A stretch of 64,000 nt of DNA from Candidatus Iainarchaeum sp. (GTDB lineage: Archaea; Iainarchaeota; Iainarchaeia; Iainarchaeales; GCA-2688035): positions 157,199-221,198 of the forward strand of contig JAFCCL010000001.1 of the NCBI GenBank assembly GCA_017610205.1, given 5' to 3'. Below the pieces are notes generated by a model. The model had not been told where the DNA came from. It saw only the letters and a list, made by a program, of their open reading frames with translations, and searched no databases. The position numbers were made by a program, and so were the translations under genes. Below, one piece after another: positions 1 through 64,000 of this stretch. Each line of letters starts with the position of its first letter. Positions within the stretch are counted from its first letter, which is position 1.

Positions 1-947
1 TCAACAGTTGTTTTATTGCGTTCAAACAACCGGTTTTTGTTCTCCAGTCTTTCCGCAGCCAGTGCCTTTCCTGTTCTGGCCTCTTCAAGCTGTGCTCCAA
101 CTGTTGCATAGGTTTCTTTTCTTTGAGAAAGAATAAGCTTGTTTAATCTTTCTGATTCGTCTTTTAGTTTTTTCTTTTCTAAAGAATCTTTATCTGTTTT
201 GGATTCAAGCTCTTTTTTTTCAGCCTCAAGCACTTCAAGTTTTTCAGAACACTCTTTTTCACTTTTTTCAAGCTTTTCAATTTCTGAAAAAATAATTGTT
301 GCCTTTATTTTTCTGTTTTCGTCCTGCAAGCTTTCAAATTCTGCAGCAGAATCCTTGTCTTTTCTCATTTGTTCAAGATAATTTTCTCTCTCCTGCAAAA
401 CAATGCCTGCATCCCTTAGCTTGTTGTCAACTTTTTGCAATTCCTTCAAAGCCTCGTCCTTTTTTGCATCAAATTCCTGAAGCCCTGCAAGCTCGTCAAT
501 TATTTGCCTTCTTTCAATTGGGCTCATTTCAATAACTCTTGTGGTATCGCCCTGTACAACAATGTTGTGCCCATCTGGCTTTATGCCAAGTTCAAGGAGC
601 AATGATACAATTTCGTTTCTTGTCTTTCTTTTGCCGTCGAGTCTGAAAACACTTTTGCCCTTTTTGTCAATCATTCTTTGCACAAGGTATGTTTTGTCAC
701 CTTCCTTAATGGACAATTCTACTTTGGCGTAGTTTTCAACAGCATTATTGTTTACAAGCTCGTCAATTCTGCTTACCCTGAGCATTTTCATGCTTGAAGT
801 GCCAAGTACAAAAAGCAATGCGTCCAAAATATTTGTTTTGCCTGAACCATTGCTTCCAACAATTGCAGTAAAACCATTGCTTAACGGAATGTCAGCCTTC
901 TTAAAAGACTTAAAATTTCTTAAAACAAGCTTTTGCAATTTAACCAT
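1..947 (-). CDS. smc: SMC chromosome-segregation ATPase, N-terminal part (gene runs off the left window edge)
   Basis: Absent from the ORF track because it is open-ended. My minus-strand translation from ATG 947 reads MVKLQKLVLRNFKSFKKADIPLSNGFTAIVGSNGSGKTNILDALLFVLG (Walker A), then VVQGDTTRVIEMSPIERRQIIDELAG, then coiled coil. The S/F-rich + strand ORFs here are its antisense shadows. Confidence 0.85.
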   Translation of the reverse strand, partial: MVKLQKLVLRNFKSFKKADIPLSNGFTAIVGSNGSGKTNILDALLFVLGTSSMKMLRVSRIDELVNNNAVENYAKVELSIKEGDKTYLVQRMIDKKGKSVFRLDGKRKTRNEIVSLLLELGIKPDGHNIVVQGDTTRVIEMSPIERRQIIDELAGLQEFDAKKDEALKELQKVDNKLRDAGIVLQERENYLEQMRKDKDSAAEFESLQDENRKIKATIIFSEIEKLEKSEKECSEKLEVLEAEKKELESKTDKDSLEKKKLKDESERLNKLILSQRKETYATVGAQLEEARTGKALAAERLENKNRLFERNKTTV

Positions 948-1011
948 AAAAAATCCCCTTTAAGCAAAAAAGGTTTGTTATATAAAAAAAGGTGAATTAC
1001 TTTAAATTCTT

Positions 1012-1803
1012 TTACTTGGATTTTTTGCCATAATAAACTGCAAGAGCAAGCCCTGAAAAGGCCAAAAACAGTGCCCAAAACAATGCAAAAACAATCGCTG
1101 ACTCAATTTCCCCCTCAAAAAAGTCCGAGGCCATACTTCCAACACTCATAAGAATTCCGTAAATTGCAGTAACAATAATTACAAAAAGCAACACTTGCCA
1201 AAATCTGCTCTGGGAAAACATCCATGATTTCTCCAAAGCCTTTCTTACATTGCTTTTATCAAAAGCAAGCGCCTGCAAAACAAAAACAAATTTTACCGCA
1301 ACATAAAAGCCAGCAAGTACAAACAATACAAACAACACAAGTCCAGCCAGCTCAAAAAGCAATGTTACTATTAGTGAAAACCAAAGCAGAATTGCAAGCA
1401 AAAACCCAAAAATTGTTATAAAAACCGCAAAAGAAATAATTTGTCCAATTGCACGAAGTGTTTCACTGCAAGCCATTCCAATGCCTGCCTTTCCCTTAAC
1501 TTCAAGCCTTTCATAGGCAGCATACCAATAATTTAAAGCCGCAAAAAGAATTCCTGAAAGCACAACAAAAACAAGCACTGCTGCTATTTGCAAACCATAC
1601 AATCCAATCAACTGAAAAGGCAATACATTAAGTGCTGTATCCGGAACATTTTCTAAAATCATTATTTCTACTACAAGTTCTATCAAAAAAGGCGAAAAAA
1701 TGTAGGCTAGAATAAAAAAGATTGCAATTGATGCCAAAGCAGGCAGCAAAACCAAGGGATTTTTTACAAGCCTTTTTGCAGTATTCAAAAGTGCGTTAAT
1801 CAA
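1012..1803 (-). CDS. polytopic membrane protein, family not recognised
   Basis: 263-aa ORF with multiple long hydrophobic segments (LLPALASIAIFFILAYIF, LLAILLWFSLIVTLLFELAGLVLFVLFVLAGFYV). No catalytic motif seen. Confidence 0.6.
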   Translation of the reverse strand: MINALLNTAKRLVKNPLVLLPALASIAIFFILAYIFSPFLIELVVEIMILENVPDTALNVLPFQLIGLYGLQIAAVLVFVVLSGILFAALNYWYAAYERLEVKGKAGIGMACSETLRAIGQIISFAVFITIFGFLLAILLWFSLIVTLLFELAGLVLFVLFVLAGFYVAVKFVFVLQALAFDKSNVRKALEKSWMFSQSRFWQVLLFVIIVTAIYGILMSVGSMASDFFEGEIESAIVFALFWALFLAFSGLALAVYYGKKSK

Positions 1804-1980
1804 TTTAATTCACTGTTCTCCAATTATATCCACTATTATTATCTTCTTCTTATTTTTAATGCTTTTCTTTGACAATTTATGCCCTAGAGTAAGACATTTA
1901 AAGCTTGCTAAGCACAATTAATTCACTGGAGAAGACCTATTTTTCCTGCTTTTAAGAAGCTAAAATTAGGTGTTTTTTTT

Positions 1981-2037
1981 GAATTAAAAAGTGTTATTTG
2001 AATTAAAAAGTGTTATTTGAATTAAAAAGTGTTATTT
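1981..2037 (+). repeat. perfect 3 x 19-bp tandem repeat (gaattaaaaagtgttattt) ending 2 nt before the rpl44e ATG; likely reiterated promoter/TATA-like element
   Basis: Units at 1981-1999, 2000-2018 and 2019-2037 are identical. A partial copy (gtgttttttt) precedes them. Each unit contains an A/T box, ttaaaaa. Confidence 0.9.
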
Positions 2038-2039
2038 TT

Positions 2040-2327
2040 ATGAATGTTCCAAAGGTAACCAAGGATTACTGCAAGAAGTGCAACAAGCACACAGAGCACA
2101 AGCTAAAACTCTTTAAAGCAGGTTCATCCAGGGGTTTGGCTGAAGGAAACAGGAAAAACATTGAAAAAAAGAAGGGTTACAAGGGAAAATACCAGTTTCC
2201 AGCAACAATAAAAAAGCAAAACAAAAAGCCAACCTTTGTTGCAGAATGCGAAGTTTGCAAGGCAAAACACTACTACGTTATTCCAAAGAGAATGAAGAAA
2301 GTAGAGCTTGTGGCAAAAGCAGCTTAA
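2040..2327 (+). CDS. rpl44e: 50S ribosomal protein L44e (eL42)
   Basis: MNVPKVTKDYCKKCNKHTEHKL...FVAECEVCKAKHYYV has the CxxC...CxxC zinc ribbon, size and basic composition of archaeal/eukaryotic L44e. The track start (TTG 2010) lies inside the tandem repeat, so I trimmed to ATG 2040. Confidence 0.85.
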   Translation: MNVPKVTKDYCKKCNKHTEHKLKLFKAGSSRGLAEGNRKNIEKKKGYKGKYQFPATIKKQNKKPTFVAECEVCKAKHYYVIPKRMKKVELVAKAA

Positions 2328-2368
2328 TTTTTCCAAATTCTATTTTATTTTCTAAATTCTTTTTGTTT

Positions 2369-2629
2369 TCAAAATTTTTTTATTAACTTTTCTTTGTAAA
2401 TTTTAACTAATTGGTCTAAAGATTTAGCTTCTCTTTCCAAATCAAGTATTTTTATTTGAGTTTGGGTTATTGGAATTCCAGCAACTTTTAGCAGGACATA
2501 GCTCATTGCATCAGGTCTCTTTTTCTCAGAAACCCAAATTATTTTCCCACCTAACATTTCTCCAACTATTATTTCAGCAAATCCTCTTCTTTTTTTTTCA
2601 TTCAGTTTACTAAACGCTTCCATTTCCAA
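2369..2629 (-). CDS. hypothetical protein
   Basis: 86-aa ORF with a TTG or ATG (2623) start. No recognisable motif. Confidence 0.35.
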   Translation of the reverse strand: MEMEAFSKLNEKKRRGFAEIIVGEMLGGKIIWVSEKKRPDAMSYVLLKVAGIPITQTQIKILDLEREAKSLDQLVKIYKEKLIKKF

Positions 2630-2818
2630 TTCATTTAACTCTAGCCATTTTTCGCGACGGTTTTGAATTTCTTTAGCAACTAGCTTTTCCCGTCGCTTTT
2701 TTGCAAATTTTGTACTAAATTTGCTTTCAATAATAGAACAAACAGTTCTAATTTTTCTAAATCACATAAATTATTTTTGGTTATATCTTTTTAAAAACAA
2801 ACCTGCTATTTTGTTAAC

Positions 2819-3643
2819 ATGACTGCCCGAAACAGTATTTTGTTAATAATAAAGCAGCAGCCTGGAATTGAATACAATTCTCTTTTGAACAAAATTGTAG
2901 GAAGCTATGGCAGCATTGAGTCTGCAAGAGCTGCCTTAAGCAGAAGCATTCGTTACCTTTCGGCCCTTGGTCTTGTTGCAAGGCGTGGCAACAAGCTTTT
3001 TGCCACCGGAAAAGGAATGGCTCTTTTGAGTAATGAAATGCAAAACAAGCTTCTTTTGAAACTAAATGATTTAATAGGAAAAAAGGATGCCTCAATTCGT
3101 TTTGAAACAGTTGTTGAATTGCTTCAAACACTTATTGAAAGAAGCAAGCAAGACAAGGACCTTTTGCTTGCGGCAAAGGGAAGCGTTGACTTTTACATTT
3201 CAAACCTTGCTTTTTTGGAAAAAGACGTTGAGAAAAGAATCCACCGCATGCAATACCTGCACAAGATTTTTAAACAACAGGTTTCTTCCCTAAAAGAACT
3301 GGGCTTTTCTGACTTCAGGGAACTGGTTTGGAATCCTGCTTCAAAAAAAACCCTTAAAGCAATTGCAAAAAAATCAAAAGCCAGGGCTTTTACTGTTGAA
3401 TGCCTGGACAACGGGTTTAGAAAAAAGGCAGCAGAACATTTTTCGGCAAAGGGAAGACAAAACGATTTGTTTCTTGAAGCAAAACAGTTTGGTTCTTTTC
3501 TGAACTTTGTTGAAAACAATTCAAAAATTGAAAGAAACACAGTAAACCTTTTTCTCGGAGGCATTAAAATTAAAATAGATTTCCCACACATTTTTGTAAC
3601 AGCTCCCTGCAAGCAACTGCAGGAACTGCTTGAAGAAAAATAA
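2819..3643 (+). CDS. hypothetical protein with N-terminal winged-helix-like DNA-binding region
   Basis: N-terminus ILLIIKQQPGIEYNSLLNKIVGSYGSIESARAALSRSIRYLSALGLVARRG resembles MarR/ArsR-type wHTH. The rest is helical and unassigned. Confidence 0.5.
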   Translation: MTARNSILLIIKQQPGIEYNSLLNKIVGSYGSIESARAALSRSIRYLSALGLVARRGNKLFATGKGMALLSNEMQNKLLLKLNDLIGKKDASIRFETVVELLQTLIERSKQDKDLLLAAKGSVDFYISNLAFLEKDVEKRIHRMQYLHKIFKQQVSSLKELGFSDFRELVWNPASKKTLKAIAKKSKARAFTVECLDNGFRKKAAEHFSAKGRQNDLFLEAKQFGSFLNFVENNSKIERNTVNLFLGGIKIKIDFPHIFVTAPCKQLQELLEEK

Positions 3644-3646
3644 AAC

Positions 3647-3718
3647 GCGTCCGTGGTCTAGTGGTTAGGATTCAAGCTTCCCAAGCTTGCTACCCGGGTT
3701 CGAGTCCCGGCGGACGCA
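3647..3718 (+). tRNA. tRNA-Gly(CCC)
   Basis: Acceptor GCGTCCG/CGGACGC. Anticodon stem CAAGC/GCTTG with loop TTCCCAA. T arm CCGGG-TTCGAGT-CCCGG. 72 nt, no encoded CCA. Confidence 0.9.
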
Positions 3719-3729
3719 ATTATTTTTTT

Positions 3730-4980
3730 TTAAACTATTTTTAATCTATTTGTTTTTGGTTGCTGTTTTCTTTTTCTCCTTATTCCACTTCTGATTACTT
3801 TGGCATATTCCCTTGCTCTTTTCTTTAATGTTATTCCTTTTGCTGTTTCCAATGCGCCTTGGTAAAGTTTTGTTCTTACACTTTTTCCTGACATCAAAGC
3901 CATCCTGTTAGCTAACTGAGAAATATTTCCTGGTTCCACAAGAAGTCCATTTCTGCCATTTTTAACGATTTCTGGTATTCCGCCAACATTGCTTGCAATT
4001 ACCGGTTTCCCGCAGGCAAAAGATTCAAGAATGACAAGAGGCATTCCTTCTCTTTGTGAAGGGAGAAGCAGTGCATTGGAAGCATTCAAGTATAAGTTTA
4101 CCTGCTTTTGGCTTACCATGCCTGTAAAAGTAAACTTTTTGGCAATACCCAGCTCTTTTAGCCTGTTAATCATAACAGGCTTTAGTGGACCGTTTCCAAC
4201 TATTAAAAAGTGAAGATTTGGTGCTTTTTGTAAGGCTATTGCAGCGGCTTCAACTATATCCATTGGTCTTTTTATAGGCCTTAAGGTTGAAACATGAGTA
4301 AGCAGAACTGCTTCTTTTGGTATGCCCAGCTTGACTTTTGTCCTTACTCTGCGGGAAAGGGAACCTGGCTTAAAAGTGGACATATCTATGGCATTTGGAA
4401 TCACAGTTACTCCGTTAACTCCCATTTTTTGAAGGGTATTCTTTAAATAATTGGATACTGATATCTTTGCATCAGGATTATGGTATGATCTGATAATTGT
4501 TTTTTTTACAGTTGCAAATTCAGATGTGGTAAGGTTGTGAACATCACTTCCATGAAATACTGAGACTAAAGCAATGTTATTTTTTTTTGCAAGATTTTGC
4601 ACAAAAGAAAGGTAAGGAACATTAAAATTCACCATTATTGCATCTGGCTTGCTTTTTTTGAGTTCCTTTGATATAGCATCAGTAAAAGGCTTTCTTGCTA
4701 TGCCTCCGCCAAGACCAACAATCTGCCTCAATGGCTTTGCAAGCTTGTAGGTTTCAAGGTTTGGAACACTTAACATCCTTTTTACCGGAATTTGAATAAC
4801 CTTCAAATTCTTTGGCTCTCTCAAAGTTTTTCCAGGAACGGCTTCCGTAAAAATAGTTATTTTGTGACCAAGCCTTGCCAGTTGTTTTGCAATATTCCAG
4901 CCGGCTTGTTGACCTCCGCCAAATCTTGGTGGATAAGCGCCAACCGCAAATATATTCATATTTCTTAAACTTTTTGACAT
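3730..4980 (-). CDS. glycosyltransferase, GT-B fold, group 1 (GT4-like)
   Basis: N-terminus NIFAVGAYPPRFGGGQ. C-terminal LLLPSQREGMPLVILESFACGKPVIASNVGGIPEIV is the E-x7-E signature region of group-1 glycosyltransferases. The start could be ATG 4959 instead. Confidence 0.85.
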   Translation of the reverse strand: MSKSLRNMNIFAVGAYPPRFGGGQQAGWNIAKQLARLGHKITIFTEAVPGKTLREPKNLKVIQIPVKRMLSVPNLETYKLAKPLRQIVGLGGGIARKPFTDAISKELKKSKPDAIMVNFNVPYLSFVQNLAKKNNIALVSVFHGSDVHNLTTSEFATVKKTIIRSYHNPDAKISVSNYLKNTLQKMGVNGVTVIPNAIDMSTFKPGSLSRRVRTKVKLGIPKEAVLLTHVSTLRPIKRPMDIVEAAAIALQKAPNLHFLIVGNGPLKPVMINRLKELGIAKKFTFTGMVSQKQVNLYLNASNALLLPSQREGMPLVILESFACGKPVIASNVGGIPEIVKNGRNGLLVEPGNISQLANRMALMSGKSVRTKLYQGALETAKGITLKKRAREYAKVIRSGIRRKRKQQPKTNRLKIV

Positions 4981-5022
4981 TAGCCAAATTAGGTTTAAAG
5001 AAGAATTTAAACCTTGCTGTTT

Positions 5023-5472
5023 TTAAACTTCTTCAATTTCAACCATTTCTTTTTTTATTGCAAGTTCTTTTTCAAGCCTTTTTTGGAGGGCTTGGTTGAA
5101 TGTTGTGGTTCCTGCAATTATGAAAAAGAATTCTTGTTCGTTGTCCAGGTGTCTTTTAATCATTTTTCTGTCAACAAAGCCTGATTCACCCTGCCACTTT
5201 TCCTTTTCCTCTTGGTTAAGGTTTGTGAGCACGTGCACTATTTGCAGTTTTGGATTTTGCTCTGCAAGCAATTCAAGTTCTTCCTTGAACAGAATTTTTT
5301 CCTGGTTTTTGCAGCAGTAAAAAACAATTATTTCAAGCTCTTTTAGCTTTTTTTCCTTTGCAAGTTCTTCCAAAAGGCTTTTGACTTGTTCAATTGCCTT
5401 GCTTTTTACAAGGAATGCAATTTTGTCGCTTTTCCTTTTGTCAAATTTCTTGCCTAAATTTGTTTCGAACAT
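5023..5472 (-). CDS. stand-alone ferredoxin-reductase-type NAD(P)-binding domain protein (no FAD/FMN-binding half)
   Basis: IAFLVKS...LEIIVFYCCKNQEKILFKEELELLAEQNPKLQIVHVLTN...FFFIIAGTTTFNQAL resembles the C-terminal NAD-binding module of the FNR family. Trimmed to ATG 5472 to avoid overlap with the divergent gene. Confidence 0.5.
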   Translation of the reverse strand: MFETNLGKKFDKRKSDKIAFLVKSKAIEQVKSLLEELAKEKKLKELEIIVFYCCKNQEKILFKEELELLAEQNPKLQIVHVLTNLNQEEKEKWQGESGFVDRKMIKRHLDNEQEFFFIIAGTTTFNQALQKRLEKELAIKKEMVEIEEV

Positions 5473-5552
5473 TGATAAAATAATGAAGCAAACCCTATTT
5501 ATTAAGGTTTTTCCCCTCTTTTTTTGAAAGAACGTACACGGAGTTTTTTTCA

Positions 5553-7256
5553 ATGGCTAAAATTAAGGCTGTTTTTTTTGATTTGGATGACACATTGTTT
5601 GACTGCAGCGGTTCGCTTATTGACAATGCAAGAAAAAGAGCTGCTAAGGCAATGGTTAAAGCAGGATTGCCTTGTTCTTCAAAAAAGGCTTACAGCCTGC
5701 AGGTTGAGCTTTTTAAACAGCTTGGTCCAATGGAAAACATTTTTGACAGAATGTGCAACCTGTTTAATTGTCCAAAGGATGAAAGGCGAAAGTTTGTAAA
5801 AGCCGGCTTTAAAGCCTACAACAGTGACGACGTTGAAAAAATAAAGCCCTTTCCTGATGCAATTCCCACTTTGAAAAAACTTAGAAAAAAGGGCTTAAAG
5901 CTTGTTTTGATTACAAGCGGAATTTATGAAAGACAGTCAAAAAAAATAAAGATTCTTGGCTTGAAAAAAATGTTTGACTTGATTTTAATACACGATTTTG
6001 AAAAGGATGTTAGCAAGTTTAAGAAATTTGAAAAAGCTATGAAGGAACTTAACCTTAGTTCAAGAAAAGTTATTGCTGTTGGTGATAAGGTTTCAAGTGA
6101 GATAAGAATGGCAAACAGGCTTGGAATGATTAGTGTAAGAGTTTTAAGGGGTCGTTTTAGTAAAATTAAGCCAAGGAACGAATTGGAGGAACCTGATTAC
6201 TCAATTAAAAATATTGAATTGCTGCTTCCCTTGCTTAAAAAAGTTGAAAAAAGGCTTCCGAAAGAAAACGGGCTTAAGGTTGTTGCAATAGGTGGTGGAA
6301 CTGGCTTGCCAAGCGTTCTTGAAGGACTTAAACAGTATACTAGGAATATCACTGCAATTGTTACAGTAACTGATTCAGGACGAAGCACTGGTGAGCTAAG
6401 GAAAGAATTTGGAATTCCTGCACCTGGTGATTTAAGAAACTGTCTTGTTGCATTAAGCGAATCAGAAAAACTAATGCTTGATTTGTTCAATTACCGGTTT
6501 GAAGGGCATTTGCTTAAAGATATGAGCTTTGGCAATCTTTTAATAGTTGCTTTGGCAAAAAGCACTGGAAGTTTTATGAAGGGGATTAGAGCTGCAAGCA
6601 AAATTCTTGCAATTAAAGGAAAGGTACTGCCTTCAACAGCTCAAAGCGTGCATGTTTGCACAGAACTAACCAATGGAACGCTTTTTACAAACGAAGACGC
6701 TCTTATCCAGCGTGATGTTTTGCCTGAAAAGATTGCCAAAAGACCTCCAATTAAAAGGGTTTTTTTAAAACCTGAGGCAAAAATTTTGCCAGAGGCAAAA
6801 AAGGCAATTTTGGAAGCCGACTTGATTGTTTTGGGACCAGGAAGCCTTTACACAAGTATTGTAACAAATTTGCTGGTTAATGGAATGAAGGAAACAATCA
6901 AAAAAAGCAGTGGGAAAAAGGTTTACATTGCAAATGTCATGACTCAGGTAAATCAAACTCATGGTTTTACTCTTTCAAAACACGTGGAAGAAATTGAAAA
7001 ATATTTGGGCAAAAGAGTTTTAGACTTTGTTGTCTTTAATAGCAAAAAGCCTTCTAAGAAAATTCTTGAAAAATATTTTGCAGAACAAAGTTTTTTTGTA
7101 AAAAATGATGTTAGTTTAAATACAAAAAAGCCAAGGGCAGTTGGGGCTGATATTCTTGAAAAGCCTGTTTTTTCAAATAAGAATTTAACCAAACAGCAGC
7201 TGTTAAGGCATGATTCGAAAAAGCTTGGCGCGGTTTTAATACGGCTTATAACCTAG
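5553..7256 (+). CDS. fusion protein: N-terminal HAD-superfamily hydrolase + C-terminal YvcK/CofD (UPF0052, 2-phospho-L-lactate-transferase-like) domain
   Basis: HAD motif I FFDLDDTLFD, motif II LITSG, motif IV AVGDKVSSEI. Then VVAIGGGTGLPSVLEGLKQYTRNITAIVTVTDSGRSTGELRKEFGIPAPGDLRNCLVAL and LGPGSLYTSI, typical of the YvcK/CofD family. Confidence 0.8.
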   Translation: MAKIKAVFFDLDDTLFDCSGSLIDNARKRAAKAMVKAGLPCSSKKAYSLQVELFKQLGPMENIFDRMCNLFNCPKDERRKFVKAGFKAYNSDDVEKIKPFPDAIPTLKKLRKKGLKLVLITSGIYERQSKKIKILGLKKMFDLILIHDFEKDVSKFKKFEKAMKELNLSSRKVIAVGDKVSSEIRMANRLGMISVRVLRGRFSKIKPRNELEEPDYSIKNIELLLPLLKKVEKRLPKENGLKVVAIGGGTGLPSVLEGLKQYTRNITAIVTVTDSGRSTGELRKEFGIPAPGDLRNCLVALSESEKLMLDLFNYRFEGHLLKDMSFGNLLIVALAKSTGSFMKGIRAASKILAIKGKVLPSTAQSVHVCTELTNGTLFTNEDALIQRDVLPEKIAKRPPIKRVFLKPEAKILPEAKKAILEADLIVLGPGSLYTSIVTNLLVNGMKETIKKSSGKKVYIANVMTQVNQTHGFTLSKHVEEIEKYLGKRVLDFVVFNSKKPSKKILEKYFAEQSFFVKNDVSLNTKKPRAVGADILEKPVFSNKNLTKQQLLRHDSKKLGAVLIRLIT

Positions 7257-7311
7257 TTGGGTTAAAAGAAAGGCATTGGTGTTTGTTTCATAACTAGTTG
7301 AAAGAAAGGCT

Positions 7312-10300
7312 TTAGTGCTTGTTTCCTAATTTTATTAAATTTCCTGTTACTCCTTCAATAAAAATCTTTCTTACACTGCCGTTCTTTTTTCTCAAAAATG
7401 TTTCGTAAACAGGAAGATAAACAAGATCCATTTTTTTAACAACAATATTTTCCCAAAGCTTTTGCATAATCTTTCCAAGTTTTTCCCTGTTAATTCCTTC
7501 CCTCATAAGACTCATAGCCTCAATGTTTAAAACAGGAATTTGTTCCAAAGATGAAAGCATTGGATGTGTTGGAGCAGGCGGAAGTTCAAGGGCTCTTGCA
7601 AGACTATAAAAGTCTGTTCCGTTTATTTTTTCTTTTAATACAAAACCCTTTTCTTCAAGGCTTTGCAGAATTCTTTTTACAAGCGAATTGCTTTCACCAA
7701 GCCCTTCAACAATTGCTGCAAATTCTTTTTTTCTGTCAAGCAACATCAAAAGCTTTAATTCATTTTTGCTTAAATTTTCAATCAATGCAAGACCATTGCT
7801 TTCAATAAACCCATTTTTTTTCCCGCTGAAATGAATAAATTCTCCGGTAATGCTGTTGACAAAGGCAACCAATTTCCTAAAAGTCTTTTTTGTATCAAAT
7901 GCATTGTATTCAACCCTGTAAATTGGCATATACCGCAACTGCATGTTTTCAATAGCTTCCTCGCTTCCAAAAATTCCCAAAAGCCGTTTTTTCCTTACCT
8001 TGTTGAACATTTGCATTGCTTTCTCTTCATTAACTGAAGCAGGAAAGGCAAGCAATTCAATGCTTTCCTCAGGAAAAACAGCTTTGGCTTCTTTTTCAAC
8101 CTCTTTTTCTGCTTCGCCAACAAGTTCTTCCGCAAGGGCTTCATCCTGTAATTCTCCAGGAATGCTTACAGTGCTGTTTTCATCATCCATTACTGCCCCT
8201 ATTTCCTCAAGCTTTTCAAGAACTTTTCCAAGTTCAACGCCTGATTTGTATTTTGCATTCAGGGTTTCAACAACCTGATTAATTGTAGAAGTTGGCAGGC
8301 TTCCAACCTGGTCAAGCTTGCTTTTTGACATTTCAACCGCCAGCAATAAAACTTTTTCGTCGTCAAGCTTTAAATTTCTTTCAACTGTTTCAGCTTCCCG
8401 TCCCTCATGCTGTGACATTCTGGGCCTTATTCTTAGTACAAATGCTCTGGTTGTTTCTTCCCTTCGGTCTCCTGTTAGGGCAATTCCCACAGGCAGTGTT
8501 TTGATAAAATTGCTTTTTTTGTACTGTTTTGGAACCATTGTCGGAACCCTTTTGTAAAATGCTTTGACGTCATCATCAAAAACAAGCTTGTGTGATATTA
8601 CTATATCAAGCTGGCTCAGAACCTTTGTATTAATTGCACTTGGTTGCTGTGTTGCAAAAACAAGAGAACATCCTGGCCGCCTTCCCTGTTTTACATACTC
8701 AATAAGGGAATTGCTTGCAGGCGTCATCACATTTCCGCTTGGAATAAGGGTGTGGGCTTCATCAATAAAAAGCCAGGTTGGAGGAACTCCAAATTCAAGC
8801 AAGTTGTCAACATTTTTCTCTTTTCCAAATCGTCCGGCACTCTCTCTTCTTGTGCTAACCTTTCTTGCAGCCAAAATCCTTCTTGCAAGAATTCCAATAA
8901 CCAATGCTGAAACATTGTCTTCAAGGAAAGAGGTGTCAATTACTGTCATTTGTCCTTCCCTGCTTAGTTCCACAAGAGGCGTTCCAAGGCTGTTAAAAAC
9001 ACCCCAGTTTTTTGCAGCATCAAACCTGCTTACAAGCGCTCTGATGCTGTCAGGCTTGTAGCCTCTTTCACCACTATTGATCTCTTCGTCTGTTTGCAGG
9101 CATCTAATAAAGTCTTCTAATGAAAACAAATCTTTTTTTGCCCTGATTTTTTTGCCGTCCTTGTTTGTATATCCTTTTTTGACCTTTTCAAGACCTTTTT
9201 CCATCAACAAACCGCTTGGACTAAATCTTTCAATTCCAAAAGTAAGACACCAATCCTCTGTTGTCAAAAGAGAAGGAGGCATGCTAAAGGTTGCGTCATA
9301 AGTTGATTTTGGAACCTGGTCTGCAACCCCTTCAGGAATAAACACTCTTAAATTTTCAAGACCCTGCGGCAACAAATCCCATTTTGCAAGCGACTCAAGT
9401 TCCCTTGTTTCCCTGTTTGGATATCGCATTCCCCAAAAAACACCAACCGGGTCAACCACAATTACTCCTACGTTTTTGTTTTTTACTGCAAGCTCTTCTG
9501 CAATTACTCCAAGGACATAGCTGTTGTGTACAATTATATCATTTGCAACAAAGTTGTGCACATTCGGTATTTCAATATCATAAACATCTGTTTCGCCTAT
9601 TATTTCTTCCACTAAAGTTATTTCGTCCCAGAAAATTTCTGATTGTGCAAGCATTTGGATGCCCTTGTTTTCATCTACTAATGCAATTTTAAGTAGTTTT
9701 TCTCTTGAGGGAGCATAGCTTATACTGCTGTGAACCCAGTTTGACTTATACTCTAAAGCTCTCGATGTCGCTTTAGCATTTTTTGGCCTATAGCAGTCCC
9801 AAACTTCTTTTGGGATTGTGTCAATGTTTGGATTTCTATTCACGCTAAAAGCTTCCTCAATCGCTTTCTCTTGCCTTAGCTCTTTTGTTCCAAAAAAGCC
9901 AATTTCTGAAATAAATTTGATTACATTTTCCCCATATAACACAACTTCGAATGTATCAAATTTCTTGCCTCTGCATTTTACTTTTTTTTCTCTCATTCTA
10001 GACATTATCCCAAATCTTAAAAGTAAATGCTGGACTTGTTTTGCCAGTTTTTTGGAAGACGAAGCATAGCAAGCTCCCCATGTTTTGCCTTTACTAATCC
10101 TATAAATGCTTCCATCACAGCTGAACATTCTGTTCAAAAACAATGCAATCTGATGCTTTTCCAGCTGCAGTACTTCTTTTGGAATAAACTTTTCTTTTGA
10201 TAACTTATTGTAGAGTCCAAGCGATTCAACAAACTGCATCAGACTGCTTTTTTGTGCAACAACAAAACCCCTGTTTGTAAACTGTCCTTTTTCATTTCTT

Positions 10301-11658
10301 ACAACATGACTTGTATCAATTTTTTTCTTTTGTTGAATTATTCTAAAACAGTCTGGATGGCTGTGAGATTTTATTTTGAGGTCCTGATCAAATTCCATAA
10401 CACTTTTTTTAAAATCTTTAACTATTTTTGGATCCTTGTTACTAAACAATACAAACTGATTGCCTAAATGTCCTTCTGCAATTAAATATGCAAGCAGCTT
10501 CACATCGCATTCTTTCATTTTTGTTTTTCCAAAATTGTTTAAAATTCGAGGAGTGGCTATTCTACTTCCTAAGCCTAATTCACCAGCCTGTTTCCATCCA
10601 TTGACGGTAAGCAAAGGGTGTTCAGGAGTAAGCTTTATTTCCTTACCTGTTCCCAGTTTAATGTTAAGTATTTTATTCACTTTCCTTTTTGAAAAAGCAA
10701 TTTTATCAACCTGTTTCACTTTGAGATTGTGGTCTAAAGCGCAAACTTTTGCACTCTCTTCTTTCAATTCCTTTATAGGAACAACACGTCCATCGCCAAG
10801 CGGAATTAATGTATCTCCATGAAGGCATTTTCCACTTCCCCTTGCACCACATACAAAAACAACGTGGGGATTAAGACTGTCAAGGTAAATATCCTTGTCA
10901 TACAAATCTTTTTCTCCAATCCTTCCAATAAAAAGCGAGGCCTCATCACCATATTTTTGAAAAACACTTTTCTTTCTTCCAATAAACGCCTTTCCGTTTT
11001 CATTCTGCAAAAACTTCAATTCAGGCTTTACAAAAGGACCATGTGGGAGCTCTTTAGCAACCTCTCCTTCTGCCATTTTTTCTCCTTCTTTTACTCCAAT
11101 TTCCTTTGTTCCAGTCTCTTTTTCAACCAAAACACTGTCCTTTTCAGGAGGAGTAATGTCCTTTTTAGCGGCTTTTACTGCCTTTGCAAACACGATTTTT
11201 TTTATTTTTTCCTTCAAAGGTCTTTCTTCAACAGCCCTAATTTTTGACCTTTTTCGGCTTTTACCTGCTGTTTTTTTGCTATCTTGCCCTGTTTTTGCCT
11301 CTTTTTTGGCATCTTTTACTGGCTTTTCCTCTTCTTTTGGCTTTTCTTCCAGTTCCTCAGGCATTTTGGGCGGAGGCGCAGGTTCCAGAGGATCGTCTTC
11401 CTCAGAATCCTCTTCTTTTGGCTTTTCTTTCCCATTTTCCTCAGAATCGCTTACTTTGTCAGAATCTGTTTCTTCTTCCGAATCTGTTTCTTTTTCAGAA
11501 TCAGACTCTTCCTCTCCTTTCACTTTGTTTTGCCCTCCAAATACTTTTGCCGGCTTTTTCTCATTCTCTGCTTTCTCAGCATCCACTGCCTTTTCAGAAT
11601 CTGCTTTTTTTGGGTCTTCTCCAAAAGCATCGTCAAACAGGTCTTTTTCTTCAGCCAT
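7312..11658 (-). CDS. HerA/FtsK-superfamily P-loop ATPase (DUF87-like) with acidic/Lys-rich N-terminal low-complexity region, an intein in the Walker A loop and a C-terminal winged-helix-like region
   Basis: Extein Walker A VFVCGARGSGK|...|SYVLGVIAEEL, Walker B WLFIDEAHTLIP, and GCSLVFATQQPSAINTKVLSQLDIVISHKL. Residues 1-200 are E/D/K/S-rich (SDSEKETDSEEETDSDKVSDSEE). Confidence 0.8.
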   Translation of the reverse strand: MAEEKDLFDDAFGEDPKKADSEKAVDAEKAENEKKPAKVFGGQNKVKGEEESDSEKETDSEEETDSDKVSDSEENGKEKPKEEDSEEDDPLEPAPPPKMPEELEEKPKEEEKPVKDAKKEAKTGQDSKKTAGKSRKRSKIRAVEERPLKEKIKKIVFAKAVKAAKKDITPPEKDSVLVEKETGTKEIGVKEGEKMAEGEVAKELPHGPFVKPELKFLQNENGKAFIGRKKSVFQKYGDEASLFIGRIGEKDLYDKDIYLDSLNPHVVFVCGARGSGKCLHGDTLIPLGDGRVVPIKELKEESAKVCALDHNLKVKQVDKIAFSKRKVNKILNIKLGTGKEIKLTPEHPLLTVNGWKQAGELGLGSRIATPRILNNFGKTKMKECDVKLLAYLIAEGHLGNQFVLFSNKDPKIVKDFKKSVMEFDQDLKIKSHSHPDCFRIIQQKKKIDTSHVVRNEKGQFTNRGFVVAQKSSLMQFVESLGLYNKLSKEKFIPKEVLQLEKHQIALFLNRMFSCDGSIYRISKGKTWGACYASSSKKLAKQVQHLLLRFGIMSRMREKKVKCRGKKFDTFEVVLYGENVIKFISEIGFFGTKELRQEKAIEEAFSVNRNPNIDTIPKEVWDCYRPKNAKATSRALEYKSNWVHSSISYAPSREKLLKIALVDENKGIQMLAQSEIFWDEITLVEEIIGETDVYDIEIPNVHNFVANDIIVHNSYVLGVIAEELAVKNKNVGVIVVDPVGVFWGMRYPNRETRELESLAKWDLLPQGLENLRVFIPEGVADQVPKSTYDATFSMPPSLLTTEDWCLTFGIERFSPSGLLMEKGLEKVKKGYTNKDGKKIRAKKDLFSLEDFIRCLQTDEEINSGERGYKPDSIRALVSRFDAAKNWGVFNSLGTPLVELSREGQMTVIDTSFLEDNVSALVIGILARRILAARKVSTRRESAGRFGKEKNVDNLLEFGVPPTWLFIDEAHTLIPSGNVMTPASNSLIEYVKQGRRPGCSLVFATQQPSAINTKVLSQLDIVISHKLVFDDDVKAFYKRVPTMVPKQYKKSNFIKTLPVGIALTGDRREETTRAFVLRIRPRMSQHEGREAETVERNLKLDDEKVLLLAVEMSKSKLDQVGSLPTSTINQVVETLNAKYKSGVELGKVLEKLEEIGAVMDDENSTVSIPGELQDEALAEELVGEAEKEVEKEAKAVFPEESIELLAFPASVNEEKAMQMFNKVRKKRLLGIFGSEEAIENMQLRYMPIYRVEYNAFDTKKTFRKLVAFVNSITGEFIHFSGKKNGFIESNGLALIENLSKNELKLLMLLDRKKEFAAIVEGLGESNSLVKRILQSLEEKGFVLKEKINGTDFYSLARALELPPAPTHPMLSSLEQIPVLNIEAMSLMREGINREKLGKIMQKLWENIVVKKMDLVYLPVYETFLRKKNGSVRKIFIEGVTGNLIKLGNKH
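9523..10827 (-). mobile_element. intein (435 aa) with LAGLIDADG homing-endonuclease domain, inserted after GARGSGK of the host ATPase
   Basis: N-terminal splice block CLHGDTLIPLGDGRVV (Cys1 codon 10825-10827). LAGLIDADG blocks LLAYLIAEGHL and FLNRMFSCDGSI. C-terminal block VYDIEIPNVHNFVANDIIVHN followed by +1 Ser (Asn codon 9523-9525). Confidence 0.9.
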
Positions 11659-11807
11659 TTAAAATCACTTAATTAAATAACGCAATTCAAGTATTTTAAG
11701 GTAATGTTCTTAAATTAATTTGCATCCACTCTAAAAAACCAAGCCAATGTTTTAAATTCTAATCATTCACCTATATTTAAAAGAGCCTTAATAAAATTCT
11801 CTTAAAA

Positions 11808-11880
11808 GGGGTTATAGCATAATCTGGTAGTGCAGTTGGCTCCAGACCTTCTGATCAGGGTTCAAATCCCTGTAACCCCA
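11808..11880 (+). tRNA. tRNA-Trp(CCA), with an unusual anticodon stem
   Basis: Acceptor GGGGTTA/TAACCCC. D stem GCAT/GTGC. T arm CAGGG-TTCAAAT-CCCTG. Anticodon loop CTCCAGA. The anticodon stem GTTGG/CCTTC has two U-U oppositions. Confidence 0.7.
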
Positions 11881-12236
11881 TTTTTTTAATTCAAAAAAGT
11901 GAAAAAAATGCGCAAAAAACGATGTGTAATTCTTGCAAACGAAGCTAAAAAAAATACAAGACCAAATTGTACAATTGGCATAGAATTACCCTGCAAGTCT
12001 GTAAAATGCAGGCAAACAGAAGGCAAAACAAAACTTACACAAATGATGCTGAACCAAGGAATTCCAGTTGGAAAGCACGAAATGAATGTAATAAGACAGG
12101 CGGCAGAGCACTATTTTTGCTCAACTGCCCTGGGAAAAAACCAAGGAACTTTGGCTTTTTCAAAATAAAAGAAATTGAAAATGGAAAGTTTGAAATAAAA
12201 TTCAAAAAAGAAAAATATGAACTAATGCTTTTGTAG

Positions 12237-12308
12237 GGGCCCTTCGTCTAGTGGCAGGATAATTCCTTCGCAAGGAATAGATCGCGAGTTCGATTCTCGC
12301 AGGGTCCA
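12237..12308 (+). tRNA. tRNA-Ala(CGC)
   Basis: Acceptor GGGCCCT/AGGGTCC with the G3-U70 alanine identity pair. Anticodon stem ATTCC/GGAAT with loop TTCGCAA. T arm GCGAG-TTCGATT-CTCGC. Confidence 0.9.
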
Positions 12309-12320
12309 CTTTTTAATTAC

Positions 12321-12812
12321 TTAAACTTGCAAACCTCTTTTTCTAAGTTCTTTAGTTTTTTTAATTGAACAGGATTCACATCTGAATTCTGGAGATTTTT
12401 CTTTTCGCCTGTTATAGTTTAAAGCAAGTACTAATCTATATCCTCTTACTGATTTTTTTTTACAATCAACACAAACAATATCTTCAGAAACTTCCCACAA
12501 TGGCGGAAGTGTTTTGCCTGTAAAAATCCACCTGTCTACCCAGAAAAATATCAATCCGCCTATTAGGTTAGCTAATAAAACTCCAATTAATCCTGGCCCA
12601 AAAAGTTGAATTACTGAATAAAGGGTAATGCTTGTTAGTTGCCATCTTCCAAGATACATTAAATACTTTTTGACAAGTTTGTCTTGTTTTTCTTCAAGAA
12701 TTATTCGATCTACCCAAAAGAAAACAAGTCCTCCAATAAGGTTTGCAGTAACAACTGCAATAATACTGTCGCCAAGAAAAAAGAATACAAACGCAAGAAG
12801 CGGGGTTGACAA
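12321..12812 (-). CDS. membrane protein with internally duplicated 2-TM module and C-terminal Cys4 zinc-ribbon
   Basis: Repeat ANLIGGLVFFWVDRIILEEK / ANLIGGLIFFWVDRWIFTGK (GtrA-like flavour). C-terminus CVDCKKK...FRCESC. Confidence 0.55.
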   Translation of the reverse strand: MSTPLLAFVFFFLGDSIIAVVTANLIGGLVFFWVDRIILEEKQDKLVKKYLMYLGRWQLTSITLYSVIQLFGPGLIGVLLANLIGGLIFFWVDRWIFTGKTLPPLWEVSEDIVCVDCKKKSVRGYRLVLALNYNRRKEKSPEFRCESCSIKKTKELRKRGLQV

Positions 12813-12906
12813 TTGCTACCTAATCAGGTATAATAAATATTTTGTACTAAATCGCTGAAGCATAGAAAAAAATAGGGTGAGTCTTTTTTTATATTTATTG
12901 CAATTT

Positions 12907-13431
12907 TTAATGCTTTGTTAGTGCCTTTGCTATTACTTCACCAAATTGTTTTGCTGCATCAGGACCGTTTGCAGTAATTATTTTTCCATCAATTGTGACA
13001 TTCTTTCCAGTATAATTTGCGCCTTTTTCATGCAGGTTTTCTGCCTGACTGCTAAAAGCGGTTGCCTTTTTTCCCTTAAGCAATCCAGCGTTTGCAAGAA
13101 TGCTTGGCGCAATGCATATTGCTGCAACAACTTTTTTTTCTTCAACAGCCTGTTTTGCAATCTGCCTTGCTTTTGCGTCATCAAAATAAGCCGCTGCTCC
13201 AAGGCCTCCAACAAAAACAATTGCATCATAGTCCTTGATTTTAAGATTGTTAAGTGTAATGCTTGCCTTTGCAGTTTCTCCCCCTATTCCCATAATTGTT
13301 CCGGCTTTCCTACTTGCTATAAATGTTTCAGCACCTGCTTTTTCAAGCACTTCCTTTGGTTCAAAAAGCTCTTCTTCTCTAAAATTTTTTGGAGCAATTA
13401 CAAACAACACTTTTTTTTTCTTAAGCACCAT
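12907..13431 (-). CDS. DJ-1/PfpI family protein
   Basis: YDAIVFVGGLGA and nucleophile-elbow VVAAICIAPSILANAGLLKGKKATAF. Length 174 aa. Confidence 0.85.
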   Translation of the reverse strand: MVLKKKKVLFVIAPKNFREEELFEPKEVLEKAGAETFIASRKAGTIMGIGGETAKASITLNNLKIKDYDAIVFVGGLGAAAYFDDAKARQIAKQAVEEKKVVAAICIAPSILANAGLLKGKKATAFSSQAENLHEKGANYTGKNVTIDGKIITANGPDAAKQFGEVIAKALTKH

Positions 13432-13501
13432 GGTTAAGTTTAATGCAGAACTTTTTTAATGAGTTTCGGCTAAATAAATATCATTTTGAAGGTTTTCAAT
13501 C

Positions 13502-13828
13502 ATGCTTGTAGCAACATCTGAACATCTTAAAGGGCGAGAAATTGTAGAAACATTTGGACTTGTAATTGGAAGTACTACCAGAGCTCAATGGGTTGGCGAA
13601 GAAGTAGTTTCAAATATTAGAAAATTTATCGGCGGAGAAGCAATTGAATATACTGATGCTATTGCAAACGCAAGGGAAGAGGCAGTTGAACGCATGATAA
13701 AAGAGGCAAAGCAATTGAAAGCAAATGCAATTGTTGGCATGCGCTTTTTTACAATGCCTGTTACGCCAACCGTTCTTGAAATAGTAGCATATGGCACAGC
13801 AGTTAATGCAAAAAAGTCAAAAAAATAA
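13502..13828 (+). CDS. YbjQ/UPF0145 family protein
   Basis: 108 aa. GREIVETFGLVIGSTTRA...IGGEAIEYTDAIANAREEAVERMIKEAKQLKANAIVGMRF matches the YbjQ-type pattern. Confidence 0.75.
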   Translation: MLVATSEHLKGREIVETFGLVIGSTTRAQWVGEEVVSNIRKFIGGEAIEYTDAIANAREEAVERMIKEAKQLKANAIVGMRFFTMPVTPTVLEIVAYGTAVNAKKSKK

Positions 13829-13836
13829 TTTTTGTT

Positions 13837-14706
13837 TTAGGTCTTTAATATAAAATGAATCAAGCCGCGTATTGAAAACTTTTTACCATACATTAAAACT
13901 TCGGCTCTGAAAATTTTTGCAGTTATATAAATTAAGGCAGCGGTAGTAATGCACAAAATTCCAAGGCACAGTGCTATTTCTAAAGGAGATATTGTTCCGA
14001 GGAAAATTCTAATCATTGCAGTTATTGGCGCAGTTAGGGGAAAATATGTAATTATTTGTGAAAAAAGATCTGTTGAGTTGGTTGTAAGAAACATACTGCT
14101 CAGTGCAGGAATCAATACAAATCCTGTAAGAAGGGTTCCAATTTGCTGAGCTTGACTTCTTGTTTCTGTAAGCACTCCAATTGCAGCCAAAAGCGAGGCA
14201 TAAAGAAGATAACCTAGTATAAAAAACAAAAAATATAGCACTATTATCTGAGTTCCCAAAAATGATGAAAAGATTTCTAAAAATATTTCCGGAGCAATCA
14301 AAAAAATAGTAATCACGCCCACAATAACCCATGTAAAGAACTGTATTAATCCAAGCATTGAAAGCCCAAGTATTTTGCCTGTTAAAAGTTGTTTAAATGA
14401 AACAGACGAAACAAGTATTTCGAGAATTTTGTTTTCTTTTTCTTTTGCAATTCCCTGGAGCATAAAATTTGCAGAGAGGAATATTGCAAGCGAAAACACC
14501 ATTGCAATTGTGGAGGGGAATGCAAAAAAGTAAAAGCTTTTTTCCATTAATTTGAATTGCATTAAGCTAAATTGCAGACCAAAAAAAGACATGGCTATTG
14601 TAATTATTAAAAGAAGTCCAGGCAGGGCAAATGCAAAAAACTTGTATTCCAATCTTGCAAAATTCATCTTGAATTCCTGCAATGCCACCCTTATTGTTTT
14701 ATCCAT
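13837..14706 (-). CDS. ABC-2 type transporter permease
   Basis: 289-aa polytopic protein overlapping the upstream ABC ATPase gene by 16 nt. Six or more hydrophobic helices. Confidence 0.7.
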   Translation of the reverse strand: MDKTIRVALQEFKMNFARLEYKFFAFALPGLLLIITIAMSFFGLQFSLMQFKLMEKSFYFFAFPSTIAMVFSLAIFLSANFMLQGIAKEKENKILEILVSSVSFKQLLTGKILGLSMLGLIQFFTWVIVGVITIFLIAPEIFLEIFSSFLGTQIIVLYFLFFILGYLLYASLLAAIGVLTETRSQAQQIGTLLTGFVLIPALSSMFLTTNSTDLFSQIITYFPLTAPITAMIRIFLGTISPLEIALCLGILCITTAALIYITAKIFRAEVLMYGKKFSIRGLIHFILKT

Positions 14707-15596
14707 TTTTCACCCTCCGCAACCTTAATAAAAATTTGATTCAATGAAAGTTCTTTGACAGCAAATCTTGTAAGATCCAAGTCTGCATTAACAAGCTGCT
14801 TTAAAATCTTTTTTGGTGTAGAATCAACCCTTAAAAAGAGTTGAGCAGAATTGTTTGTAACACTTGACCGCTCAATACCATCAAGCTTTGGCAAAACGCC
14901 TTCAAATCCAACAAAAACACAATTGCTTGCATACCGCTTTTTAATATCATCAATTCTACCATACAAAACTCTCTTGCCATGGTTTATCATTAAGCACCTG
15001 TCACACAACTCTTCAACTTCATTCATCATATGTGTACTTAGAATTATTGTTTTGCCTTCCTTTTTTTCTTCAAGAATAATGCTCTTAACAAGTTCCCTGT
15101 TTGTTGGATCAAGACCTGAAAAGGGTTCGTCAAGGATTAAAAGTGTTGGATGATGAATAAGGGTTACGCACAATTGCACAAGCTGCCTTTGCCCCTTGCT
15201 TAATTTACTAACCTTTACATTTGCCTTTTTAATTAAACCAACTCGATTGAGAAGTGCTAGTCCCTCCATATTTGCCTCTTTTACGGCTGAACCCTTAAGC
15301 GTTGCAAGATAGCAAAGGTTATCCATTACACTTAAATTGTCATAAAGGCCTCTTTCTTCAGGAAGATATCCAAGTATTTCCTTTGTTTTTTCACTAAACA
15401 ATTTTCCAAAAATAGTTATTGTTCCCTTATCCGGTTTTATAAAATCCAAAAGCATCCTTATTATAGAACTTTTTCCAGCACCGTTTGGCCCAAGCAAGCC
15501 AAAAATTTTGCCTTCTGACACTTTGAAGCTTACTCCATCCACTGCTTCAACTTGATTATACGATTTGAAAATATTATCAACAAAAATGCAATCCAT
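14691..15596 (-). CDS. ABC transporter ATP-binding protein
   Basis: Walker A GPNGAGKSS, signature LSKGQRQ, Walker B LLILDEPFSGLD, H-loop LSTHMM. Confidence 0.9.
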   Translation of the reverse strand: MDCIFVDNIFKSYNQVEAVDGVSFKVSEGKIFGLLGPNGAGKSSIIRMLLDFIKPDKGTITIFGKLFSEKTKEILGYLPEERGLYDNLSVMDNLCYLATLKGSAVKEANMEGLALLNRVGLIKKANVKVSKLSKGQRQLVQLCVTLIHHPTLLILDEPFSGLDPTNRELVKSIILEEKKEGKTIILSTHMMNEVEELCDRCLMINHGKRVLYGRIDDIKKRYASNCVFVGFEGVLPKLDGIERSSVTNNSAQLFLRVDSTPKKILKQLVNADLDLTRFAVKELSLNQIFIKVAEGEKWIKQ

Positions 15597-15647
15597 TTCA
15601 GGTAATTTAAAGAGTTAAACTTATTTAAAAGCGCTTTGGTGACTGGC

Positions 15648-16748
15648 CTATTTTGCCTTAAGCTCATTTGCTGCCCTAATAAAAAAGCCAGCTGTCCAGG
15701 AAAAAGGCCTTTCGCTTTTCAAAAACAAGCCGTTTACTGGTTTTCCTTTTTCGTTAAAAACCTCGTGGGCTATGCCGTTTTGATTTATTAAAAACGCAAC
15801 ATCCCTTAGTGCATGCTTTGCATCCTTTTTCCACCCAACTTTCTGCAATGCAATTGCATTTAGGCAACCAAGCCAGGGCCAACTAAAACCATTATGATAA
15901 TGGTATTCAAGCAACGGTAGCAAAGTTGGAGGAATTCTCCACACAGGGTAAGTTGGGTAATTTGTTTTCAGAGGAATTTTGTTAAGCTGGTGCTGTTTTA
16001 TTTTGTTTAAAATCATTTGACCCTGGGCCTTGTCAGCTATTCCAAAATCTATTGCAAGCAAATTTCCGTCGCTTGAAAAAAAATCGTGCCTTCTAAAATC
16101 AATCCAGTCAATGTAGTAGTTTCCATCCCAAAACAATTGGTTTATTTTGTTCTTGGTTTTTTTTGCAAACCCTTCAAACTTTTTTTGCAGTTTTTCGTTT
16201 TTTTGCAGAGATGCAAGCCAGGAAAATTCCTTTAATGCCTTGTAAAAGCAGCAATTTGTGTAAAGGACGTTTCCAAATTTTAGCACGGTTTCAGCCCAGT
16301 TTGCAAAAACCCTTTCTTCAATTAAGGCATTGTTGTCCCGGTCTTTGCTTAAAAGAAAATCAACTGCTTTTTTTGCCTTTGGAAACATTTTTGCAGCAAA
16401 GGCTTTGTCGTTTGTTTTCTTAACATATTCTGAAAGTGAAATAACAAACAAAGCAGTTGAGTCAATTACAGACCCGACCAAAAGCCTGTACCTTGGCTTT
16501 AAATCAAGGCTTATTTGGTTGGGAATTACTCCGTTCCTTTTCTGCAATGAGGCAAAGAGTTCAAGGTTTTGCTTTACCTGCTGTGTATCTCCTAATACAA
16601 GTGCTCCAACTGACGCAAAAAAACTGTGCCTTGCCCAATACTGGTTAAATCGCTTGCTTTTTCTTCCGGCAACAATTCCCCTGTTTGTATAACATCTCCT
16701 CAAATCATTTAAGGAAATCTCATAAGCAGACTTAACACCCGGATGCAT
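15648..16748 (-). CDS. (alpha/alpha)6-barrel glycoside hydrolase, glycogen-debranching (GDE_C)/GH63-like
   Basis: 366 aa. RGIVAGR...YWARHSFFA, DGNYYIDWIDF and YHNGFSWPWLG...FSWTAGFFI are typical of amylo-alpha-1,6-glucosidase-like barrels. Confidence 0.65.
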   Translation of the reverse strand: MHPGVKSAYEISLNDLRRCYTNRGIVAGRKSKRFNQYWARHSFFASVGALVLGDTQQVKQNLELFASLQKRNGVIPNQISLDLKPRYRLLVGSVIDSTALFVISLSEYVKKTNDKAFAAKMFPKAKKAVDFLLSKDRDNNALIEERVFANWAETVLKFGNVLYTNCCFYKALKEFSWLASLQKNEKLQKKFEGFAKKTKNKINQLFWDGNYYIDWIDFRRHDFFSSDGNLLAIDFGIADKAQGQMILNKIKQHQLNKIPLKTNYPTYPVWRIPPTLLPLLEYHYHNGFSWPWLGCLNAIALQKVGWKKDAKHALRDVAFLINQNGIAHEVFNEKGKPVNGLFLKSERPFSWTAGFFIRAANELKAK

Positions 16749-16823
16749 TTACTCCTACCTTAAATAATAAGGCATTCCAGGAATATTAAGTTATTGGTTT
16801 TTTTGCTTCCTTAAACAGGAAAT

Positions 16824-17267
16824 TTACAGGTTTTGCGCTTCTACTATCAATTTTCTTAATTTCTCTGCCAGTTTCCGCATTTTTGGATGGCTTAAGGCAT
16901 GCCCTTTAACAGACAAAATTTGCATCTCAACTTTTGCCAGATTTTGGTCCAGCCCATTTAAAGTGCCAGCTTCTTCCCTTGAAAAATTTTCCTGTTTGGT
17001 TCTTCCCTTGCACAATTTAATTCTTTTATTTTTTAGGTCCTTTTTTCTTGACGGCAACATAACCAAAAGCTCTTTTTTAGCAGATGCCCTCAAAGCAGGG
17101 GTTCCAGAACGCATTGTTTCAAAAAGCCGAGGAATTCTTTCAGACGGTTCTACTCGTTGGTCTCTAACCTTTGAACCTATTTTAGGTGGACACGAAAACC
17201 TTCTGACACGCGTTGAACTAGGTCCCCTTCCTCTTGCCTGTCGGTTTGAGCCCTTGTATTTGGTCAT
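16824..17267 (-). CDS. hypothetical basic protein
   Basis: 147-aa K/R-rich ORF with no recognisable domain. Confidence 0.4.
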   Translation of the reverse strand: MTKYKGSNRQARGRGPSSTRVRRFSCPPKIGSKVRDQRVEPSERIPRLFETMRSGTPALRASAKKELLVMLPSRKKDLKNKRIKLCKGRTKQENFSREEAGTLNGLDQNLAKVEMQILSVKGHALSHPKMRKLAEKLRKLIVEAQNL

Positions 17268-17330
17268 AACTTGTAATAAATTAGAGCCTTTAAAGAATTT
17301 AAATATTATGCCTTTGACTCTGCAATTGAA

Positions 17331-17974
17331 TTAATTTTTCACACTATTGTTTTGGCTTTTTTCAAAGAATTCCAATAGTATTTGACCTGCCTCTTTAAGG
17401 TTTTTTCCAAAAGATATTACACCTTCTTCATGCCCTGGCATTACAAGTATTTTCTTCTTTTTAACATCTGTTTCCTTAAACAATCTGATTACTTCTTCTG
17501 CCATTTCAGGCGTGCCATATTTTGCATCTTTTTTGCAGTTGGCACTTTTTCCAGTAGCCTTTTCCAAAAATCAAGGTTGTGAACATGAATTACTCCATTA
17601 ATACTTTTATCAGCTTGATAAATTACCGCATGAGTCATTGACTCTGAAGAAGCCTTAATTGGTCCTTTACATTCAACATAGTTTTTTTCAATATCGTAAT
17701 CTGTTACAACCGTATAATGTTCAACACCTAATAAAGCAATCCCTCCTGTTGCCGTGCCAGAAATAATAAATTGGTTTTTTTTAGGACCTCTTACACTAAT
17801 ATTTCCAAAACCAATTCCATTTTCAAAAACTCCTATCAGTCCACGCTGGAACATTTTGTCACGCCAAGAATTAATTTCAATTAAATCACTTTCAGAAACA
17901 GGTTCTGCTTTAATCCAGTCACAATTAAACGTTACATAGCCTTCTTCAGTTATCAGATTCACTTTTTCATTCAT
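17331..17974 (-). pseudogene. class II aldolase/adducin-domain protein interrupted by a frameshift in an A6 (T6 on +) run
   Basis: ORF 17489-17974 carries SSESMTHAVIY and VIHVHN (metal-binding His). The family continues in another frame in ORF 17331-17567 (KDAKYGTPEMAEEVIRLF...ILVMPGHEEGVISFGKNLKEA). The frames switch at the T-run 17529-17534. Confidence 0.7.
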
Positions 17975-18046
17975 TTCAATAAAAATTTATTGCGAAAATC
18001 TTAAAAGCTAAAACTTTTGCATAAATTTTTTCTTGAAAGTGGATTT

Positions 18047-18379
18047 TTATTCTCTAATTATTGAGCAGACTTTTTCAGCCACTTGCTTTGTTTTTGCTTC
18101 TTTCAGCGAACCAATTTTGTAGTCAATGATTGAATTGTCTGAAGTAAAAATCTTGTTTGGCCTAATGTTGCTGTCTTGTTTTAATGTCCCTTTCTTGAAT
18201 TCTTTTCCAAGAAGAGGGATAGAGTATCTGTCACTTGTGCCCTTGCTTGTAATCTGGCAAAGAATTAAATCTTCTCCCCGCAATTTTGTTAAAACCATCG
18301 CAGGCCTTCTCTTTGCTTTGCTCAAATCAGAGAAAGGAAAAGGAATTACTACAATGTCACCCTTTACAAATTTTTCTAT
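18047..18379 (-). CDS. mazF: MazF/PemK-family type II toxin (5' end extended beyond the first canonical start)
   Basis: SKAKRRPAMVLTKLRGEDLILCQITSK...IRPNKIFT. The conserved N-terminal strand KGDIVVIPFPFSD lies in frame upstream of the track start (TTG 18325). The only plausible start is ATA 18377-18379, overlapping the antitoxin stop. Confidence 0.7.
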   Translation of the reverse strand: MEKFVKGDIVVIPFPFSDLSKAKRRPAMVLTKLRGEDLILCQITSKGTSDRYSIPLLGKEFKKGTLKQDSNIRPNKIFTSDNSIIDYKIGSLKEAKTKQVAEKVCSIIRE

Positions 18380-18609
18380 GCTTCTTCCTCTTCCTTTGAA
18401 AGCCAGTCTTTTGCCAACGATTTTTCGGAAGCAAGCATTGTAGAAAACTCTTCCTCAAGCAATTGGTCAACCTTGGTTAAAATTATTTTTCCACTCTTTT
18501 CAACTAACAGCAATTTGCTTCCCTGTTCAATAGCCATTTCTTCCCTTGTTTTCTTTGGCAAAACAACCTGTCCCTTCTTGCTTACAGTTATTATTTCCAC
18601 TTGTGTCAT
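18376..18609 (-). CDS. AbrB/MazE/SpoVT-type antitoxin
   Basis: VEIITVSKKGQVVLPKKTREEMAIEQGSKLLLVEKSGKIILTKV is a swapped-hairpin AbrB-type motif. It sits directly upstream of the MazF-like gene. Confidence 0.8.
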   Translation of the reverse strand: MTQVEIITVSKKGQVVLPKKTREEMAIEQGSKLLLVEKSGKIILTKVDQLLEEEFSTMLASEKSLAKDWLSKEEEEA

Positions 18610-18736
18610 ACTACTATTACCCCAACAAACAATTTATAAATGTAAGTCCAAACTTACTTGTAAGCCTCCTTCTTATTCTTAGAATATATTCTCTGAAATT
18701 TTTCTCCTTATATTTTATACAATTTTTGACTTTTTT

Positions 18737-20035
18737 TTATACTCTCCCTTCAAGTAACTTATTAAGTTTTGGAAAAATTTCTTTTCTGAATTGCTGGTAT
18801 GAAAGGCGACTATTTTTTAGTACCAATTTTCTTATCCTCTCTTGTATAATATCACTAGTTATTGTTGGAAGAACATCCTCTAGCCAATACTCTATTTCCT
18901 CCTTCATTTGGTTTTTAGCAAAATTTTTTCCAGCAGCAGCTCTTTGTTTTCTTGTACGTTGTTTGATTTTTGGTAGCTTACCGCCCCTTTCTTCAAATCG
19001 CTTCCTAGCTATGACCGCATCGGCTTTAGGAACATAGGTGTTTTGTCCAATTCTAGTTCTAGGCACTTGTCTTCTATACAAATAAGAAACTGTTACCCCA
19101 AGTTCTTTTGCTAATTGAGAAAATGGAATAAGCTCACCTTTTTTTAGTAAGTCTGGAACTTTTTTTCTGAGTCTTGCTTCCTTAAGCATTAAATTTGCAA
19201 ATTCTTGTGGGTAAATCCACTGGTGCTTGCGATTAACAATGTCTCTTGCAAGGCCTTTAATTGGCGGATTATAACTATACCACTTGCCTTCAATTCTATT
19301 TCTGCCTTGTTTTTTTGCTAATTCTTCGTTATGCCACATATAATCTATTTTTTTCCGAATCTGTATTGCTGTTATCTTCAAACCCTGTTTTTTGGCAAGA
19401 CTCATTAAGTCCTTCGCAGTAAAGTAACCTCTGGGTGTAATAAGTGTTGCGCTGGAATCAGCAATAATTCTATGCAATTTTTCCTCAGGGAACAGCCATC
19501 CTTTTGGTCTATTTGGGTTTCTTTCTTTATCACGTATTTGTTCCAGTTTCCCTCGGTTAATTAAGTAACCTTTTTCCTTTGCTCTTTCAATGAGTTGGCT
19601 GGTACTTAAATAACCTGTTTCAGCTGAACTCCTTGTTTTAACCACTGGGGCTGTTGGCTTTACCCTTTTTGCACTTTTAGCAGTTGCTTTCAGTCTCTCA
19701 ATTCTTGCTTCCCTTTTTTCCAATGCTTTAAACGCAATTAAATCCCGGCCTTTAAGTGATAATTTTGCTTTGCCGCCTAACAGTTCCATTTTAGCTGCTT
19801 TAATTGCCCTTTTTTCACCAGCTACTAATCTAAATAATGTATTTCTAGCAGTATTTTTTAAAGCAACTTGTTCTGGACCAGCTTCCGAAATAGTTTTCAA
19901 AAGCCTGGGCGCTCTTACAAAAAAGGATTCTTCTTTATCACGAATATTTCTCTGAATATTATCACCCATGACAAACCAGCCCTTAGGCCTTAGGTCTATA
20001 TCGTGTCTAGTACTCCTCCTTTTTTTTGTAGCCAT
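18737..20035 (-). CDS. hypothetical basic protein with three excisionase/MerR-like HTH-looking modules
   Basis: Repeated pattern YLSTSQLIERAKEKGYLINRGKL / YFTAKDLMSLAKKQGLKITAIQI / LIPFSQLAKELGVTVSYLYRRQV. Confidence 0.5.
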   Translation of the reverse strand: MATKKRRSTRHDIDLRPKGWFVMGDNIQRNIRDKEESFFVRAPRLLKTISEAGPEQVALKNTARNTLFRLVAGEKRAIKAAKMELLGGKAKLSLKGRDLIAFKALEKREARIERLKATAKSAKRVKPTAPVVKTRSSAETGYLSTSQLIERAKEKGYLINRGKLEQIRDKERNPNRPKGWLFPEEKLHRIIADSSATLITPRGYFTAKDLMSLAKKQGLKITAIQIRKKIDYMWHNEELAKKQGRNRIEGKWYSYNPPIKGLARDIVNRKHQWIYPQEFANLMLKEARLRKKVPDLLKKGELIPFSQLAKELGVTVSYLYRRQVPRTRIGQNTYVPKADAVIARKRFEERGGKLPKIKQRTRKQRAAAGKNFAKNQMKEEIEYWLEDVLPTITSDIIQERIRKLVLKNSRLSYQQFRKEIFPKLNKLLEGRV

Positions 20036-20216
20036 AATAAAAATAAGCTCTTTGGGGAATTTAATTGTTTTCTTTTTTTAAGTGTTAATAAAATTATTAG
20101 TTAAATTACATTTTTTTCCAAGAGTTTATCCTAATTGTTGAATTAGTTTGGGGGTTGTTACACTTATGTTATTATTCCTGTCATTCCCACTCAATTGTTC
20201 CTGGTTGGTTTTCAAC

Positions 20217-21155
20217 TTAAATATACTCAATTGTTGCAGGGGGCTTTCCTGTTATCTCGTACAAGACACGCGTAACAGAGGGGATCTCAGCAACGATTCT
20301 TTCAGAAATCTTTTTCAAAACAGGCATTGGAACATCTGTTGCCGTTCCTTCCATTGCATCTTTGGAGTCAATAACCCTTACTGCAATTATGTTGCCAAAA
20401 TTCCTGTTTCCTTCTTTGTCAATCCCTGTCCCCCTGTCCTCAAACAGGACGGCAAATGCCTGAAATGGCTTAAGTCTGGCATTTTTTATTTCTTCTTCTA
20501 CAACAATGTGTGCTTTTCTTAAAATGTCTGCCTTTTCAGGGGTTACCTCTCCAATGCACCTTGCCATAAGGCCTGGTCCGGGAAACGGCATTCTTTCGCT
20601 TATTTCTTCCGGCAATCCCAGAGCCCTTCCAACTTCTCTTACGCCTGGCTTAAACAGCTCAGCGACAGGTTCAAGGATTGTAAGCTTGTACTTGCCTGGA
20701 TCCAGTCCAACCTGTTCCAGTGGATTGTGGTGTGTTTTTACCCCTTTATTGGTTTCAAGGATGTCAGGCTTTATTGTTCCCTGAATCATAAACTTTGCAT
20801 TGCTTTCCTTTACTGCGTCCCTCAAAGTCTTAAAAAAAGTGTCTCTAAATGCCTTTCTTTTTTCTTCAGGGTCAGTCAAACCCTTTAATGCATCAAAAAA
20901 TTCTTTTCTAACATCCCTTATCTTTAAATCAATTTCAACCTTTGCAAAAATTTCCTTAAGATCTGGGCCTTCATTTTCCCTCATTACACCTGTGTCCAAA
21001 AAAACACATTCAAGCCTGTTTCCAATAGCCTTGTAGCCAAGCATGGCACAAACACTTGAGTCAACCCCACCGCTTAATGCAACAATTGCCTTTTCTTCCC
21101 CGATTGCTTCCTTTAGCTTTTTTGTTTCTTCTTCAATAAATGTATTGGCATCCAT
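20217..21155 (-). CDS. guaA: GMP synthase (glutamine-hydrolysing) subunit B, ATP-pyrophosphatase domain
   Basis: PP-loop ALSGGVDSSV and C-terminus GKPPATIEYI. 312 aa without a GATase domain, which is the archaeal split form. Confidence 0.9.
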   Translation of the reverse strand: MDANTFIEEETKKLKEAIGEEKAIVALSGGVDSSVCAMLGYKAIGNRLECVFLDTGVMRENEGPDLKEIFAKVEIDLKIRDVRKEFFDALKGLTDPEEKRKAFRDTFFKTLRDAVKESNAKFMIQGTIKPDILETNKGVKTHHNPLEQVGLDPGKYKLTILEPVAELFKPGVREVGRALGLPEEISERMPFPGPGLMARCIGEVTPEKADILRKAHIVVEEEIKNARLKPFQAFAVLFEDRGTGIDKEGNRNFGNIIAVRVIDSKDAMEGTATDVPMPVLKKISERIVAEIPSVTRVLYEITGKPPATIEYI

Positions 21156-21348
21156 TTCAAACTACCCCCTAATGTAAATTTAAAAAAAAGAAAGAAATTC
21201 TTTTAAACTGCCCCAGTGCTATTTTATGTAGCAAATTTCGCGAAAGATATTTAATAAGAAAACAAGTATTTGAATACGTGTTGGGAGTTAAGGAGGCAAG
21301 CTAAACTGTTTAAACAGTTCCCTAGCTTGCTTTCCTTACACTTATTTT

Positions 21349-21687
21349 TTGGCAATTCAAAAGTATTTTAAACATCAAATGCAATATATTTTTATGACTC
21401 CAGCAAAAGCTGTAAGGAATTTGGCAAAGCGTTACACCATTACTCACAAAAAAACGCAGGGTGACTTTAATGATGTACTCCAACGCGGTAGGTTGCAAAA
21501 ACATAGGGTTGCAAAAGACGCGCAAGGCAAGGAATTTTTTCCTGACAGGCGCAGGATGAAACCATCAACTGCAGGTTCTCTTGGCAAAAGTAAGGAAATA
21601 ACTGGTACAGCCAAGAAACTTTATGTTAACCATGGTGTTGAAGCAAGGGGCCTTGGTGGCAGAGGTCGAAGAAGAAGCAAGCACTAA
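21349..21687 (+). CDS. hypothetical small basic protein
   Basis: 112-aa ORF ending GGRGRRRSKH. No motif, so coding status is uncertain. Confidence 0.3.
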   Translation: MAIQKYFKHQMQYIFMTPAKAVRNLAKRYTITHKKTQGDFNDVLQRGRLQKHRVAKDAQGKEFFPDRRRMKPSTAGSLGKSKEITGTAKKLYVNHGVEARGLGGRGRRRSKH

Positions 21688-21815
21688 AATAGTTAAAAAA
21701 ACCGCTTGGAAATAGTTTAAATACATTCCATTCCAGCTAATCTTATAGAACATTTTTTTTCCTCGAAAAATAAAGCGGCAAAAAGCAAACGCTATCTTGT
21801 CGCAAAAAAAATTAT

Positions 21816-21899
21816 GCCAACGTGGCGGAGTGGTCAAACGCGCTCGCCTTGAGAGCGAGAGTCCGAGAGGGCACGCAGGTTCAAATCCTGTCGTTGGCG
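21816..21899 (+). tRNA. tRNA-Ser(TGA), integration target
   Basis: Acceptor GCCAACG/CGTTGGC. Anticodon stem CTCGC/GCGAG with loop CTTGAGA. Long variable arm. T arm GCAGG-TTCAAAT-CCTGT. 84 nt. Confidence 0.9.
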
Positions 21900-21958
21900 T
21901 CTTTCTCCAATTCAATCGCCCTTGCCCCCTGCATTTAAATGGGTTTCGGTTGAGGGAG

Positions 21959-23164
21959 ATGAAAAGTATGAGGGAATACATTCACCCCTACAAGAAAAAC
22001 CTTGAAAGGGAAATTCAACGAATAAAGGAATCTGAGCTGCTTGGGGATAACAAGCAGTTGATTCTGAAATTCTATCAGCACAACATGGCTCAAGAGCACA
22101 GCCTTCCGAGAATGGAACGGCAAGCCTGTGTTCTAAGAAAGGTTGCCGAGTGGCAGAAAAAGGATTTCAGGCAGTTAACCAAAGAAGACTATGTGGCTTT
22201 CATTGCCTGGATGCGCGAAAAAGAATACAAAGACGGAACCATCTGGACATACAAACAAATACTTATGGTCTTTCACAAATGGCTCAACAACGGAGTAAAG
22301 CCAGAGTGCATTGCATGGTTCAAGCTCAAAAAGCTGTTCAATAATACCTTGCCAGAGAACCTAATTACGCCGGAAGAAGCCAAAAGGCTGATTAAAGGAG
22401 CGGATAAAAAGCGTGACAAGGCATTGATTGCCTCTCTTTGGGAAACAGGAGCGCGTATCGGTGAGCTTGGGTGCCTGAAAATAAGGGACGTTACCTTTGA
22501 TGAATTTGGTGGAAGAGTTCTCCTAAACGGCAAAACAGGTATGAGAAAAGTCAGAATTGTTCACAGCGCACCATACATTTTGGACTGGCTTAACGAACAC
22601 CCTTTTAGCAAGGACGTTGATGCCCCACTTTGGATTTGCTTTGGGCAAAAGACCTGTGAAAGGGTTTGCTACAACACAATAGTCAAAGTGCTTTTGATGG
22701 CAAAGGCAAGAGCAGGAATAAGCAAGCCTGTCAACCCACATCATTTCAGGCACAGCAGGGCAACATACATGGCTCAGCATCTAACAGAAGCCCAGATGAA
22801 AGAATACTTTGGATGGGGGCAGGATAGTAGAATGGCTGCACGATATGTTCACCTTTCAGGCAAGCAGGTTGACGACGCAGTTCTGAGAATGTGCGGCCTG
22901 AAGAAAAGAGAGGAAGAAAAGGATATCCTAAAGCGCGAACCTTGTCCCAGATGCAAATTCCTGAACGAAATTAACTCAGATTACTGCCAAAAATGCTGGA
23001 TTCCTCTAAGTCCACAAGCTACAAATGAAATTCAGGAAACAGAAGACAAAAGCCAAGAAAGCGTAATCAGCCTAATGAAATTGCTTGAATTAGTTGGAAA
23101 CAACCCGGGAAAAGTGCGGCAGGCACTCACAATCCTGCAACAAGACACTACAAGGAGGTTTTAG
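21959..23164 (+). CDS. int: tyrosine recombinase / integrase
   Basis: ASLWETGARIGELGCL (box I Arg), HHFRHSRATYMA (HxxR) and GW...MAARYVH (catalytic Tyr). Trimmed from the track start 21797, which reads through the tRNA. Confidence 0.9.
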   Translation: MKSMREYIHPYKKNLEREIQRIKESELLGDNKQLILKFYQHNMAQEHSLPRMERQACVLRKVAEWQKKDFRQLTKEDYVAFIAWMREKEYKDGTIWTYKQILMVFHKWLNNGVKPECIAWFKLKKLFNNTLPENLITPEEAKRLIKGADKKRDKALIASLWETGARIGELGCLKIRDVTFDEFGGRVLLNGKTGMRKVRIVHSAPYILDWLNEHPFSKDVDAPLWICFGQKTCERVCYNTIVKVLLMAKARAGISKPVNPHHFRHSRATYMAQHLTEAQMKEYFGWGQDSRMAARYVHLSGKQVDDAVLRMCGLKKREEEKDILKREPCPRCKFLNEINSDYCQKCWIPLSPQATNEIQETEDKSQESVISLMKLLELVGNNPGKVRQALTILQQDTTRRF

Positions 23165-23333
23165 AATGGGAATGGGAACATTTTTACAGCAAAATAAGAC
23201 AAAAAACCAATTGGTAGAAACAAACAGATTATTGAAAGAGCAAAACCAATTGCTAAAAGAAATCAAGGAATTACTGGAAAGAAGACAATAGAATTTTAAT
23301 AGGGTTTTTGAGTATTCAACTAGTAGGCACACT

Positions 23334-24074
23334 GTGGCGAATATGGTTAGAGGTAATGAGGCAATGGAAAGCAAGCAAAAACCCGACAAAGCAGAACATA
23401 ATGATGGTCTTTGTATAGACTGGTCTAAATGCAAGTATAAGTCTGTGAGGAGTTGCTCACTTTCGTTTTATGCAAGAAATTTAGAGATTAAACTAAGCGA
23501 AAATCATTTTTTGTCTTTTAGCGAAGAACTAAAAAAATTTTATCAGAGTTATTTAGAAGAAATGAAAAAGTCAATCAAGCAGTGTTGTAAAAATGACAAG
23601 CCGCCTTCACCCGGTGACCGAAAGAAAAATACTCAAATATTTACCAAGGCCCTGATAGGTCTAATATCGGATGTTATTGACGTTCCAAAAGACGAGATAA
23701 TATCAGAAAAGCGCGTAACATTTATGGATAAGAGAAAACTAGAGAAACCAATAGACCTCTACATACCTAAAATAAATACTTTTATTGAAATAAAATATGT
23801 CTTAGACTTCAATCATGTTGGTTCGGCTCTATTTGAAGCAATTCTCTGCAAAAAGTTGAAAAATATAAGGTTCCTAGTAGTCGGATGGTATGATTCCGCG
23901 CAAGAAAGAAAAGATTGCTTTGCTTATAACGAAATACTAGATAACGAAAAACTACCGGAGCTAAAGAACTACATAGACGGAATATTTGCACTAAACCCGA
24001 AATATGGAACAAAGCAAGCTGAAAAGTTTGTATCCAAACTAAAGGAGTATGCCAAGGGCCAAGCAGTTGTCTAA
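23334..24074 (+). CDS. PD-(D/E)xK-like nuclease candidate (possible restriction endonuclease)
   Basis: KPIDLYIPKINTFIEIKYVLDF fits the hhD...ExK core. It lies next to the methyltransferase genes. ATG alternatives are at 23343 and 23364. Confidence 0.45.
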   Translation: MANMVRGNEAMESKQKPDKAEHNDGLCIDWSKCKYKSVRSCSLSFYARNLEIKLSENHFLSFSEELKKFYQSYLEEMKKSIKQCCKNDKPPSPGDRKKNTQIFTKALIGLISDVIDVPKDEIISEKRVTFMDKRKLEKPIDLYIPKINTFIEIKYVLDFNHVGSALFEAILCKKLKNIRFLVVGWYDSAQERKDCFAYNEILDNEKLPELKNYIDGIFALNPKYGTKQAEKFVSKLKEYAKGQAVV

Positions 24075-24604
24075 TCTTATAACTGAATTTTGTTCAACCT
24101 GACGATTGCTTCAATCAACCCTTGCTCCAGCTTATTCAATTTACCTTCAAGGTTTTCAATTCGCTCACTCAAATTGTAAAAGCTTCTCTGCGGTGAATTA
24201 GTGCTAAACCCTATCTTTGTCAAGTCCCTCATCCTTCCTTCCCTCCAAAATTTTTTCCAACTGCTGTAGCGCAAAAACAAAGGCTTTCCCGTGCACCTGT
24301 TCAAAGTGCCGCAAGTTTCGATAACGCACAACTAACAGCACCCCCTTCTCCTTTCTTGCCCTTTTCTTTCAATTCCTTCCACTGCTTATATTTTTCAAGC
24401 AGATAACACAGTGGGGCAGCGTTGTCCTTTTTGAACTCCTCAAGCTTTGGAGCACACCCTACCTGCAAAATTGTCTGGATTCCATCCACAATCAACCACC
24501 TCAAACAGAAACCTGTTCCCAGCGTTTAAATAGGTTTTGTGAAAAAATTAAGCAGAAAGCATTGCAAGCTTTATTTAAAAATAGTTTCAAATAGGCTTAT
24601 TCTT

Positions 24605-25987
24605 ATGGCTAAGGAAGAAAGAAACTGGCATCCAAATTTCAAAAAATACATGGAAAAAATAATACAACATCCTAACTACACAGGAATGCCCGAAATTCAC
24701 AAAAAAGATGGTTCTATCCTATGGATTACTGCAGGCAAAGGCAGAATAGGCAAAGAACGCACTAAATGGTGGGACAAAAAAAGAGAAGAGCTAGGAATAG
24801 ATAAAAAAATCAAATGGATATCAGAAACAGCAAAAAAAAATCATCCAACCGGGAGAAAACCTTGCCAAATCTGTGGCGAGGAAATGGAATTGGCTTATGT
24901 TTATCCATACGTAGGCGTTCTCGCAAAAATTAATGCAATTCCAAAAATAAATGGTTTTTTTGATGTATATTATTCCATTAATGATATAATCAAAGAAGGT
25001 GCAAAGCTTGGAGGAGAAGAATTCTTCAAGGAACTGAGGAAAATATTTAAAATTCCTGCAAAAGTTAAGGATTCTGTTGAAGCATTTCAATCTTATATAA
25101 CCGAAAATTGTAAAACCAAGCTCAGTCCAGGTGCAATGAGCAACGCTCCAGACAGGCTTGATGGCTTTCACACTTACAATAAATGTTGCAGAGCAACGCA
25201 TGACACTGGAAGACATAAGTCTAACCTGCAACGTTATGTCCAAGACAGAAGAGCATATGAAAACTGGGCCGAAGGAGATTGGAAAGCCGCTGAAAGGCTG
25301 ATGGGAGAATTCCATAAACATGGTTTAAGCGCTGACCATATAGGGCCCATATCGCTTGGCTTCTGTCACCGAGCAAAGTTCCAGCCTATGAGTAGAGAAG
25401 CAAACTCTGCTAAAAACAATCGCATGTCATTGAACGATGTTCAAATCCTTCTTGCAGACGAAGCAAAAGGCCAAAAGGTTGTTTCATGGCACTCCAAATT
25501 CGTTTGGGATGCATTGAAAAGTAGAGTGAAAACAGATGCGCAAGCCAAACTTGTGAGCAGGCTAATGAGAAAAAATCTTCATCACGTGCTCAGCATTTTT
25601 GCAAAAATAAATGCCGAGGACGGGAAAGAATTCCTAATTAGGAACTTTCTACACCCAGAACATTCCTATTATGATGTAAAGTTCACTGGATTTAATCCAG
25701 AAACAGGCGGGTTTGAAAAGATGAAAAAAATCGAGGGCGATAAGAAGCAATACAAAAATAATGTTCAACGGTACATTCGCATATCGTTTGAATCACTGGG
25801 CCATTATATTGACAAAGACAATCGTGTCGTTAGCAGCTGGAACAATCTTAAAGTGGATGAGGTGCTTTCAAAAGCAGTGGCTTCATTGAAAGCAGGGAAT
25901 GAAGATACTTGCAAGGAAAACCTTTCAAATACACTGAAACTATTAGCGGAAGATGCAGTGAAAGAATTTGAATCAGAACAAGTATGA
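24605..25987 (+). CDS. candidate restriction endonuclease (zinc-ribbon CxxC + HNH/beta-beta-alpha-Me-like motif)
   Basis: CQICGEEMEL, and LSADHIGPISLGFCHRAKFQPMSREANSAKNNRMSLNDV (DH...N...N spacing). Converges on and overlaps the C5-methyltransferase gene by 15 nt. Trimmed to ATG 24605. Confidence 0.5.
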   Translation: MAKEERNWHPNFKKYMEKIIQHPNYTGMPEIHKKDGSILWITAGKGRIGKERTKWWDKKREELGIDKKIKWISETAKKNHPTGRKPCQICGEEMELAYVYPYVGVLAKINAIPKINGFFDVYYSINDIIKEGAKLGGEEFFKELRKIFKIPAKVKDSVEAFQSYITENCKTKLSPGAMSNAPDRLDGFHTYNKCCRATHDTGRHKSNLQRYVQDRRAYENWAEGDWKAAERLMGEFHKHGLSADHIGPISLGFCHRAKFQPMSREANSAKNNRMSLNDVQILLADEAKGQKVVSWHSKFVWDALKSRVKTDAQAKLVSRLMRKNLHHVLSIFAKINAEDGKEFLIRNFLHPEHSYYDVKFTGFNPETGGFEKMKKIEGDKKQYKNNVQRYIRISFESLGHYIDKDNRVVSSWNNLKVDEVLSKAVASLKAGNEDTCKENLSNTLKLLAEDAVKEFESEQV

Positions 25988-27148
25988 GGGCAGCTTCTTT
26001 TTAATACACACTTCATAAAATTGAGCAAACGTCTTTTTTCCCATCAGAAATTCTTGGTAAGGAGAATAAAGCTCGCCGTCAAACAAAACTTCCATTTCGC
26101 CACTGTTTGGCTTTAAAGCAGGCAAGCCGTAAATAGCATCCTTGACTGTTATAAATGAAGGCAAACCATCAGAGCCATCAGAAAATAGTGGCTTAGGTGA
26201 AGCCAACTTTGTTTCAGTTCTAAACCCAGTAATGAAAACTCTTCTCCTCCTCTGAGGAACACCATATTCTTCAGCCTTAAGTTTCCAAGGCTCATTAACA
26301 TGATAACCAATGCCCTCAAAAGCCTCAACTATTTCTTTAAGAGCTGCTCCTTTTCTCATAGAAAGTATGCCTGGAACATTTTCCATCACAAAAGCTTCAG
26401 GTTTTATTTTTTTGACTAAGTCAACAAAGTGAACAAAAAGGTCATTGCGTGCATCCTTTGGATTCCTCCAACCAGCATGAGAAAATCCTTGGCAGGGTGG
26501 ACCTCCAACCACTACACCAATTTTGTATTTTTTTGCTAGACTGGAAAGTCTTTCTTTATTTTTATTTTCGCGAATATCGCCTAGTATACAGAAAGCAGGA
26601 TCTATTTCAGGATTGTTTTTGAGGAATGTTTCAAAAAAGCGTTTTTCTATTTCAATGGCTCCAACAACATCAAAGCCCGCTAGTTTAAATCCTTCAGAAA
26701 AACCACCTGCACCGGAAAAAAGGTCGATTGTTTTGTCGCTATTAACATGCTTCTTGACTTCTGTTGCAACTGCTCTTGCTAAGAGTGGAGGAACAGCATT
26801 GCCTATTTGTTTAAACTGTGAAGTTTTTGCGCCATGAAAAATGAAATTGTCTTTGAATGATTGCAGTCTTGCACCTTCTCTTAGAGAAATAAGTCTGTTT
26901 TGGGAAGGGTGTATATGGCAACCGTTTCCAATTCTGTTAAAGTATGTTGAAATAGTGTAACTTGGTTTGTCATATCGTAAACGACCATAATAAGTGGTTC
27001 TGCCACCGCTTTCTCTTATTTGCTTTAAACGTTGTGAAGGAATGTGCGGAGGGATGCTTGCCCAATTTCCCCCCGGCGGGATGTGGTTAACCATCTGCAT
27101 TTCTAATTGGCTAAAGCCGGGCGTTATATGGTTATGTAGTTTTCTCAT
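25973..27148 (-). CDS. DNA (cytosine-5)-methyltransferase with circularly permuted motif order (IX-X before I-VIII)
   Basis: N-terminal RLISLREGARLQSFKDNF (IX) and QIGNAVPPLLA (X). Then DLFSGAGGFSEGF (I), GGPPCQGFS (IV), FVMENVPGIL (VI) and GVPQRRRRVFITG (VIII). Confidence 0.85.
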   Translation of the reverse strand: MRKLHNHITPGFSQLEMQMVNHIPPGGNWASIPPHIPSQRLKQIRESGGRTTYYGRLRYDKPSYTISTYFNRIGNGCHIHPSQNRLISLREGARLQSFKDNFIFHGAKTSQFKQIGNAVPPLLARAVATEVKKHVNSDKTIDLFSGAGGFSEGFKLAGFDVVGAIEIEKRFFETFLKNNPEIDPAFCILGDIRENKNKERLSSLAKKYKIGVVVGGPPCQGFSHAGWRNPKDARNDLFVHFVDLVKKIKPEAFVMENVPGILSMRKGAALKEIVEAFEGIGYHVNEPWKLKAEEYGVPQRRRRVFITGFRTETKLASPKPLFSDGSDGLPSFITVKDAIYGLPALKPNSGEMEVLFDGELYSPYQEFLMGKKTFAQFYEVCIKKKLPSYLF

Positions 27149-29099
27149 TGTAAAACAGCCTAATATAGTTAATTTCTCTAGAATTTAAACCATACTGTTT
27201 GAAAATCTCTTCCTCAAGTTTTTCATTATTTTTTGCATCTAAAAGCCCTTTTTGCGGGAGGATGATGGGCAATTCTCCTAGTTCGTAGTTACTTATATGA
27301 TTGTTGTAGTTTGATATTTTGAATCGCCAGTTCAATAATTTTGAGTTCAACAGCTTTACGAGAACCTCGTTAGAGATTCTTTTATCTTCACTCAAAAGGT
27401 AATTGCAAGAATTTGCAACAATAGTACTTTCTGGCACCATTCTAAAATTTAGTTTTTTAACTAAATCCACGTTAGCAATTTGCTGGCCGGCAATTCTCTC
27501 CTTTTGGATGTCCTCTATTTTGTTTGAACTGACTTTAGTTAGAAAGTTTTTTTGAACGAAAGCTTTTTTCGCAGTGCTTTTTATATCTTTTCCTCTAACC
27601 AAAGACAGGAGCGTTTCTCTCTCCGTTATATACTTTTTGTCCTGAGTTAGGTCTAATTCGCCTCGTTTGTTTCTGATTAGCGTAAATTCTTTTAGTTTTT
27701 TGAAAGAGTTGAGCTTTTTTAGAACAGACCATCCAACTGAATCTAACAACGGTATTTCTAATTTTGAGAAATTTTCTTTTATGTCGTTTATGTCAATCAG
27801 AACCTTTTCATCGTTTTTATTATGAAGTATTGATTCCATTTTACTTGTTTTCTCACCCTTTTTTACTTGAATTATCACTAATGATTGATTAACATTTTGA
27901 AAAAGCTGATTCTGTTCTTTGAAAAAATGCACTTTACTCAAATTACATTCAAGCAAAAGAGCTTTTCTTAAATCATAGGCACTGGAATCCCCTAGTAAAG
28001 TTGAAGGTATTATGGCTCCAATTGAACCTTGACTATTTGTTATCTTCAAGGCAATTTCTAAAAACAAACGATAATAGTTCAACATTCCTTTAGCTGAAAG
28101 AGGATATAGCTTTGAATTGTGAATAAAATTCTTTTCCTCTTCTACTCTATCCTTTTCCTGTTGATAAATTTCATTCAAGATTTTGGGCGAAATTTCTTTT
28201 GTTGATGCCGTGAAAAAATCACTTCTGTTTATTTTCAAAACTTTGTAAGGAGGATTCATAACAACCGCGTCAAATCCGCCTTGATTTTCAAAAACGTTTT
28301 TGAACGCGCTAAAGAAAGAGAATCGCTTTTTAGGGGATTTGCTTAAACCATAAATAGCGTTCCCAACAACTATCTGCTTCTGCAACTTCTTTATAGCCTC
28401 TAATCTTTGTTCTTTGGGAAATTCGTTTGCAAGTCTTAGGATTGTTATATCAACGGAAATAGAATCAATATCAGTACCATACAAGTTATTCAAAGCTTTG
28501 TCTTTATCTTTTGCTAAAGCCAGACAGGAAAGGAGGAAACGGCCAGTACCACAACCTAAGTCAATCACTTTGTTGTTCTCCACATCCTCCACAGTTTCAC
28601 TACAAATAAGATTAGAAATTTCTTTTGGAGTAAAAAATAGACCTTTTCCTTTTAGTCCTGTTTTCTTTTTCTTAATCTTTCCATTCTCAAAAAACTTTGA
28701 GTTAAACCATTGCTGTTGTTCAACCAGCGTATCCAAAACATTAGAAAAGTGGTTTTTAGTTTTTTTCTCAAGTTTATCTACAAGGAGTGAAGTAGAAGAA
28801 GAATCAAAGGTATTGAAGAGCCCTTCCTTTTTAACAAAATTCTCAAACTCAGAATATGTTTTAAATTCCATATTCCAGCTATTAAACCACCGATAAATCA
28901 AAAATTTTACAATAGTTTCATGCACCCTTCTATGCGATTCCTTAAATTTTGCTAGAATAGGCTCTTGTAAAAGCTCTTCCTGTTCCAGAGATTCTAATAA
29001 CTGCAAATCCTCAACCACCGTATTATAGATGGAAATACCGCTTTTAAATCTATCAAGAGAGAGGGTTTCCGGTGAAATATTAAAAAGTGCGGCAGTCAT
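27132..29099 (-). CDS. N6-adenine DNA methyltransferase (gamma-class, Eco57I/TaqI-like) with large target-recognition C-terminus
   Basis: GLFFTPKEISNLI (motif X), VIDLGCGTGRFLL (motif I), AVVMNPPY (motif IV). Trimmed to ATG 29099, which overlaps the upstream small ORF stop (ATGA). Confidence 0.85.
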   Translation of the reverse strand: MTAALFNISPETLSLDRFKSGISIYNTVVEDLQLLESLEQEELLQEPILAKFKESHRRVHETIVKFLIYRWFNSWNMEFKTYSEFENFVKKEGLFNTFDSSSTSLLVDKLEKKTKNHFSNVLDTLVEQQQWFNSKFFENGKIKKKKTGLKGKGLFFTPKEISNLICSETVEDVENNKVIDLGCGTGRFLLSCLALAKDKDKALNNLYGTDIDSISVDITILRLANEFPKEQRLEAIKKLQKQIVVGNAIYGLSKSPKKRFSFFSAFKNVFENQGGFDAVVMNPPYKVLKINRSDFFTASTKEISPKILNEIYQQEKDRVEEEKNFIHNSKLYPLSAKGMLNYYRLFLEIALKITNSQGSIGAIIPSTLLGDSSAYDLRKALLLECNLSKVHFFKEQNQLFQNVNQSLVIIQVKKGEKTSKMESILHNKNDEKVLIDINDIKENFSKLEIPLLDSVGWSVLKKLNSFKKLKEFTLIRNKRGELDLTQDKKYITERETLLSLVRGKDIKSTAKKAFVQKNFLTKVSSNKIEDIQKERIAGQQIANVDLVKKLNFRMVPESTIVANSCNYLLSEDKRISNEVLVKLLNSKLLNWRFKISNYNNHISNYELGELPIILPQKGLLDAKNNEKLEEEIFKQYGLNSREINYIRLFYNEKTT

Positions 29100-29305
29100 C
29101 TGACCACCGCTAAAATCTTTGTTTTTTCCCTGTTTACTTCTTCTTCGAGAAGTTGATTGAGTTTGGCTGCAAGCTCTGCCTTGCATTCAACTAAGTCGTC
29201 TGACTCGTCAAGCTCAACAGAAGCTCCGAGGCAGATACCTTTAGTTTCGTAGTTCCCAAGATTCACTTTCTGGGAAAGGTTCATGGAAAGGCTTCTCACA
29301 TTCAT
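29096..29305 (-). CDS. small hypothetical protein, first gene of the methyltransferase operon
   Basis: 69-aa ORF whose stop overlaps the N6-MTase ATG by 4 nt. No known motif. Confidence 0.45.
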   Translation of the reverse strand: MNVRSLSMNLSQKVNLGNYETKGICLGASVELDESDDLVECKAELAAKLNQLLEEEVNREKTKILAVVR

Positions 29306-29657
29306 CTTTTCATCCCCTTCAAAATCTGGTCAAAGGTAAAACCCTGACTAAAAGGGTTACCTTTGTTGGACACCTGTGTATCCGAATGACTAATTCTTGA
29401 AAACCTCATTTGCAAATCACCTCCAGCGTTTAAACGAAGTTTTTTCTGAAAGCGTCTTGCGGGTTTTGAACGTATTAAAACCCTAAAGGCAACAGCCGTC
29501 CCTCTAACAAGAGGGTTAGGGTTTAAACGGGCAAAAACCGAGCTGTAAGAAAAAACTGAGTAAGCTGGAGGTGTGGGAAAATGAAGGGGAAAAATTTCGG
29601 AATTAAGGGGAATTGTCATGCCCTTAAAAACATTTATTTCAATAAATACCCTGTAGA

Positions 29658-30521
29658 ATGAAACTAGCTTTAGCATTCGGTAAAAAAACCAAAAAAATAA
29701 TTATCATGCTAGCAATTCTAATGCTAGGAATACTCATTGGCACATCAATACCAACAACCCAAGAAATAGCACCAACAACAGCCCAGGAAACAGCATCAAC
29801 AACTACTGTGCTACCAAATTACTACAATGAATACCAACAAACATTAAACCTATACAATCAAGCATTGCAACAAAACCAGCAATTAACAAACCGATTAACA
29901 ACTGCAAAAGAACCGCCCTACATTATAATGGAAGGAAGAACAGTTACAACAGCCTTCAAAAAAACAGACGGAACAACAATCCTCTGGGAATGGCCCGCAG
30001 ACACATACCAATCATGGGTAATACAAGGATATCTAACTCGAAAATCAGGAATGCAATATGTAACACTAGCAATGGAAAACGGAAAAAGACCTACAATGGT
30101 AGACTACACAAAATTCGTCGACGCAGACACATTCGGCAAAGTAATTCCTCCAATCTATGATGCCAGCCTAAGCGATGAAGAATTCATCAAAGAAGCATGG
30201 AACCTAGTAACACAACTAACAACATATTCGGCTGACATTCAAGAAACTCCGAGATATCCAATAGAAACAATAACGGAAGGCGGAGGCGACTGCGAAGATA
30301 TGGCAATATTAATGGCAAGCCTGCTAAAAGCAGCAGACAAAAATTGGAAAGTACAATTAGTATACATGGATGCAGACAACCCAGAAAACCCTACCACTAT
30401 AAACCATGCATTAGTATATGTTGACACAGGAATATACTCAACCTTTATAGACACAACACAAAACATCCAAATGAACCCATACCTCTACGACACAGTTTCC
30501 GGATTCTATTTCGATGCCTAA
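29658..30521 (+). CDS. membrane-anchored transglutaminase-fold cysteine peptidase-like protein (paralog A)
   Basis: N-terminal TM IIIMLAILMLGILIG. Cys-His-Asp candidates in EGGGDCEDMAILMASLLKA, INHALVYVD and FIDTT. Clear paralog of 39182-40084. Confidence 0.75.
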   Translation: MKLALAFGKKTKKIIIMLAILMLGILIGTSIPTTQEIAPTTAQETASTTTVLPNYYNEYQQTLNLYNQALQQNQQLTNRLTTAKEPPYIIMEGRTVTTAFKKTDGTTILWEWPADTYQSWVIQGYLTRKSGMQYVTLAMENGKRPTMVDYTKFVDADTFGKVIPPIYDASLSDEEFIKEAWNLVTQLTTYSADIQETPRYPIETITEGGGDCEDMAILMASLLKAADKNWKVQLVYMDADNPENPTTINHALVYVDTGIYSTFIDTTQNIQMNPYLYDTVSGFYFDA

Positions 30522-30613
30522 CCAAACAAGTAACAACCCCGAAGAAAAAACCGAGTAAACTGGAGGTGAGAAAAAGGGATTATTAAAAAACGTTATAGAA
30601 GAATAATGTTTCT

Positions 30614-31675
30614 ATGGATGCGCTTGAACTATCAGATAGGATCAATACAATATTTAGTAAAGAACTACGAAATATGCAAGTTGCTTTTCCTCAAAACAAA
30701 TTTTTGGGCTCAAGAAAATATCTTTGCAGTCTACAGATTGCTGGGAGTCAAGGGAACATTACAGAAGTGTTTTGTGGTTCGAAGTTGGGCCCACTAAACG
30801 ATTACTATGATAAAACAGAACTATGCTTTGAAAATTTGCAATTACTTCTAAGACTATATAATCTAATAAAAGAAAATGGTTTCTTGGAAAGGGAATTTAC
30901 ATCCATTTTAACCGCAAGATTAAATGAAGGCATTCCTCAGATAGCCTATCTTTCCTTCGAAACATTAATAAAAATGGGAAAACTGGATGATGCTCTATTA
31001 CTTTTGACAGGTCTAAGAGATGAATCAGCTATGCATTGTTGTCTGCTAGACTTAAACGCACTTTTGAGATTTGAAACAAACCAATTTTTGCCCACTGATC
31101 TTAAAAAAATTGAAAATTCGCTACAAAACATAAAACATCTTAGCGGCGTTTGTAGAATAATAATAAGCGGGATTTACGAACAAATAAATGAAATAAAACA
31201 CCGTGCACTAAAAAAAGAATTAAGTGAAACTAATAGTTTTGAAATAGAACGAAACAAAGAAGAAGTAAAACAAAAATTGAAAGAGCAAAAATTTGATACT
31301 CAACTAATCAAAGCAATAGACAGAGCAGGTCAGAAGTACAACACAGCGAAAACAGAGGAGGAATTCTGTGAATGTCTTGACATAACAAGAAAAGTTTTAG
31401 ACAACCTAACAAAAGAAATGGCAAAAAGAATCATTAAAACAGACAAACCAATAAAAGGAAAATTAACCAACGCGGCAGATGTAAGAGATTACCTAAGAGA
31501 TCAAAAGCTAATAACAGAAAAACAACATGGTCTAGTGAGGGGGGTTTACGGGTTCATTAGTGACGAAGGCACACATAAATTAATTAGCACAGGAGATCAA
31601 GCAAGACTAGGAAAAAATATGCTCATAGAAGTATCACTCCTTCTACTAAAAAACAGTGAAAAATACAAGCTATAA
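30614..31675 (+). CDS. hypothetical protein (helical; no confident domain)
   Basis: 353-aa ORF. The C-terminal helices ...EKQHGLVRGVYGFISDEGTHKLIS... are only vaguely HEPN/Abi_C-like. Confidence 0.55.
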   Translation: MDALELSDRINTIFSKELRNMQVAFPQNKFLGSRKYLCSLQIAGSQGNITEVFCGSKLGPLNDYYDKTELCFENLQLLLRLYNLIKENGFLEREFTSILTARLNEGIPQIAYLSFETLIKMGKLDDALLLLTGLRDESAMHCCLLDLNALLRFETNQFLPTDLKKIENSLQNIKHLSGVCRIIISGIYEQINEIKHRALKKELSETNSFEIERNKEEVKQKLKEQKFDTQLIKAIDRAGQKYNTAKTEEEFCECLDITRKVLDNLTKEMAKRIIKTDKPIKGKLTNAADVRDYLRDQKLITEKQHGLVRGVYGFISDEGTHKLISTGDQARLGKNMLIEVSLLLLKNSEKYKL

Positions 31676-31878
31676 CTAAAAATTGAAATTAAAAAACAGA
31701 AAAATTACATACTTTGTTCCTTCAACTAGCCCTCAAACCAAGCTCCGTTCACCCAATCCAAGCCGTCTACAGCCTCCGCGAGCTAATTTTTTAGGTCAAT
31801 TGGGCTTGGTTTTGAAAATTTGGATTTGCTACAAGCTTTAAAATATGACAAAAAAGCAAAACTAAAACCTAAATAGGT

Positions 31879-32574
31879 TTATTTAGAGTTCCATAATTTA
31901 GGCTCATCGAGCAATATTTCAAAATGTTTTTTTAGAGCTAATCCACGTGCTATCCATGCAAGTTGGAGTGCATAGGTTAACTCTTTAAATAAAGCCATTA
32001 TAAATTTTTCTTTTTCTTTCCCATGGTATTCTTCTAAAATTTCTGTTTTTTTATCATCTTTAAACAGTACAAGATGGTCTTTTCCTAACCAGTATAATTG
32101 GTGAGCTATCTTGTTGCGTTCATCTCTAGAATTTTTATTTAATATGTCAGTTAACCCATCTCTCTTAAGAACAGAAAAGGCATCTGAATAAAATTTTAGG
32201 ATAAGATATGATTTTTTAGTATCGTCCTGTAATTCTTGGCGAAAAGTGATAATATTTAAGCTAAGTTGAGTATAATCTCTAGCAACATCTAATGGGGCAA
32301 TGGCAGTTAAAGTTTTTTTTCCATAGACTTTTTTAAAAAAGAGGCTCGAGAGGCCATTTGCAACGTTTCTTATTTTTCTTTCGTCAAAACCCATTTTTTT
32401 TAACAGCAAGATTTGTTTTTCAGATTTCTTTTCCAGTTCATCTAGCTGCTTTTGGATTTGCTGTCTAGGAAGTAGACTATTAAATTTGCCAGGGGGGCTA
32501 TTTGTATTTCCTACTAAAAATCTCTTAACTTCTTTGTCAAGTTTTAATATTTCTTCAAAATTTGCTATTTTCAT
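31879..32574 (-). CDS. HEPN-domain candidate (R-x4-H motif)
   Basis: 231 aa. NSRDERNKIAHQLYW contains RNKIAH (RNxxxH), the canonical HEPN RNase motif, in an all-helical context. Confidence 0.55.
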   Translation of the reverse strand: MKIANFEEILKLDKEVKRFLVGNTNSPPGKFNSLLPRQQIQKQLDELEKKSEKQILLLKKMGFDERKIRNVANGLSSLFFKKVYGKKTLTAIAPLDVARDYTQLSLNIITFRQELQDDTKKSYLILKFYSDAFSVLKRDGLTDILNKNSRDERNKIAHQLYWLGKDHLVLFKDDKKTEILEEYHGKEKEKFIMALFKELTYALQLAWIARGLALKKHFEILLDEPKLWNSK

Positions 32575-32749
32575 ATTGTACTAATTTTTAAACGCCAAAG
32601 TTGTTTTTAAACAAAGGTCTTTTTGTGCAGAATGAGGATTTTATTTGATTTTTTTTATTAGCCCCTTTTCCGCATAATACTTTCACTAAACCCTTTTATA
32701 CTGCTTCGGCAGAGTAGTTTGCTTTAAGTCATTAAAGAGGTGATTTGAA

Positions 32750-33049
32750 TTGAACAAAAAATTAACAATACTGTTCCTGGCCCTGCTATTAGTTCTGCCA
32801 ATCGCTTTCGCTGAAGGCGATGTAACAGCCATAACAGAGCCATTGACCAGAATCTATGACTTGCTGAAAGGAGTTGTTTCAGTCGTGGCAGTCATAGCCA
32901 TAACAATTGCCGGTGCCAGATTTATGTTCTCAGGCGACAACATCCAGCAAAGAGAAGCAAGCAAAACAATGGTAGGCTACTGCATAATGGGCTTGGTAGT
33001 CGTATGGGTTGCACCATTAATGGTCAGTTACTTAACAGCCCCAATATAA
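32750..33049 (+). CDS. TrbC/VirB2-like pilin
   Basis: 99 aa. Signal peptide LLLVLPIAFA|EGD, then two hydrophobic helices (VVSVVAVIAITIAGARFMF, MVGYCIMGLVVVWVAPLMVSYL) separated by the charged loop SGDNIQQREASKT. TTG start with SD aagaggtga upstream. Confidence 0.7.
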   Translation: MNKKLTILFLALLLVLPIAFAEGDVTAITEPLTRIYDLLKGVVSVVAVIAITIAGARFMFSGDNIQQREASKTMVGYCIMGLVVVWVAPLMVSYLTAPI

Positions 33050-33065
33050 AAGGAGGAATGTACAA

Positions 33066-34055
33066 TTGAACAGAAAAATTTACGAAGTGTGCGTTCCCTT
33101 CCTTTTTCTGATGTTTCTCGGCAGAGCCTTTGCATTAAATGAACCAATGCCGCCGCCAATAGTAAATATTGACTTGGGAATAATATCAGAAGCAATAAAC
33201 CAAATGTTCACAGGACTAACCCAGTCACTAACAGAACTGCCCGCCGCCGTAGTAAACCAATTCCTTGCCTCACTACAAAGCCTTACCGCAAACTTTCTTA
33301 CAACCCTACTGTTAATAGCAAAAGAGTTTATAACAACAAACCCAGACATCGCACCAATGTTTCCACTATGGCAAACAATAGTTTACATAATTTCACTATT
33401 CTACCTAATACTCTTTCTCATAGTAGGCTTCTTTTTCTTATTCAGCTCAATTGACGCAGAAAAAAGAACAAGCGCAAAAAAATGGTTCAAAAGCACAATC
33501 ATAATGATTGCCGCAGTCGGCGCATCCTTCCAACTATACGAAATATTTCTAGCAATAGGAGCAGGAGTAGCTACATATTTATGGGCATCAGAATTCGAAG
33601 TACTATTCCAAGCAAGCGAACTCACAGCACTAAACCTAATCCTGCTAACAGTTTACAGTGGAGCAGTCCTCGCCGCATTCATAACACTTTTCATCAGACA
33701 CCTGTTCCTTGTAATGGGCGCAGCAATATTTCCAATAGCCCTATTCTTCTACTTTATAGAACCGCTAAAACCCTGGGGGAAAATGCTGCTCGAAATTCTC
33801 TTCGCCGCAGTCCTCATGCAAATAATTGATGTAATAATCTTCATCGGCTCACAAATTGTCTGGGAACAATTCATAGGTCTGCCAGACATTGCAGGCTGGG
33901 CGCCAACAATGGCCTTTGGCTTAGTCGCAATCATAAACACAATAATAATTGCATTCGCAGTAATAAAAGCATCAAAAACAGTAACCCAACAACTACCAGA
34001 AGTAGTCGCCGTAGCAAAAATGGCAGGCACAGCCGCAATAGGAGCAATAGCATGA
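33066..34055 (+). CDS. polytopic membrane protein, VirB6/TrbL-like by position and topology
   Basis: 329 aa with 6 or more TM helices, immediately after the pilin gene. TTG start preceded by aaaggagg. Confidence 0.55.
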   Translation: MNRKIYEVCVPFLFLMFLGRAFALNEPMPPPIVNIDLGIISEAINQMFTGLTQSLTELPAAVVNQFLASLQSLTANFLTTLLLIAKEFITTNPDIAPMFPLWQTIVYIISLFYLILFLIVGFFFLFSSIDAEKRTSAKKWFKSTIIMIAAVGASFQLYEIFLAIGAGVATYLWASEFEVLFQASELTALNLILLTVYSGAVLAAFITLFIRHLFLVMGAAIFPIALFFYFIEPLKPWGKMLLEILFAAVLMQIIDVIIFIGSQIVWEQFIGLPDIAGWAPTMAFGLVAIINTIIIAFAVIKASKTVTQQLPEVVAVAKMAGTAAIGAIA

Positions 34056-34074
34056 ATAAAGAGGTGAAAGAAAA

Positions 34075-34383
34075 ATGAGTTTATGGTTTTTTTCTTCTGT
34101 CTTCGCCGCTTCTCCGTTCCGAAAATTCTCCAGGGTAGTTTTCTGCAGGTTTTGGTTTTTTAAGTTTCTTAAAAACCTTTTGTCGCAACATGCCTGGCAA
34201 GGTAAACCACTCCACGCGTTCTTTTGCATGAGGAGGAGTACTGTGCCTTCTTTCTTGTCCTGTTCTTCTCTCTTTTCCACTTCTCCTTTCCGGACCGGTA
34301 TATTTAGGTTTTGGTCTTGGCATCCAATTTCACCTATAAACTCTACACATTCAAAGAATTTAAACCTTTGCAGGTGTGACTAA
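34075..34383 (+). CDS. small hypothetical protein (aromatic/Cys-rich), translationally coupled to the next gene
   Basis: SD agaggtga sits 7 nt upstream of ATG 34075. The stop TAA shares one nt with the next ATG (TAATG). The composition is odd, and an antisense ORF (34081-34323) with ERRSGxxRR repeats also exists. Confidence 0.4.
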   Translation: MSLWFFSSVFAASPFRKFSRVVFCRFWFFKFLKNLLSQHAWQGKPLHAFFCMRRSTVPSFLSCSSLFSTSPFRTGIFRFWSWHPISPINSTHSKNLNLCRCD

Positions 34384-35321
34384 TGCCTTACGAAATACCC
34401 CAAAACCTAAAATACAAAGAAAAAATTGCCTTCAACCTCACATTCGAACAAATGGCCTGGCTTGGAGTGTTCGGAACAATAGCCGCAATAATTTACCTAA
34501 AAACAGGCCTGCCTTTTCCGATAAAAGAAGGAATTGCACTATTGATTGCATCAATTGGATGCGGGTTTGCATTCCTAAACTTTACAGAACACCTAAAAAC
34601 ATTCAGAACCTACAAAAAAAGCATTAACAAAGCAGGCTATTTTGACCCAAAAATGCGCCAGCTCGTCGACGTCAAAAAAATAGAAAAGGACGTAATCTTC
34701 TTGAAAGACGGTTCAATGAGAGCCTTGCTGCAAATTACGCCATTGAACTTTTCAATGCTTTCAAAAAACGAACAGCAGGCAATAATAAAAGCCTACAAAG
34801 ACTTTCTCAACAGCATGGACTTCACAGTACAAATAGTTGCAAGAACAGTAAACCTCTCACTCGAAAGCTACCTCAGAACACTTCACGAAAAAGCAGTTCA
34901 ATCAAAAAACGAAAAATTAGTCGAACAATTCGAATCATTCAGAGAATTCCTAAACCAATTCATAGAACAAAACGCAGTCAAAGACCGGCTGTTCTATTTG
35001 GTAATTCCAAACAGCCAAGAAAACGGAATTTTCCTATTTAAAAGCCAGCAAAAAACAGAACAATCCCTAAAAGAATTAGACATCAGAGTAAAGTTATGCC
35101 AGCAAAAACTCAAAAAATGCAACCTCCTCACAAAACACCTGAACTCGGAAGAGCTCACCTCACTTATGGCTAGCTTCTTTCACGGATTCATAGAAGCCCA
35201 AAACGAATACTTCTTCCCAACAACAATGCTAAAAAAATTCGAAAAACAAAACCCAATTAGAAAATGGATTGACCTAAACGGTTCAGAACAAACAATCCAA
35301 AACGCAGGAGTGACAGCATGA
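34383..35321 (+). CDS. PrgI/VirB3-like 2-TM segment fused to a VirB4 N-terminal domain
   Basis: YEIPQNLKYKEKIAFNLTFEQMAWLGVFGTIAAII (PrgI-like), then IEKDVIFLKDGSMRALLQITPLNFSMLSKNEQQAIIKAYKDFLNSMDFTVQIVARTVNL, as in the N-domain of Gram-positive-type VirB4 (PrgJ/TcpF-like). Confidence 0.65.
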   Translation: MPYEIPQNLKYKEKIAFNLTFEQMAWLGVFGTIAAIIYLKTGLPFPIKEGIALLIASIGCGFAFLNFTEHLKTFRTYKKSINKAGYFDPKMRQLVDVKKIEKDVIFLKDGSMRALLQITPLNFSMLSKNEQQAIIKAYKDFLNSMDFTVQIVARTVNLSLESYLRTLHEKAVQSKNEKLVEQFESFREFLNQFIEQNAVKDRLFYLVIPNSQENGIFLFKSQQKTEQSLKELDIRVKLCQQKLKKCNLLTKHLNSEELTSLMASFFHGFIEAQNEYFFPTTMLKKFEKQNPIRKWIDLNGSEQTIQNAGVTA

Positions 35322-35500
35322 ACGAAACACTTGATAGCAAATGGAAAAAAGCAATAATACAAATAGCAACAGAACTTCGCAAGGCTAATCAAATAAGTGC
35401 GGTAATCGGAAATGGGCTATTAGGAAAAGAGATTGGTCAAATAAAAGAAAAAAAGAAAAGATTCAGCGAAATAGAAAAAATAAGAAAAGGCGTTAGCTAA
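35318..35500 (+). CDS. small hypothetical protein
   Basis: 60 aa. Its ATG overlaps the preceding stop (ATGA). Confidence 0.4.
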   Translation: MNETLDSKWKKAIIQIATELRKANQISAVIGNGLLGKEIGQIKEKKKRFSEIEKIRKGVS

Positions 35501-35513
35501 TTATTGTTTTTAA

Positions 35514-36824
35514 ATGGTTTCTTGCTCATTTAAGAATATGGAGTTAGATGAAGATGAAACAATTACTCTGAAAGATGCTGTTTCTCGAGAAGGAGCTTTT
35601 CTTAGAGATAAATTAGCGGAACATTTTAGTGATGACAACCTTTTAGAAGTACATGCAATAGAACATCCTGTTTGTTTTGATGGTCAAAAAAGAAGAATTG
35701 ATCTTATTCTAAAAACTAGGAAAAGAGGTATATGCCCGTTTGAAATTTTTTTTGTAATCGAAGTGAAGAAGCTAAACCGCAAACATTCTGCAATAATAAG
35801 CTTTGGCGATCAAGAGAAAAGAGATTTTTTCTATGCAAGTGTTTTAGGCGCTGACCCGGAAGTAAAAATTATTCGAGAAAAGCAAAGAAACGTAATTGAA
35901 ACAACCAATAAAATAGACTTTTTTAGTGATTTTTGTGCCTTTGACAAAAAAATTTTAGAAAAAGTAAAGAAACAGAAACCAAAAGCAATACTTTCTAATG
36001 TAAGACTAAATCGTAAAGACGAAACCAATCAAGCTTTGCAACAAGCATATCAAGGAACCTGTGGATTTCTAAAAGAATTAGAAACCAAATATGGCGTTGG
36101 TTTTAAGCGACTTTCAGGTGGAAAATTAGAAATTGACAGAAACCGGTATATTATCCCTGTTGTAATAACTACTGCTGAGTTTACTCTTGCATTATTGGAT
36201 TTGAATAAATATTCTCTAGAAACAGGCGAATTCAAAAACGAAAGCCTAAAGTTAAAACCAAGTAGTTGGCACGCTATAAAATATTCAGAAGCCCGATTAA
36301 CAGCTATTGAAGACCCATTTGTTGAACAAGAAATATTTGTTGTGAATACAAGCAATCTTGACAAGTTCTTTAAAGAAATAGTCGCCTCTGTATTGCGCCA
36401 CCATTTCAAATTTACTCAATTAACTCAAAGGAATAAAAAAATAGGGCCCTTAATTAAAAACCATAATGACAAAATAAAATCTATAAAATATGTCGATATC
36501 CTGCATTTAGTTACCAAAAAGAACCTGTGGGGCAGATTTAGAGATTGGTTTAAATCGGATTTGATAAATGATGAAAATCCATTCGGTTTGGAACGACTTA
36601 AAACCGATTTAGACGATAGAATAAATTCAGATCCAGATCTTTTCAAGCTTACAGTATACTTAGTTTCTATTTACTACAATGACAAATGGGTGTCTGGTTC
36701 ACCGCAGTCCTTAGAACTTTGGCTAGGAGCGAACTACTATCGGCATATTATAGAATTTTTCGATTTTTTGAAGCTTTCCGATATACAAGAGCTTGTCTTT
36801 GAAAAGAAAAATTATTCTGTATAA
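35514..36824 (+). CDS. PD-(D/E)xK (NERD-like) nuclease-domain protein sitting between the two VirB4 parts
   Basis: EHPVCFDGQKRRIDLILKT...FEIFFVIEVKKLN fits E...D...ExK. The C-terminal ~250 aa are unassigned. Confidence 0.55.
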   Translation: MVSCSFKNMELDEDETITLKDAVSREGAFLRDKLAEHFSDDNLLEVHAIEHPVCFDGQKRRIDLILKTRKRGICPFEIFFVIEVKKLNRKHSAIISFGDQEKRDFFYASVLGADPEVKIIREKQRNVIETTNKIDFFSDFCAFDKKILEKVKKQKPKAILSNVRLNRKDETNQALQQAYQGTCGFLKELETKYGVGFKRLSGGKLEIDRNRYIIPVVITTAEFTLALLDLNKYSLETGEFKNESLKLKPSSWHAIKYSEARLTAIEDPFVEQEIFVVNTSNLDKFFKEIVASVLRHHFKFTQLTQRNKKIGPLIKNHNDKIKSIKYVDILHLVTKKNLWGRFRDWFKSDLINDENPFGLERLKTDLDDRINSDPDLFKLTVYLVSIYYNDKWVSGSPQSLELWLGANYYRHIIEFFDFLKLSDIQELVFEKKNYSV

Positions 36825-36872
36825 CCTTTTCACTCCTCCTTTTTATACTCCTTGAGTTGAGTAATAAGGCTT

Positions 36873-39101
36873 ATGTCAAAGCAGACTCAAAGTATCTTGG
36901 AGCCTTTACTAAAGCCTTCTTTTGTCAAGAATTCGCCGGACTGCATTCAGATAAACGAAAACTATAATCGCATTATAATGGCTGTCGGCTACCCGCGACA
37001 AATAGAAGAAGGCTGGCTTGACCGAATAATTTCTTCGGAGGGAAGCTTTGATTTAAGCATGTTTATTGAACCTGCCTCAATTGAATTCATTTTAGGGGAA
37101 TTAAACAAAGAGCTTGTGAAACAGAAAAGCGACATCATGGCAGCTGAACTAAAAGGAATTGTAAACCCCATCCTGCGCGTTCAGTATGAAGACACCTACA
37201 CAACACTGCAAAGACTACAGACCGGTGAAGAAAAGTTATTCAACTTTTCTTTTTATGTAAATGCAAGAAGCTATGACAAAAACGAACTGAACTTGTTGAG
37301 CAAAAAGATTGAATCAGAACTCAATAGCATAATGATTATTCCAAAAACACCCTATCTCAAAATGCAACAAGGCATCCAGTCAATTGTGCCAGTCTGCAAG
37401 GACAGACTTCGCGCTCAAAGAAACATTCCAAGCAACGCACTCTCAGCCTGCTTTCCGTTCACCTCGCGCTTTTTGAACCTTGACGAAGACGGAGTAATGT
37501 TTGGTGTAAACCAATCAAACAACATTCCAATAATCCTAAACCAATACAAGTTCACAAATTACAACGGTATTGTTTTAGGAAGCAGTGGTGGAGGAAAAAG
37601 CTTCTTTGTCAAGCTTTACATTATCCGCAATCTTTTGAAAGGAATGCAGACATACATAGTGGACCCGCAAGGGGAATACTCAGAACTGACACAAAAATAT
37701 GATGGTCAGATTGTAAGCATTTCAAGAAAAAGCAAAACCATAATCAACCCATTGGACTTAATGGACCGTGATTTTGGCGACAAAATGCTTTCTTTAATGG
37801 ACTTGTTCAAAATAATGTTCGGCGAACTAACAGAAGTGCAAAAAAATGTTCTGGACAAAGCACTAATCAAAACATATGAGCAAAAACACATTTTACCAAA
37901 CCAGCCTGAAACATGGAACGCAAAACCACCAATCCTGGAAGACTTGTACAATGTTTTGGAAAAAGAATCAAAGAGCACAAACAAAATTGAAAAAATGACA
38001 TATGATGCTTTACTCAACAGGCTGAGAATTTATGCAAAAGGAAGCTTCTCATTCCTAAACAAGCACACCTACCTTAACCTTGAAAAAAAGCTTATCTCAT
38101 TTAACATAAAAGAAATGCCTACCCAAGTCAAGCCCCTAATGATGTTTCTTATACTTGACTTTATTTACGAAAAAATCCAAAAAGACCACGAAAGAAAACT
38201 TATTGTTGTGGATGAAGCATGGCAGCTGCTCAGATACGGAGAACACGCAGAATACCTGTTTAAAATATGCAAAACAGCAAGAAAATTTGGTGCGGGACTA
38301 GCAATAATTACCCAAGAAGTCAACGACTTACTAAATTCACAGGCTGGAAAGACCATTTTAGCTAATACTGCCTGGAAACTGTTAACAAGACAAGAACCAG
38401 CAGTAATAAACGAGCTAATAGAAAAATTCAACTTAAACAAAGAAGAAAAAAACTTTCTGCTGACAGTTGATGCCGGCGAAGGCCTGCTGTTTGCAATGAA
38501 TGACAGAATTCCAATCAAAGTTGTGGCATCTGAAAAAGAATACGACATTATCACAACAAACCCAGAAGACCTGAAGAAAAGGCAAGTGTTAAGAGAAAAA
38601 ATTTCACTAGAAGAAGACTTCAACGAAGAAGTCTACGGACTAAAAAAAAGCTATTATCAAGTTAACGAGTTAAACGAAAAGCAAATTGCGTTCCTAAAAG
38701 CAAACGGCTATAAAGAATCAAGACAGCTTGGTTTAGAACCAGGAGGCGCACACAAATACCTAATAGGCATGCAACCAGAAAATGAAGGAACAGACCACGC
38801 ATTTCTTGTGCAACTACTTTACGAGGAAATCAGCAAAAAAACAGACAAAGTAATGCGCTACGCCGTTCAAAAACCAGACCTTGTTTTTGTAGCAAACGAA
38901 AAAAGATACGCAATCGAAGTAGAAACAGGAAAAAACCTCTCAGACAAAAACAAAATGAAAGAAAAATCAAAAAAACTAAAAGAATTTGAACAAGGACTAT
39001 TCGTAGTAACCGACTGGAAACTAAAAACAAAATACAAACAATACGGAAAAACACTCGGAAGATTCGAAGTAAAAAAAGAATTAGAAAAATTGTTTCGCTG
39101 A
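36873..39101 (+). CDS. virB4: VirB4-family T4SS ATPase (middle + ATPase domains) with C-terminal PD-(D/E)xK-like extension
   Basis: IIMAVGYPRQIEEGWLDRII, Walker A LGSSGGGKSFFVK, Walker B KLIVVDEAWQLL, and AGLAIITQEVNDLL. The tail (38625-39098) has GTDHAFLV...KPDLVFVANEKRYAIEVETGKN. Confidence 0.85.
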   Translation: MSKQTQSILEPLLKPSFVKNSPDCIQINENYNRIIMAVGYPRQIEEGWLDRIISSEGSFDLSMFIEPASIEFILGELNKELVKQKSDIMAAELKGIVNPILRVQYEDTYTTLQRLQTGEEKLFNFSFYVNARSYDKNELNLLSKKIESELNSIMIIPKTPYLKMQQGIQSIVPVCKDRLRAQRNIPSNALSACFPFTSRFLNLDEDGVMFGVNQSNNIPIILNQYKFTNYNGIVLGSSGGGKSFFVKLYIIRNLLKGMQTYIVDPQGEYSELTQKYDGQIVSISRKSKTIINPLDLMDRDFGDKMLSLMDLFKIMFGELTEVQKNVLDKALIKTYEQKHILPNQPETWNAKPPILEDLYNVLEKESKSTNKIEKMTYDALLNRLRIYAKGSFSFLNKHTYLNLEKKLISFNIKEMPTQVKPLMMFLILDFIYEKIQKDHERKLIVVDEAWQLLRYGEHAEYLFKICKTARKFGAGLAIITQEVNDLLNSQAGKTILANTAWKLLTRQEPAVINELIEKFNLNKEEKNFLLTVDAGEGLLFAMNDRIPIKVVASEKEYDIITTNPEDLKKRQVLREKISLEEDFNEEVYGLKKSYYQVNELNEKQIAFLKANGYKESRQLGLEPGGAHKYLIGMQPENEGTDHAFLVQLLYEEISKKTDKVMRYAVQKPDLVFVANEKRYAIEVETGKNLSDKNKMKEKSKKLKEFEQGLFVVTDWKLKTKYKQYGKTLGRFEVKKELEKLFR

Positions 39102-39181
39102 TTGCAACGAGCAAGCAATAATCCCGCACTTTTTTCTTTTTTTATTAAGTTTTTAATTGTTTTCTGAGTTAATATTTTTAT

Positions 39182-40084
39182 ATGAAAAGAATTGGTTTTT
39201 GTTTATTTCTAATTGTAGTAATCTTGTTTAGTGGCTGTATAAAACAAACCTCTGAACAAAATGATAATTCTAATCAAAATTTTCTTGAAGAGCTTGAAAC
39301 ATGTAAAAACCAAAAATTGAAACTGGGCGTAGATTTAAAAGAATGTCAAAATTCTCTTTCTGAAGCAAATTTTTCTTTGTCAAATTATAAATTATCTCAT
39401 TTGGATTCTTTTACTCCTCCATATACTTATATTGAAGGAAGGACAATCCATACTGTTTTCAAGCTAAGTAATGGACAATTATCTCATTGGACTACTCCTG
39501 CAAATAGTTATGACTATTTTGTAACAACAGAATATTTTATGAACGAATTCGATTTAGCAACACTTCGTTGGCTCAAGGTTTCCCGAGCAACTGACTATTA
39601 TGATAACTATGCTGGAAAATATGTAAAATTATCTCCTGCGGGGCAGATTAAGGAAACGATAAATGCTGTTGACTACCGGCCATTTGTTGAAACTAAAACA
39701 ATAAAATCAATAGCTGATGAATTATATAACATGAGTTCAACGGATGAAGAATTTGTTAAAGAAGTTTTTAATATGTTAAAACAAATTACAACATATACTG
39801 AAGACGTTGACGGAGAAGCACATTTTCCTATAACAACACTTCTTTCTGCAGGTGGCGACTGTGAGGACACTGCAATTTTGACAGCAAGTCTACTAAAAGC
39901 ACCACGTCCCGATTGGCGAGTAGACCTTGTTTATATGGATGCAAACAATCCAGAAAACCCAGCAGAATTTAATCATGTAGCAGTTTATGTAGACACTGGA
40001 GAGTATGCAACTTTTATTGAAACAACTTCCACAAGCGAAATGAGTCCTTATACAAAAGTTGTTGGATGGTACTTTACTGTATAA
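39182..40084 (+). CDS. transglutaminase-fold cysteine peptidase-like lipoprotein (paralog B)
   Basis: Lipobox-like LFSGC. SAGGDCEDTAILTASLLKA, FNHVAVYVD and FIETT. Colinear with 29658-30521, including PPY.YIEGRT and SDEEFVKE. Confidence 0.75.
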   Translation: MKRIGFCLFLIVVILFSGCIKQTSEQNDNSNQNFLEELETCKNQKLKLGVDLKECQNSLSEANFSLSNYKLSHLDSFTPPYTYIEGRTIHTVFKLSNGQLSHWTTPANSYDYFVTTEYFMNEFDLATLRWLKVSRATDYYDNYAGKYVKLSPAGQIKETINAVDYRPFVETKTIKSIADELYNMSSTDEEFVKEVFNMLKQITTYTEDVDGEAHFPITTLLSAGGDCEDTAILTASLLKAPRPDWRVDLVYMDANNPENPAEFNHVAVYVDTGEYATFIETTSTSEMSPYTKVVGWYFTV

Positions 40085-40098
40085 AAAAGTGATTTGCT

Positions 40099-40278
40099 TT
40101 GAACAGAAAAGGACAAAGTAATGTTATTGGAATACCAATTGGAATGATTTTAATTGGGATAATATCGTTGCTTATAGGACAAGGCTTGGCACCAATGCCT
40201 TATAGCGAGTTATTTGATATTGTTGGTGTAATTTCAATGATAATTGGATTACTAGCCTTCATTCCAACTCTTCGCTGA
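40099..40278 (+). CDS. small 2-TM membrane protein (59 aa, below the ORF-track cutoff)
   Basis: TTG-AAC-AGA-AAA start, the same opening as the VirB6-like gene. Reads LNRKGQSNVIGIPIGMILIGIISLLIGQGLAPMPYSELFDIVGVISMIIGLLAFIPTLR. Confidence 0.4.
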   Translation: MNRKGQSNVIGIPIGMILIGIISLLIGQGLAPMPYSELFDIVGVISMIIGLLAFIPTLR

Positions 40279-40547
40279 TTGCCTGAACCTTGCAAACCTT
40301 TTTATTTGCCAGCAAACGCCTTTTATTTTATGTATTGGATTGCTATACAACGCCGGCTTTTACAGGAAGCAGAAGAAATAATGGAAGGAGAAGCAAGCTG
40401 AAAATTCCTTTACCGAAAGAATAAAATAGAAATTTGAAAAAAATGGTGTTGCAAGCTCCAATCTAGGAAATAAGACATTTTCACTGATTTTAAGAGAGTG
40501 TTACAAATAGTGTAGGATTTTATAGGTTTTGTAGTGAATATCAATTA

Positions 40548-41462
40548 ATGAAACAACTCACAAAATACAATATGTTTGCCATTGGATTTATGTTACTGTT
40601 GCTTATCCTGGCTAGCGGATGTGTTAAGGTCGAAAAGCCGACTGGACAGCTTCAAAATTATTCTAATTCACAAAGCAGTGACAATCAGCCACCTACTGAA
40701 ATAAATTTAGAAATCGGTGAAACAGCCAAAACAAGTAAGATCGAGGTAACAGTTATAAGTGCTGAAATTGGATCGGAGTTAAATTATAATTCCGAATATT
40801 TTGGACCAAGTCAAAAAACCGCCCCCGCAGGCAAAAAGTTCTTATTGGTCAAAGCTAGGATAAAGAATGTTAACTCCGACAGTATATATGTTGGATCATG
40901 GGAATTTAGTGCAACAGACGGCGAAGGAAATGCCTATGATACTGAAATTAATCCATCACAGGACAGTATGCCATCCAGTCGCAAATTATATAAAAACCAA
41001 AAGATAGAAGGAACAATTCTATTTGAGTTGAATGCCAATGCAAAAGATGTAAAAGTACTGTTTGATTTTGGAAATATGTTTACAGGGACCAGTTTGGCTT
41101 CATGGGAGTTTCCAAAAGAAGGCAAACCAGAAATTCGCATAGACCTAGATTCTGAAAACTCAATTTTTGAAAATTCTGAAAAAATAGAAATTGGTTATTA
41201 TGTGGATGGTGTAACTCACGACAGCCAATATGATATACATATTTATGAAAAACTCCTCAACGAAGATGCTGAGAATATGTGGCCTGACAGCTACGACATT
41301 GGACAAAAAGCAGGCGAAAAAACAGGCTCATTTAATTACAGTCTTAATTTCACGCCAACACCCGACAATTATCCCTTGGGAAAATATACGCTGGAAATAA
41401 CCGTAATTGATAACATCAGTGACAAAACTGCGAAAGAAGAGATTGAAATTGAAATAACTTAA
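40548..41462 (+). CDS. lipoprotein with DUF4352-like immunoglobulin-fold domain
   Basis: Lipobox LASGC. KIEVTVISAEIG...KFLLVKARIKNVNSDSIYVGSWEFSATDGEGNAYD...GTILFEL. Confidence 0.6.
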   Translation: MKQLTKYNMFAIGFMLLLLILASGCVKVEKPTGQLQNYSNSQSSDNQPPTEINLEIGETAKTSKIEVTVISAEIGSELNYNSEYFGPSQKTAPAGKKFLLVKARIKNVNSDSIYVGSWEFSATDGEGNAYDTEINPSQDSMPSSRKLYKNQKIEGTILFELNANAKDVKVLFDFGNMFTGTSLASWEFPKEGKPEIRIDLDSENSIFENSEKIEIGYYVDGVTHDSQYDIHIYEKLLNEDAENMWPDSYDIGQKAGEKTGSFNYSLNFTPTPDNYPLGKYTLEITVIDNISDKTAKEEIEIEIT

Positions 41463-41626
41463 GCAATTCCTATTTTGCAAAACGATAACTCATTACAACT
41501 GTCAATTGCCTTAATCAGCACAACGCTTTTAAACCCTTGAAGCCACTTGCTTGTTATGGATTTGGATGAATGGCAGGCTAAGCAAATTGCTATAGTGTTG
41601 AAAGATTATAAGGAAGCAAGTTAATG

Positions 41627-42305
41627 TTATGGCAAGCTTTCGCAGGCTATTCCATCATTGTCGCCATCTAGCCAATGAACATCGTTTGCTGTTCCACCAC
41701 AGGCCACAAATACTGCTTGTGCTTCTGCTCGTGTCCTAAAATCACTGCAATTGTAAGCGTTGTATGAGCAAATATAAGTTGGGCTATTGGTTTTTGGTGT
41801 TTCTTCGGCTTCCCAGATTCCAATATTTAGAACTTTGGCTTCTGTTTCCATTTCTTCTAAATCATTACACAATTTTGTATCAGGAGGAAAGCGGTACACT
41901 CTACCAAAACCATTTTTTTACGAGTTCACCATTCACAAACAAGTCTTCAAGATAAACATATCTCAAAAGCCTGCCATACATATCAATTTCGCTTACGTCT
42001 TTTTCAAGCAGAACGCTTTTGCCTAAAACCAAACTGGTAAGATAGTCTTTTGCTTCTTGGTAGCCTGCTTCGCCCTGCTCAGGAGTATCAATGCATATCA
42101 GCCTTACCCTTTCATCCGTATTTAGCACTATTGTGTCGCCATCAATTATTCGAGAAACTATGAGTTCCAGTGGAATTACTGGGTTTTCTTTCTCAACAGG
42201 TTTTTCTTCTACAGGACGCTCTTCAGTTGTTTTCTCTTCACCTTCTGAAACCCCTTGTTCTTCTTCATTTGACGGTTGCTCTCCAGGCACAATAAAAGTT
42301 TTCAA
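41627..42305 (-). pseudogene. thermonuclease (SNase) fused to Excalibur Ca-binding domain, frameshifted in an A7 run
   Basis: IIDGDTIVLNTDERVRLICIDTPE...MYGRLLRYVYL...[10 protein letters not shown]. Removing one A from the run (T7 at 41913-41919 on +) gives [15 protein letters not shown]...[10 protein letters not shown], then [16 protein letters not shown]...[13 protein letters not shown]. Confidence 0.75.
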
Positions 42306-42395
42306 AAAACAAATAGGATGGGCAAAAAACCTGTTTGAATAACTATTTTATTGAAATGAAAAAGAAAAAGTTAAGCCAATACTGCAAAAACAGCA

Positions 42396-42956
42396 TTAGC
42401 TTCTTTCCAAAACAAAAGCACAGCATTTGCCCTTACCTTCACATACTCTACAAGCATCCTTAATGCTTGTACCTTCCCAACCCCCCTCACCATTTTCAAG
42501 CTTGTATTCTTCAATGCCATTATTAAGCTCTTCCAAGTTAACATCGCAGACAACTGCAATCCTTGTGACCTGGTTGCTTGAACCATGGTATACAAGCCTT
42601 TGATTATCACTAGCATCTTCGCATCCAATACATTCAAAACCATTTACAAAATCTTCCGCAAACTGACCAGTACTCATACAAATCTGGTCCTGACTTATTG
42701 ACAGCCTCTCCACTAGAGTGCTTGCTGTAAGCACATCACCTGGCCTGAAAACAACCTCTGACGAGTATTTTAATGCACCAGACGAATCATCAAGGTCTAT
42801 AAGCAAAGACCTTATTTTACTCAAGGGGGTGCCCCAATCATCTGTTTGAATTGGTAGATTCAAGATTCCAAAAATTACTATTACAAGAAGTACTACTGCA
42901 ACAATCACTACAATAAGCAACTTAAAAGCTTTGTGCACTTGCTCTTTGTTATTCAA
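42396..42956 (-). CDS. membrane-anchored/secreted Cys-rich hypothetical protein
   Basis: N-terminal TM LLIVVIVAVVLLVIVIFGIL. C-terminus has multiple Cys (CRVCEGKGKCC). Confidence 0.5.
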   Translation of the reverse strand: MNNKEQVHKAFKLLIVVIVAVVLLVIVIFGILNLPIQTDDWGTPLSKIRSLLIDLDDSSGALKYSSEVVFRPGDVLTASTLVERLSISQDQICMSTGQFAEDFVNGFECIGCEDASDNQRLVYHGSSNQVTRIAVVCDVNLEELNNGIEEYKLENGEGGWEGTSIKDACRVCEGKGKCCAFVLERS

Positions 42957-43158
42957 AAAAAACCACCTAACTAAAAAAAAAGACTTCCTTGTATTTAAAG
43001 GTTATTTTACTGGGTTACCCACCGATTGCTTATAAGACAACAAAAGAATTCTAAATAACAACCCCAAACAGAAAGTAAACCTTTTGGTTGAACTTTTTTC
43101 AACCGCTAGTATATAAGTCTGCAACTAAGAGTTATTTTAGGGGTATAGGTGAATTGGG

Positions 43159-43671
43159 ATGGAGCAGCAAGCTCTTGAACTGAAAAAGATATTTAATGGA
43201 GTAATTGACAGCTTTGGATTAAACCACGCACGCGTATACTATACTCTGCTGTCAAGTGAAGTTAAAACCGCAAAACAATTGATTGAAACAACAAACGTAA
43301 ACCAGGCAACCACTTACGCAGTACTACGTGAACTGCTTAAATGGGAGCTAATCAAGCACAGCAACACAAACCCGACAAGCTATTTTATTGACAACCCAAT
43401 GAAAACCTTTGAACAACAAGTCAAAAGAAAAGAAAAAATAATCAACACCAAACGAAAACAACTAGAAAACCTAATAGCATCAGACACAGACGAAACAGAA
43501 AAATACATAATCAAAATAGGAAAAGGGCAACAAACAAAACTCGTGAACGTGCTTACAAAAAAAGAAATCAAATACAAAGGAGAACTAATAAAAATAAAAG
43601 AATCGCTGGACAAAATGCTGAAAGAGGCGCCGGAAAAAGAAAAGAGGTACGCTTTCGCTTACTACAAATAA
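43159..43671 (+). CDS. TrmB-like winged-helix transcription regulator
   Basis: ARVYYTLLSSEVKTAKQLIETTNVNQATTYAVLRELLKWELI resembles the TrmB N-terminal HTH. Confidence 0.55.
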   Translation: MEQQALELKKIFNGVIDSFGLNHARVYYTLLSSEVKTAKQLIETTNVNQATTYAVLRELLKWELIKHSNTNPTSYFIDNPMKTFEQQVKRKEKIINTKRKQLENLIASDTDETEKYIIKIGKGQQTKLVNVLTKKEIKYKGELIKIKESLDKMLKEAPEKEKRYAFAYYK

Positions 43672-43715
43672 AATCAACTAAATGCTTATATTGATTACCT
43701 AATTATAATCTTGGG

Positions 43716-44813
43716 ATGGATATAGAAAAGCTAAAAACACTTGCCCTTAAACTTCAGGGCGAATTATTAACTTCGAGTAGAAAATATTTGTCAGATGAAA
43801 AAATATCACATACCAAATTGATAGACCTTCACGAAAATGCGCAAAAAATACTGCCGGACCATAAAACCCTTTTTGAAAGACATATAGAAACTTTAAAAGA
43901 TCCAATTCTGTATATAACAACAAAAGAAGCAGCCGATTTATGTAAAGATATTTTTGAATATGCTATTTTAGAAGACGATAAAAAGGAAAAAAGTGAAACA
44001 CTCGCTAAAGACCCACTTACTGATTTATTTGAAAAGAATAAATTAGCGGAGTTAGATTTTTCTAAATATAAAGAACTTTCAATTGCCTTTCTTGATTTAG
44101 ATAATTTCAAAAAAATAAACGACAAATACAAACATAATAAAGGCGATCTTGCACTAATACAAGTTGCCTCTGCACTAAAGGAAATTGTAGGAAAAAATCA
44201 TTGGGTTTTAAGAAACCACGGCAGTCGAGGAGATGAGTTTATAGTTGTTTTTTTAGATTTAGAGAAAGAAAAAGCATTTAGATTAATTGAAGAATGCAGA
44301 AAAAAAATAGAACACAATAAAGTTGAAAATTTCAACATAACAGTTAGCATCGGTATTGCATCATATCCTAATGATGGAAAAACTCTAAATGAGATTATAG
44401 AAAAAGCCGATGAAGCAATGTATCTTTCTAAAGAAAACGGAAGAAATTGCACGACTCTCTATGATGAAAGCATGGTAAATGAAATAGAAACTATTAATTT
44501 TAGACTTGAGGAAATTGCTAATATAAAAAATGGGGCTAAAGTCATTGTAAAAAGTTGGAAGTGTCATCAGGCTCCTAATATAACTAATTTAGAAGCAATC
44601 GAACTAAGAGACTTAGATGAAGATATCCTGTATACTAGTAGAAATAAAGGCGGAATGGCGACTATTATAACCATTGAAAAAGAAATTCGTGGCGTTGTTA
44701 GAGGGGTTAAAAGGCCACCAGGGCAAACGTTATTTGAATTAGTGGTTCAAAAAAAGCAACTAGAAGGAATTTCATCAGATCCAAAGGATTTTTTGAGTCC
44801 TTTAGTTAGATAA
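43716..44813 (+). CDS. GGDEF-domain (diguanylate-cyclase fold) protein with RGDEF motif and unknown N- and C-terminal domains
   Basis: DPLTDLFEKNKL, IAFLDLDNFKKINDKYKHNKGD, HGSRGDEFIVVF (RGDEF at 44226-44240), VSIGIASYP, and ADEAMYLSKENGRNC. Confidence 0.8.
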   Translation: MDIEKLKTLALKLQGELLTSSRKYLSDEKISHTKLIDLHENAQKILPDHKTLFERHIETLKDPILYITTKEAADLCKDIFEYAILEDDKKEKSETLAKDPLTDLFEKNKLAELDFSKYKELSIAFLDLDNFKKINDKYKHNKGDLALIQVASALKEIVGKNHWVLRNHGSRGDEFIVVFLDLEKEKAFRLIEECRKKIEHNKVENFNITVSIGIASYPNDGKTLNEIIEKADEAMYLSKENGRNCTTLYDESMVNEIETINFRLEEIANIKNGAKVIVKSWKCHQAPNITNLEAIELRDLDEDILYTSRNKGGMATIITIEKEIRGVVRGVKRPPGQTLFELVVQKKQLEGISSDPKDFLSPLVR

Positions 44814-44943
44814 CTAATAGTAATCCATATCTCATTAAGACCACCTTGCCGAAAAGTTAATTAACTTCCTTGCACTATACTGTTTCTGCATAATAAATTC
44901 AGCCGGCCAAGGCAGTGGTGGGCGTTTGATTTTGGGGAAGAAG

Positions 44944-44956
44944 CCTGTCGTTGGCG
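44944..44956 (+). repeat. attR-like copy of the tRNA-Ser(TGA) 3' end
   Basis: Exact 13-nt match, cctgtcgttggcg, to 21887-21899. Confidence 0.75.
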
Positions 44957-44984
44957 AAAAAAATAATTATTTAAACGAGATATT

Positions 44985-45416
44985 CTATTGTTTCGGTGGC
45001 TGAAAGGTTTCCAAGTATTTTTTGACTTCTGACTGACAGTTCTGTAAAAAAGAATCTATGTTTTGGGTTGGGTTGATAAAAGAAGTAATAGATAAAATTA
45101 GTGGGTTTTCTGCTTGAATTCTTTCAGATTTTTGTTTCGCAGTATCGAAAGCATAAAGACAGGTTTCTTTAACGACTTCGGTTGGAGCATATTTTTCAAT
45201 ACAAGCCCTGTACTCATGCTGGCATAAGCTGGTGGCAATATCTTCTTCCCTGTGGAGAGGAGCGTAAAGAGAAATCATTTGATAGGATAAGACCTTACCC
45301 CGATTGTCGACAGTTTTCCTTGCATCCTGCTGGATACTCAATCCGTGTAAATAAAGTGCTGAAAGTAAGGCAACAACAAGTAGGGCAGATACAAAAACAA
45401 TTCTTTTTGAAAGCAT
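44985..45416 (-). CDS. secreted/membrane-anchored hypothetical protein
   Basis: 143 aa with N-terminal hydrophobic segment IVFVSALLVVALLSAL. Confidence 0.45.
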   Translation of the reverse strand: MLSKRIVFVSALLVVALLSALYLHGLSIQQDARKTVDNRGKVLSYQMISLYAPLHREEDIATSLCQHEYRACIEKYAPTEVVKETCLYAFDTAKQKSERIQAENPLILSITSFINPTQNIDSFLQNCQSEVKKYLETFQPPKQ

Positions 45417-45517
45417 TTAGTTTCTTAGGCACTTTCCCCTATTTTATTCTTTTGCTTTGATTTAAATTGTTTTGCCTGCAAAAGTAACTAAAGCTTAAAG
45501 CGTTTACATAACAACAG

Positions 45518-45532
45518 TTAGCGTGTCGTTGG
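45518..45532 (+). repeat. degenerate att-core copy (ttagcgtgtcgttgg)
   Basis: Shares tgtcgttgg with the tRNA-Ser(TGA) end. Identical over 15 nt to 47109-47123. Confidence 0.6.
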
Positions 45533-45589
45533 TGTGATATCATAAGATATCTTTAAATATCTTTTGCTTTTTATTCTATTTGTGGTTGC

Positions 45590-45823
45590 TTGAGGAAAGA
45601 ACAGTACAAAATAGTGTTGACGCGGCATGCCTTTATTAGAGCAATGCAGCGTAAGGTAAGCCCTGACTTAATTGAGGATACCCTGCAAACTGGAAAAATG
45701 AAAAAACATGGTAAAGGCAGAGTAAAGTTTGAGAAGCGTTTCAAGCAATTCGCAGTAATATGTGTTGATGAAATAACTGGAAATGTGATTAAGATTGTTA
45801 CAATTGAAAAAAAGAGGTGGTAA
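45590..45823 (+). CDS. DUF4258-like toxin candidate
   Basis: IVLTRHAFIRAMQRKVSPDLIEDTLQTG...VICVDEITGNVIKIVTI. TTG start. Followed immediately by the antitoxin-like gene. Confidence 0.5.
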   Translation: MRKEQYKIVLTRHAFIRAMQRKVSPDLIEDTLQTGKMKKHGKGRVKFEKRFKQFAVICVDEITGNVIKIVTIEKKRW

Positions 45824-45825
45824 TT

Positions 45826-46122
45826 ATGAACTGTACAAAATGTGTTGGAAAAATGGTTGAAAGAAAAGGCAGCACGCCTGAAGGGATTGAATACGCATAC
45901 TTCAAATGCAGAAAATGCGGTGAAGAAATAGTTGATATGAAGCAATTGCATTCAGTTGCCCAAAAATACAGGGAAATGAAGAAATACACTGCCAAAATCA
46001 GCAAGTGGGGCGAAAGCTTTGCAGTAAGAATACCAAAAGAACTAGTCAAACAATACAAACTAAAGCAAAACGAAGACGTAACACTTGTTCCGGAAAAGAA
46101 AGGAATAAAGATAGTGGCCTAA
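45826..46122 (+). CDS. zinc-ribbon + AbrB/SpoVT-domain antitoxin candidate
   Basis: CTKCVGKM...FKCRKCGEE (MqsA/YgiT-like ribbon), then KISKWGESFAVRIPKELVKQYKLKQNEDVTLVP (AbrB-type). SD gaggtgg is 5 nt upstream of ATG 45826. Confidence 0.6.
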   Translation: MNCTKCVGKMVERKGSTPEGIEYAYFKCRKCGEEIVDMKQLHSVAQKYREMKKYTAKISKWGESFAVRIPKELVKQYKLKQNEDVTLVPEKKGIKIVA

Positions 46123-46129
46123 AGTCAAA

Positions 46130-46309
46130 TCATTTCTTTTCCACCACTACTTTTCCTTTGTCAAGCTTCCACGCCAGTTTTTGTTTTTTGCCGTCTGTGT
46201 TTAACTCAAGCACGTTTAGGGCAATGTCTCTTGGAATAGCTGTTCTGAAATAGGCTTTGTTTTGGCTCCAGTGTGGAGTTACTGTGCTCTGGGTTTCAAG
46301 CTTTGGCAT
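46130..46309 (-). CDS. small AbrB-like protein (59 aa, below the ORF-track cutoff)
   Basis: My translation is MPKLETQSTVTPHWSQNKAYFRTAIPRDIALNVLELNTDGKKQKLAWKLDKGKVVVEKK. Its ATG shares one nt with the stop of the upstream methyltransferase gene (TAATG). Confidence 0.45.
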   Translation of the reverse strand: MPKLETQSTVTPHWSQNKAYFRTAIPRDIALNVLELNTDGKKQKLAWKLDKGKVVVEKK

Positions 46310-46992
46310 TAGCTTCTCCCTTTTTGAATTGGTTTTTGGGGAATAAAAATACTACGGCCTGATAGCATATTTTGCAACCCATAAGTGGAAAATAAATCTG
46401 AAGCATCCAAGATTATCTTGAACCCAGCTTGTGTTAAATCTTCTCTTCTAATATCACCAACCCTGTCTGTTGAAACAATTAAGTATCCGCCTGATTTAAG
46501 TGAAGCAAGAATGCCTTCCAAAGCAATTTTGTTGTTTGCCCGATAGTTTCCCAAACTCCAATTAGAAACTATTGCATCAAAATTTCTTCCATTAAATAAT
46601 CTTCCAACATCTTCAAATTCGCCCTGTTTGCCTTCAATAGGAGCCCTTTCGTTCACTTCAAACCTATCCATTACAGTCATTTTTGCTCCTAAGCTATGAA
46701 GCACTGTAGTAAAGTCGGCGGTTGGTGAATCAACTTCAAGAATCCTTTTTCCTTTGAAAGAACCAAACATTTTTCTCATAGAACAAAATAATGGAGCATA
46801 ACCCGCGCAATTGTTTACCTTCAACCTATCTAATCTTTCACTAGCAGTACCCAAACGCCGTACAGTTAAACCAAACTTTGACACAAGCTTTTTTCTACCC
46901 TTAATAGTAAGACCAATTCTTCTCTCAGGCCCACAAACTTGTGCAAGCTCTCTATTCTGAATTGTCTTTTTTTTCTTTTTTGCTCTTTGCAC
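46309..46992 (-). CDS. class I SAM-dependent methyltransferase with basic N-terminal extension
   Basis: ILEVDSPTADFTTVLHSLGAKMTVMD (motif I region), FDAIVSNWSLGNY, LKSGGYLIVS. Confidence 0.6.
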   Translation of the reverse strand: MQRAKKKKKTIQNRELAQVCGPERRIGLTIKGRKKLVSKFGLTVRRLGTASERLDRLKVNNCAGYAPLFCSMRKMFGSFKGKRILEVDSPTADFTTVLHSLGAKMTVMDRFEVNERAPIEGKQGEFEDVGRLFNGRNFDAIVSNWSLGNYRANNKIALEGILASLKSGGYLIVSTDRVGDIRREDLTQAGFKIILDASDLFSTYGLQNMLSGRSIFIPQKPIQKGRS

Positions 46993-47108
46993 CTAAGTTA
47001 CCAACTAAATGCCATAACAAAACTTTTGTTAACAATTATTTTTAAATCTATTTTTTAAATAGAACAAAGGCATTATTTGATTAGGTTTAGCGTTGAACTC
47101 ACTGGCTA

Positions 47109-47123
47109 TTAGCGTGTCGTTGG
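47109..47123 (+). repeat. degenerate att-core copy (ttagcgtgtcgttgg)
   Basis: 15-nt identity with 45518-45532. With the following c it matches tgtcgttggc of the tRNA end. Confidence 0.6.
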
Positions 47124-47155
47124 CAATTCAATAGAATTAAATAGAAGAAAACAAT

Positions 47156-47437
47156 ATGTTATTTATGAATGTAAAATCAAGGAATCTAGGAATAAAATAT
47201 AGGGTTAAAAGGAATCCTGGGCGTAGAACAAAAACAGTCTCTATTCTAAGCGGTCCGAATAAAGGTAGGCAAATTATTGAAAGAAGGGGTCTAAAAGCAG
47301 GCTCGGCAGGACACTTGGGTAAACCCTCTGGCGTAACAGGATTAGGTGGACAAATACACGAAAATTTTGGTGTAACACATCGCGGAACAACAAAAGCAGC
47401 GCTAAGAAGAATCAGGGGATTAAAAGAAAATAAGTAA
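47156..47437 (+). CDS. hypothetical small basic protein
   Basis: 93-aa K/R/G-rich ORF with no motif. Confidence 0.35.
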   Translation: MLFMNVKSRNLGIKYRVKRNPGRRTKTVSILSGPNKGRQIIERRGLKAGSAGHLGKPSGVTGLGGQIHENFGVTHRGTTKAALRRIRGLKENK

Positions 47438-47471
47438 AAAAACGCGATAAAAACAATTTTAGAAAAGAATA

Positions 47472-47481
47472 GTGTCGTTGG
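47472..47481 (+). repeat. degenerate att-core copy (gtgtcgttgg)
   Basis: 10-nt identity with the cores at 45523-45532 and 47114-47123. Confidence 0.4.
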
Positions 47482-47505
47482 AAACGCCCTATTCGGTTAA
47501 AATTC

Positions 47506-47829
47506 TTATTTTTTTTGTTTTGACTCAAGTTTTTGAATAAGACCATCAATTGCTCCTTCAATGAAAGAATCCCTGTCTCTTTGAAGTTTTCTCAATCCCC
47601 TTGAAACAATTTCAGAGTCTTTTCGATTTAAAGCAGGAGCGTAAGAATGCAATTCTAAAGTTGCTTTTCTGCGTTGCTGCAGTGTTCCATTTTTTAATAC
47701 AGCTATTCGGCTTTGGACTACTTGCAATAGCTTGCCCCCTGAAATTTTTTTCAGAGGTGCTTGTTGAGACACTTTATTTTTTTCGGATTTTAGATACCTT
47801 CTAAAAACCGAGGTAATGTTTTTAATCAC
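47506..47829 (-). CDS. hypothetical protein
   Basis: 107-aa helical ORF with no motif. Confidence 0.4.
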   Translation of the reverse strand: MIKNITSVFRRYLKSEKNKVSQQAPLKKISGGKLLQVVQSRIAVLKNGTLQQRRKATLELHSYAPALNRKDSEIVSRGLRKLQRDRDSFIEGAIDGLIQKLESKQKK

Positions 47830-47939
47830 AATAATAACGGTGTCTTTTCATCTATTTTAGTTTTTCGGTAAAGCTTTTTTCCTTTTTTATAGTTTCGGTT
47901 ATTTAATTTTATATAGTTCTAATTAGAAGTGATTTCAAA

Positions 47940-48524
47940 ATGCCAAAGAAGCAAGAGCCTGTCAAAGAAGAGCAAATGCCTGATTCCCTTGAGGAAATTG
48001 TCGATGACATCCACGAGACAAGCAAGGATATTGACGAAATTCAGGAAGACGTTGACGAAATTCAAAGCGATGTCAAGGAAATCAAAAAAAGCCAAAAGTC
48101 TTTGCTTAAAAGAATGTCTTCAAGGCTTGTACCAGACGAATTTGCATGGGACGACCTTGCACAGCAAATTGTTGGAGCAATGATTCTTTCAACACCACTT
48201 GCAGTAACACAGGAAGTTTGGGTTCTTTCACAACAGCTTGACATTTTAAGGCTTTTTGCAATTATTATTATAACACTTGTATTTGACATTTTGCTGATTT
48301 ACCACACAAAATACCAGCTTGTAAAAGAACAAAAAATCCTTTCATTTATTCCACTAAGACTGGCTTCTCTGCTGATTGTTTCCTATACAAGCGCAGCCTT
48401 AATGCTGTTGATTTTTGGAGTAATAGGATACGAAATAACAAGCCCTTTTGGCATACTAAAACTAGTAATCCTCGTAGGATTGTTTGCAAACATTGGAGCA
48501 GGAACAGCAGACCTGTTAAAATAA
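47940..48524 (+). CDS. integral membrane protein (DUF2391-like by recollection) with acidic repeat N-terminus
   Basis: DIDEIQEDVDEIQSDVKEIKK, then 4-5 TM helices (AQQIVGAMILSTPLAVTQEVW...). Confidence 0.55.
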   Translation: MPKKQEPVKEEQMPDSLEEIVDDIHETSKDIDEIQEDVDEIQSDVKEIKKSQKSLLKRMSSRLVPDEFAWDDLAQQIVGAMILSTPLAVTQEVWVLSQQLDILRLFAIIIITLVFDILLIYHTKYQLVKEQKILSFIPLRLASLLIVSYTSAALMLLIFGVIGYEITSPFGILKLVILVGLFANIGAGTADLLK

Positions 48525-48567
48525 ACCATTCTTTAAAAGGCTTTTCAGCCACTTTCTTTTTACCCCT

Positions 48568-48651
48568 GCAGGGGTGGCTGAGCGGTCTAAAGCGCACGCT
48601 TGGAAAGCGTGTTTCTTCACAGAAGCGCGAGTTCGAATCTCGTCCCCTGCG
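48568..48651 (+). tRNA. tRNA-Ser(GGA), second integration target
   Basis: Acceptor GCAGGGG/CCCCTGC. Anticodon stem CACGC/GCGTG with loop TTGGAAA. Long variable arm. T arm GCGAG-TTCGAAT-CTCGT. 84 nt. Confidence 0.9.
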
Positions 48652-48702
48652 ATATTTATTTTAATCGATTGGTTTAAATTAGTTAATAGACTATATGTTA
48701 AT

Positions 48703-48840
48703 ATGGAAACTGTTACTATTATGAAAAAAGAATATGATTTGCTTAAGAAAAAGGCAAATCTTGCTGATGATGTCCTGCTACAATTGAAGGCAAGTCTTAA
48801 AGACATTCAAGCTGGCAGAATCAAACCGTTTGACCACTAG
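48703..48840 (+). CDS. small hypothetical protein (45 aa)
   Basis: METVTIMKKEYDLLKKKANLADDVLLQLKASLKDIQAGRIKPFDH. The track ORF start reads through the tRNA, so I trimmed to ATG 48703. Confidence 0.35.
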   Translation: METVTIMKKEYDLLKKKANLADDVLLQLKASLKDIQAGRIKPFDH

Positions 48841-49142
48841 ATTTGTTCAACGAATTTCATATACTTTTTCTTATTCTGCAAAATATGGTTTATTATCTCT
48901 TGTTGTTCTTTTTTTAATCCAAAAGCCACCAAAAGGACAAGACCGGTTTTTTTGTAAACAAGATAGTATAATCGCTTTCCGCCAAATTTTTTTTCCCGAA
49001 ACCAGTTGAATTTCAATGGTTTTCCAACTAAGAAACTTTCCTTTAACTGCTGAGCCACTTTCTTAATCCATTCTTGTTCACTCTTTTCAAGCGTCTCAAA
49101 CAAGCGGGAAAATTCTTCGGTCTCCAAAACCTGGTTTGGCAT
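48837..49142 (-). CDS. RelE/ParE-like toxin candidate
   Basis: FREKKFGGKRLYYLVYKKTGLVLLVAFGLKKEQQ resembles RelE-superfamily addiction-module toxins. Confidence 0.5.
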   Translation of the reverse strand: MPNQVLETEEFSRLFETLEKSEQEWIKKVAQQLKESFLVGKPLKFNWFREKKFGGKRLYYLVYKKTGLVLLVAFGLKKEQQEIINHILQNKKKYMKFVEQI

Positions 49143-49192
49143 ATTATTATTGAATTCAAAGTTTATTTAAGACAAACGCGATAAAGTTTCAA

Positions 49193-49208
49193 AATCTCGT
49201 CCCCTGCG
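49193..49208 (+). repeat. 16-nt direct repeat of the tRNA-Ser(GGA) 3' end (aatctcgtcccctgcg)
   Basis: Exact match to 48636-48651. Confidence 0.8.
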
Positions 49209-49276
49209 TATTAACCTTATGACGGCACACCAACGGAAAGCCTTTAAACGTTTTTCGATTGAGGAGGTGCTGTCAT

Positions 49277-49503
49277 ATAAAAACATACATTCACGATTAC
49301 GACAGAAGTCTTGAACGAGAAATACTCAACCTCAAGCCTTCTCAAGTATCGGAACACAACAAGAAGCTCATTATTGAGTTCTAAGACTATAACTATACAA
49401 GAAAAATTTCCAAGCCAAGAATGGTTAGGCAAATAAGCATACTAAAAATGACTGGCAGTTCATGCAAAAGGAATTAAAAGAGGTATTTGTAAAATTATGT
49501 TAA
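49277..49503 (+). pseudogene. decayed 5' fragment of a tyrosine integrase gene (paralog of 21959-23164)
   Basis: Translation IKTYIHDYDRSLEREILNLKPSQVSEHNKKLIIEF*DYNYTRKISKPRMVRQISILK aligns with REYIHPYKKNLEREIQRIKESELLGDNKQLILKFYQHNMAQEHSLPRMERQACVLRK of the intact integrase. It has an in-frame stop, then a frameshift, and the catalytic half is absent. Confidence 0.7.
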
Positions 49504-49586
49504 AAGTTGTTTGAAAAGCAGGCGCTCATTCCATAAACAGTATTGGGTGTTTTTTTTGGAAAGTTTATAAAAAAACGTGTTCAAAG

Positions 49587-50717
49587 ATGAACTTTGATAT
49601 TGACGCAAAATTCTTGAAGCATTTTCGAAATCTTCGCCAAGTGTTTTTATATATCACAGATGAATGCAATCTTAGGTGTGTTCAGTGTATTTATAAGCCC
49701 AGCATTACATACCAACTTGGGCGCAAAGAGATTGGTTTAGAAACTGCACTTGCTCTTATATCTGATTTCAGAGAACTTGAAGCTTCTAAATTATCAATCT
49801 TGGGCGGGAAACCAACATTGTACGGGTCTTCCCAGAATTGGAAACCATTGTTGCGAGTAATTGTCAAAGCCAAAGAGTTAGGGTATGAATATGTTCGACT
49901 TGATACTAATGGCGCCACAGAAAAATTCTCTTCGCTTCTGCTCAAAAAGGACTTCAAAAAATTGGATGAAATATCATTCAGTATTGATGGCCCCACTGCT
50001 GAGATAAATGATCCAATCAGGGGGAAAGGAACATTCGATGAATGTGTATCAAATGTCAAAAAAGCAGTGCGACTGGGCTATAATGTTAACATTACTTGTT
50101 GCATCCATAGGAATCTTGTAACGAGGGGCGCATCCGGTGACTTATTAGTTGAGTGCATGATTCGATTTGCCACTTCTCTAGGCGCAAAGCGGATAAATTT
50201 TCATGTCCTTTTTGACAGAGGCACGCCAGAAGATACATGGACAACGCCTGAAGTACATATATCGCCTCAAGAATGGATGGGTATATACTCCGAGATTAAC
50301 AAAAATATTGAAGCCGGCAAATATCAAATCCCTGTTAGGATTCCCCAGTCTTTTATAGCTTGGGAAGAATTTGAAAGAAACCCGGATTATTATGGATTCT
50401 GTCCTGCCAAATTGGGTGAAAGGGTTCTGGTTCATCCTAATGGCATAATCAGAATCTGCTCTTCGTTGCTATCCACTCCATATGGTGTTGCAAGATATTC
50501 CAATGATAAAATTGTCTGGGACGACGGTTTAACTAATGAGCTTCAGGACCACCAACTTAATAAACCAACCCCTTGCACAAACCAGAGTAAAAAATATTCT
50601 GATGAAAAATTTGTTCCATTATGTTTCTCGTTTAAATCCAAGCAAGATGAATTCATTTGGAGGCAAAAACCGGGCTGGGAAAAAATAAGGACCTTTAAAG
50701 AGGGAAAAAATGAATAA
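49587..50717 (+). CDS. radical SAM enzyme with Cys-containing C-terminal (SPASM/twitch-like) region
   Basis: FLYITDECNLRCVQCIY (CxxxCxxC), SILGGKPTL (GGE-like), later FCPAKLGERVLVHPNGIIRICSS and PCTNQ. Confidence 0.8.
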   Translation: MNFDIDAKFLKHFRNLRQVFLYITDECNLRCVQCIYKPSITYQLGRKEIGLETALALISDFRELEASKLSILGGKPTLYGSSQNWKPLLRVIVKAKELGYEYVRLDTNGATEKFSSLLLKKDFKKLDEISFSIDGPTAEINDPIRGKGTFDECVSNVKKAVRLGYNVNITCCIHRNLVTRGASGDLLVECMIRFATSLGAKRINFHVLFDRGTPEDTWTTPEVHISPQEWMGIYSEINKNIEAGKYQIPVRIPQSFIAWEEFERNPDYYGFCPAKLGERVLVHPNGIIRICSSLLSTPYGVARYSNDKIVWDDGLTNELQDHQLNKPTPCTNQSKKYSDEKFVPLCFSFKSKQDEFIWRQKPGWEKIRTFKEGKNE

Positions 50718-51486
50718 AAATTTTAGCATATTAACATGGAATATTGGAGGACCGTCACTTGAACGGGCTAAAAAACAGTTCCAATGGCTTGAAAAACAGC
50801 CTTTTGATGTCTTCGTTCTCACTGAATGCAAAAACAGTAACGGCTGCCTATTTTTAGAAACGTCCTTTAAAAACAAAAACATGTTTCCCAAAAATAACGC
50901 CAACAATGTTATTTTTCCAAAACCCTCAGGGAATGGATATGGCGTCCTTATTGCTAGCAAACATAAAATAGCGCCCAGTCCCTTTGCAGACCGCGTTAAT
51001 TTTTTACGCCCTCGAGTAAACTCAGCAATTATATCTTACGGCAATGAAAAGATTGAAATCCTTGGAGTATACACACCATCCCGCGGTTCTGAAAAAAATG
51101 AGAGACGCCAAAAAAAGAAACGTTTCATAGGAAGCTTTCTCCAGGCCTTGGAAAAGGCGCCTGTTCATTCTCCCAGAATTTTAATAGGGGACTACAATGT
51201 CTTAGAACCGAATCACATTCCCAAGTATCCTGGGTTTGAAAAATGGGAATATGACTTTTATTGCATTCTAAAAAACTATCAGTTACAGGATGCCTTCCGC
51301 CATCTGCATCCGACAACAAGGGCGTACAGTTGGTTTGGTTTAACAGGCCGACCCTACAGGTATGACCATTGTTTTGTGTCCACAGACATTCTTCCCTTAG
51401 TTGACAAATGCTATTATTTTCACGAACCCAGGGGACTAAAACTCAGCGACCATTCTGCCCTTGTCACTACTATAAAAATAGGGTAA
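50710..51486 (+). CDS. endonuclease/exonuclease/phosphatase (EEP) family protein
   Basis: ILTWNIGG...DVFVLTECKN, ILIGDYNV, YRYDHCFVS, LSDHSALV. Overlaps the radical SAM gene by 8 nt. Confidence 0.8.
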   Translation: MNKNFSILTWNIGGPSLERAKKQFQWLEKQPFDVFVLTECKNSNGCLFLETSFKNKNMFPKNNANNVIFPKPSGNGYGVLIASKHKIAPSPFADRVNFLRPRVNSAIISYGNEKIEILGVYTPSRGSEKNERRQKKKRFIGSFLQALEKAPVHSPRILIGDYNVLEPNHIPKYPGFEKWEYDFYCILKNYQLQDAFRHLHPTTRAYSWFGLTGRPYRYDHCFVSTDILPLVDKCYYFHEPRGLKLSDHSALVTTIKIG

Positions 51487-51498
51487 TGCAATTAATAA

Positions 51499-51987
51499 AT
51501 GTGTAATATTATGACAAAAGAAAGAGTAAAAATAATTCCTGCAGTTTACCTCGTGCTAATAAAAAACAAAAAGATTCTTTTAGCCCAAAGGCAAAACACA
51601 GGATTTTGCGACTGTTGCTACAGTTTCCCAGCTGGTCATCTAGAGGAAGACGAAACATTACTAGAAGCAATAATAAGAGAAGCAAAAGAAGAAATCAACC
51701 TTGAACTGAACCAACAAGACCTAACACTGGCTCACACAATGCATAGAAAAGAAACAAATGAAAACAGAGCCAGCTTTTTCTTCACAGCAAAAAAATGGAA
51801 AAACACGCCAAAAATAATGGAACCGAACAAATGCAATGACTTAAATTGGTTTGATATAAACACCCCTCCAAAAAACACAATTCCCTACATAAAACAGGCA
51901 ATACAAAACATACTACAAAACAAAAACTATAGTGAATATCCACAAAAAAAACAAGTAGCCAAAAAAAATGTTCAAGACCAATGTTGA
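51499..51987 (+). CDS. NUDIX hydrolase
   Basis: Nudix box GHLEEDETLLEAIIREAKEEINL (Gx5Ex7REx2EE). Confidence 0.85.
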   Translation: MCNIMTKERVKIIPAVYLVLIKNKKILLAQRQNTGFCDCCYSFPAGHLEEDETLLEAIIREAKEEINLELNQQDLTLAHTMHRKETNENRASFFFTAKKWKNTPKIMEPNKCNDLNWFDINTPPKNTIPYIKQAIQNILQNKNYSEYPQKKQVAKKNVQDQC

Positions 51988-52239
51988 TAAAAAAAAACTC
52001 GTAAAAAATTGCTCTTTCTTATAAACAAAGGCTATGATGAATCAATTCTACCGCACCCCTAATATTGCTACTCAATAACTACCTATAGTCATTTTTCTTC
52101 TAGACAATCAATTTAAAAGATATTTTGAAAATAAAATATATCGTTAGTGCGTTTCACTTCTGGGTAGTGTAACAAAGTTGGTTAACTTTATATTTTGAAA
52201 GTGAGTTTAACCACCTAAGAAAGGAGGTGAGTTAAACTC

Positions 52240-52767
52240 ATGTATTCTGTAGAGCAAGAAGCATATATTTCTTTCCTCCAGCAAAAAGAACAAGATTTGC
52301 TGGAGAAACAGTGCGGTTGCAAATACTCCGAGGTCAAAGCTGCCTGCAAACGGGTTAAGACAGCAGTAAAGTATATTTGTACTCGGTTTGGTAAAATCAA
52401 GTACAGATTCACATACATCAAAGATGAAGTCGGGCGATTGTTTTCTCCACTGCTTGAATATCTTGGGATTGAAAAGTATCAACACATGTCTCAAGACTTA
52501 AAGAACCGGTTGAAAGATAAAGCCAGCAAAATGACCTACGCTGACGCAGCAGAAGATATTGGCAACTCTTTCGGTTTCCTGATAACCAGACAAGGGCTTT
52601 GGAGAATAAACCAGGAAACACAAAAGACCGGTTTCAGCAAACCGGACAAAAGCCATTCTATATTGTTGGCTGACGGGACAAAAGTTCGTTCCAACAAAGG
52701 AGGACATCACGAACCCAGAGTGGCACTCGCACCAGCCGGGCGTGACGGCTTGACAAAAGAGATTTAA
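52240..52767 (+). pseudogene. truncated transposase (N-terminal ~175 aa, ISLre2/UPF0236-like by recollection)
   Basis: GKIKYRFTYIKDEVGRLFSPLLEYLGIEKYQHMS...MTYADAAEDIGNSFGFLITRQGLWRINQE. No catalytic half. araD starts 24 nt downstream. Confidence 0.5.
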
Positions 52768-52790
52768 ACTATTCCGGCTTTGATATTCTA

Positions 52791-53491
52791 ATGTTGGAAG
52801 AATTAAAGGAACGGGTTTGCAGCGGAAACAAGGACTTGGAAAGGTATGGTCTGGTTATTTTCACCAGGGGTAATTTGAGTGAAATTGATTTTGAAAAAAA
52901 GGTTGTTGGAATAAAACCAAGCAGGTCTCCTTCGAAGCCCTAACTCCTGAAGACATTGTTTTGCTTGATTTGGATGGAAATCTTGTAGAAGGCGACAAGA
53001 GACCAAGCTCTGATACCCCAACACACTTAGAGATTTATCGCAATTATCCAAAAATAAAGTCAATTGTTCACACCCACTCAATCTTTGCAACAGCATTTGC
53101 CCAGGCATTGAAGGAAATTGAGTGCTTTGGAACAACACCTGCTGATCATTTTTTTGGAAAGGTTCCGGTTACAAGAAAACTCTTAAAGGAAGAAATTGTC
53201 AAAGACTACGAAGCAAACACAGGCAAGGTAATTCTTGAAACACTTGAAGAAAAAATGATTAATCCACTGCAAGTGCCGGCCTGCCTTGTTGCAAACCATG
53301 GTCCGTTTGTGTTCGGAAACTCTCCTGAGAATGCAATTCAAAACGCAGTTGTTTTAGAACAGGTTGCAAAAACGAATATTGAAACATTGAAGATTAATCC
53401 TGAAACAAAAGCAATTGACAGGTCCTTGCTGGACAAGCACTTTTTGCGAAAGCATGGAAAAAACGCTTACTATGGCCAGCGCTTACCATAA
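52791..53491 (+). pseudogene. araD: L-ribulose-5-phosphate 4-epimerase (class II aldolase family) with a frameshift near 52921-52925
   Basis: Frame 1 reads MLEELKERVCSGNKDLERYGLVIFTRGNLSEIDFEKKVVGIKPS, then a premature stop. Frame 2 continues VSFEALTPEDIVLLDLDGNLVEGDKRPSSDTPTHLEIY...VHTHS...LDKHFLRKHGKNAYYGQ, colinear with AraD. Confidence 0.8.
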
Positions 53492-53518
53492 AAAACCTTT
53501 CCCAATTAAACTAGTTGA

Positions 53519-54328
53519 ATGATTCTAGGAATTGACTTTGGAGCAACAACGACAGACGTTGTTCTATTCAATGGAAAAAGGATTTTGAGAAAGGAAAGTT
53601 CTGCAAAGCAACTTGGTTCAGAAAAGAAACTGAATTCATTTCTCAAAAAAAAAGACTTTGCCTCAAAAAAAATAAGTGCAGTTGCAGTAACAGGTGGCAA
53701 GAACTCTTTCTTTAAGGGAAAAGTTCTTGGAAATAAGCCAACGCACGTTGAAGAGATTGAGGCAATTGGTTTTGGCGGCTGTTTTCTCGCAGGCTTAAAG
53801 CATTGCCTTGTTGTTTCAATGGGAACAGGAACCTGCATTGTTTCTTTTGACAGGGGAAAAGCAAGGCATGTTGCAGGCACTGCCCTTGGAGGTGGAACAA
53901 TTGTTGGCCTTTCAAAAAGGCTTTTTGGAGAAGGAAACCCTGAAAAGCTTGGAAAGATGGCGTTGAATGGCTCTCTTAAGAAAATTGATTTGAGTGTTGA
54001 GGAAATTGTTGGAAAAGGCATTGGAATAATTCCGGCAAAGGCTGCTGCAAGCAATTTTGCAAAGAATGGAAAGGCAAGCAAGGCAGACCTTGCCCTGGCT
54101 GTCCAAAACACTGTTGCTGAAAGCAATGCAATTATTGCTGCCTTGTCAGCAAAATACTCCTGCAGGAAAAAGATTGTTTTTGTAGGAAAGACTGCTGCAT
54201 TCCCTGCAGTAAAAGCAACTGTTAGGCGTGTTTTGGGATATTATGGTTTTAAGCCAATTTTTTCAGGCCTTGGAGAGCACGCTACTGCAATAGGTGCAGC
54301 ATACTGTCTTTGGAAAAAAAGTGCCTGA
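53519..54328 (+). CDS. coaW: type II (staphylococcal/fumble-like) pantothenate kinase
   Basis: GIDFGATTTDVV, VTGGKN, VSMGTGTCIVSFDRGKARHVAGTALGGGTIVGLSKRLF, IVFVGKTAA and GEHATAIGAAYCL are colinear with the S. aureus type II PanK pattern as I recall it. Confidence 0.7.
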   Translation: MILGIDFGATTTDVVLFNGKRILRKESSAKQLGSEKKLNSFLKKKDFASKKISAVAVTGGKNSFFKGKVLGNKPTHVEEIEAIGFGGCFLAGLKHCLVVSMGTGTCIVSFDRGKARHVAGTALGGGTIVGLSKRLFGEGNPEKLGKMALNGSLKKIDLSVEEIVGKGIGIIPAKAAASNFAKNGKASKADLALAVQNTVAESNAIIAALSAKYSCRKKIVFVGKTAAFPAVKATVRRVLGYYGFKPIFSGLGEHATAIGAAYCLWKKSA

Positions 54329-54333
54329 ATTTT

Positions 54334-55563
54334 TTACTTTTGTTTTTTGAGCAGGAAAACATGGTCGTTTTTTCTGGCTTTTTCCAAAACCTTTAATCCA
54401 ACTGTTTTTCCCTTTAGTGCTTTTTTTATCTGTTGGTGATTTATCTCCATTGATTCAACAACCTGTTTTGAAAAAGTTGTTTTGCCCTCTATAAGAATAG
54501 TGTCGCCCAAAGAAATGGTTTTGAAAAGCCTTACTTCTGCAACCATTGCATTTGAATAAAATTTTTTAACCTTTCCAATAGGAATGCGCTTTTGCTTTTG
54601 GCTGCTCCCCTGCTTTTTTGCCAAATCGCTTTTACCTGGTTTTGAAAAGAAAAAGCCGTTTGAAAATCCCCTGTTAAAAACGTTTTCAAGCTGCTTGTTC
54701 CAGGAAGTAATTTTTGTTTTTGTAAAAGTTTTGTTTGCAATTGAATCAATTGCTTCCCTATAACATTTTGTTGTTACTGCAATATAGTGCGCTGGCTTGT
54801 TTCGTCCCTCAATTTTAATTGAATCAAGACCTGTGTTAATTACTTTGTCCAAGAAGCCAATTGTTTTAAGGTCTTTTGGTGAAAGAATCAGGTTTCCCTG
54901 CAGAAGAATGTCCTTTTTTTTGTAATCTGGTGCAGCTCCGTCCAAAAAGAAAGCGCGTCTGCAGGGCTGAAGACACTTTCCTCTGTTTGCACTTGTTCCA
55001 AAAAGTTCGTGGCTGAGAAAACATCTTCCTGAAACAGAAATGCACATTGCCCCGTGAACAAAACACTCTATTTCAATATTTTTTACTGATTTTTTTATTT
55101 CTGCAATTTGCTTTAAGTTAAGTTCTCTTGCAAGAATAACTCTTTTGATTCCAAGCTTTTTAAATTCCTTCAAAGCAAGAGTGTTTGCAGTGCTTGCCTG
55201 AGTACTTAGAAACGGAATTAAACCGTGCTTTTTTACAAGTGAAAGCACTCCAAGGTCTGAAAGAATTACTGCATCAACCTTTTCCTGCTTTGCCTTTTTC
55301 AAAATGCTTTCAACTTTTTTTAGTTCCTTGTCAAAAACAATTGTGTTCAAAGCAAGATATCCTTTCACATTGTTTTTGTGCAAAAAAGCCATTAGCTTTT
55401 TTAGTTCACTTGGTTTGAAATTTGTTCCAAGGTCACGCATGCTAAAGCCTTTTACTCCAAAATAAACAGCGTTTGCGCCATTTTTTACGGCAGCAATTGC
55501 AGATGCAAAATTTCCTGTTCCAACCAAAAGCTCTGGTTTTTTTCCAGCAGGATGTTTTTTCAT
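54334..55563 (-). CDS. peptidase U32 family protein
   Basis: PELLVGTGNFASAIAAVKNGANAVYFG, YLALNTIVFDKEL, IECFVHGAMCISVSGRCFLS. Confidence 0.85.
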   Translation of the reverse strand: MKKHPAGKKPELLVGTGNFASAIAAVKNGANAVYFGVKGFSMRDLGTNFKPSELKKLMAFLHKNNVKGYLALNTIVFDKELKKVESILKKAKQEKVDAVILSDLGVLSLVKKHGLIPFLSTQASTANTLALKEFKKLGIKRVILARELNLKQIAEIKKSVKNIEIECFVHGAMCISVSGRCFLSHELFGTSANRGKCLQPCRRAFFLDGAAPDYKKKDILLQGNLILSPKDLKTIGFLDKVINTGLDSIKIEGRNKPAHYIAVTTKCYREAIDSIANKTFTKTKITSWNKQLENVFNRGFSNGFFFSKPGKSDLAKKQGSSQKQKRIPIGKVKKFYSNAMVAEVRLFKTISLGDTILIEGKTTFSKQVVESMEINHQQIKKALKGKTVGLKVLEKARKNDHVFLLKKQK

Positions 55564-55714
55564 AATTAAATTAAACAGGAAAACAATTAATTAACTGACA
55601 TTTAAAAAAAAATTCTTTTTGCTTTGAAAAAAAGCTTTTTATATTAAAAAAAAAGTCTAAAGTAAACAGATTTTTTATTAAATTTTTGGAGGCGAAAAAA
55701 TAGCACTTAAACCA

Positions 55715-55939
55715 ATGGCATTTGCTATGGCAGGCGGAATAATCTGGGGAATTGCAGTGTTTTTAATGGCAATAATTTCAGGTGACACAGGATACAGTAT
55801 TGGTTTTGTTCATGCAATTGGAACAATATACATTGGCGTACAACCAGGTATAGTTGGCGCAATACTTGGACTTGTTTACGGCTTTATTGGCGCTTTCATC
55901 GGTTGTTTTATCTTTGCATGGCTTTATAAACGTACTTGA
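55715..55939 (+). CDS. small membrane protein
   Basis: 74 aa with three Gly-rich hydrophobic helices. Confidence 0.5.
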   Translation: MAFAMAGGIIWGIAVFLMAIISGDTGYSIGFVHAIGTIYIGVQPGIVGAILGLVYGFIGAFIGCFIFAWLYKRT

Positions 55940-56050
55940 AATCAAATGTATAGCACGAACTGCAAAATAAAAAATGCAACGCAGGCAAGTTAACAAGGGC
56001 AAAAAAACGCCCTTGCTTTTTTTGTTTAATTTCAACAAAAAAAAAAAGAA

Positions 56051-56596
56051 TTATTTAATTTGCAGTGTTTTTCCAACGCTTTCAAGCTCTTCCTGAATAG
56101 TCTTGATTTCATTTTCAATTTTCTTTGTTTGCTTTTCAAGAGATTGCTTTGAAATAAGTTCCTTTAATTCAAGCAGTTGAATCTGCAAAACCATGATTTC
56201 TTTTTCAGCCTTTTTGTCAATATAATAATCTTTAGCAACATGCATTCTGTCCCTTTCACTTGACCTGTTTTGAGACATTAAAATAACTGGGGCCTGAATT
56301 GCTGCAAGGCAGCTTAATGTAAGATTTAGTAAAATAAAAGGGTAAGGGTCCCATTTTTGAACAAAAAATAATTCAATGTTTAGTGCAATCCATACTCCCA
56401 AAAAAGTGAAAAAGATAATTATAAATCCCCAGCTTCCCATTGTACCAGTAAGCTTGTCCGCTGCCCATTGCCCAAAAGTAAGCCTGCACCTTGACCAAGG
56501 AGGCCTGTGATTCTTTGGCTTTTTTGCAGAATTGTTCTTTCCAACATTTCCAAAATCATTCTTTCCAGCATTTCTAACAGTATTTTTTCCAGACAT
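56051..56596 (-). CDS. DUF1003-family membrane protein
   Basis: FGQWAADKLTGTMGSWGFIIIF...DPYPFILLNLTLSCLAAIQAPVILMSQNR, then a C-terminal coiled coil. Confidence 0.7.
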   Translation of the reverse strand: MSGKNTVRNAGKNDFGNVGKNNSAKKPKNHRPPWSRCRLTFGQWAADKLTGTMGSWGFIIIFFTFLGVWIALNIELFFVQKWDPYPFILLNLTLSCLAAIQAPVILMSQNRSSERDRMHVAKDYYIDKKAEKEIMVLQIQLLELKELISKQSLEKQTKKIENEIKTIQEELESVGKTLQIK

Positions 56597-56683
56597 TCAA
56601 TGAAAATAGGTCTTTTTTCTATTTAATTCTTTTGGCTTGCAAAAGTCAAAGGCATTATAAACTTTGCTTGTCAAAATTTGTAA

Positions 56684-57220
56684 ATGATGAAAAACTTTTT
56701 TGAAATTTTAGGCATTGTGCTTGCAGTTGCACTTTTAAGCGGATGTGTACAACCTGAAGAAGGCGATAGCATAGACGATGAAAACGGAGGCAATAACATG
56801 GTTGAAAAAGTTGAAACAGGAAATAGCATTTCGGTTGAATACAGAGGAACACTGGAAGACGGAACACAATTTGATGCAAGCGAAGGAAGAGGACCATTGG
56901 TGTTTACAGCAGGAGCAGGCCAGATGATTAAGGGGTTTGATGCAGCAGTAATTGGAATGGGTTTGAATGAAGAAAAAACTATTACTTTGCAGCCATCTGA
57001 AGCATATGGTGAAAGTGACCCTAGCAAAATTGTGGAAATTCCAAAAGCAAACATTGGTGATGCAAACAGCCTTGAAGTTGGAATGTCTGTTACAAGCAGT
57101 CAAGGAGTTAATGGCATTGTTAAAGAAATAAAAGAAAATGCAGTAATAATTGACTTCAACCACGCACTTGCAGGAAAAAAACTTACTTTTTGGATAAAGG
57201 TTGTTGCAATCAAAAAATAA
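56684..57220 (+). CDS. FKBP-type peptidyl-prolyl cis-trans isomerase (SlyD-like, with lipoprotein-type signal)
   Basis: LLSGC lipobox. VEYRGTLEDGTQFDAS...FTAGAGQMIKGFDAAVIGM...IDFNHALAGKKLTFWIKV. Confidence 0.85.
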   Translation: MMKNFFEILGIVLAVALLSGCVQPEEGDSIDDENGGNNMVEKVETGNSISVEYRGTLEDGTQFDASEGRGPLVFTAGAGQMIKGFDAAVIGMGLNEEKTITLQPSEAYGESDPSKIVEIPKANIGDANSLEVGMSVTSSQGVNGIVKEIKENAVIIDFNHALAGKKLTFWIKVVAIKK

Positions 57221-57266
57221 AAAAAAGCAAGCATTTAAATCCTTTTTTTAGGCTTTTTTCTTTAAC

Positions 57267-57350
57267 GCGGGAGTCCGATAGCGGTCAATTCGGCAAGGTT
57301 GAGGGCCTTGTGGCTTAGTGCCTTCGGGAGTTCAAATCTTCCCTCCCGCA
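57267..57350 (+). tRNA. tRNA-Leu(GAG)
   Basis: Acceptor GCGGGAG/CTCCCGC. Anticodon stem CAAGG/CCTTG with loop TTGAGGG. Long variable arm. T arm GGGAG-TTCAAAT-CTTCC. 84 nt. Confidence 0.9.
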
Positions 57351-57409
57351 ATATTTTTCGTTTTTAGCAAAATTTAATAAACTATTTTGTGTTTAGATAA
57401 TGTGATTAG

Positions 57410-57925
57410 ATGGGCTTTTTTTCAAATGTGTGGAATTTGCTTGTAAGGAAAAAGACCTTGCTTTATTTAAGAAAACATGTGCTTGCAGACCGTTCAGTTG
57501 TGCTTTCACACCCTGAAAAAATAAAGCTTGCTTTTGGAGTAAAAATAAACAGTTACACTGTATTAAAACCAGGGGAAGGGTGGATAAAGGTTGGAAAAAA
57601 TGTTGTTATAGGAGAGCATTGTGTTTTTTATGGAAACAACGGAATTGAAATAGAAGAGCGCTGCATTATTGCTCCACAGGCCTCAATAATGGCTGGGGGC
57701 CACAAGTTGGTAAAAAATGGAAAACTTTACTTTGAACACCCTAAAAAGGATAGGGGAATAAGTCTTGGAAAAAATGTTTGGATTGGAGCAAATGCAACTG
57801 TTTTATCAGGAGTGACAATTGGAGACAACAGCGTGGTTGCAGCAGGAAGCGTTGTCACAAAAGATGTTCCGGTAAACACTGTTGTTGCAGGCTGTCCTGC
57901 AAAAGAAATTGAAAAACAGCACTAA
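57410..57925 (+). CDS. hexapeptide-repeat (LbH) acetyltransferase
   Basis: ISLGKNVWIGANATVLSGVTIGDNSVVAAGSVVTKDVPVNTVVAGCPAKEI. Confidence 0.8.
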   Translation: MGFFSNVWNLLVRKKTLLYLRKHVLADRSVVLSHPEKIKLAFGVKINSYTVLKPGEGWIKVGKNVVIGEHCVFYGNNGIEIEERCIIAPQASIMAGGHKLVKNGKLYFEHPKKDRGISLGKNVWIGANATVLSGVTIGDNSVVAAGSVVTKDVPVNTVVAGCPAKEIEKQH

Positions 57926-58150
57926 TCGTAACTGCTAATGGTTTTTCAATTTCTTGCAAAAGCTGAAATGCTGAATTTGTGGTTTAACTTACGAAAGAAC
58001 ACAAAATAGGAAAAACAAAACAGCACAGGATAAAAAATAGGACACGATTAAATCAGCTATTAAACGCATTACACGCCAATTTTCAGGGGGTGTTAGCAGT
58101 TACCCACTAATCCAAATCCTTTTATTCCAGTTAGGACTTCTTTTTTGCAA

Positions 58151-59284
58151 ATGGACCTGATTTGGACCTCAATAATGTTTTGCTTTGGAATAGGATTGCT
58201 TGTAAAAGGAAGCGACTGGCTTGTTGACTCAGCAGCAAGAATTGCAAAACAGTTTGGATTAAGCAATTTTATCGTTGGACTTACTATTGTAGCAATTGGA
58301 ACATCTCTTCCAGAGCTTGCAACAGCAGTTACAGCATCACTTTTGGGTGACAACGATCTTATTTTGGGAACCATTATTGGAAGCAATGTTGCAAACCTTG
58401 CTCTTGTTCTTGGAATTGCAGCACTTCTTGTCCCAATAGGCATTAAAAAAGACCTTTACAACAGAGACGGAACAATGCTTTTTATTGTAACAATTTTATT
58501 CTATCTCTTTTGCTTAAACGGAATTCTCACAAGCTGGGAAGGTGGATTTTTTCTGTTTATTTTTATTTCATACGTCCTTTACTTTATTGCAACCAAAAGG
58601 CGCTTCAAAAAAGAATTTCAGTTCAAAAATTATCTTGAAGAGTATTCAGATGTAAAAAGAAAAGAAAAATTTGACAAGGTTCCTGAAATAACTAAAAGCG
58701 TAAAAAAAGCGTTTCACAAACACTTGTTTGAAAAAATGATTTCGCTCGAAAACAATTTTTCAGAAATTGCAAAAAAAACACGCAACTCAATTAAAAGAAA
58801 CTGGAAAAAGGCAGTAGGAAAAAAAGCGGCCTTTTTTTACTTATTCAAACAGCTTGGAATAATTTTAATTGGCGCAGCCTGTATTTTCTTTGGTGCAAAT
58901 TTGGTTATTACAAGCGCATTAAATCTTCCAATAAGCCAACTTGCCATTGGTTCAGTGTTTGTAGCAATTGGAACTTCCCTGCCGGAATTGGCAATAACTG
59001 TATCAAGTCTTAGAAAAGGCCTGCCACAAATAATGGTTGGCAATCTTATTGGAAGCAATATTGCAAACATTCTTTTGGTTGGAGGAATTGCTGCAGTACT
59101 AAACCCATTAAATGTTTCAATTGGCGCAATACAGCTTAGTTTTATTTTGCTCATTCTGATTACCTGGATGTTCCTTGTTTTCCTAAGAAATGACTCAAAA
59201 ATAACACCCATTGAAGCTCTTACACTGTTACTGCTTTACTTTTTGTTTATAATCACTTCTTTAGGGTTAAGATTTGGTGTTTGA
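58151..59284 (+). CDS. Ca2+/cation antiporter (CaCA, YrbG-like)
   Basis: Two alpha-repeats, GTSLPELATAV and GTSLPELAITV, each in a 5-TM half. Trimmed to ATG 58151. Confidence 0.85.
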   Translation: MDLIWTSIMFCFGIGLLVKGSDWLVDSAARIAKQFGLSNFIVGLTIVAIGTSLPELATAVTASLLGDNDLILGTIIGSNVANLALVLGIAALLVPIGIKKDLYNRDGTMLFIVTILFYLFCLNGILTSWEGGFFLFIFISYVLYFIATKRRFKKEFQFKNYLEEYSDVKRKEKFDKVPEITKSVKKAFHKHLFEKMISLENNFSEIAKKTRNSIKRNWKKAVGKKAAFFYLFKQLGIILIGAACIFFGANLVITSALNLPISQLAIGSVFVAIGTSLPELAITVSSLRKGLPQIMVGNLIGSNIANILLVGGIAAVLNPLNVSIGAIQLSFILLILITWMFLVFLRNDSKITPIEALTLLLLYFLFIITSLGLRFGV

Positions 59285-59340
59285 AAAAATCTTTTGGGTT
59301 TTTTAAATGATTTTGACAAAAATTAAAACAGGGTAGTTGA

Positions 59341-59820
59341 ATGAAAATACTTATTGCATATTACAGCAAAACCGGTTCGACAGAAAAGGTTGCAGAAATG
59401 ATAAAACAAGAATTTGAAGAAAAAGGACACAAAATAGAAATTACAAAAATTGCCCCTATTAATAAACTTAAAGCATACCAGTACAAAAAAAACGGAAAAG
59501 ACCTTAAATTGAAAAAGTCAGTAGCAAACGTTAAAAAATTCGATTTAATACTGGTTGGAACACCAGTGTGGAATTTTTGCCCCACCCCAATGGTATTAGC
59601 TTATCTTAGAAATTTAATTAATGCAAAGAACAAAAAGTTTGCATTGTTTGCAACCTGCACAGCTTTGCCAGGAACAACAATTCAAAGAATGAGCAGCATT
59701 CTTTTAACAAAAGGCGGCAAAGTAATAGCAAGCAATACCATCAGAAGTATCTTTCCACTGGATAGAAAAAAACTCGAAACAGCAAAAGAGTTTGCCAAGC
59801 AACTTTCAGCAAAGAGTTAG
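59341..59820 (+). CDS. flavodoxin-like protein
   Basis: MKILIAYYSKTGSTEKVAEMI and LILVGTPVWN. Confidence 0.75.
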   Translation: MKILIAYYSKTGSTEKVAEMIKQEFEEKGHKIEITKIAPINKLKAYQYKKNGKDLKLKKSVANVKKFDLILVGTPVWNFCPTPMVLAYLRNLINAKNKKFALFATCTALPGTTIQRMSSILLTKGGKVIASNTIRSIFPLDRKKLETAKEFAKQLSAKS

Positions 59821-59836
59821 CTTTTTAGCAAAAGAA

Positions 59837-60616
59837 TTACTTCCCTTTTTTTGAAACCTGTTCTGCAAGTTCGTTTGCGATTTCAATCTGTCTCTCTGCA
59901 TCAGTTTTAGACTTCTTTTTCTTTACCTTTTTCTTTTTATTTTCAAGACTTGAAAGTCTTTTCTTTAAATTACCCATTATTTTTGAAATGCTTGCCTCGT
60001 CATACAATCCTTTGATTTCTGCTTCAATATCTATAAGTTTCTGCTGCTTCTTTTGCACAAGCGACTGATAAGTTTTTACATCAATTTTTCTTCTAAGATA
60101 CCTTTTTTCGGCAAGATCCATTTCCTTAATAAGCGACCTTTTTTCGGCAAACTTCTGCTGCAAAATATGCCTTTTTTTGGTTTGCACAGCCAAAAGCCTT
60201 TTGTCAATCTTTTCCTTTTTTTCCTTGTTGTAAAGACGGTCAATTAAGGCTTCAACTTCAATCAGCCTTTTTTGCTTTTCCTTAAAAATTTTGTTAAAAT
60301 CCTTTTCACTAAGTTTTCTTCGCATATACTGCTTTTCAGCAATTTTAATTGCTGAAAGAAGCCGCTTCTTTTCAGAAAAAAGCTTTTTCAAAGAAGGACG
60401 CCTGTAATGAAACTTTGCCCAAACCAAAATAACCACAATTATTGCAGCAAGAGCAATTGTTGCATAAAGCAAACCCTGAAAAATAAGCAGTAAAATTCTC
60501 CAAAAAACAGCTGCAAGAAAAAGAATTACCACAATTGCAGCCAAAATCAAAGGATTTTCTTTTACAAAATCTTTTAACAATTCAACAATTTTTAAAAATT
60601 TAGCAGTTGTGTCCAT
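59837..60616 (-). CDS. membrane-anchored coiled-coil protein with two ~60-aa internal repeats
   Basis: Two N-terminal TM helices. Repeats AEKQYMRRKLSEKDFNKIFKEKQKRLIEVEALIDRLYN / AEKRYLRRKIDVKTYQSLVQKKQQKLIDIEAEIKGLYD. Confidence 0.55.
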   Translation of the reverse strand: MDTTAKFLKIVELLKDFVKENPLILAAIVVILFLAAVFWRILLLIFQGLLYATIALAAIIVVILVWAKFHYRRPSLKKLFSEKKRLLSAIKIAEKQYMRRKLSEKDFNKIFKEKQKRLIEVEALIDRLYNKEKKEKIDKRLLAVQTKKRHILQQKFAEKRSLIKEMDLAEKRYLRRKIDVKTYQSLVQKKQQKLIDIEAEIKGLYDEASISKIMGNLKKRLSSLENKKKKVKKKKSKTDAERQIEIANELAEQVSKKGK

Positions 60617-60659
60617 TCAATAAAAAAAGGCTTTATCCAAATAAAAAGCTTTGTGCAGG

Positions 60660-60842
60660 TTATTTTTTCCAAATGCTGCTAAAAAGATAGATAAGACCGC
60701 CTCCAAAAATAAGCACTGCCAAAAGAACATCAACCTGAACACGCCTTGTAAGAGCATCATAAATGTACATAAATGACGCAACCACAATAGCCAACGCAAT
60801 TATTGTTTCAAAAGTCCTTGTTTCCTTAACACTATCTTCCAT
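60660..60842 (-). CDS. small 2-TM membrane protein
   Basis: 60 aa, IIALAIVVASFMYIY and VLLAVLIFGGGLIYLF. Preferred over the overlapping ORF 60617-60799. Confidence 0.4.
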   Translation of the reverse strand: MEDSVKETRTFETIIALAIVVASFMYIYDALTRRVQVDVLLAVLIFGGGLIYLFSSIWKK

Positions 60843-61002
60843 AGTACTAATTTACCCTACAAGAATATTTAAATATTACTTTTAAGAGTTAATTAGTTAA
60901 TTAGCAATTTTTGCCACAATTTCCACAACTTTTTGCAATAGGCCTTTAAACAAAAAAAAATACAATTAAATTAAAGTGATTGCCTTAAAGAAATGTGATT
61001 AA

Positions 61003-61507
61003 ATGCTGCAACAAAAAATCATTGTAAGAAAAAACAAAACAGGCTACACTGTTTACACTGGGCACTATAGAATAAGAGTAATTATCTCTACTAGCCAAAA
61101 AAATCTTAATCATATTAATGCAATGGTCTATAAAGGCAAAGAATATCAGGGCTATTTCGAGGCAAGTGGAAGAGGAAACAGACTTGAAATATACGCAATT
61201 TATCCTGCTTGGAGGCGTGATACCAGAAAAACCGAGACAATCAGGGCGTTTGGAATGCTTGTTCCAAGTAGCGAAATTGCATTAAAAAAAGCAGGATTTG
61301 AAAGCCTTTTTGTTGAAACAAACCCATCAGTTGCAAAACTTTTTAAAAAAAATGGGTTACTCTGTCAAAGATCTTGACGGTGGAGAAATAAAAGCAGAAA
61401 AAAGCATTCTGAAAAAGAGACCTGTCTTTCCATATACTAAAATGCCTGTTACAAAAAAAATCTTAAAAAGCTCGCCTAGAAGGCTAAGAAAGCCTCCAAG
61501 GCCCTAA
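61003..61507 (+). CDS. hypothetical protein (GNAT-like C-terminal flavour), apparently frameshifted in an A8 run
   Basis: ORF 61003-61377 ends ...ETNPSVAKLFKKNGLLCQRS*. The overlapping frame reads ...FLKKMGYSVKDLDGGEIKAEK... to 61507. The switch is at the A8 run 61345-61352. Confidence 0.35.
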
Positions 61508-61546
61508 CCCAAATCCTTAATAACAATTCAGACCTAATTTTCTTAG

Positions 61547-61619
61547 GGGCCCGTAGCCTAGTGGATAGGGCATCTGCCTTCTAAGCAGAGGGTCGCCGGT
61601 TCGAATCCGGCCGGGCCCG
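61547..61619 (+). tRNA. tRNA-Arg(TCT)
   Basis: Acceptor GGGCCCG/CGGGCCC. Anticodon stem TCTGC/GCAGA with loop CTTCTAA. T arm GCCGG-TTCGAAT-CCGGC. 73 nt. Confidence 0.9.
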
Positions 61620-61677
61620 ATTTTAAATAACCAAATAATTTGAATTAAAATGTAATAAACCGGATTAATGAAATGGA

Positions 61678-61932
61678 TTGAATGCAATGATTAGAAAAGC
61701 AAAAATGTCAGATGTTAAAAAAATAAAAAAGCTTCTTGAAATTTATGCAAAAAAAGAAATTTTGCTCAACAGAAGCCTGTTTAGTATCTACGAGTCATTG
61801 CGTGACTTTTTTGTTTTTGAAAAAAACGGAAAAGTTGTAGGCTGTTGTGCAATGCATTTCTGGAAAGATTGCCTTGATTGCCTGGATTTTCCAAATTGCT
61901 CCGAAATCGCAATGCAAAAGAAGATAAAATAG
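61678..61932 (+). pseudogene. truncated GNAT (amino-acid N-acetyltransferase-like) gene
   Basis: IRKAKMSDVKKIKKLLEIYAKKEILLNRSLFSIYESLRDFFVFEKNGKVVGCCAMHFW matches the first half of ArgA-like GNATs. The acetyl-CoA-binding motif A is missing (84 aa only). Confidence 0.5.
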
Positions 61933-61940
61933 TTTTACAT

Positions 61941-62000
61941 TAATACTTGGTTAATTGAAATAATATTTGGTTGATTAAAATAATACTTAGTTGGTTAAAA
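61941..62000 (+). repeat. imperfect 3 x 20-bp tandem repeat ending at the A of the argS ATG
   Basis: The units are taatacttggttaattgaaa, taatatttggttgattaaaa and taatacttagttggttaaaa, with 3 mismatches between neighbouring units. Confidence 0.85.
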
Positions 62001-63724
62001 TGGCAGAATTTAAAGAATTAATTGCAGAAGTATTGGAACAGGCTCTTGACAGCAAACTAAAGAAAGACGAAATAATTGAACTTTTAGAAGTTCCTCCAAT
62101 ACCCAAAATGGGCGATTATGCATTTCCCTGCTTTAAGCTTGCAGAAATTCTGGGGAAAAAACCGGCAAAAATTTCATTTGAACTAGCAGAAAAAATCTTT
62201 TTACCAGATGGCATTGAAGGAATGAATCCAAACGGACCATACCTGAATTTTTTTGCAGCAAAAGACATTGTTGCCAGAGACACAATCAACAAGGTAATAA
62301 AAAATGGCAACGAATTTGGAAGACACGATTTTGGCAAAGGCCAAAAAATCATGGTAGAATACAGTGCACCAAACTCAAACAAGCCACTGCATTTAGGGCA
62401 TTTGAGAAACAACTGCATTGGAATGGCAATTTCAAACATTTTTGAATCAGCAGGAATGAAAGTTATAAAAGCAAGCCTTGTCAACGACAGAGGAATTCAC
62501 ATCTGCAAAAGCATGCTTGCATACAAGCTCTTTGGAAACAACGCAACACCTGAAAGCGCAAAGGAAAAACCAGACCACTTTGTAGGAGACTATTATGTAA
62601 TGTACAATCAAATGGTCAAAGAAACCCCTGATTTGGAAAAACAAGCTTACGACATGCTGCAAAAATGGGAAAAGGGAGACAAGGAAACAAAAAACCTGTG
62701 GAAAAAAATGACTTCCTGGGCAGTTAAAGGATTTAAGGAAACTTATACAGAATTTGGAAGCATATTTGACGAATGGTTTTTTGAATCACAATACTACAAC
62801 AAAGCAAAACAAATCCTAAAACTTGGAGAAGAAAAGGGACTGTTCAAAAAAAACAGCGACGGAGCCCTTGTTGCAGAACTTGAAAACCAGGGACTTTCAA
62901 ACAAAACAGTTTTGAGGTCGGACGGAACCTCAATTTATATCACAAACGATTTGGCTTTAACAAAACACAAATTTGAGCACTTTAAACTTAACGAAAGCGT
63001 TTGGGTTGTGGGAAACGAACAAGACCTTTACTTCAGACAACTTTTTAAAATATTTCAACTCCTTGGATTTAAATGGGCAAAAAATTGCATGCATTTAAGC
63101 CACGGAATGGTAAACCTGCCTTCAGGAAAACTTAAAAGCAGGGAAGGCAAAGTTGTTGACGCAGACGACATAATTAAGGAATTGGAAGACCTTGCAACAG
63201 AAGAAATAAAAAAAAGAAACAAAAAGATTAATGAAAAAGAACTTGCAGCAAGAAGCAGGGCAATTGGCCTGGCTGCAATAAAATTCCACATGCTAAAGGT
63301 CGCAGTACACAAAGACATAATGTTTGACCCAAAGAAAAGCATTTCATTCGAAGGAGAAACAGGCCCATATATTCAATACACTTATGCCAGGGCAAAAAGC
63401 ATTCTTGCAAAAGCAGGCAAAATGAAAATAAAAAAATCCGGATTTGAAAGATTAATTGGACCGGAAGAGCAAAAACTTTTGAAACTGCTTGCAAACTACC
63501 CCGACGCAGTAAAAAAAAGCTTTAAACAACTAAGCCCGCACATCATCTGCCAATCAATGATTGAAATTGCTGAAGCATTCAACACATTTTACCAAAAGCA
63601 CAAAGTACTAAAAGCAGGAAGCGAAGAAATCAAAATCGAAAGAATTTCCCTAGTACAAGCAACAGCCCAAGTGCTAAAAAACGGTTTGGAATTGCTTGAC
63701 ATTGAAGCAATTGAAAAGATGTGA
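62000..63724 (+). CDS. argS: arginine--tRNA ligase
   Basis: SAPNSNKPLHLGHLRN (HIGH region), class I Rossmann fold, and C-terminal DALR-type anticodon-binding helices. Trimmed from TTG 61991 to ATG 62000. Confidence 0.9.
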   Translation: MAEFKELIAEVLEQALDSKLKKDEIIELLEVPPIPKMGDYAFPCFKLAEILGKKPAKISFELAEKIFLPDGIEGMNPNGPYLNFFAAKDIVARDTINKVIKNGNEFGRHDFGKGQKIMVEYSAPNSNKPLHLGHLRNNCIGMAISNIFESAGMKVIKASLVNDRGIHICKSMLAYKLFGNNATPESAKEKPDHFVGDYYVMYNQMVKETPDLEKQAYDMLQKWEKGDKETKNLWKKMTSWAVKGFKETYTEFGSIFDEWFFESQYYNKAKQILKLGEEKGLFKKNSDGALVAELENQGLSNKTVLRSDGTSIYITNDLALTKHKFEHFKLNESVWVVGNEQDLYFRQLFKIFQLLGFKWAKNCMHLSHGMVNLPSGKLKSREGKVVDADDIIKELEDLATEEIKKRNKKINEKELAARSRAIGLAAIKFHMLKVAVHKDIMFDPKKSISFEGETGPYIQYTYARAKSILAKAGKMKIKKSGFERLIGPEEQKLLKLLANYPDAVKKSFKQLSPHIICQSMIEIAEAFNTFYQKHKVLKAGSEEIKIERISLVQATAQVLKNGLELLDIEAIEKM

Positions 63725-63988
63725 CTAAGGCAACTTCATACCGCGCTTTGCAGCAATCTTTTTCATATTGACATAATCCGCCTGCGTAAGTCTTGTATCA
63801 TATACAGAATCAGAAACCTTTTTCTGAATGCGCCTCAAGATATCCTTTTCTCCAAGGGTAAAAGTTGCCTCAGGCGATTCCCTCAGCAAATCAAGGCCTT
63901 TGGAAATTTTAAGCTTTAGCCTTTGACCACTCGGCTTTCTCCTAACAACCCTTTTAATCGGCTTTCTGACCATAATATAAAAACGCAC
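63725..63988 (-). CDS. hypothetical small basic protein
   Basis: 87 aa, MVRKPIKRVVRRKPSGQRLKLK.... No motif recognised. Confidence 0.4.
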   Translation of the reverse strand: MRFYIMVRKPIKRVVRRKPSGQRLKLKISKGLDLLRESPEATFTLGEKDILRRIQKKVSDSVYDTRLTQADYVNMKKIAAKRGMKLP

Positions 63989-64000
63989 TCCGGCAATTTA

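What the first reader, a model, noticed from the sequence alone, without database searches (positions are those of the whole stretch)
21887..44956. 23-kb integrated element at tRNA-Ser(TGA) bounded by a 13-nt direct repeat
The last 13 nt of the tRNA (cctgtcgttggcg, 21887-21899) recur exactly at 44944-44956. A complete tyrosine recombinase (ETGARIGE, HHFRHSR, AARYVH) begins 60 nt after the tRNA. By my arithmetic a given 13-mer is expected about 0.002 times in 2 x 64 kb. An intact int next to an intact tRNA is the pNOB8/bacterial style of integration, not the SSV style that splits int. All cargo between the repeats is accessory: R-M genes, three PD-(D/E)xK candidates, HEPN, T4SS-like genes, secreted proteins and GGDEF.
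Basis: partly seen in the sequence, partly recalled or inferred. Interest (0 to 1): 0.7.

Follow-up and report, generated by a model that had tools for sequence, protein, structure and literature searches.

The report
Integrated T4SS-carrying element at archaeal tRNA-Ser
A 23-kb mobile element carrying an integrase, a restriction-modification system and conjugation-type secretion genes is inserted at the 3' end of a tRNA-Ser gene in a DPANN archaeon; it is a clear but fairly ordinary example of a known kind of element, and the insertion site has been used several times.

Summary
tRNA-Ser(TGA) lies at 21816-21899. Its last 13 nt recur exactly at 44944-44956, where 0.01 matches are expected by chance. 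An intact tyrosine recombinase gene starts about 60 nt after the tRNA.

The interpretation, a site-specifically integrated element, is supported by four results:
- A related genome (L003) has the same tRNA joined directly to the window's right flank, so it is an empty site.
- Tetranucleotide composition steps up across the element although GC does not change.
- Homologous integrases sit directly after other tRNAs (Asn, Thr, Leu).
- A homologous element of about 29.8 kb in a Micrarchaeota MAG has the same gene order (int ... pilin, VirB6, VirB3/TrsD, VirB4, TrmB). It is bounded by a 16-nt repeat of a tRNA-Leu 3' end.

Three refinements:
- The 23-kb element is the first unit of a tandem array. 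The core TGTCGTTGG occurs five times (21889, 44946, 45524, 47115, 47473), and the empty-site junction maps to 45534/45535.
- The integrase is "pNOB8-style" only in layout. Its catalytic tetrad is the canonical R..HxxR..Y.
- The T4SS genes are conserved backbone, while the R-M system is variable cargo.

No coupling ATPase or relaxase is present, so self-transfer is unproven. I rate it a new member of a known kind.

The parts
21816..21899 (+). tRNA-Ser(TGA), intact, no encoded CCA. It is the integration target (attB side of attL).
   Evidence: ARAGORN; Rfam RF00005, 61.7 bits. An identical tRNA occurs in L001, L002 and L009, and in L003 with an intron.
21887..21899 (+). attL core: the last 13 nt of the tRNA, CCTGTCGTTGGCG.
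   Evidence: Exact repeat; 0.01 matches expected by chance.
21900..21958 (+). Element left arm. It contains the conserved block TTTAAAtgGGTTTCGGTTGAGGGAG just upstream of int, a likely promoter/RBS or protein-binding site (inferred).
   Evidence: Six-way alignment with the sequence following other tRNAs in L004, L005, L008 and L013 and the window's second remnant. The invariant columns are TTTAA...TTTCG.TTG.G.
21959..23164 (+). Tyrosine recombinase (integrase), 401 aa (398 aa from 21968), with a C-terminal CxxC...CxxC zinc-ribbon-like tail. Catalytic residues: R166, K192 (or K197), H261, R264, W286, Y296.
   Evidence: Pfam PF00589 2e-18. PDB 4a8e P. abyssi XerA 6e-17, with residue-by-residue alignment. 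2510 homologues at E<=1e-10, many carrying PF13240 zinc ribbons.
23166..23291 (+). Conserved 41-aa ORF directly after int (MGMGTFLQQNKTKNQLVETNRLLKEQNQLLKEIKELLERRQ). It looks like a coiled coil by eye. It may be an integrase accessory or directionality factor (inferred).
   Evidence: An ORF of 40-45 aa with the same sequence pattern follows int in L004, L005/L007, L008 and L013.
23334..24074 (+). 246-aa protein of unknown function.
   Evidence: No hit in Pfam, NCBIfam, PADLOC or PHROGs.
24539..25987 (+). Type IIS restriction endonuclease, Alw26I/Eco31I/Esp3I family.
   Evidence: Pfam PF09665 3.7e-132; PADLOC REase_II 7e-128.
25973..27148 (-). C5-cytosine DNA methyltransferase of the R-M system.
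   Evidence: Pfam PF00145 1.6e-68. It matches positions 655-982 of the fused-MTase profile PDLC03237.
27132..29186 (-). N6-adenine DNA methyltransferase (Eco57I/N6_Mtase/TaqI_C) of the R-M system.
   Evidence: Pfam. It matches positions 92-574 of the same PADLOC profile PDLC03237.
29658..30521 (+). Secreted or membrane-anchored transglutaminase-like (Cys protease fold) protein. It is similar by eye to the protein at 39182-40084.
   Evidence: Weak Pfam Transglut_core/DUF553 hits; N-terminal TM segment; shared GGDCED motif.
30614..31675 (+). 353-aa protein of unknown function. A gene of the same size sits at the same position upstream of the pilin gene in L011.
   Evidence: No profile or PDB hit.
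32750..33049 (+). VirB2/TrbC-type T4SS pilin, 99 aa, with a signal sequence and two TM helices.
   Evidence: Pfam T4SS_pilin 50.5 bits (cut-off 26.6) and TrbC 45.6 bits (cut-off 27.9). TM prediction.
33066..34055 (+). VirB6/TrbL-like polytopic membrane protein, 329 aa, 7 predicted TM segments.
   Evidence: TM prediction. The 68%-identical homologue in L011 carries a precomputed PF19590 TrbL_3 hit.
34383..35321 (+). VirB3 (PrgI) fused to the TrsD-like N-terminal part of VirB4.
   Evidence: Pfam PrgI 33.7 bits (cut-off 27). NCBIfam matches the N-terminal 3-286 of VirB4_plasma and 24-198 of TrsD.
35514..36824 (+). 436-aa unknown protein in the variable slot between the VirB3/TrsD and VirB4 genes.
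   Evidence: No hits. The slot holds different small ORFs in L010 and L011.
36873..39101 (+). VirB4-type ATPase (MPF-FATA-like), the only Walker-A protein in the element. It has a conserved extra C-terminal domain of about 170 aa (winged-helix plus PD-(D/E)xK-like fold; weak evidence).
   Evidence: NCBIfam conju_CD1110 1.3e-91 (308 bits, cut-off 325). PDB 4ag5 1.3e-31. Walker A scan. C-terminal domain.
39182..40084 (+). Second secreted transglutaminase-like protein.
40548..41462 (+). Secreted DUF4352 protein.
   Evidence: Pfam 4.6e-14; PHROG 806 3e-16.
41901..42305 (-). Staphylococcal-nuclease-like protein.
   Evidence: Pfam SNase 6.8e-9; PADLOC SNc 3e-10.
43159..43671 (+). TrmB-family regulator, conserved near the right end of related elements.
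   Evidence: Pfam TrmB 1e-9. 48% aa identity to the TrmB gene next to attR in L010.
43716..44813 (+). GGDEF-domain protein (the motif reads RGDEF); last gene of the element.
   Evidence: Pfam GGDEF 1.3e-29; sequence.
44944..44956 (+). attR core of the 23-kb element: an exact second copy of the tRNA 3' end.
   Evidence: It is preceded by the right-arm motif GGCGTTTGA...TTGGGGAA, which is shared with the other attR-type copies and partly with L010.
44957..45534 (+). Segment B: a 578-bp remnant with one ORF (44985-45416, minus strand). It ends in the degenerate att copy CGTGTCGTTGGTG (45522-45534).
   Evidence: Absent from L003.
45535..47125 (+). Segment C. It holds a DUF4258 toxin-like gene (45590-45823), a MazE/AbrB antitoxin-like gene (45817-46122) and a methyltransferase (46309-46992, minus strand). 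It ends in the att copy CGTGTCGTTGGCA (47113-47125). Its first 590 bp form the tRNA-proximal unit in L003.
47126..47483 (+). Segment D: a 358-bp remnant (ORF 47156-47437) ending in a fifth core copy (TGTCGTTGG, 47473-47481).

Best explanation
Window 21900-44956 is a mobile genetic element that entered the chromosome of a DPANN archaeon. The host's closest named relatives are Ca. Diapherotrites, phylum Ca. Iainarchaeota.

Mechanism of integration. The element entered by site-specific recombination between its own attachment site and the 3' end of tRNA-Ser(TGA). The element's tyrosine recombinase (R166, K192, H261, R264, W286, Y296) exchanges strands inside a 13-nt identity. That identity covers the 3' strand of the T stem, the 3' strand of the acceptor stem and the discriminator. 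The element's copy of these 13 nt rebuilds the tRNA, so the tRNA stays intact (attL, 21887-21899). The displaced original copy is left at the far end (attR, 44944-44956). The int gene lies just inside attL and is not split, so the reverse reaction (excision as a circle) remains possible.

Shown here: the repeat, the intact int, the empty site in a relative, the composition step, and the same layout in homologous elements.

Inferred:
- The 41-aa ORF after int helps or directs recombination.
- The Alw26I-type R-M system stabilises and defends the element.
- The VirB2 pilin, VirB6, VirB3/TrsD and VirB4 set builds a pilus and channel that moves the element (or DNA) between cells. That would make it an integrative, probably conjugative, element. 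I put about 0.45 on self-transfer, because no coupling ATPase or relaxase is present.

Repeated use of the same tRNA end by elements of this family left a tandem array of three decayed units (B, C, D) between the 23-kb element and the true host flank.
For: Repeat and tRNA:
- Exact 13-mer, 0.01 expected.
- Five co-oriented copies of the 9-nt core against 0.27 expected.
- The tRNA is intact.

Integrase:
- It is complete, with all catalytic residues aligned to PaXerA.

Empty site:
- In L003 the tRNA is followed directly by the homologue of window 45535 onward at 88% identity. The downstream DUF2391 gene and tRNA-Ser(GGA), and the upstream small basic protein gene, are conserved.
- Other relatives carry different inserts at the same tRNA end: L009 has 4.8-kb and 1-kb units with core copies, and L001 and L002 differ again.

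Composition:
- Tetranucleotide distance is 19.9-23.8 inside, against 12.9-14.7 for eight of the nine host chunks, with equal GC. The ninth host chunk, 48001-52000 (22.0), lies in the possible second island.
- GTCTC/GAGAC occurs once against 28.6 expected inside the element.

Family behaviour:
- Integrases 50-85% identical lie 60-70 nt after tRNA-Asn (L005/L006), a tRNA-Thr end copy (L008), tRNA-Leu(GAG) (L013) and a tRNA 3' fragment (L004). All have a conserved left arm.
- In JAZDJR010000029 the tRNA-Leu 3' 16-mer recurs exactly about 29.8 kb downstream, just after TrmB. It encloses int, R-M (MmeI type), ArdC-like, pilin, VirB6-like, VirB3/TrsD, VirB4 and TrmB.

T4SS genes:
- Pilin above the Pfam cut-offs; PrgI above its cut-off.
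- VirB4 hits: 1.3e-91 to the CD1110 family and 1.3e-31 to PDB 4ag5.

Precedent:
- Archaeal elements with 8-14-nt att cores at tRNA 3' ends, tandem arrays, and ICEs are documented (PMC8371274, PMC5861418, PMC6563490).
Against: - No circular or excised junction was found. The attP junction pattern had 0 hits in metagenome contigs. That search needs an exact 31-nt match and covers contigs, not reads, so it is weak negative evidence.
- The empty site is in a different species (88% nt identity), not in a sister strain. It lacks A plus B together, so A's own right boundary at 44956 rests on the perfect repeat alone.
- There is no coupling protein (VirD4) and no relaxase. Only one Walker-A ORF exists in the element, and no replication gene was recognised.
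- VirB4 scores just below the NCBIfam CD1110 cut-off (308 versus 325), and TrsD is far below its cut-off.
- In two homologous-integrase loci no T4SS genes lie in the 10 kb downstream of int. L008 has none at all. L014 has only a pilin gene, on the other side of int. The int-T4SS link is therefore not universal.
Confidence: 0.85

Rival explanations
1. It is an integrated island, but not a self-transmissible one. The T4SS-like genes (pilin, VirB6, VirB3/TrsD, VirB4) serve the DPANN cell itself. They might import DNA as the Ced/Ted systems do, or support the episymbiotic lifestyle as proposed for the Patescibacteria T4SS. The integrase only moves or maintains the island.
For: No VirD4-type coupling ATPase and no relaxase; only one Walker-A ORF. 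The gene set (pilin, VirB6, VirB4 only) resembles the minimal Ced/Ted and Patescibacteria sets described in PMC9905601 and PMC12102498. T4SSs lacking VirD4 are known to make pili or take up DNA (PMC12857230). VirB4 homologues of this type are very common in DPANN assemblies: 820 hits at E<=1e-20 among the 8000 candidates scored. In L014 the pilin gene lies outside the integrase-proximal region.
Against: The VirB4 is much closer to conjugative MPF-FATA ATPases than to CedB. CD1110 scores 308 bits and the mycoplasma ICE VirB4 271 bits, against 58 bits for CedB with a cut-off of 700. In two independent elements the T4SS block lies inside the att-bounded element (window; L013/L010). L003 lacks it at this locus. 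Known archaeal conjugative plasmids also lack relaxases (PMC6563490, PMC9905601).
Confidence: 0.35
2. It is a provirus, that is, an integrated archaeal virus.
For: The integrase's best matches in the virus collection are integrases of archaeal pleomorphic viruses (Geoglobus acetivorans pleomorphic virus 1, 36.5% over 91%) and of a Methanomicrobiales tailed virus.
Against: No capsid, portal, terminase or spike protein was found. PHROGs gives only one hit, to a family of unknown function, for a secreted DUF4352 protein. Pfam and NCBIfam assign the largest conserved block to T4SS components. The tRNA 3' pattern had no hit in IMG/VR.
Confidence: 0.03
3. The repeat is coincidental and the region is ancestral chromosome that L003 lost by deletion.
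For: 13 nt is short. GC content does not differ from the flanks.
Against: The expected count is 0.01. There are five co-oriented copies of the core. The breakpoints in L003 fall exactly at the tRNA end and at a degenerate copy of it. An integrase sits at the junction. Tetranucleotide usage steps up across the region. Homologous elements have the same bounded layout at other tRNAs.
Confidence: 0.02
4. The mobile unit is the whole composite 21900-47483 (A+B+C+D, 25.6 kb), or another combination, rather than A alone. The integrase can pair attL with any of the four downstream copies.
For: Four attR-type copies share the core and a similar right-arm motif. The empty site in L003 lacks A and B together.
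Against: Only 44944-44956 is a perfect 13/13 match. The others carry 2 or more mismatches. B, C and D carry no integrase of their own and look decayed. L003 keeps part of C next to the tRNA, so C was present before A arrived.
Confidence: 0.15

Closest known systems
Integrative-conjugative elements of Thaumarchaeota / Nitrososphaeria (Krupovic et al. 2019, PMC6563490)
   Same: Archaeal chromosome-integrated elements. They use a tyrosine integrase, are mostly in tRNA genes, have short att repeats, are supported by empty sites in relatives, form tandem arrays, carry VirB4, VirB6, VirB3 and pilin-like genes, and have no relaxase.
   Different: Those ICEs are larger (median 64 kb). They usually carry both VirB4 and VirD4, plus TFIIB and ParB. 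Here there is no VirD4, TFIIB or ParB, the element is 23 kb, and the host is a DPANN archaeon.
pNOB8-type conjugative plasmids of Sulfolobales and their integrated copies (class II / classical archaeal integration)
   Same: The int gene stays intact on integration because the att site lies upstream of int. The target is a tRNA gene. The element carries a VirB4-family ATPase.
   Different: pNOB8-type integrases are defined by R..YxxR..Y and att sites of 40-50 bp, and are confined to Sulfolobales (PMC5861418, PMC8371274). Here the tetrad is R..HxxR..Y, the core is 13 nt, and a recognisable VirB2 pilin is present. Beltran et al. report no pilus protein for archaeal conjugative plasmids (PMC9905601).
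SNJ2-type integration in haloarchaea (Wang et al. 2018, PMC5861418)
   Same: A short (13-14 bp) att core equal to the extreme 3' end of a tRNA; a canonical R..HxxR..Y tetrad; small accessory ORFs co-transcribed with int; related integrases targeting different tRNAs.
   Different: In SNJ2-type enzymes Glu/Asp-I and His/Trp-III are replaced by Gly/Ala and Ala/Val. Here E169 and W286 are kept. For the SNJ2-type subgroup quoted in that paper the att site lies downstream of the int 3' end, whereas here it lies upstream of the 5' end. The hosts are Halobacteria.
MPF-FATA type IV secretion systems of monoderm conjugative elements (CD1110/Tn-type, mycoplasma ICE, pGO1 Trs) and the Patescibacteria T4SS (PMC12102498)
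   Same: The VirB4 is best matched by the CD1110 and mycoplasma-ICE families. PrgI/VirB3, a TrsD-like separate N-terminal piece, VirB6 and a VirB2-like pilin are present. As in most Patescibacteria, there is no relaxase.
   Different: The host is an archaeon. VirB3 is fused to the TrsD-like piece. The VirB4 carries an extra C-terminal domain of about 170 aa that is not covered by the bacterial profile, which ends at residue 563. No T4CP, VirB8/PrgL or VirB1-type hydrolase was recognised; instead there are two transglutaminase-like secreted proteins.
Ced and Ted DNA-import systems of Crenarchaeota (PMC9905601)
   Same: A minimal archaeal set of VirB2-like pilin, VirB6-like membrane protein and VirB4-like ATPase, without a coupling protein.
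   Different: Ced and Ted are chromosomal, not on att-bounded elements. CedB and CedD profiles match only weakly (58 and 46 bits against cut-offs of 700 and 600).

Membership tests
Classical (class II, lambda-paradigm) archaeal integrative element at a tRNA gene | The integrase gene remains intact after integration; the att site is outside the ORF. | tested here: met
   A 401-aa ORF with all catalytic residues. The core ends 59 nt upstream of the start codon.
Classical (class II, lambda-paradigm) archaeal integrative element at a tRNA gene | Direct repeats of the att core flank the element, and the tRNA is regenerated. | tested here: met
   13/13 repeat; intact tRNA.
Classical (class II, lambda-paradigm) archaeal integrative element at a tRNA gene | An unoccupied target site exists in a related genome. 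| tested here: met
   In L003 the tRNA is joined directly to the homologue of window 45535 onward. The site is empty for A plus B together, and L003 is a different species (88% identity).
Classical (class II, lambda-paradigm) archaeal integrative element at a tRNA gene | Excision to a circle with a reconstituted attP. | tested here: inconclusive
   An exact 31-nt attP junction had 0 hits in metagenome contigs. Reads could not be searched.
pNOB8-type integrase family | Catalytic tetrad R..YxxR..Y (PMC5861418, PMC8371274). | tested here: not met
   H261-x-x-R264, aligned to the HxxR of PaXerA.
pNOB8-type integrase family | The att site is upstream of int, so int stays intact. | tested here: met
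SSV-type (class I, 'suicidal') integrase | attP lies inside the int ORF and the gene is split on integration; tetrad R..KxxR..Y. | tested here: not met
   int is intact, and the tetrad is HxxR.
SNJ2-type integrase family | R..HxxR..Y, with Glu/Asp-I replaced by Gly/Ala and His/Trp-III replaced by Ala/Val; att downstream of int (PMC5861418). | tested here: not met
   The tetrad is met, but E169 (ARIGE) and W286 are retained and the att site is upstream of int. A short 13-nt core at the tRNA 3' end is shared.
XerA chromosome-dimer resolvase | Reaches the NCBIfam equivalog cut-off for XerA_Arch. | tested here: not met
   92.6 bits against a cut-off of 220. The protein is 401 aa with an extra zinc-ribbon-like tail and sits next to a tRNA. 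It is related to XerA but is not XerA.
Integrative and conjugative element (ICE) | VirB4-family ATPase. | tested here: met
   CD1110 family 1.3e-91; PDB 4ag5 1.3e-31.
Integrative and conjugative element (ICE) | Mating-pair-formation membrane parts (VirB2 pilin, VirB3, VirB6). | tested here: met
   Pilin and PrgI score above their Pfam cut-offs. VirB6 rests on 7 predicted TM segments and a TrbL_3 hit on the homologue.
Integrative and conjugative element (ICE) | Type IV coupling protein (VirD4/TraG/TcpA). | tested here: not met
   Only one Walker-A ORF of 80 aa or more exists in 21900-44956. No profile hit.
Integrative and conjugative element (ICE) | Relaxase and oriT. | tested here: not met
   No relaxase domain in Pfam or NCBIfam. 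Known archaeal conjugative elements also lack one (PMC6563490). oriT cannot be tested with these tools.
Integrative and conjugative element (ICE) | Demonstrated cell-to-cell transfer. | not testable with these tools
   The host is uncultivated.
Ced/Ted DNA import system | A CedB/TedB-type ATPase reaching the family threshold, in a chromosomal and non-mobile context. | tested here: not met
   CedB scores 58 bits against a cut-off of 700. The genes lie inside an att-bounded element.
Type IIS R-M system, Alw26I/Eco31I/Esp3I family | An RE_Alw26IDE endonuclease together with both N6A and C5 methyltransferase activities. | tested here: met
   PF09665 442 bits. The two MTase genes match the two halves of one fused MTase profile. 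GTCTC depletion (1 observed against 28.6 expected) fits a GTCTC-core specificity, but that specificity is inferred.
Provirus | Virion structural or packaging genes. | tested here: not met
   PHROGs and Pfam find none.

The most novel reading that the evidence does not exclude
The element may represent an undescribed family of small (23-30 kb) integrative elements of DPANN archaea. These elements carry a bacterial-style MPF-FATA secretion set, including a true VirB2 pilin, but no coupling protein and no relaxase. In this family the VirB4 ATPase itself carries a conserved C-terminal winged-helix plus PD-(D/E)xK-like nuclease domain (H642, D669 and E682 invariant; E684 in at least 90% of sequences). 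That domain could bind and cut the DNA substrate. DNA processing and translocation would then be combined in one protein, which would be a new way of feeding DNA into, or out of, a type IV channel. Such elements could be the vehicle for gene exchange between ultra-small symbiotic archaea and their hosts.
Probability: 0.2. Interest if true: 0.7.

Novelty: new member of a known kind. Interest (0 to 1): 0.45.

Why it matters
Integrated elements at tRNA genes, short att cores, tandem arrays and archaeal ICE-like elements are all documented. The finding therefore does not change the general picture.

Its value is in what it adds for DPANN archaea. These are ultra-small, mostly uncultivated symbionts whose mobile elements and routes of gene exchange are poorly described. 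My searches of the paper library found no description of att-bounded, T4SS-carrying elements in DPANN.

The window gives a clean, fully bounded example, with an empty site and a bounded homologue in another phylum-level lineage. This shows three things:
- A VirB2-pilin-containing, monoderm-type secretion set travels on integrative elements in these archaea.
- Restriction-modification systems are swapped as cargo between related elements.
- One tRNA end is reused repeatedly.

If the secretion set proves to mediate transfer or host interaction, these elements would be practical handles for genetics in DPANN and for tracing gene flow between symbiont and host.

Tried and rejected
- Exact-protein look-ups of the two flanking genes, to find other assemblies of the same strain, found nothing on record.
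- The attP (circle) junction search in metagenome contigs gave 0 hits. The tRNA 3' pattern in IMG/VR gave 0 hits.
- GC content as an island marker is flat, so I used tetranucleotides instead. My first version included each chunk in its own reference, so I redid it leave-one-out.
PDB sequence searches of 30614-31675 and 35514-36824 also gave nothing. These assignments remain unverified.
- Foldseek of the VirB4 C-terminal domain gave no hit at E<=0.001. The top of the list is dominated by PD-(D/E)xK nucleases (Cdn1, Can2, Hjc, OkrAI, VRR-NUC), but I treat this as a lead only.
- Rfam and default ARAGORN missed the tRNAs next to int in L013 and L003 because of introns. ARAGORN with introns allowed found tRNA-Leu(GAG) in L013. 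Its calls for L003 (Pro) and L004 (Arg with a 296-nt intron) are unreliable. L003 is Ser(TGA), because its exons are identical to the window's tRNA.
- I looked for an inverted repeat around the reconstructed attP. Only the TTTAAA palindrome was found at 7 nt or more. The GGCGTTTGA / TCAATCGCC symmetry seen by eye is imperfect, and I do not rely on it.
- Int and VirB4 occurring on one contig was inferred from equal contig lengths for five pairs. One pair was verified as a bounded element (L013/L010). In another (L014) the pilin gene lies on the other side of int, so the link is not general.
- No attR for the tRNA-Asn element was found within L005, L006, L011 or L012.

Full report
OBSERVATION

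ARAGORN and Rfam place tRNA-Ser(TGA) at 21816-21899. No CCA is encoded, and the gene ends at the discriminator G. The last 13 nt, CCTGTCGTTGGCG, occur exactly once more in the window, at 44944-44956 on the same strand. Dinucleotide-preserving shuffles expect 0.01 matches even with one mismatch allowed. The 13 nt are the 3' strand of the T stem, the 3' strand of the acceptor stem and the discriminator.

An ORF of 401 aa starts at 21959. The public gene call starts at 21968 and gives 398 aa. The ORF is a tyrosine recombinase (Pfam PF00589, 2e-18).

MORE COPIES: A TANDEM ARRAY

Allowing mismatches reveals two more copies on the + strand: CGTGTCGTTGGTG at 45522-45534 and CGTGTCGTTGGCA at 47113-47125. 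The 9-nt core TGTCGTTGG occurs five times, at 21889, 44946, 45524, 47115 and 47473, all on the + strand. Shuffles expect 0.27, and none of 100 reached five.

The region downstream of the tRNA therefore consists of four units:
- A, 21900-44956 (23,057 bp).
- B, 44957-45534.
- C, 45535-47125.
- D, 47126-47483.

Four of the five attR-type copies in the window and in related loci are preceded, about 25 nt upstream, by a similar motif (GCGTTTGA / GCGTTTACA / GCGTTGAAC / GGCGTTTAAC / GGATTTAAAC). This suggests that the small units are remnants of elements that used the same kind of recombination site.

EMPTY SITE AND OTHER OCCUPANTS

A scan of one genome per species with the 3' part of the tRNA gave three loci. 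A metagenome scan gave one more, L009.

L003 (JAFCCG010000093) is labelled Chloroflexi. It carries an archaeal-type intron in this tRNA, so the contig is probably mis-binned. In L003 the tRNA is followed directly by tgatatcataagatatc..., which is the sequence that follows the third copy in the window, at 45535. Identity is 88% over 601 nt. Further on, L003 has one more core copy, then the DUF2391 gene and tRNA-Ser(GGA), as in the window. Upstream, a small basic-protein gene is weakly conserved. L003 is thus an empty site for A plus B.

L009 has the same tRNA followed by a different, integrase-less 4.8-kb unit and a 1-kb unit, each ending in the core. The conserved right flank follows. L002 shares L009's tRNA-proximal sequence, and L001 has yet another one. 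This tRNA end is therefore a hot spot with different occupants in each genome.

A direct search for the circle junction (right arm, core, left arm) in metagenome contigs found nothing.

COMPOSITION

GC is the same inside and outside the element, 0.366 against 0.363. In a leave-one-out comparison of 4-kb chunks, the tetranucleotide distance to the host flanks is 19.9-23.8 for all six chunks of A. For host chunks it is 12.9-14.7, with one exception: 48001-52000 scores 22.0 (Mann-Whitney p = 0.004). That exception lies in a second possible island (see below).

THE INTEGRASE AND ITS FAMILY

The best solved relative is Pyrococcus abyssi XerA (4a8e, 6e-17). The alignment identifies R166, K192, H261-x-x-R264, W286 and Y296. 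The NCBIfam XerA model is far below its cut-off (92.6 against 220 bits). The protein has a C-terminal CxxC...CxxC tail, and many homologues carry a zinc-ribbon Pfam domain.

The literature defines three relevant families (PMC5861418, PMC8371274):
- pNOB8-type integrases have R..YxxR..Y.
- SSV-type integrases have R..KxxR..Y and a gene that is split on integration.
- SNJ2-type integrases have R..HxxR..Y with loss of Glu/Asp-I and His/Trp-III.

This enzyme has the canonical tetrad and keeps E169 and W286. It is 'classical / class II' in layout but belongs to none of those three families.

Its closest annotated relatives are integrases on haloarchaeal plasmids (39-40% identity), of Archaeoglobales pleomorphic viruses (32-36%) and of a Methanomicrobiales tailed virus (34%). 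It has 2510 homologues at E<=1e-10, and the named ones come mostly from Ca. Diapherotrites and Micrarchaeota MAGs.

Five contexts of close homologues were read:
- P0003 (72% identical) lies 68 nt after tRNA-Asn(GTT).
- P0004 (71%) lies 70 nt after a second copy of the tRNA-Thr(CGT) end. A 14-mer is repeated at 9143 and 9921 of L008.
- P0002 (85%) lies after a tRNA 3' fragment.
- P0030 (50%) lies 66 nt after an intron-containing tRNA-Leu(GAG).
- P0027 shows no tRNA.

The sequence between the tRNA end and the start codon is alignable across all of them, with an invariant TTTAA...TTTCG.TTG.G block. This fixes the left edge of the element at 21900.

A 41-aa ORF directly after int (23166-23291) is conserved in L004, L005/L007, L008 and L013. 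SNJ2 uses small co-transcribed accessory proteins for integration (PMC5861418). By analogy, this ORF may play such a role; that is an inference.

A BOUNDED HOMOLOGUE

On the Micrarchaeota contig JAZDJR010000029, the last 16 nt of the tRNA-Leu(GAG) next to int (L013) recur exactly in L010 at 13772-13787, on the same strand. That position is just downstream of a TrmB gene. In record coordinates the two copies lie about 29.8 kb apart.

Between them lie int, a UvrD/PD-(D/E)xK helicase-nuclease, an MmeI-type R-M enzyme, an ArdC-like protein, a 99-aa pilin, membrane proteins, VirB3/TrsD, VirB4 (73% identical to the window's) and TrmB (48% identical).

A second relative comes from one sample. It has int at tRNA-Asn followed by a type I R-M system (L005). 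On another contig (L011) it has the block 353-aa protein, pilin, VirB6-like, VirB3/TrsD, VirB4, with 68-92% protein identity to the window.

The secretion block and TrmB are therefore backbone, and the R-M systems are exchangeable cargo.

CARGO OF ELEMENT A

The R-M system is complete:
- An RE_Alw26IDE endonuclease (442 bits).
- A C5 methyltransferase and an N6A methyltransferase that match the two halves of one fused methyltransferase profile.

GTCTC/GAGAC occurs once in A against 28.6 expected. The left flank has 8 against 26.8 expected, and the right flank 18 against 20.3. This fits a GTCTC-type specificity and long co-residence, but the specificity is inferred.

The secretion genes are:
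- A VirB2/TrbC pilin, above both Pfam cut-offs.
- A 7-TM VirB6-like protein.
- A PrgI/VirB3 domain fused to a TrsD-like VirB4 N-terminal piece.
- A VirB4 ATPase. Its best matches are the conjugative CD1110 family (308 bits, cut-off 325) and mycoplasma ICE VirB4, with CedB at only 58 bits. It matches PDB 4ag5 at 1.3e-31.

Only this ORF in the element has a Walker A motif. No coupling protein, relaxase, replication protein or virion protein was found.

The remaining genes are two transglutaminase-like secreted proteins that look alike by eye, a DUF4352 protein, an SNase-like protein, TrmB and a GGDEF-domain protein.

Unit C carries a DUF4258 / MazE-like pair and a methyltransferase.

HOST

The flanks encode a separate GMP synthase subunit, CofD, ArgRS and a HerA-like protein with an intein. 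The best named ArgRS relatives are Ca. Diapherotrites / Ca. Iainarchaeum, at 52-62% identity. That places the host in phylum Ca. Iainarchaeota, kingdom Nanobdellati, that is DPANN. The window's contig is 236 kb.

MECHANISM

Shown: a 13-nt identity at both ends, an intact classical integrase at attL, a regenerated tRNA, an empty site, a composition step, and family-wide tRNA-end targeting with bounded homologues.

Inferred: strand exchange takes place within the 13 nt; the 41-aa ORF acts as a helper; the R-M system acts as a stabiliser and defence; and the pilin/VirB6/VirB3-TrsD/VirB4 set acts as the transfer apparatus.

Because no coupling ATPase or relaxase is present, the apparatus could instead import DNA or serve the symbiotic lifestyle. 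The Ced/Ted systems and the Patescibacteria T4SS are precedents for such roles (PMC9905601, PMC12102498, PMC12857230). I rate that rival at 0.35 and self-transfer at about 0.45.

A LEAD: THE VirB4 C-TERMINAL DOMAIN

Residues 572-742 are not covered by the bacterial profiles, but they are conserved in 24 DPANN homologues. H642, D669 and E682 are invariant, and E684-T685-G686 are nearly so.

An AlphaFold model of this domain is confident (pLDDT 90.9). Its best PDB matches are PD-(D/E)xK nucleases (Cdn1, Can2, Hjc, OkrAI, VRR-NUC). None passes E 0.001 (best 4e-3). A DNA-cutting role that replaces a relaxase is possible but unproven.

COMPARISON AND NOVELTY

Several features are already described for archaea (PMC8371274, PMC5861418, PMC6563490):
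- Short att cores: 8 bp in Thaumarchaeota and 13-14 bp for SNJ2.
- A preference for tRNA 3' ends.
- Tandem arrays.
- ICE-like elements without relaxases.

I found no paper in the library describing att-bounded, T4SS-bearing elements in DPANN. Beltran et al. state that archaeal conjugative plasmids lack a recognisable pilus protein (PMC9905601), whereas this element has a clear VirB2 pilin.

I rate it a new member of a known kind, with interest 0.45.

Noticed in passing
window 48567-54350: A second, decayed island at tRNA-Ser(GGA). The tRNA's last 16 nt (AATCTCGTCCCCTGCG, 48636-48651) recur exactly at 49193-49208, against 0.11 expected. The conserved left-arm block follows, then a truncated integrase N-terminus (46% identical over 35 aa, E 5e-9, then a stop). 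Window 48652 to about 54345 is absent in L009, where the tRNA lies about 19 nt from the homologue of window 54352 onward. The 48001-52000 chunk has an island-like tetranucleotide distance. The cargo looks metabolic (radical SAM, Exo_endo_phos, NUDIX, aldolase II, Fumble), and no right-end repeat was found.
   Followed up: partly
window 21900-44956 versus flanks: GTCTC/GAGAC, the core site of the Alw26I/Eco31I/Esp3I family, occurs once in the element against 28.6 expected. It is also depleted in the left flank (8 against 26.8) but not in the right flank (18 against 20.3).
   Followed up: partly
window 38586-39101 (VirB4 residues 572-742): A conserved extra C-terminal domain on the VirB4 ATPase. 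The AF2 model has pLDDT 90.9. The fold matches are all PD-(D/E)xK nucleases but are not significant. The conserved pattern is E..H ... PD ... ExE-T-G.
   Followed up: partly
L003 3968-4122; L013 9829-9934; L004 9553-9933: The same tRNA-Ser(TGA) carries a 67-68-nt intron at position 37/38 in L003 but none in the window, L001, L002 or L009. The tRNA-Leu(GAG) next to int in L013 has a 19-nt intron. In L004 the tRNA 3' fragment next to int is preceded by an HNH-like ORF, and ARAGORN models the whole stretch as a tRNA with a 296-nt intron (doubtful).
   Followed up: partly
window 23166-23291: A 41-aa ORF directly after the integrase stop codon, with its own GGAGG. It looks like a coiled coil by eye. 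It is conserved in L004, L005/L007, L008 and L013.
   Followed up: partly
window 43716-44813: A GGDEF-domain protein in an archaeal element. The signature reads RGDEF rather than GGDEF. From my own knowledge, c-di-GMP signalling is not established in archaea.
   Followed up: no
window 7312-11658 (minus strand): A 1448-aa HerA/DUF87-type ATPase interrupted by an intein with a LAGLIDADG endonuclease, and with a C-terminal TrmB/IclR-type HTH. It lies in the host flank and is not part of the element.
   Followed up: no
window 29658-30521 and 39182-40084: Two secreted transglutaminase-like proteins that look alike by eye (shared ...GGDCED...A..L motif) bracket the secretion-gene block. They could be envelope-remodelling enzymes standing in for the VirB1-type hydrolase.
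   Followed up: no
window 44921-44943, 45500-45521, 47091-47112; L003 3323-3347; L009 8428-8452 and 7436-7460: The attR-type copies are preceded by a similar motif of about 25 nt (GCGTTTGA / GCGTTTACA / GCGTTGAAC / GGATTTAAAC ... TTAGC). This suggests that the small units are remnants, or integrase-less riders, of the same element family.
   Followed up: partly
L001, L002, L003 record titles: Contigs that carry this archaeal tRNA and synteny are filed under 'Chloroflexi/Chloroflexota bacterium' (L002, L003) and 'Thaumarchaeota archaeon' (L001). These are probably binning or labelling errors.
   Followed up: no

Follow-up and report, generated by a model that had tools for sequence, protein, structure and literature searches.

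A putative minimal type IV secretion module, with a predicted nuclease-fold domain on its VirB4 motor, in an archaeal integrative element

We analyzed a stretch of DNA of 64,000 nucleotides (termed the window) from Candidatus Iainarchaeum sp. and found a 23.06-kb island (21900-44956) that is bounded on both sides by a repeat of 13 nt taken from the 3' end of tRNA-Ser (Table 1). Degenerate copies of this repeat also occur at 45524 and 47115, and the array of att copies comprises 6 matches, compared with 0.64 expected by chance. The site is empty in the close relative L151, where the tRNA-Ser is joined directly to the sequence found from window position 45535 onward. We defined an integrative element by a site-specific recombinase, direct repeats on its flanks, and a relative in which the site is unoccupied. 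All three were found, suggesting that the island was inserted into the tRNA-Ser 3' end of an uncultured archaeon by tyrosine-integrase recombination. The att repeats, the integrase beside the tRNA-Ser, and the empty site in L151 thus bear out a preliminary description, made from the sequence alone, that had placed a secretion module on an integrated element. Part of the cargo is a restriction-modification set (Pfam RE_Alw26IDE, 3.7e-132; DNA_methylase, 1.6e-68; Eco57I/N6_Mtase). Secreted transglutaminase-like proteins, a DUF4352 protein, and a secreted nuclease are encoded on the flanks of the module in the window. The host is archaeal: the GMP synthase in the window is split and has archaeal best matches, and an intron interrupts a tRNA gene in a close relative. 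The narrower assignment to a putative DPANN archaeon did not fare as well; DPANN membership is plausible from the labels of MAGs with related modules, and the nearest relatives of the window bear conflicting labels.

Table 1 Features of the island and of the secretion module, in window coordinates.
Feature	Position	Strand	Basis
tRNA-Ser(TGA)	21815..21901	+	ARAGORN and Rfam
Left att repeat	21887-21899		CCTGTCGTTGGCG, the last 13 nt of tRNA-Ser
Tyrosine integrase, XerA-like	21959..23164	+	Pfam Phage_integrase 2.4e-18; NCBIfam XerA_Arch 2.8e-26
Cargo: Alw26I-type restriction endonuclease, C5 and N6 DNA methylases	24539..29186		Pfam
VirB2/TrbC-type pilin, 99 aa	32750..33049	+	Pfam T4SS_pilin 2.2e-13, TrbC 8.5e-12
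VirB6-position polytopic membrane protein, 329 aa	33066..34055	+	7 hydrophobic segments (hydropathy), position
Insert unique to the locus, 327 nt	34056..34382	.	Found in no other of 150+ loci
N-terminal half of split VirB3-VirB4, 312 aa	34383..35321	+	PrgI/VirB3-like membrane segment and TraC-like VirB4 N-domain
Conserved 60-aa basic protein	35318..35500	+	Family in 8 loci; dN/dS 0.20
436-aa ORFan cargo	35514..36824	+	Inserted between the two VirB4 halves
C-terminal half of split VirB4	36873..38651	+	Remaining N-domain and P-loop ATPase
PD-(D/E)xK-like nuclease-fold domain of VirB4 (predicted), ~aa 594-742	38652..39101	+	AF2, Foldseek, residue conservation
TrmB-family regulator	43159..43671	+	Pfam TrmB 1e-9; homologues near the module at 16 loci
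Right att repeat, island end	44944..44956	+	CCTGTCGTTGGCG

The pilin exceeds the Pfam gathering cut-offs of both T4SS_pilin (50.5 bits, cut-off 26.6) and TrbC (45.6 bits, cut-off 27.9). Hydropathy indicates a signal-like segment followed by two hydrophobic helices (hydrophobic segments 5-23, 38-56, and 70-88), a TATA-like CCTTTTATAC lies ~50 nt upstream of the gene, and dN/dS against L001 is 0.23. The 329-aa protein, described earlier as having six or more transmembrane helices in the VirB6 position, shows seven hydrophobic segments in a conserved position (dN/dS 0.24). A precomputed match to PF19590 TrbL_3 exists for 8 of 16 homologues of this protein and was absent from the hmmscan run in this analysis. 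With its AF2 model (pLDDT 76), Foldseek returned TrwI/VirB6 of R388 at ranks 3, 12, 13, and 14, matches that are non-significant (E 0.3, TM 0.32-0.38).

The motor is encoded in two pieces. The 312-aa protein matches Pfam PrgI over residues 5-90 (5.5e-8; 33.7 bits, cut-off 27) and NCBIfam VirB4_plasma over positions 3-286 (3.7e-10), and its residues 1-276 align with residues 1-271 of the fused 1029-aa protein P0028 at 46% identity (dN/dS of the gene, 0.21); this agrees with the earlier proposal of a PrgI/VirB3-like segment fused to a VirB4 N-domain. The N-domain is completed by residues 1-210 of the 742-aa gene (36873-39101), again colinear with P0028. The 742-aa protein lies above the Pfam cut-offs for P-loop_TraG (1.2e-26, 93.8 bits) and AAA_10 (4.9e-16, 59.2 bits), matches the NCBIfam VirB4 CD1110 family (1.3e-91) and the PDB VirB4 structure 4ag5 (9.6e-51), and has intact Walker A (GSSGGGKS) and Walker B (VVDEAW) motifs; dN/dS of the ATPase part is 0.04. 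A TATA-like motif is present ~28 nt upstream of the 742-aa gene, where a promoter-like stretch is conserved. Thus, of five parts listed in the preliminary description, the pilin, the VirB6-position protein, the PrgI/VirB3-VirB4 N-domain, and the VirB4 ATPase were upheld, with significant profile matches of the 99-aa and 742-aa proteins to the VirB2 and VirB4 families, and the small coupled ORF was not.

This ORF (102 aa, + strand, 34075-34383) had no family match in a profile search and falls within the 327-nt insert, in place of which an 89%-identical relative has just 43 nt. Its composition, judged by eye, resembles the antisense of a K/E/R-rich sequence, and the minus strand of the insert contains an 80-aa basic ORF (34081-34323). 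On account of the missing family match, the antisense-like composition, and the absence of the insert from other loci, the 102-aa ORF is probably spurious. The tight or overlapping junctions reported for the operon hold for part of it only, as there are gaps of 327 nt (34056-34382) and 1551 nt (35322-36872). The larger gap contains the 60-aa gene, which usually abuts the VirB4 ATPase gene (8 loci), and the 436-aa ORFan, both previously overlooked. Among 5.8 billion proteins the ORFan matched only itself; it had no match in Pfam, PADLOC, NCBIfam, or PDB, and a comparison with the VirB4 C-terminal domain showed no relation. The two unique inserts, at 34056-34382 and in the form of the ORFan, break the operon and could impair its expression.

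A module interrupted in this way might be the decaying remnant of a conjugative element whose motor gene was split, which acquired foreign inserts, and which lost its coupling protein and relaxase. The 1.55 kb of unrelated DNA between the VirB4 halves and the unique 327-nt insert fit such decay, as does the existence of clearly degraded relatives (e.g. L031 and L039). However, about 40 independent loci share the split, and in these the stop and start codons of the two halves often overlap; the dN/dS values of 0.04-0.24 for all five core genes indicate purifying selection, the Walker motifs and nuclease residues are intact, and the promoter-like stretch before the ATPase gene is conserved. Such conservation makes a remnant appear unlikely, and we give this explanation very little weight. 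The motor is split in Iainarchaeum-type loci, with -41 to 1695 nt between the halves, and fused (870-1060 aa) in Woese-, Pace-, and Nanoarchaeota-type loci. In the lineage of the window, the motor consists of two genes whose junction became a slot for lineage-specific cargo.

The C-terminal domain of VirB4 was overlooked in the preliminary description. Members of the PD-(D/E)xK superfamily share an α-β-β-β-α-β core, with D on strand 2 and (D/E)xK on strand 3, and the AF2 model of the VirB4 domain (pLDDT 90) has these elements in the expected order. The top 30 Foldseek matches are mostly PD-(D/E)xK enzymes, with TM values of 0.44 or less; the best is Cdn1 (E 2.9e-3, prob 0.99), none reaches E 1e-3, and VC1899, YaeQ, Can2, OkrAI, McrC, Hjc, RecU, BspD6I, and VRR-NUC are among the others. 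Searches with the domain sequence against PDB and Pfam gave nothing significant. The domain is part of the VirB4 ORF in 78/78 loci, and the candidate catalytic residues are E638, H642, D669, E682, E684, and K698, with H642, D669, and E682 invariant in all 78 loci carrying the domain and E684 and K698 present in 76. A glutamate (E684) occupies the position of the canonical ExK lysine, and K698 is located on the next helix; in a hand alignment to Hjc, this exchange of Lys for Glu looks BamHI/OkrAI-like. Neither the CD1110 and CedB models nor plasmid VirB4s include the domain; they stop near residue 560-600. From the structural model, the VirB4 motor appears to end in a conserved restriction-endonuclease-fold domain, a predicted nuclease.

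An ATPase carrying a nuclease could also be a defence enzyme of the DptH/HerA-nuclease type that merely lies beside membrane proteins. PADLOC matches to mads8 (5e-20), DndH (4e-19), and HerA models, a PDB match to DptH (2.2e-14), and the restriction-modification and toxin-antitoxin neighbours point in this direction, but VirB4-specific models score far higher, and an N-terminal VirB4 domain and a PrgI segment are present. Moreover, the synteny of VirB4 with the VirB2 pilin and the VirB6-position protein is invariant in 70+ loci, and we find a defence enzyme scarcely credible.

The layout of tRNA, tyrosine integrase, pilin, VirB6-like protein, and VirB3/4 is found again in MAGs that bear the labels Iainarchaeum, Woese-, Pace-, and Nanoarchaeota, some of which have two copies of the module. 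In 19-21 related loci an integrase homologue lies upstream of the module, in 10 of them directly after a tRNA gene, and in most of the related loci the integrase is only 2-7 kb from VirB4. An integrase within 10 kb was found in only 21/88 loci, which counts against the explanation favoured below. Recurrent cargo at the related loci includes restriction-modification, toxin-antitoxin, AbiEii, Fic, ArdC-N anti-restriction, and TFIIB genes, the last being also a marker of thaumarchaeal ICEs (PMC6563490). We consider it very probable that an integrated mobile element carries these genes as its type IV secretion (T4SS) module.

The minimal monoderm, MPF-FATA-like layout recognized earlier agrees with the VirB4 scores, the best models being those of CD1110 (308 bits, the highest of all VirB4 models and just under the equivalog cut-off of 325) and the Mycoplasma ICE (271 bits), far above the NCBIfam CedB equivalog (58.3 bits, cut-off 700). 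MPF-FATA conjugative systems, exemplified by the CD1110-family VirB4 of C. difficile, the Mycoplasma ICE VirB4, and PrgI/PrgJ of pCF10, share with the module a PrgI-type VirB3 segment and a polytopic VirB6-position protein, and VirB4 has 28-31% identity to Bacillota and Actinomycetota plasmid VirB4s. Unlike these systems, the module has a VirB2/TrbC-type pilin, a VirB3-VirB4 fusion that is in turn split at ~residue 280, and the extra C-terminal nuclease-fold domain (the models stop at query residue ~560), and it is without a coupling protein, relaxase, or recognizable cell-wall hydrolase. Judging from sequence, the module is a putative minimal monoderm-type T4SS composed of a VirB2-like pilin, a VirB6-position channel protein, and a VirB3-VirB4 motor.

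The Ced (Sulfolobales) and Ted (Thermoproteales) systems, which are described as domesticated for DNA import, are likewise archaeal and consist of VirB2-, VirB6-, and VirB4-like parts only, with no relaxase or VirD4 coupling protein (PMC9905601). By analogy, the module could be a nucleic-acid import system on a mobile element, in which the pilus would touch a second cell and VirB4 would draw DNA inward. The fused nuclease would trim the incoming DNA or degrade one strand, either to serve recombination or to supply a metabolically reduced cell with nucleotides. A nuclease at the cytoplasmic face suits the processing of incoming DNA, as the three-part set suits import. Nevertheless, the CedB score is low beside those of CD1110 and the Mycoplasma ICE, the nuclease domain extends beyond the end of the CedB model, and the ArdC-type anti-restriction genes (4 loci) suggest DNA entering a recipient. 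The module lies with an integrase and att sites on an island missing from a close relative, so the element's own transfer fits better than housekeeping import by the host. We therefore regard import as rather unlikely.

In agreement with the preliminary description, no relaxase, coupling protein, or replication gene was recognized in the larger ORFs of the island with Pfam, NCBIfam, or PADLOC; about 8 island ORFs are without annotation. Neither a VirD4/TraG coupling protein nor a MOB relaxase, by which a classical conjugative T4SS or ICE is recognized, is among the 25 most recurrent neighbour families of 88 related loci, and within the reach of these scans the module does not qualify as such a system. 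The preliminary description had suggested DNA import or export or a host-contact pilus rather than classical conjugation. Archaeal conjugative elements, however, normally lack a relaxase (PMC9905601, PMC6563490, PMC12857230), all known ones being without a MOB relaxase (PMC9905601, PMC12857230), so that this absence alone is no argument against conjugation. Archaeal conjugative plasmids and ICEs (pNOB8-type, pT33-3, thaumarchaeal ICEs) are not only relaxase-less but can also integrate at tRNA genes via tyrosine integrases, and they share TFIIB, restriction-modification, and VirB6/VirB3 homologues with the loci described here; however, in them VirB4 is accompanied by a VirD4-like ATPase (PMC6563490, PMC12857230), and their size is large (median 64 kb in Thaumarchaeota), whereas the module is without VirD4 and its conserved core is four to five genes. 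The lack of a VirD4-like ATPase at the module and among its recurrent neighbours and the lack of a recognizable replication gene count against the explanation that we favour, as do the Foldseek values of the nuclease-fold domain short of E 1e-3, its missing sequence matches, the glutamate in place of the ExK lysine, and the two inserts in the operon.

T4SSs, usually relaxase-less, are widespread in Patescibacteria (CPR), also an ultrasmall and probably symbiotic lineage, where they have MPF-FATA-derived VirB4s and VirB2-like pilins and are believed to have been recruited to other tasks (PMC12102498). Similarly, the module could be a pilus with which an episymbiotic archaeon contacts its host or delivers effectors, with no DNA transfer, an idea in line with the giant nanohaloarchaeal proteins with VirB4-like domains proposed to act on hosts (PMC10266531) and with the secreted proteins flanking the module. 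These flanking proteins are, however, not conserved at other loci, and the conserved nuclease carried by the motor suggests that the substrate is nucleic acid. In the CPR, the system lies on the chromosome and occurs in ~80% of genomes, whereas the module, with its nuclease-fused VirB4, resides on an att-bounded mobile island, is present twice in some MAGs, and, being absent from a close relative, is not essential. For these reasons a domesticated T4SS of the Patescibacteria type was rejected, and a host-contact pilus seems improbable.

In summary, the region is best read as the apparatus for transfer in a family of compact integrative elements of archaea. In the mechanism we propose, the element would be excised by its integrase, and the two VirB4 halves would assemble on VirB3/VirB6 into a hexamer anchored in the membrane, which would energize pilus assembly and substrate transfer. 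The C-terminal nuclease would sit at the cytoplasmic mouth of the channel and cut or nick the DNA to be moved, thereby replacing the bacterial relaxase and perhaps the coupling protein too. That the module exports the element's own DNA with nuclease processing is a tentative suggestion, to which we give somewhat less than even credence, whereas overall a mating-pore module of a 23-kb integrative element is, with moderate confidence, the explanation we prefer. The nuclease-fold domain bears directly on the puzzle of the missing relaxase, and the predicted DNA-cutting activity may explain how archaeal elements move DNA without the bacterial nicking enzyme.

Profile matches, structure matches and the hydropathy of the encoded proteins bear out four of the five parts that the preliminary description had assigned to the type IV secretion system (T4SS) module at 32750-39101, namely the pilin, the 329-aa protein, the PrgI protein and the VirB4 ATPase, and therefore place the module, as had been proposed, among those of the monoderm (MPF-FATA-like) kind. 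Both pilin matches and the PrgI match exceed their cut-offs, and the hydropathy of the 99-aa pilin shows a signal-like segment followed by two hydrophobic helices. The 312-aa protein also matches the N-terminus of the Mycoplasma-ICE VirB4, CD1110 and TcpF models. For the 742-aa protein, the best NCBIfam models are the CD1110 VirB4 family of Firmicutes (1.3e-91, 308 bits; cut-off 325) and then the Mycoplasma-ICE VirB4 (1.3e-80), with only 58 bits against CedB of the archaeal DNA-import system Ced; its nearest solved structure in a PDB search is the C-domain of Thermoanaerobacter VirB4 (4ag5, 9.6e-51).

The fifth part, a small coupled ORF of 102 aa, is treated here as spurious. It has no family match, its composition resembles, as judged by eye, the antisense of a K/E/R-rich sequence, and it sits in a 327-nt stretch that has no match in any other related locus; only 43 nt separate the corresponding two genes in L001, an 89%-identical relative. 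On the opposite strand of the same insert is a basic ORF of 80 aa in which (E/D)RR(S/T)G motifs recur; it has no family match either. The preliminary description had passed over 35322-36872, which holds two further ORFs: a 60-aa gene whose family occurs in 8 loci, normally abutting the ATPase gene, and a 436-aa ORFan, for which a search of 5.8 billion proteins gave no homologue and which has no family match in Pfam, PADLOC or NCBIfam and no PDB match. A putative PD-(D/E)xK motif was spotted by eye in this ORFan; a relationship to the C-terminal domain of VirB4 was considered and rejected on direct comparison.

Features of the window discussed in the text.
Feature	Position	Strand	Remarks
HerA/DUF87-type ATPase, 1448 aa	7312-11658	-	outside the island
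tRNA-Ser(TGA)	21815-21901		intron-less
Tyrosine integrase	21959-23164		follows tRNA-Ser
Alw26I-type restriction-modification system	24539-29186		complete; type IIS; one C5 and one N6 methylase
Transglutaminase-like protein	29658-30521	+	secreted
Pilin, 99 aa	32750-33049	+	T4SS_pilin 2.2e-13; TrbC/VirB2 8.5e-12
VirB6-position protein, 329 aa	33066-34055	+	seven hydrophobic segments
ORF, 102 aa	34075-34383	+	treated as spurious
Basic ORF, 80 aa	34081-34323	-
PrgI/N half of VirB4, 312 aa	34383-35321	+	PrgI 5.5e-8, residues 5-90
60-aa ORF	35318-35500	+
ORFan, 436 aa	35514-36824	+
VirB4 ATPase half, 742 aa	36873-39101	+	P-loop_TraG 1.2e-26; AAA_10
Transglutaminase-like protein	39182-40084	+	secreted
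GGDEF-domain protein	43716-44813	+	Pfam 1.3e-29; signature SRGDEF
Repeat of tRNA-Ser 3' end	44944-44956		exact, 13 nt
578-bp remnant	44957-45534		contains a 143-aa secreted ORF
Arginyl-tRNA synthetase	61991-63724		bacterial-type

The VirB6 assignment of the 329-aa protein rests mainly on its topology and invariant position. A precomputed TrbL_3 match exists for 8 of 16 homologues, which our own hmmscan of the 329-aa protein did not reproduce, and a profile search of the PDB gave no result. Its AlphaFold2 model (pLDDT 76) found no significant Foldseek match; in the non-significant list, TrwI/VirB6 of R388 stands at ranks 3, 12, 13 and 14, and its TM values (0.32-0.38) exceed those of the other natural proteins listed.

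Comparison of 88 related loci indicates that the VirB4 gene of the window is split and that the space between the two halves serves as a cargo slot. Aligned with P0028, a fused VirB3-VirB4 relative of 1029 aa, the 312-aa protein covers residues 1-271 (46% identity) and the 742-aa protein residues 290-1025 (58% identity). The split is present in all Iainarchaeum-type relatives (55-89% identity), with gaps of -41 to -1 (overlapping codons), 93-520, 891, 1160, 1551 (window) and 1695 nt; in Woese-, Pace- and Nanoarchaeota-type relatives (43-48% identity) one undivided gene encodes 870-1060 aa. Slot contents vary even among close relatives: the 60-aa gene is accompanied by the 436-aa ORFan in the window and by two membrane proteins in L001, and the slot of L020 holds several minus-strand ORFs with no Pfam match. 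A 279-aa slot ORF in L014 was considered as a primase-polymerase, which Pfam does not support. A second family of small ORFs (~46-61 aa, motif SFVRTKTIKGxxYSYLVENxRVNGK), also with no Pfam match, occupies the slot directly upstream of VirB4 in five loci (L004, L006, L025, L026 and L039). About 28 nt ahead of the ATPase gene lies a TATA-like CCTTTTATAC; the final 57 nt before this gene are 81% conserved in L001 and in a second related locus, L002. A similar motif precedes the pilin gene.

In one pairwise comparison, of the window with L001, dN/dS was 0.23 for the pilin, 0.24 for the VirB6-like protein, 0.21 for the PrgI/N half, 0.20 for the 60-aa gene and 0.04 for the ATPase half. These low values argue that the split gene is functional and not decayed. 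The gene order pilin, VirB6-like, (VirB3/N), VirB4 is kept in ~70 loci, and a decayed element is a disfavoured reading of the whole, opposed by the conservation and synteny data.

Residues ~570-742 of the ATPase half extend past the end of every VirB4, CedB and plasmid VirB4 match and are conserved across the family. An AlphaFold2 model of this C-domain (20 sequences, mean pLDDT 90) has the predicted helix/strand order of restriction-endonuclease-like enzymes. Foldseek against the PDB gave no match at E 1e-3 or better, and its list, all short of that value, consists almost purely of PD-(D/E)xK nucleases: Cdn1 (E 2.9e-3, prob 0.99), VC1899, YaeQ, Can2, OkrAI, McrC, Hjc (30% identity over 47 columns, rmsd 1.9), RecU, BspD6I and VRR-NUC. 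Profile searches of PDB and Pfam found nothing significant by sequence, which leaves the PD-(D/E)xK assignment of the modelled fold probable but short of proof.

An HMM of the domain detects it in 78 of the 88 loci, in every case within the VirB4 ORF. H642, D669 and E682 are conserved in all 78, E684 and K698 in 76, and E638 in 73. When VDLVA...CIEVK of Hjc is aligned by eye with PDLVF...AIEVE of the C-domain, a Glu occupies the canonical Lys position, as it does in BamHI and OkrAI. That the ATPase-nuclease protein is a defence enzyme is disfavoured, since conservation and synteny data oppose it. Searching 1.84 billion representatives with a profile retrieved 739 proteins; in the long ones the domain is at the C-terminus of VirB4-sized proteins, and many of the short ones seem to be fragments. 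Stand-alone versions may be represented by a few ~170-aa proteins and by a single form with a membrane anchor.

The module lies on an island bounded by tRNA-Ser, whose last 13 nt, CCTGTCGTTGGCG, are repeated exactly at the far end. Contig L151, from a close relative, has flanks 78-88% identical in DNA sequence, and its tRNA-Ser 3' end is joined without interruption to the sequence that starts at window position 45535; L151 belongs to the same MAG as an arginyl-tRNA synthetase 85% identical to that of the window. The repeats and this empty site together show that 21900-44956 (23.06 kb) is an insertion. The L151 ortholog of tRNA-Ser (3968-4121) has a 68-nt anticodon-loop intron, unlike the tRNA to which the island is attached. 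Shorter copies of the tRNA 3' end occur at 45524 and 47115 (one mismatch), and the window holds 6 such matches where 0.64 are expected by chance. The four-copy array (TGTCGTTGG[C/T]G at 21889, 44946, 45524 and 47115, + strand) implies serial integrations of the island, the 578-bp remnant and a 1.6-kb segment that encodes a methyltransferase alongside a DUF4258/MazE-type toxin-antitoxin pair; the latter two are further accretions behind the island.

Besides the restriction-modification system, the island cargo comprises a DUF4352 protein, a secreted nuclease with an Excalibur domain, a TrmB regulator and, next to it, a GGDEF-domain protein, a kind that is to our knowledge uncommon in archaea. 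ORFs without annotation lie in the island at 23334-24074, 30614-31675, 31879-32574 and 42396-42956, and PDB searches with unannotated ORFs 353 and 246 aa long gave no match. Two transglutaminase-like paralogs of cysteine-protease fold (42% identical) lie on either side of the module; we rejected them as a conserved "cell-wall hydrolase" part, given that they were seen only in the window and in no related locus. Outside the island, a HerA/DUF87-type ATPase is interrupted by an intein containing a LAGLIDADG endonuclease and has a TrmB/IclR-type HTH at its end; neither Pfam nor NCBIfam places it in the VirD4 family.

Relatives of the window VirB4 were found at 394 places in GTDB species representatives, in MAGs labelled Iainarchaeum, Woese-, Pace- and Nanoarchaeota, some with two copies. 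In 17 of 19 loci an integrase homologue is encoded upstream in the same orientation; by profile, an integrase was found in 21 loci, in 10 of which it lies 56-104 nt behind a tRNA gene. Recurrent neighbours are TrmB (16 loci), AsnC/MarR and Fic (8 each), HsdM and an N6_N4 methylase (7 each), AbiEii (6), PDDEXK_1 (5), TFIIB and HsdR (4 each), reverse transcriptase (3) and ArdC-N with an M78 peptidase of anti-restriction type (4: L003, L012, L054 and L082), the last being consistent with DNA entering a new cell. No relaxase or VirD4/TraG is among these recurrent families. Plasmid VirB4 relatives are at most 31% identical and end before the C-domain. IMG/VR holds no close relative, and a viral origin was rejected, with relatives there only 21-25% identical. 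A few close relatives occur in MAGs labelled as bacteria or methanogens (L032, Peregrinibacteria; L045 and others, Methanosarcinales; P0045, Sphaerochaetaceae), reflecting either mis-binning or cross-host transfer. We found no description of this family of elements in the literature searched, although one may exist.

Several features show that the host is archaeal: GMP synthase subunit B has a gene of its own, whose matches (41-54% identical) are archaeal, the best included, in all but one case (41%); the integrase is nearest to archaeal XerA (NCBIfam); the tRNA-Ser ortholog has an intron; and integrase-adjacent tRNAs in several other loci are 148-209 nt long. Its DPANN membership we infer only from the MAG labels of carriers of related modules; two additional rounds of Pfam searches with ORFs of the window yielded no marker diagnostic of a domain. 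Searches with ArgRS and tRNA-Ser lead to closest GTDB relatives labelled Chloroflexi or Thaumarchaeota (L133, L134, L149-L151), which looks like MAG mislabelling. The next best match of the window ArgRS is at 43%, in Patescibacteria.

Archaeal conjugative plasmids and ICEs are without relaxases and keep VirD4 (PMC6563490, PMC12857230), whereas none was seen among the recurrent neighbours of this family. Ced and Ted are domesticated importers with neither relaxase nor VirD4 (PMC9905601), and Patescibacteria have chromosomal T4SS without relaxase (PMC12102498). The present family shares traits with each of these groups and has, beyond them, the split motor and the nuclease-fold domain. In the best-supported reading, the module is the mating-pore part of a compact archaeal integrative element; a DNA-import or nucleic-acid scavenging system and a host-contact system are both live alternatives. 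Since pNOB8, the preparation and recruitment of DNA without a relaxase in archaeal conjugative elements has lacked an explanation (PMC9905601, PMC12857230). For the mating-pore reading, the predicted nuclease fold on the VirB4 motor, an endonuclease-like domain that is conserved, is a concrete candidate, open to testing, for the part that processes DNA where relaxase and coupling protein are both lacking. More tentatively, and in our judgement rather doubtfully, the domain would be the DNA-processing enzyme of relaxase-less archaeal conjugation, and the integrase with four to five genes a complete self-transmissible element. Motor, substrate recruitment and DNA cutting would then be united in a single (split) VirB4 protein, and integrase, pilin, VirB6-like protein, VirB3-VirB4-nuclease and 60-aa protein would be jointly sufficient for self-transmission; if true, this would be the smallest known conjugation machine.

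As a gene architecture, a VirB4 divided in two around a cargo slot is unusual by itself. The analysis also shows that the T4SS-like genes scattered in DPANN-labelled MAGs are at least partly compact tRNA-integrating mobile elements, not host housekeeping, an origin that bears on the reading of gene flow and symbiosis in these lineages.

Follow-up and report, generated by a model that had tools for sequence, protein, structure and literature searches.

TrsD corresponds by homology to the N-terminal part of VirB4 but is a protein in its own right (PMC12102498), and the TrsD + VirB4 arrangement is found in pGO1-type plasmids and in Patescibacteria (Quinonero-Coronel et al. 2025, PMC12102498). The stretch of DNA analysed here, 64,000 nucleotides from Candidatus Iainarchaeum sp. 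(the window), shares with the TrsC-TrsD-TrsE (TraC-TraD-TraE) genes of pGO1/pSK41-type MPF-FATA plasmids, and with the TrsD + VirB4 pair of Patescibacteria, a first VirB4 module that is encoded separately, just upstream of the ATPase and beside a VirB3/PrgI anchor. It differs from them in its archaeal host, a member of the Iainarchaeota, and in the location of the genes on an integrated element, in the fusion of VirB3 and the TrsD-like module into a single 312-aa protein, in a conserved 60-aa gene lying between the two pieces, and in a PD-(D/E)xK-like domain at the C-terminus of the ATPase. The gap between the pieces also differs: in the window it has turned into a cargo slot, at the end of which stands a second promoter-like element.

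A nuclease-type gene between two halves of an essential enzyme, which stay functional as separate polypeptides, also recalls the ribonucleotide reductase gene nrdA of phage Aeh1, which is split by mobE and was reportedly presented by Friedrich and colleagues in 2007 as a case of ‘genes in pieces’. There the insertion is said to have caused the split, close relatives being intact, whereas in the window the split predates the insert and is common to relatives that have no insert.

We consider it likely that the split virB4 of the window is the known TrsD + VirB4 form and that the nuclease-like gene within it is a rare passenger in a variable intergenic slot. An integrated mobile element of this Iainarchaeota (DPANN) archaeon would carry a minimal type IV secretion (T4SS) module, with a VirB4 motor built from three polypeptides, namely an anchored VirB3-TrsD-like N-piece, a protein of about 60 aa and an ATPase C-piece. 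These presumably join non-covalently, as is supposed for TrsC/TrsD/TrsE of the pGO1 type and for the TrsD + VirB4 of Patescibacteria. Within the subclade of the window, a duplicate of about 60 nt of the pilin upstream region precedes the C-piece and would give it its own transcription. With such a promoter, insertions between the small gene and the C-piece would be tolerated. Different sister elements have different, unrelated genes there, and the window has a nuclease-like one.

The secretion module and its VirB4 pieces

The T4SS module, all of whose genes described below are on the forward strand, is preceded upstream by restriction-modification genes, a tRNA-Ser gene and the gene of a tyrosine integrase. 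The module contains a VirB2/TrbC-type pilin (32750..33049, 99 aa; PF18895, 2.2e-13; PF04956, 8.5e-12) and a polytopic, VirB6/TrbL-like membrane protein (33066..34055, 329 aa); the profile match of the latter is weak for the window copy, and PF19590 (TrbL_3) is found in its positional counterpart in the related locus L001, which is also 329 aa long. The 327-bp spacer that follows (34056-34382) has no other copy in the genome. The four open reading frames that the initial annotation placed downstream of it are all present, and the VirB4 pieces are intact, with no internal stops.

The N-piece (34383..35321, 312 aa) joins a membrane anchor of the PrgI/VirB3 type to a first VirB4 module that is TrsD-like (PF26593, TraC-like), PF26593 being recorded for this protein and for its relatives. 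Residues 5-90 match PrgI (PF12666) with 33.7 bits against a cut-off of 27, and the sequence has two hydrophobic stretches, as in the N-terminal helices of PrgI/VirB3. The proposed homology to VirB4 N-domains holds, as the protein covers positions 3-286 of 894 in the NCBIfam model VirB4_plasma, positions 4-168 of 752 in the CD1110-type VirB4 model and positions 24-198 of 201 in TrsD/TraD (NF041427, E 1.7e-7). The TrsD match, at 31.3 bits, is below the curated NCBIfam cut-off of 200; judged by these profiles the N-piece is a distant TrsD relative outside the curated NF041427 subfamily.

The C-piece (36873..39101, 742 aa) comprises the remaining N-domain, the P-loop ATPase and a conserved C-terminal PD-(D/E)xK-like extension. 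It covers positions 292-893 of VirB4_plasma, 195-751 of CD1110 and 238-726 of TIGR00929, and its match to PF19044 (1.2e-26) is over the cut-off. Against NF045971 it scores 308 bits, below the equivalog cut-off of 325, and positions 4-168 of that model are found in the separate upstream frame, so that the C-piece gives no full-length match of N-domain and ATPase in a single polypeptide. The C-piece is without the first VirB4 module and therefore has no complete N-domain, as the initial annotation had supposed. Both the Walker A (GSSGGGKS) and the Walker B (DEAW) motifs are invariant in a 20-sequence alignment.

That virB4 is present as two genes, as first proposed, is borne out by a direct comparison with the fused relative P0097 (1029 aa). 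Residues 1-276 of the N-piece align with its residues 1-271 at 46% identity, and residues 12-742 of the C-piece with residues 290-1025 at 58%. The two pieces abut without loss, both on the VirB4 models and on this fused protein.

Between them lies first a conserved 60-aa frame (35318..35500), translationally coupled to the N-piece through an ATGA overlap with its stop, in agreement with the coupling originally described. Homologues occupy the matching place in 10 loci, at 25-72% identity, and the 60-aa protein appears to be a third component of the module. Its dN/dS is 0.08-0.21, compared with 0.06-0.21 for the N-piece (against L001 and L003) and 0.02-0.04 for the C-piece; all three genes are under purifying selection.

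The gap and its promoter-like border

The N-piece and C-piece genes are 1551 bp apart in the window because the small gene and the nuclease-like cargo gene intervene. The insert itself is essentially a single gene, with sharp borders against the conserved flanks. In related loci the slot is occupied by other genes: those of two membrane proteins (151 and 127 aa) in L001, of a 290-aa secreted protein in L003, of a 158-aa protein in L091, of a membrane protein in L092, of a HEPN-like protein (281 aa or longer) in L094, of a 279-aa protein in L009, and four minus-strand genes in L010. None of the nine slot proteins tested had a significant Pfam match.

The right border of the slot is formed by a conserved C-piece leader of about 60 nt (36815..36872, forward strand; TTCTGTATAACCTTTTCACT...CCTTTTTATAC), in which CCTTTTTATAC ends about 27 nt before the ATG at 36873. 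Despite a dS of 0.7-4 in the flanking genes, it is conserved in the window, L001, L003, L091 and L092; in L004 the conservation is weaker. Its best non-self match in the whole window is the element upstream of the pilin gene (32668..32730, forward strand), where the motif TTCCGCATAATACTTTCACT is followed by CCTTTTATAC; 4 of 5000 shuffles reached the score, and the same pairing of pilin upstream element and C-piece leader is seen in four elements (window, L001, L003 and L091). A search for RNA structure in the leader gave none (z-score -0.83). The paralogy of the two elements indicates that the leader is probably a second copy of the module promoter, giving the ATPase piece a promoter of its own. 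With this promoter-like duplicate before it, the ATPase piece is probably transcribed separately, and its TATA-like box, some 27 nt ahead of the start codon, points to a transcript that is leaderless. The duplicate coincides with the gap in which passengers collect, and would thus offer a small, testable case of operon architecture creating an insertion hotspot.

We put forward only tentatively, and as rather less than an even chance, the broader idea that Iainarchaeal T4SS elements maintain a cargo slot between the small gene and the ATPase gene, insulated from the latter by the duplicated promoter, with unrelated ORFans (nuclease-like, HEPN-like, membrane or secreted proteins) swapped among sisters. 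If this were true, the slot genes could serve defence, exclusion or host interaction, expressed alongside the transfer machine, and the slot would correspond, in archaea, to the accessory or anti-defence hotspots of bacterial conjugative elements, besides being a source of new nuclease families.

The nuclease-like gene

The cargo gene of the window is a PD-(D/E)xK nuclease-like ORFan (35538..36824, forward strand). It was initially described as a 436-aa protein with a nuclease core, and of this the core motif stands while the length changes. The residues E50, D63, E83 and K85 (E...RIDLIL...IEVKK, numbered on the 436-aa frame) are invariant in a six-member family; the start is placed at the ATG at 35538 because Met9 is invariant and the N-termini of the homologues agree, and the true product is therefore probably 428 aa long instead of the 436 aa read from 35514. 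The nuclease-like core is N-terminal; the middle of the protein is alpha/beta and its C-terminal part helical.

Five distant relatives of the protein were found among 1.84 billion representative proteins, and a word-based protein search returned the 436-aa protein itself only. The window protein has no Pfam match; those of the relatives are sub-threshold, all to PD-(D/E)xK families, the best at 0.002. AlphaFold gave a pLDDT of 33 for the 436-aa protein from the single sequence and of 62 with the six-sequence alignment. Compared with the PDB by Foldseek, the latter model had no significant match (best E 0.095), and the list of weak matches is rich in PD-(D/E)xK nucleases (E 0.4-4), while the family profile gave only noise against PDB sequences. 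PHROGs and PADLOC returned no usable match for this protein or for the 60-aa one. The passenger belongs to a very rare, previously undescribed nuclease-like family, and most likely it is cargo, an accessory nuclease of a restriction or defence type. As part of the explanation favoured here, and at the same level of confidence, we hold that the gene did not cause the split and does not belong to the secretion machine. Its co-transcription with the T4SS genes is conceivable, so some transfer-tied role is possible.

Could the gene instead be a mobile, site-specific homing-type gene that targets the gap, without having caused the split? Its nuclease-like core would suit such a gene, as would the single-gene insert with its sharp borders and a GC3 (0.25) lower than that of the neighbouring VirB4 pieces (0.39-0.42). 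However, the genome contains no second copy of it, no homologue lies at this site in other loci, the traced homologues occur in varied contexts, and the slot also takes genes that are not nucleases. Nor did a repeat search reveal any sign of transposition or of site-specific insertion at the slot borders: direct repeats or target-site duplications were not found above the level of shuffles, the shared border words AATTATT (window) and TACAAG (L001) included, and the one better border match, in L001, is a TATA-like box. We therefore hold gap-targeting to be improbable.

It is still more doubtful that the two-piece VirB4 has a dedicated partner in this protein, which could then be, for instance, the DNA-processing enzyme of an element in which a relaxase was not identified. 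The gene lies on the same strand as the T4SS genes, inside their row and with short spacers; no relaxase or coupling protein was found among the scanned window ORFs; and a homologue is present in L005, another element with a T4SS pilin. Against this, the gene is restricted to the window's own genome among the 215 genomes of the phylum, being absent from the other 214, of which 42 have this VirB4, and it is absent from the matching slot in every related locus. All four relatives that could be traced are in other contexts: the L005 copy is near an integrase and the pilin and away from virB4, and that of L006 is among methyltransferase and HNH genes. The initial annotation had offered a natural two-piece VirB4 with a dedicated nuclease as one of its two readings; the two-piece half survives, as TrsD + VirB4, and the partnership does not.

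Split and fused VirB4 among relatives

Related loci number about 60, mostly from DPANN archaea (Iainarchaeota), and 57 of these could be scored for both VirB4 parts. Related genomes had been proposed as the place to look for identically split versions, and these are indeed frequent, with virB4 split in 45 of the 57 loci and fused in 12. Most split relatives have no insert at all. Among the 45 the distance between N and C genes ranges from overlap to 1.7 kb (at most 14 bp in 20 loci, 89-430 bp in 20 and at least 890 bp in five), and in 40 of them the two genes overlap or are direct neighbours. N-pieces that stand alone (208-335 aa) were counted 68 times, and C-pieces of about 740-790 aa in the hundreds. 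VirB4 of the window's type occurs in 43 of the 215 genomes of the phylum; nearly all full-length frames there are 747-789 aa long, and nearly all full-length copies are of the split form.

Every relative with an identity of at least 60% has the split, whether or not it also has an insert. L001 and L003 form a group with the window in an unrooted tree (SH-aLRT 100), and these three elements hold three different inserts. The distribution indicates that the two-gene VirB4 is a normal, already known form of the motor in Iainarchaeota. The TrsD + VirB4 two-gene motor, described in the literature for plasmids of Gram-positive bacteria and for Patescibacteria, is the rule in the mobile elements of this phylum too, with the VirB3-TrsD fusion and the conserved 60-aa protein as Iainarchaeota additions.

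Since the split is seen in relatives that have no insert, the nuclease-like insert is not its cause, and a nuclease cassette splitting virB4, the other of the initial readings, is not supported; the cassette lies in the intergenic gap of a virB4 that already consisted of two genes. In its fullest form that reading supposes a selfish, free-standing homing-endonuclease-type cassette whose insertion turned a formerly intact virB4 into two genes that both still work. A low-GC3 nuclease-like gene exactly between the VirB4 parts, and the existence of fused VirB4 genes in the wider family, make it attractive. Yet some of the insert-free relatives have N and C genes that overlap, the pieces are separated by the conserved 60-aa gene as well, the genes that sister elements have in this place are not nucleases, and the endonuclease gene does not recur at the site, four of its five homologues having been traced elsewhere. 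Close relatives show no uninterrupted virB4 at the insertion point; the nearest split forms are 73-89% identical, and the fused forms are more distant, the nearest at about 58% or less. We give the idea almost no weight, and the appealing but wrong picture of a nuclease breaking a secretion motor can be set aside. Equally hard to credit is a decaying T4SS with a broken, non-functional virB4: no coupling protein or relaxase was identified nearby and there are insertions inside the gene row, but every piece is free of internal stops, Walker A and Walker B are kept, and, with dS high, the N-piece, the small gene and the C-piece have dN/dS values of 0.02-0.21. For split virB4 genes in such genomes, labels such as pseudogene or invaded gene are unwarranted.

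A nuclease-bearing selfish element inside virB4 does occur in the same protein family, in the intein-interrupted relatives P0155 (1251 aa, with LAGLIDADG and intein domains) and G109 (a frame of 1259 aa). No intein is present in the window, where the insert is an intergenic gene of its own, whereas the element in P0155 and G109 lies in frame near Walker A (query residues ~241-245) and is spliced out.

A VirB4 protein encoded by two genes

The VirB4 homologue of the window is divided between two plus-strand genes. The first, the N-piece (ORF 34383-35321, 312 aa), encodes a PrgI/VirB3 anchor, which exceeds the gathering score of PF12666, and after it the first VirB4 module. In the 894-position VirB3-VirB4 fusion model NF045975 the N-piece covers positions 3-286, in the CD1110 VirB4 model 4-168 and in the 201-position TrsD/TraD model 24-198. 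The second, the C-piece (ORF 36873-39101, 742 aa), spans positions 292-893 in NF045975 and 195-751 in the CD1110 model. When aligned with P0097, a fused relative of 1029 aa, residues 1-276 of the N-piece correspond to P0097 residues 1-271 and residues 12-742 of the C-piece to P0097 residues 290-1025. Against both the models and P0097 the pieces abut with neither loss nor duplication, and the coordinates and homologies assigned to them in the initial annotation hold: the N-piece is a homologue of VirB4 N-domains, and the C-piece does not contain a complete N-domain of its own. Both pieces and the small 60-aa ORF that follows the N-piece (35318-35500) are intact, with catalytic motifs kept and under purifying selection (dN/dS 0.02-0.21). 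The type IV secretion (T4SS) locus is not decaying.

A length-restricted protein search returned 68 stand-alone N-pieces of 208-335 aa, and the C-piece search returned hundreds of proteins of approximately 740-790 aa, with a minority of fused forms of approximately 880-1040 aa. The ORFs of 94 loci were each scored with profiles of both pieces. Among the loci in which both parts were scorable, 45 (window included) have the split form and 12 the fused form; the fused loci come chiefly from MAGs of Methanosarcinales and Woesearchaeota, with a further two small groups inside the split clade. Across the phylum, full-length C-piece reading frames are nearly all of 747-789 aa, with three fused and one carrying an intein. 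The distance from N-piece stop to C-piece start is at most 14 bp, or an overlap, in 20 loci and 89-430 bp in a further 20, with gaps of at least 890 bp in only five: the window (1551 bp), L001 (1160 bp), L003 (1195 bp), L009 (891 bp) and L010 (1695 bp). The N and C genes likewise overlap in distant metagenomic loci of 27-31% identity (clade L067-L083), where the stop of an N-piece of 290-326 aa overlaps the start of a VirB4 of approximately 600 aa that is without the C-terminal extension of the C-piece. The two-gene form is therefore far from confined to Iainarchaeota, and pGO1-type MPF-FATA plasmids and Patescibacteria have been reported to share this arrangement of TrsD and VirB4 genes (PMC12102498).

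It had been proposed either that this lineage runs a naturally two-piece VirB4 with a dedicated nuclease partner, or that a nuclease cassette had invaded and divided virB4. The two-piece part of the former proposal stands, while its dedicated nuclease partner does not. The latter is wrong, given 45 split against 12 fused loci and gaps that are often 14 bp or less. Genuine selfish invasion of virB4 does occur in this family, as a LAGLIDADG intein within the VirB4 ATPase of P0155 (1251 aa) and of a 1259-aa open frame in another genome of the phylum (G109:C35), sited near the Walker A region at query residues ~241-245.

The split VirB4 itself is thus of a known kind. The literature searched did not describe its archaeal setting, the fusion of VirB3 with TrsD, the conserved micro-protein or a cargo slot that has a duplicated promoter-like element as its border; each of these is of modest scope.

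The variable slot and its boundaries

By phylogeny of the ATPase part, the window clusters with L001 and L003 (SH-aLRT 100, 88-93% identity), with L004 and L007 next. The gap between the small ORF and the C-piece holds a 436-aa nuclease-like gene in the window, membrane proteins of 151 and 127 aa in L001, a 290-aa protein with a signal-peptide-like start in L003 and a 109-aa protein in L004, and is empty in L007. L091 carries a 158-aa homologue of the 151-aa protein of L001, L092 a different membrane protein of which only the C-terminal end is present, and L094 an ORF of at least 281 aa (2492-3334) with an RNQGAH (Rx4H, HEPN-like) motif and no match to VirB4 profiles. Among more distant loci, L009 has a 279-aa ORF (6168-7007) whose GGKGYHLHV motif we take to recall primase-polymerase domains (no Pfam hit), and L010 has four genes on the minus strand (2782-4208), one of 240 aa and three encoding small HTH-like proteins. 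None of the nine cargo proteins scanned gave a significant Pfam match; below threshold were Bac_rhodopsin for the 127-aa protein of L001 and weak HTH-type matches for two of the small L010 proteins. In the DNA alignments, conservation ends with the small-ORF stop codon and returns approximately 58 nt ahead of the ATG of the C-piece. What lies between is a variable cargo slot whose contents differ by locus.

Homologues of the small ORF, of 53-64 aa, occupy the same place in 10 loci, where they overlap the N-piece stop or directly adjoin it; VirB4 identity across these loci goes as low as about 55-60%. The dN/dS of this ORF is 0.08-0.21. In the cargo-free loci L008, L023, L027 and L065 its end runs right up to the C-piece start or overlaps it. 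Judged by this conservation, the 60-aa ORF is a real gene, and its product looks like a third subunit of the VirB4 motor module. Another subclade (L024, L028, L029, L033, L034, L038, L052 and L063) has two conserved micro-ORFs in place of the 60-aa gene, the first of 37-44 aa (LPxILYxGKKYFVDHRLxEMRN...) and the second of 46-59 aa (ending ...QLPSGE).

The right-hand boundary of the slot is a conserved leader (36815-36872) of the form TTCTGyATAAyCyTTTCACT ... CyTTTTTATAC ... ATG, found in the window, L001, L003, L091 and L092, and more weakly in L004; it is kept despite near-saturated synonymous sites in the flanking genes (dS 0.7-4). A pattern search of the window locates a second copy of the motif at 32668-32687, approximately 65-80 nt upstream of the pilin gene, and with up to three mismatches there are three window matches against 0.08 expected. 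The pilin upstream region is also the best non-self match to the leader in the window, at a score reached by 4 of 5000 shuffles, and the same pairing of pilin and C-piece leaders recurs in L001, L003 and L091. The shared part closes with a TATA-like box (CCTTTTTATAC) centered approximately 27 nt before the ATG at 36873, the usual archaeal TATA spacing for a leaderless transcript. The leader would be a second copy of the promoter region of the module, with a predicted promoter function. In cargo-free elements it is absent and the genes are directly coupled. Possession of its own promoter by the ATPase piece may have made the gap tolerant of insertions; it is equally possible that the first insertion preceded the promoter, which was fixed afterwards.

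The third and weaker match (three mismatches) to the promoter-associated motif TTCTGYATAAYCYTTTCACT, at 24538-24557 on the minus strand, sits at the start of an Alw26I-type endonuclease gene, points leftwards and may be due to chance.

The nuclease-like gene as cargo

Read from 35514 the nuclease-like gene encodes 436 aa, but its start is probably the ATG at 35538 (428 aa), because Met9 is invariant and homologues begin there. The gene is an ORFan. A word-based protein search returned only the protein itself, and full HMMER found five relatives among 1.84 billion representative proteins, three with identities of 30%, 26% and 38% and the other two with E-values of about 1e-3. The gene is single copy in its own genome and was found in none of the 214 other genomes of the phylum. 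Residues E50, D63, E83 and K85 are invariant in the family, and all five sub-threshold Pfam hits of its members are to PD-(D/E)xK families (PDDEXK_9, HSDR_N_2, YhcG_C, PDDEXK_11 and Mrr_cat_2). An alignment-based structure model (pLDDT 62) gave no significant Foldseek hit; the list of weak hits is rich in PD-(D/E)xK nucleases, including Cas4-like SSO0001, Card1, NucC, HamA, Bax1, RecU and TnsA. The 428-aa protein is probably PD-(D/E)xK-like.

One relative, P0190 (L005), is not in virB4 but has an integrase/HTH block on one side and a T4SS pilin gene on the other; P0191 (L006) follows two methyltransferase genes and an HNH gene; P0193 and P0194 are on short, uninformative contigs. GC3 is 0.25 for the nuclease-like gene against 0.39-0.42 for the VirB4 pieces. 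We tentatively regard the gene as a putative restriction- or defense-type accessory nuclease carried as cargo.

A PD-(D/E)xK-like pattern (PDLVF ... EVETGK) also occurs in the C-terminal extension of the C-piece (residues ~600-742, 38670-39101), where the residues H642, D669, E682, T685 and K698 do not vary among 20 relatives; the extension is also present in fused P0097. It is this extension, not the 436-aa gene, that is the conserved nuclease-like module of the system.

The element surrounding the VirB4 genes

Upstream of the T4SS region a tyrosine-integrase gene (21797-23164) overlaps a tRNA-Ser(TGA) gene (21815-21901) and is followed by a restriction-modification cluster (within 21797-29186) with an Alw26I-type endonuclease (RE_Alw26IDE at 3.7e-132) and two methyltransferases, one of the C5 type and one of the Eco57I/N6 type that carries a TaqI_C domain. 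Together they make up the cargo region (21797-29186) of the same element as the T4SS row, which on the plus strand comprises a VirB2/TrbC pilin (32750-33049), a VirB6/TrbL-like membrane protein (33066-34055), the N-piece, small ORF, nuclease-like gene and C-piece, and a weakly transglutaminase-like protein. The G+C content of the window is 36.5%, and the closest relatives of its T4SS genes are in MAGs named Candidatus Iainarchaeum, Diapherotrites and Micrarchaeota, all DPANN archaea. By genome search, 43 of the phylum's 215 genomes carry the C-piece, but none of the six others of the same genus does, a distribution that fits a mobile element.

At 43716-44813 a GGDEF-domain protein (PF00990 at 1.3e-29) adjoins a TrmB-type regulator on an archaeal element. 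The VirB6-like gene is separated from the N-piece by a 327-bp spacer (34056-34382), compared with 42 bp in L001 and 0 bp in L003, which occurs once in the genome and contains a 42-nt imperfect direct repeat and, on the minus strand, a very basic 80-aa ORF (MPRPKPK..., with repeated ERRSGKERR motifs). Small basic minus-strand ORFs lie in the same position in L091 and L093, one of them starting MPRPRKRK, and the spacer may be another variable slot or else harbor an antisense micro-gene that is conserved.
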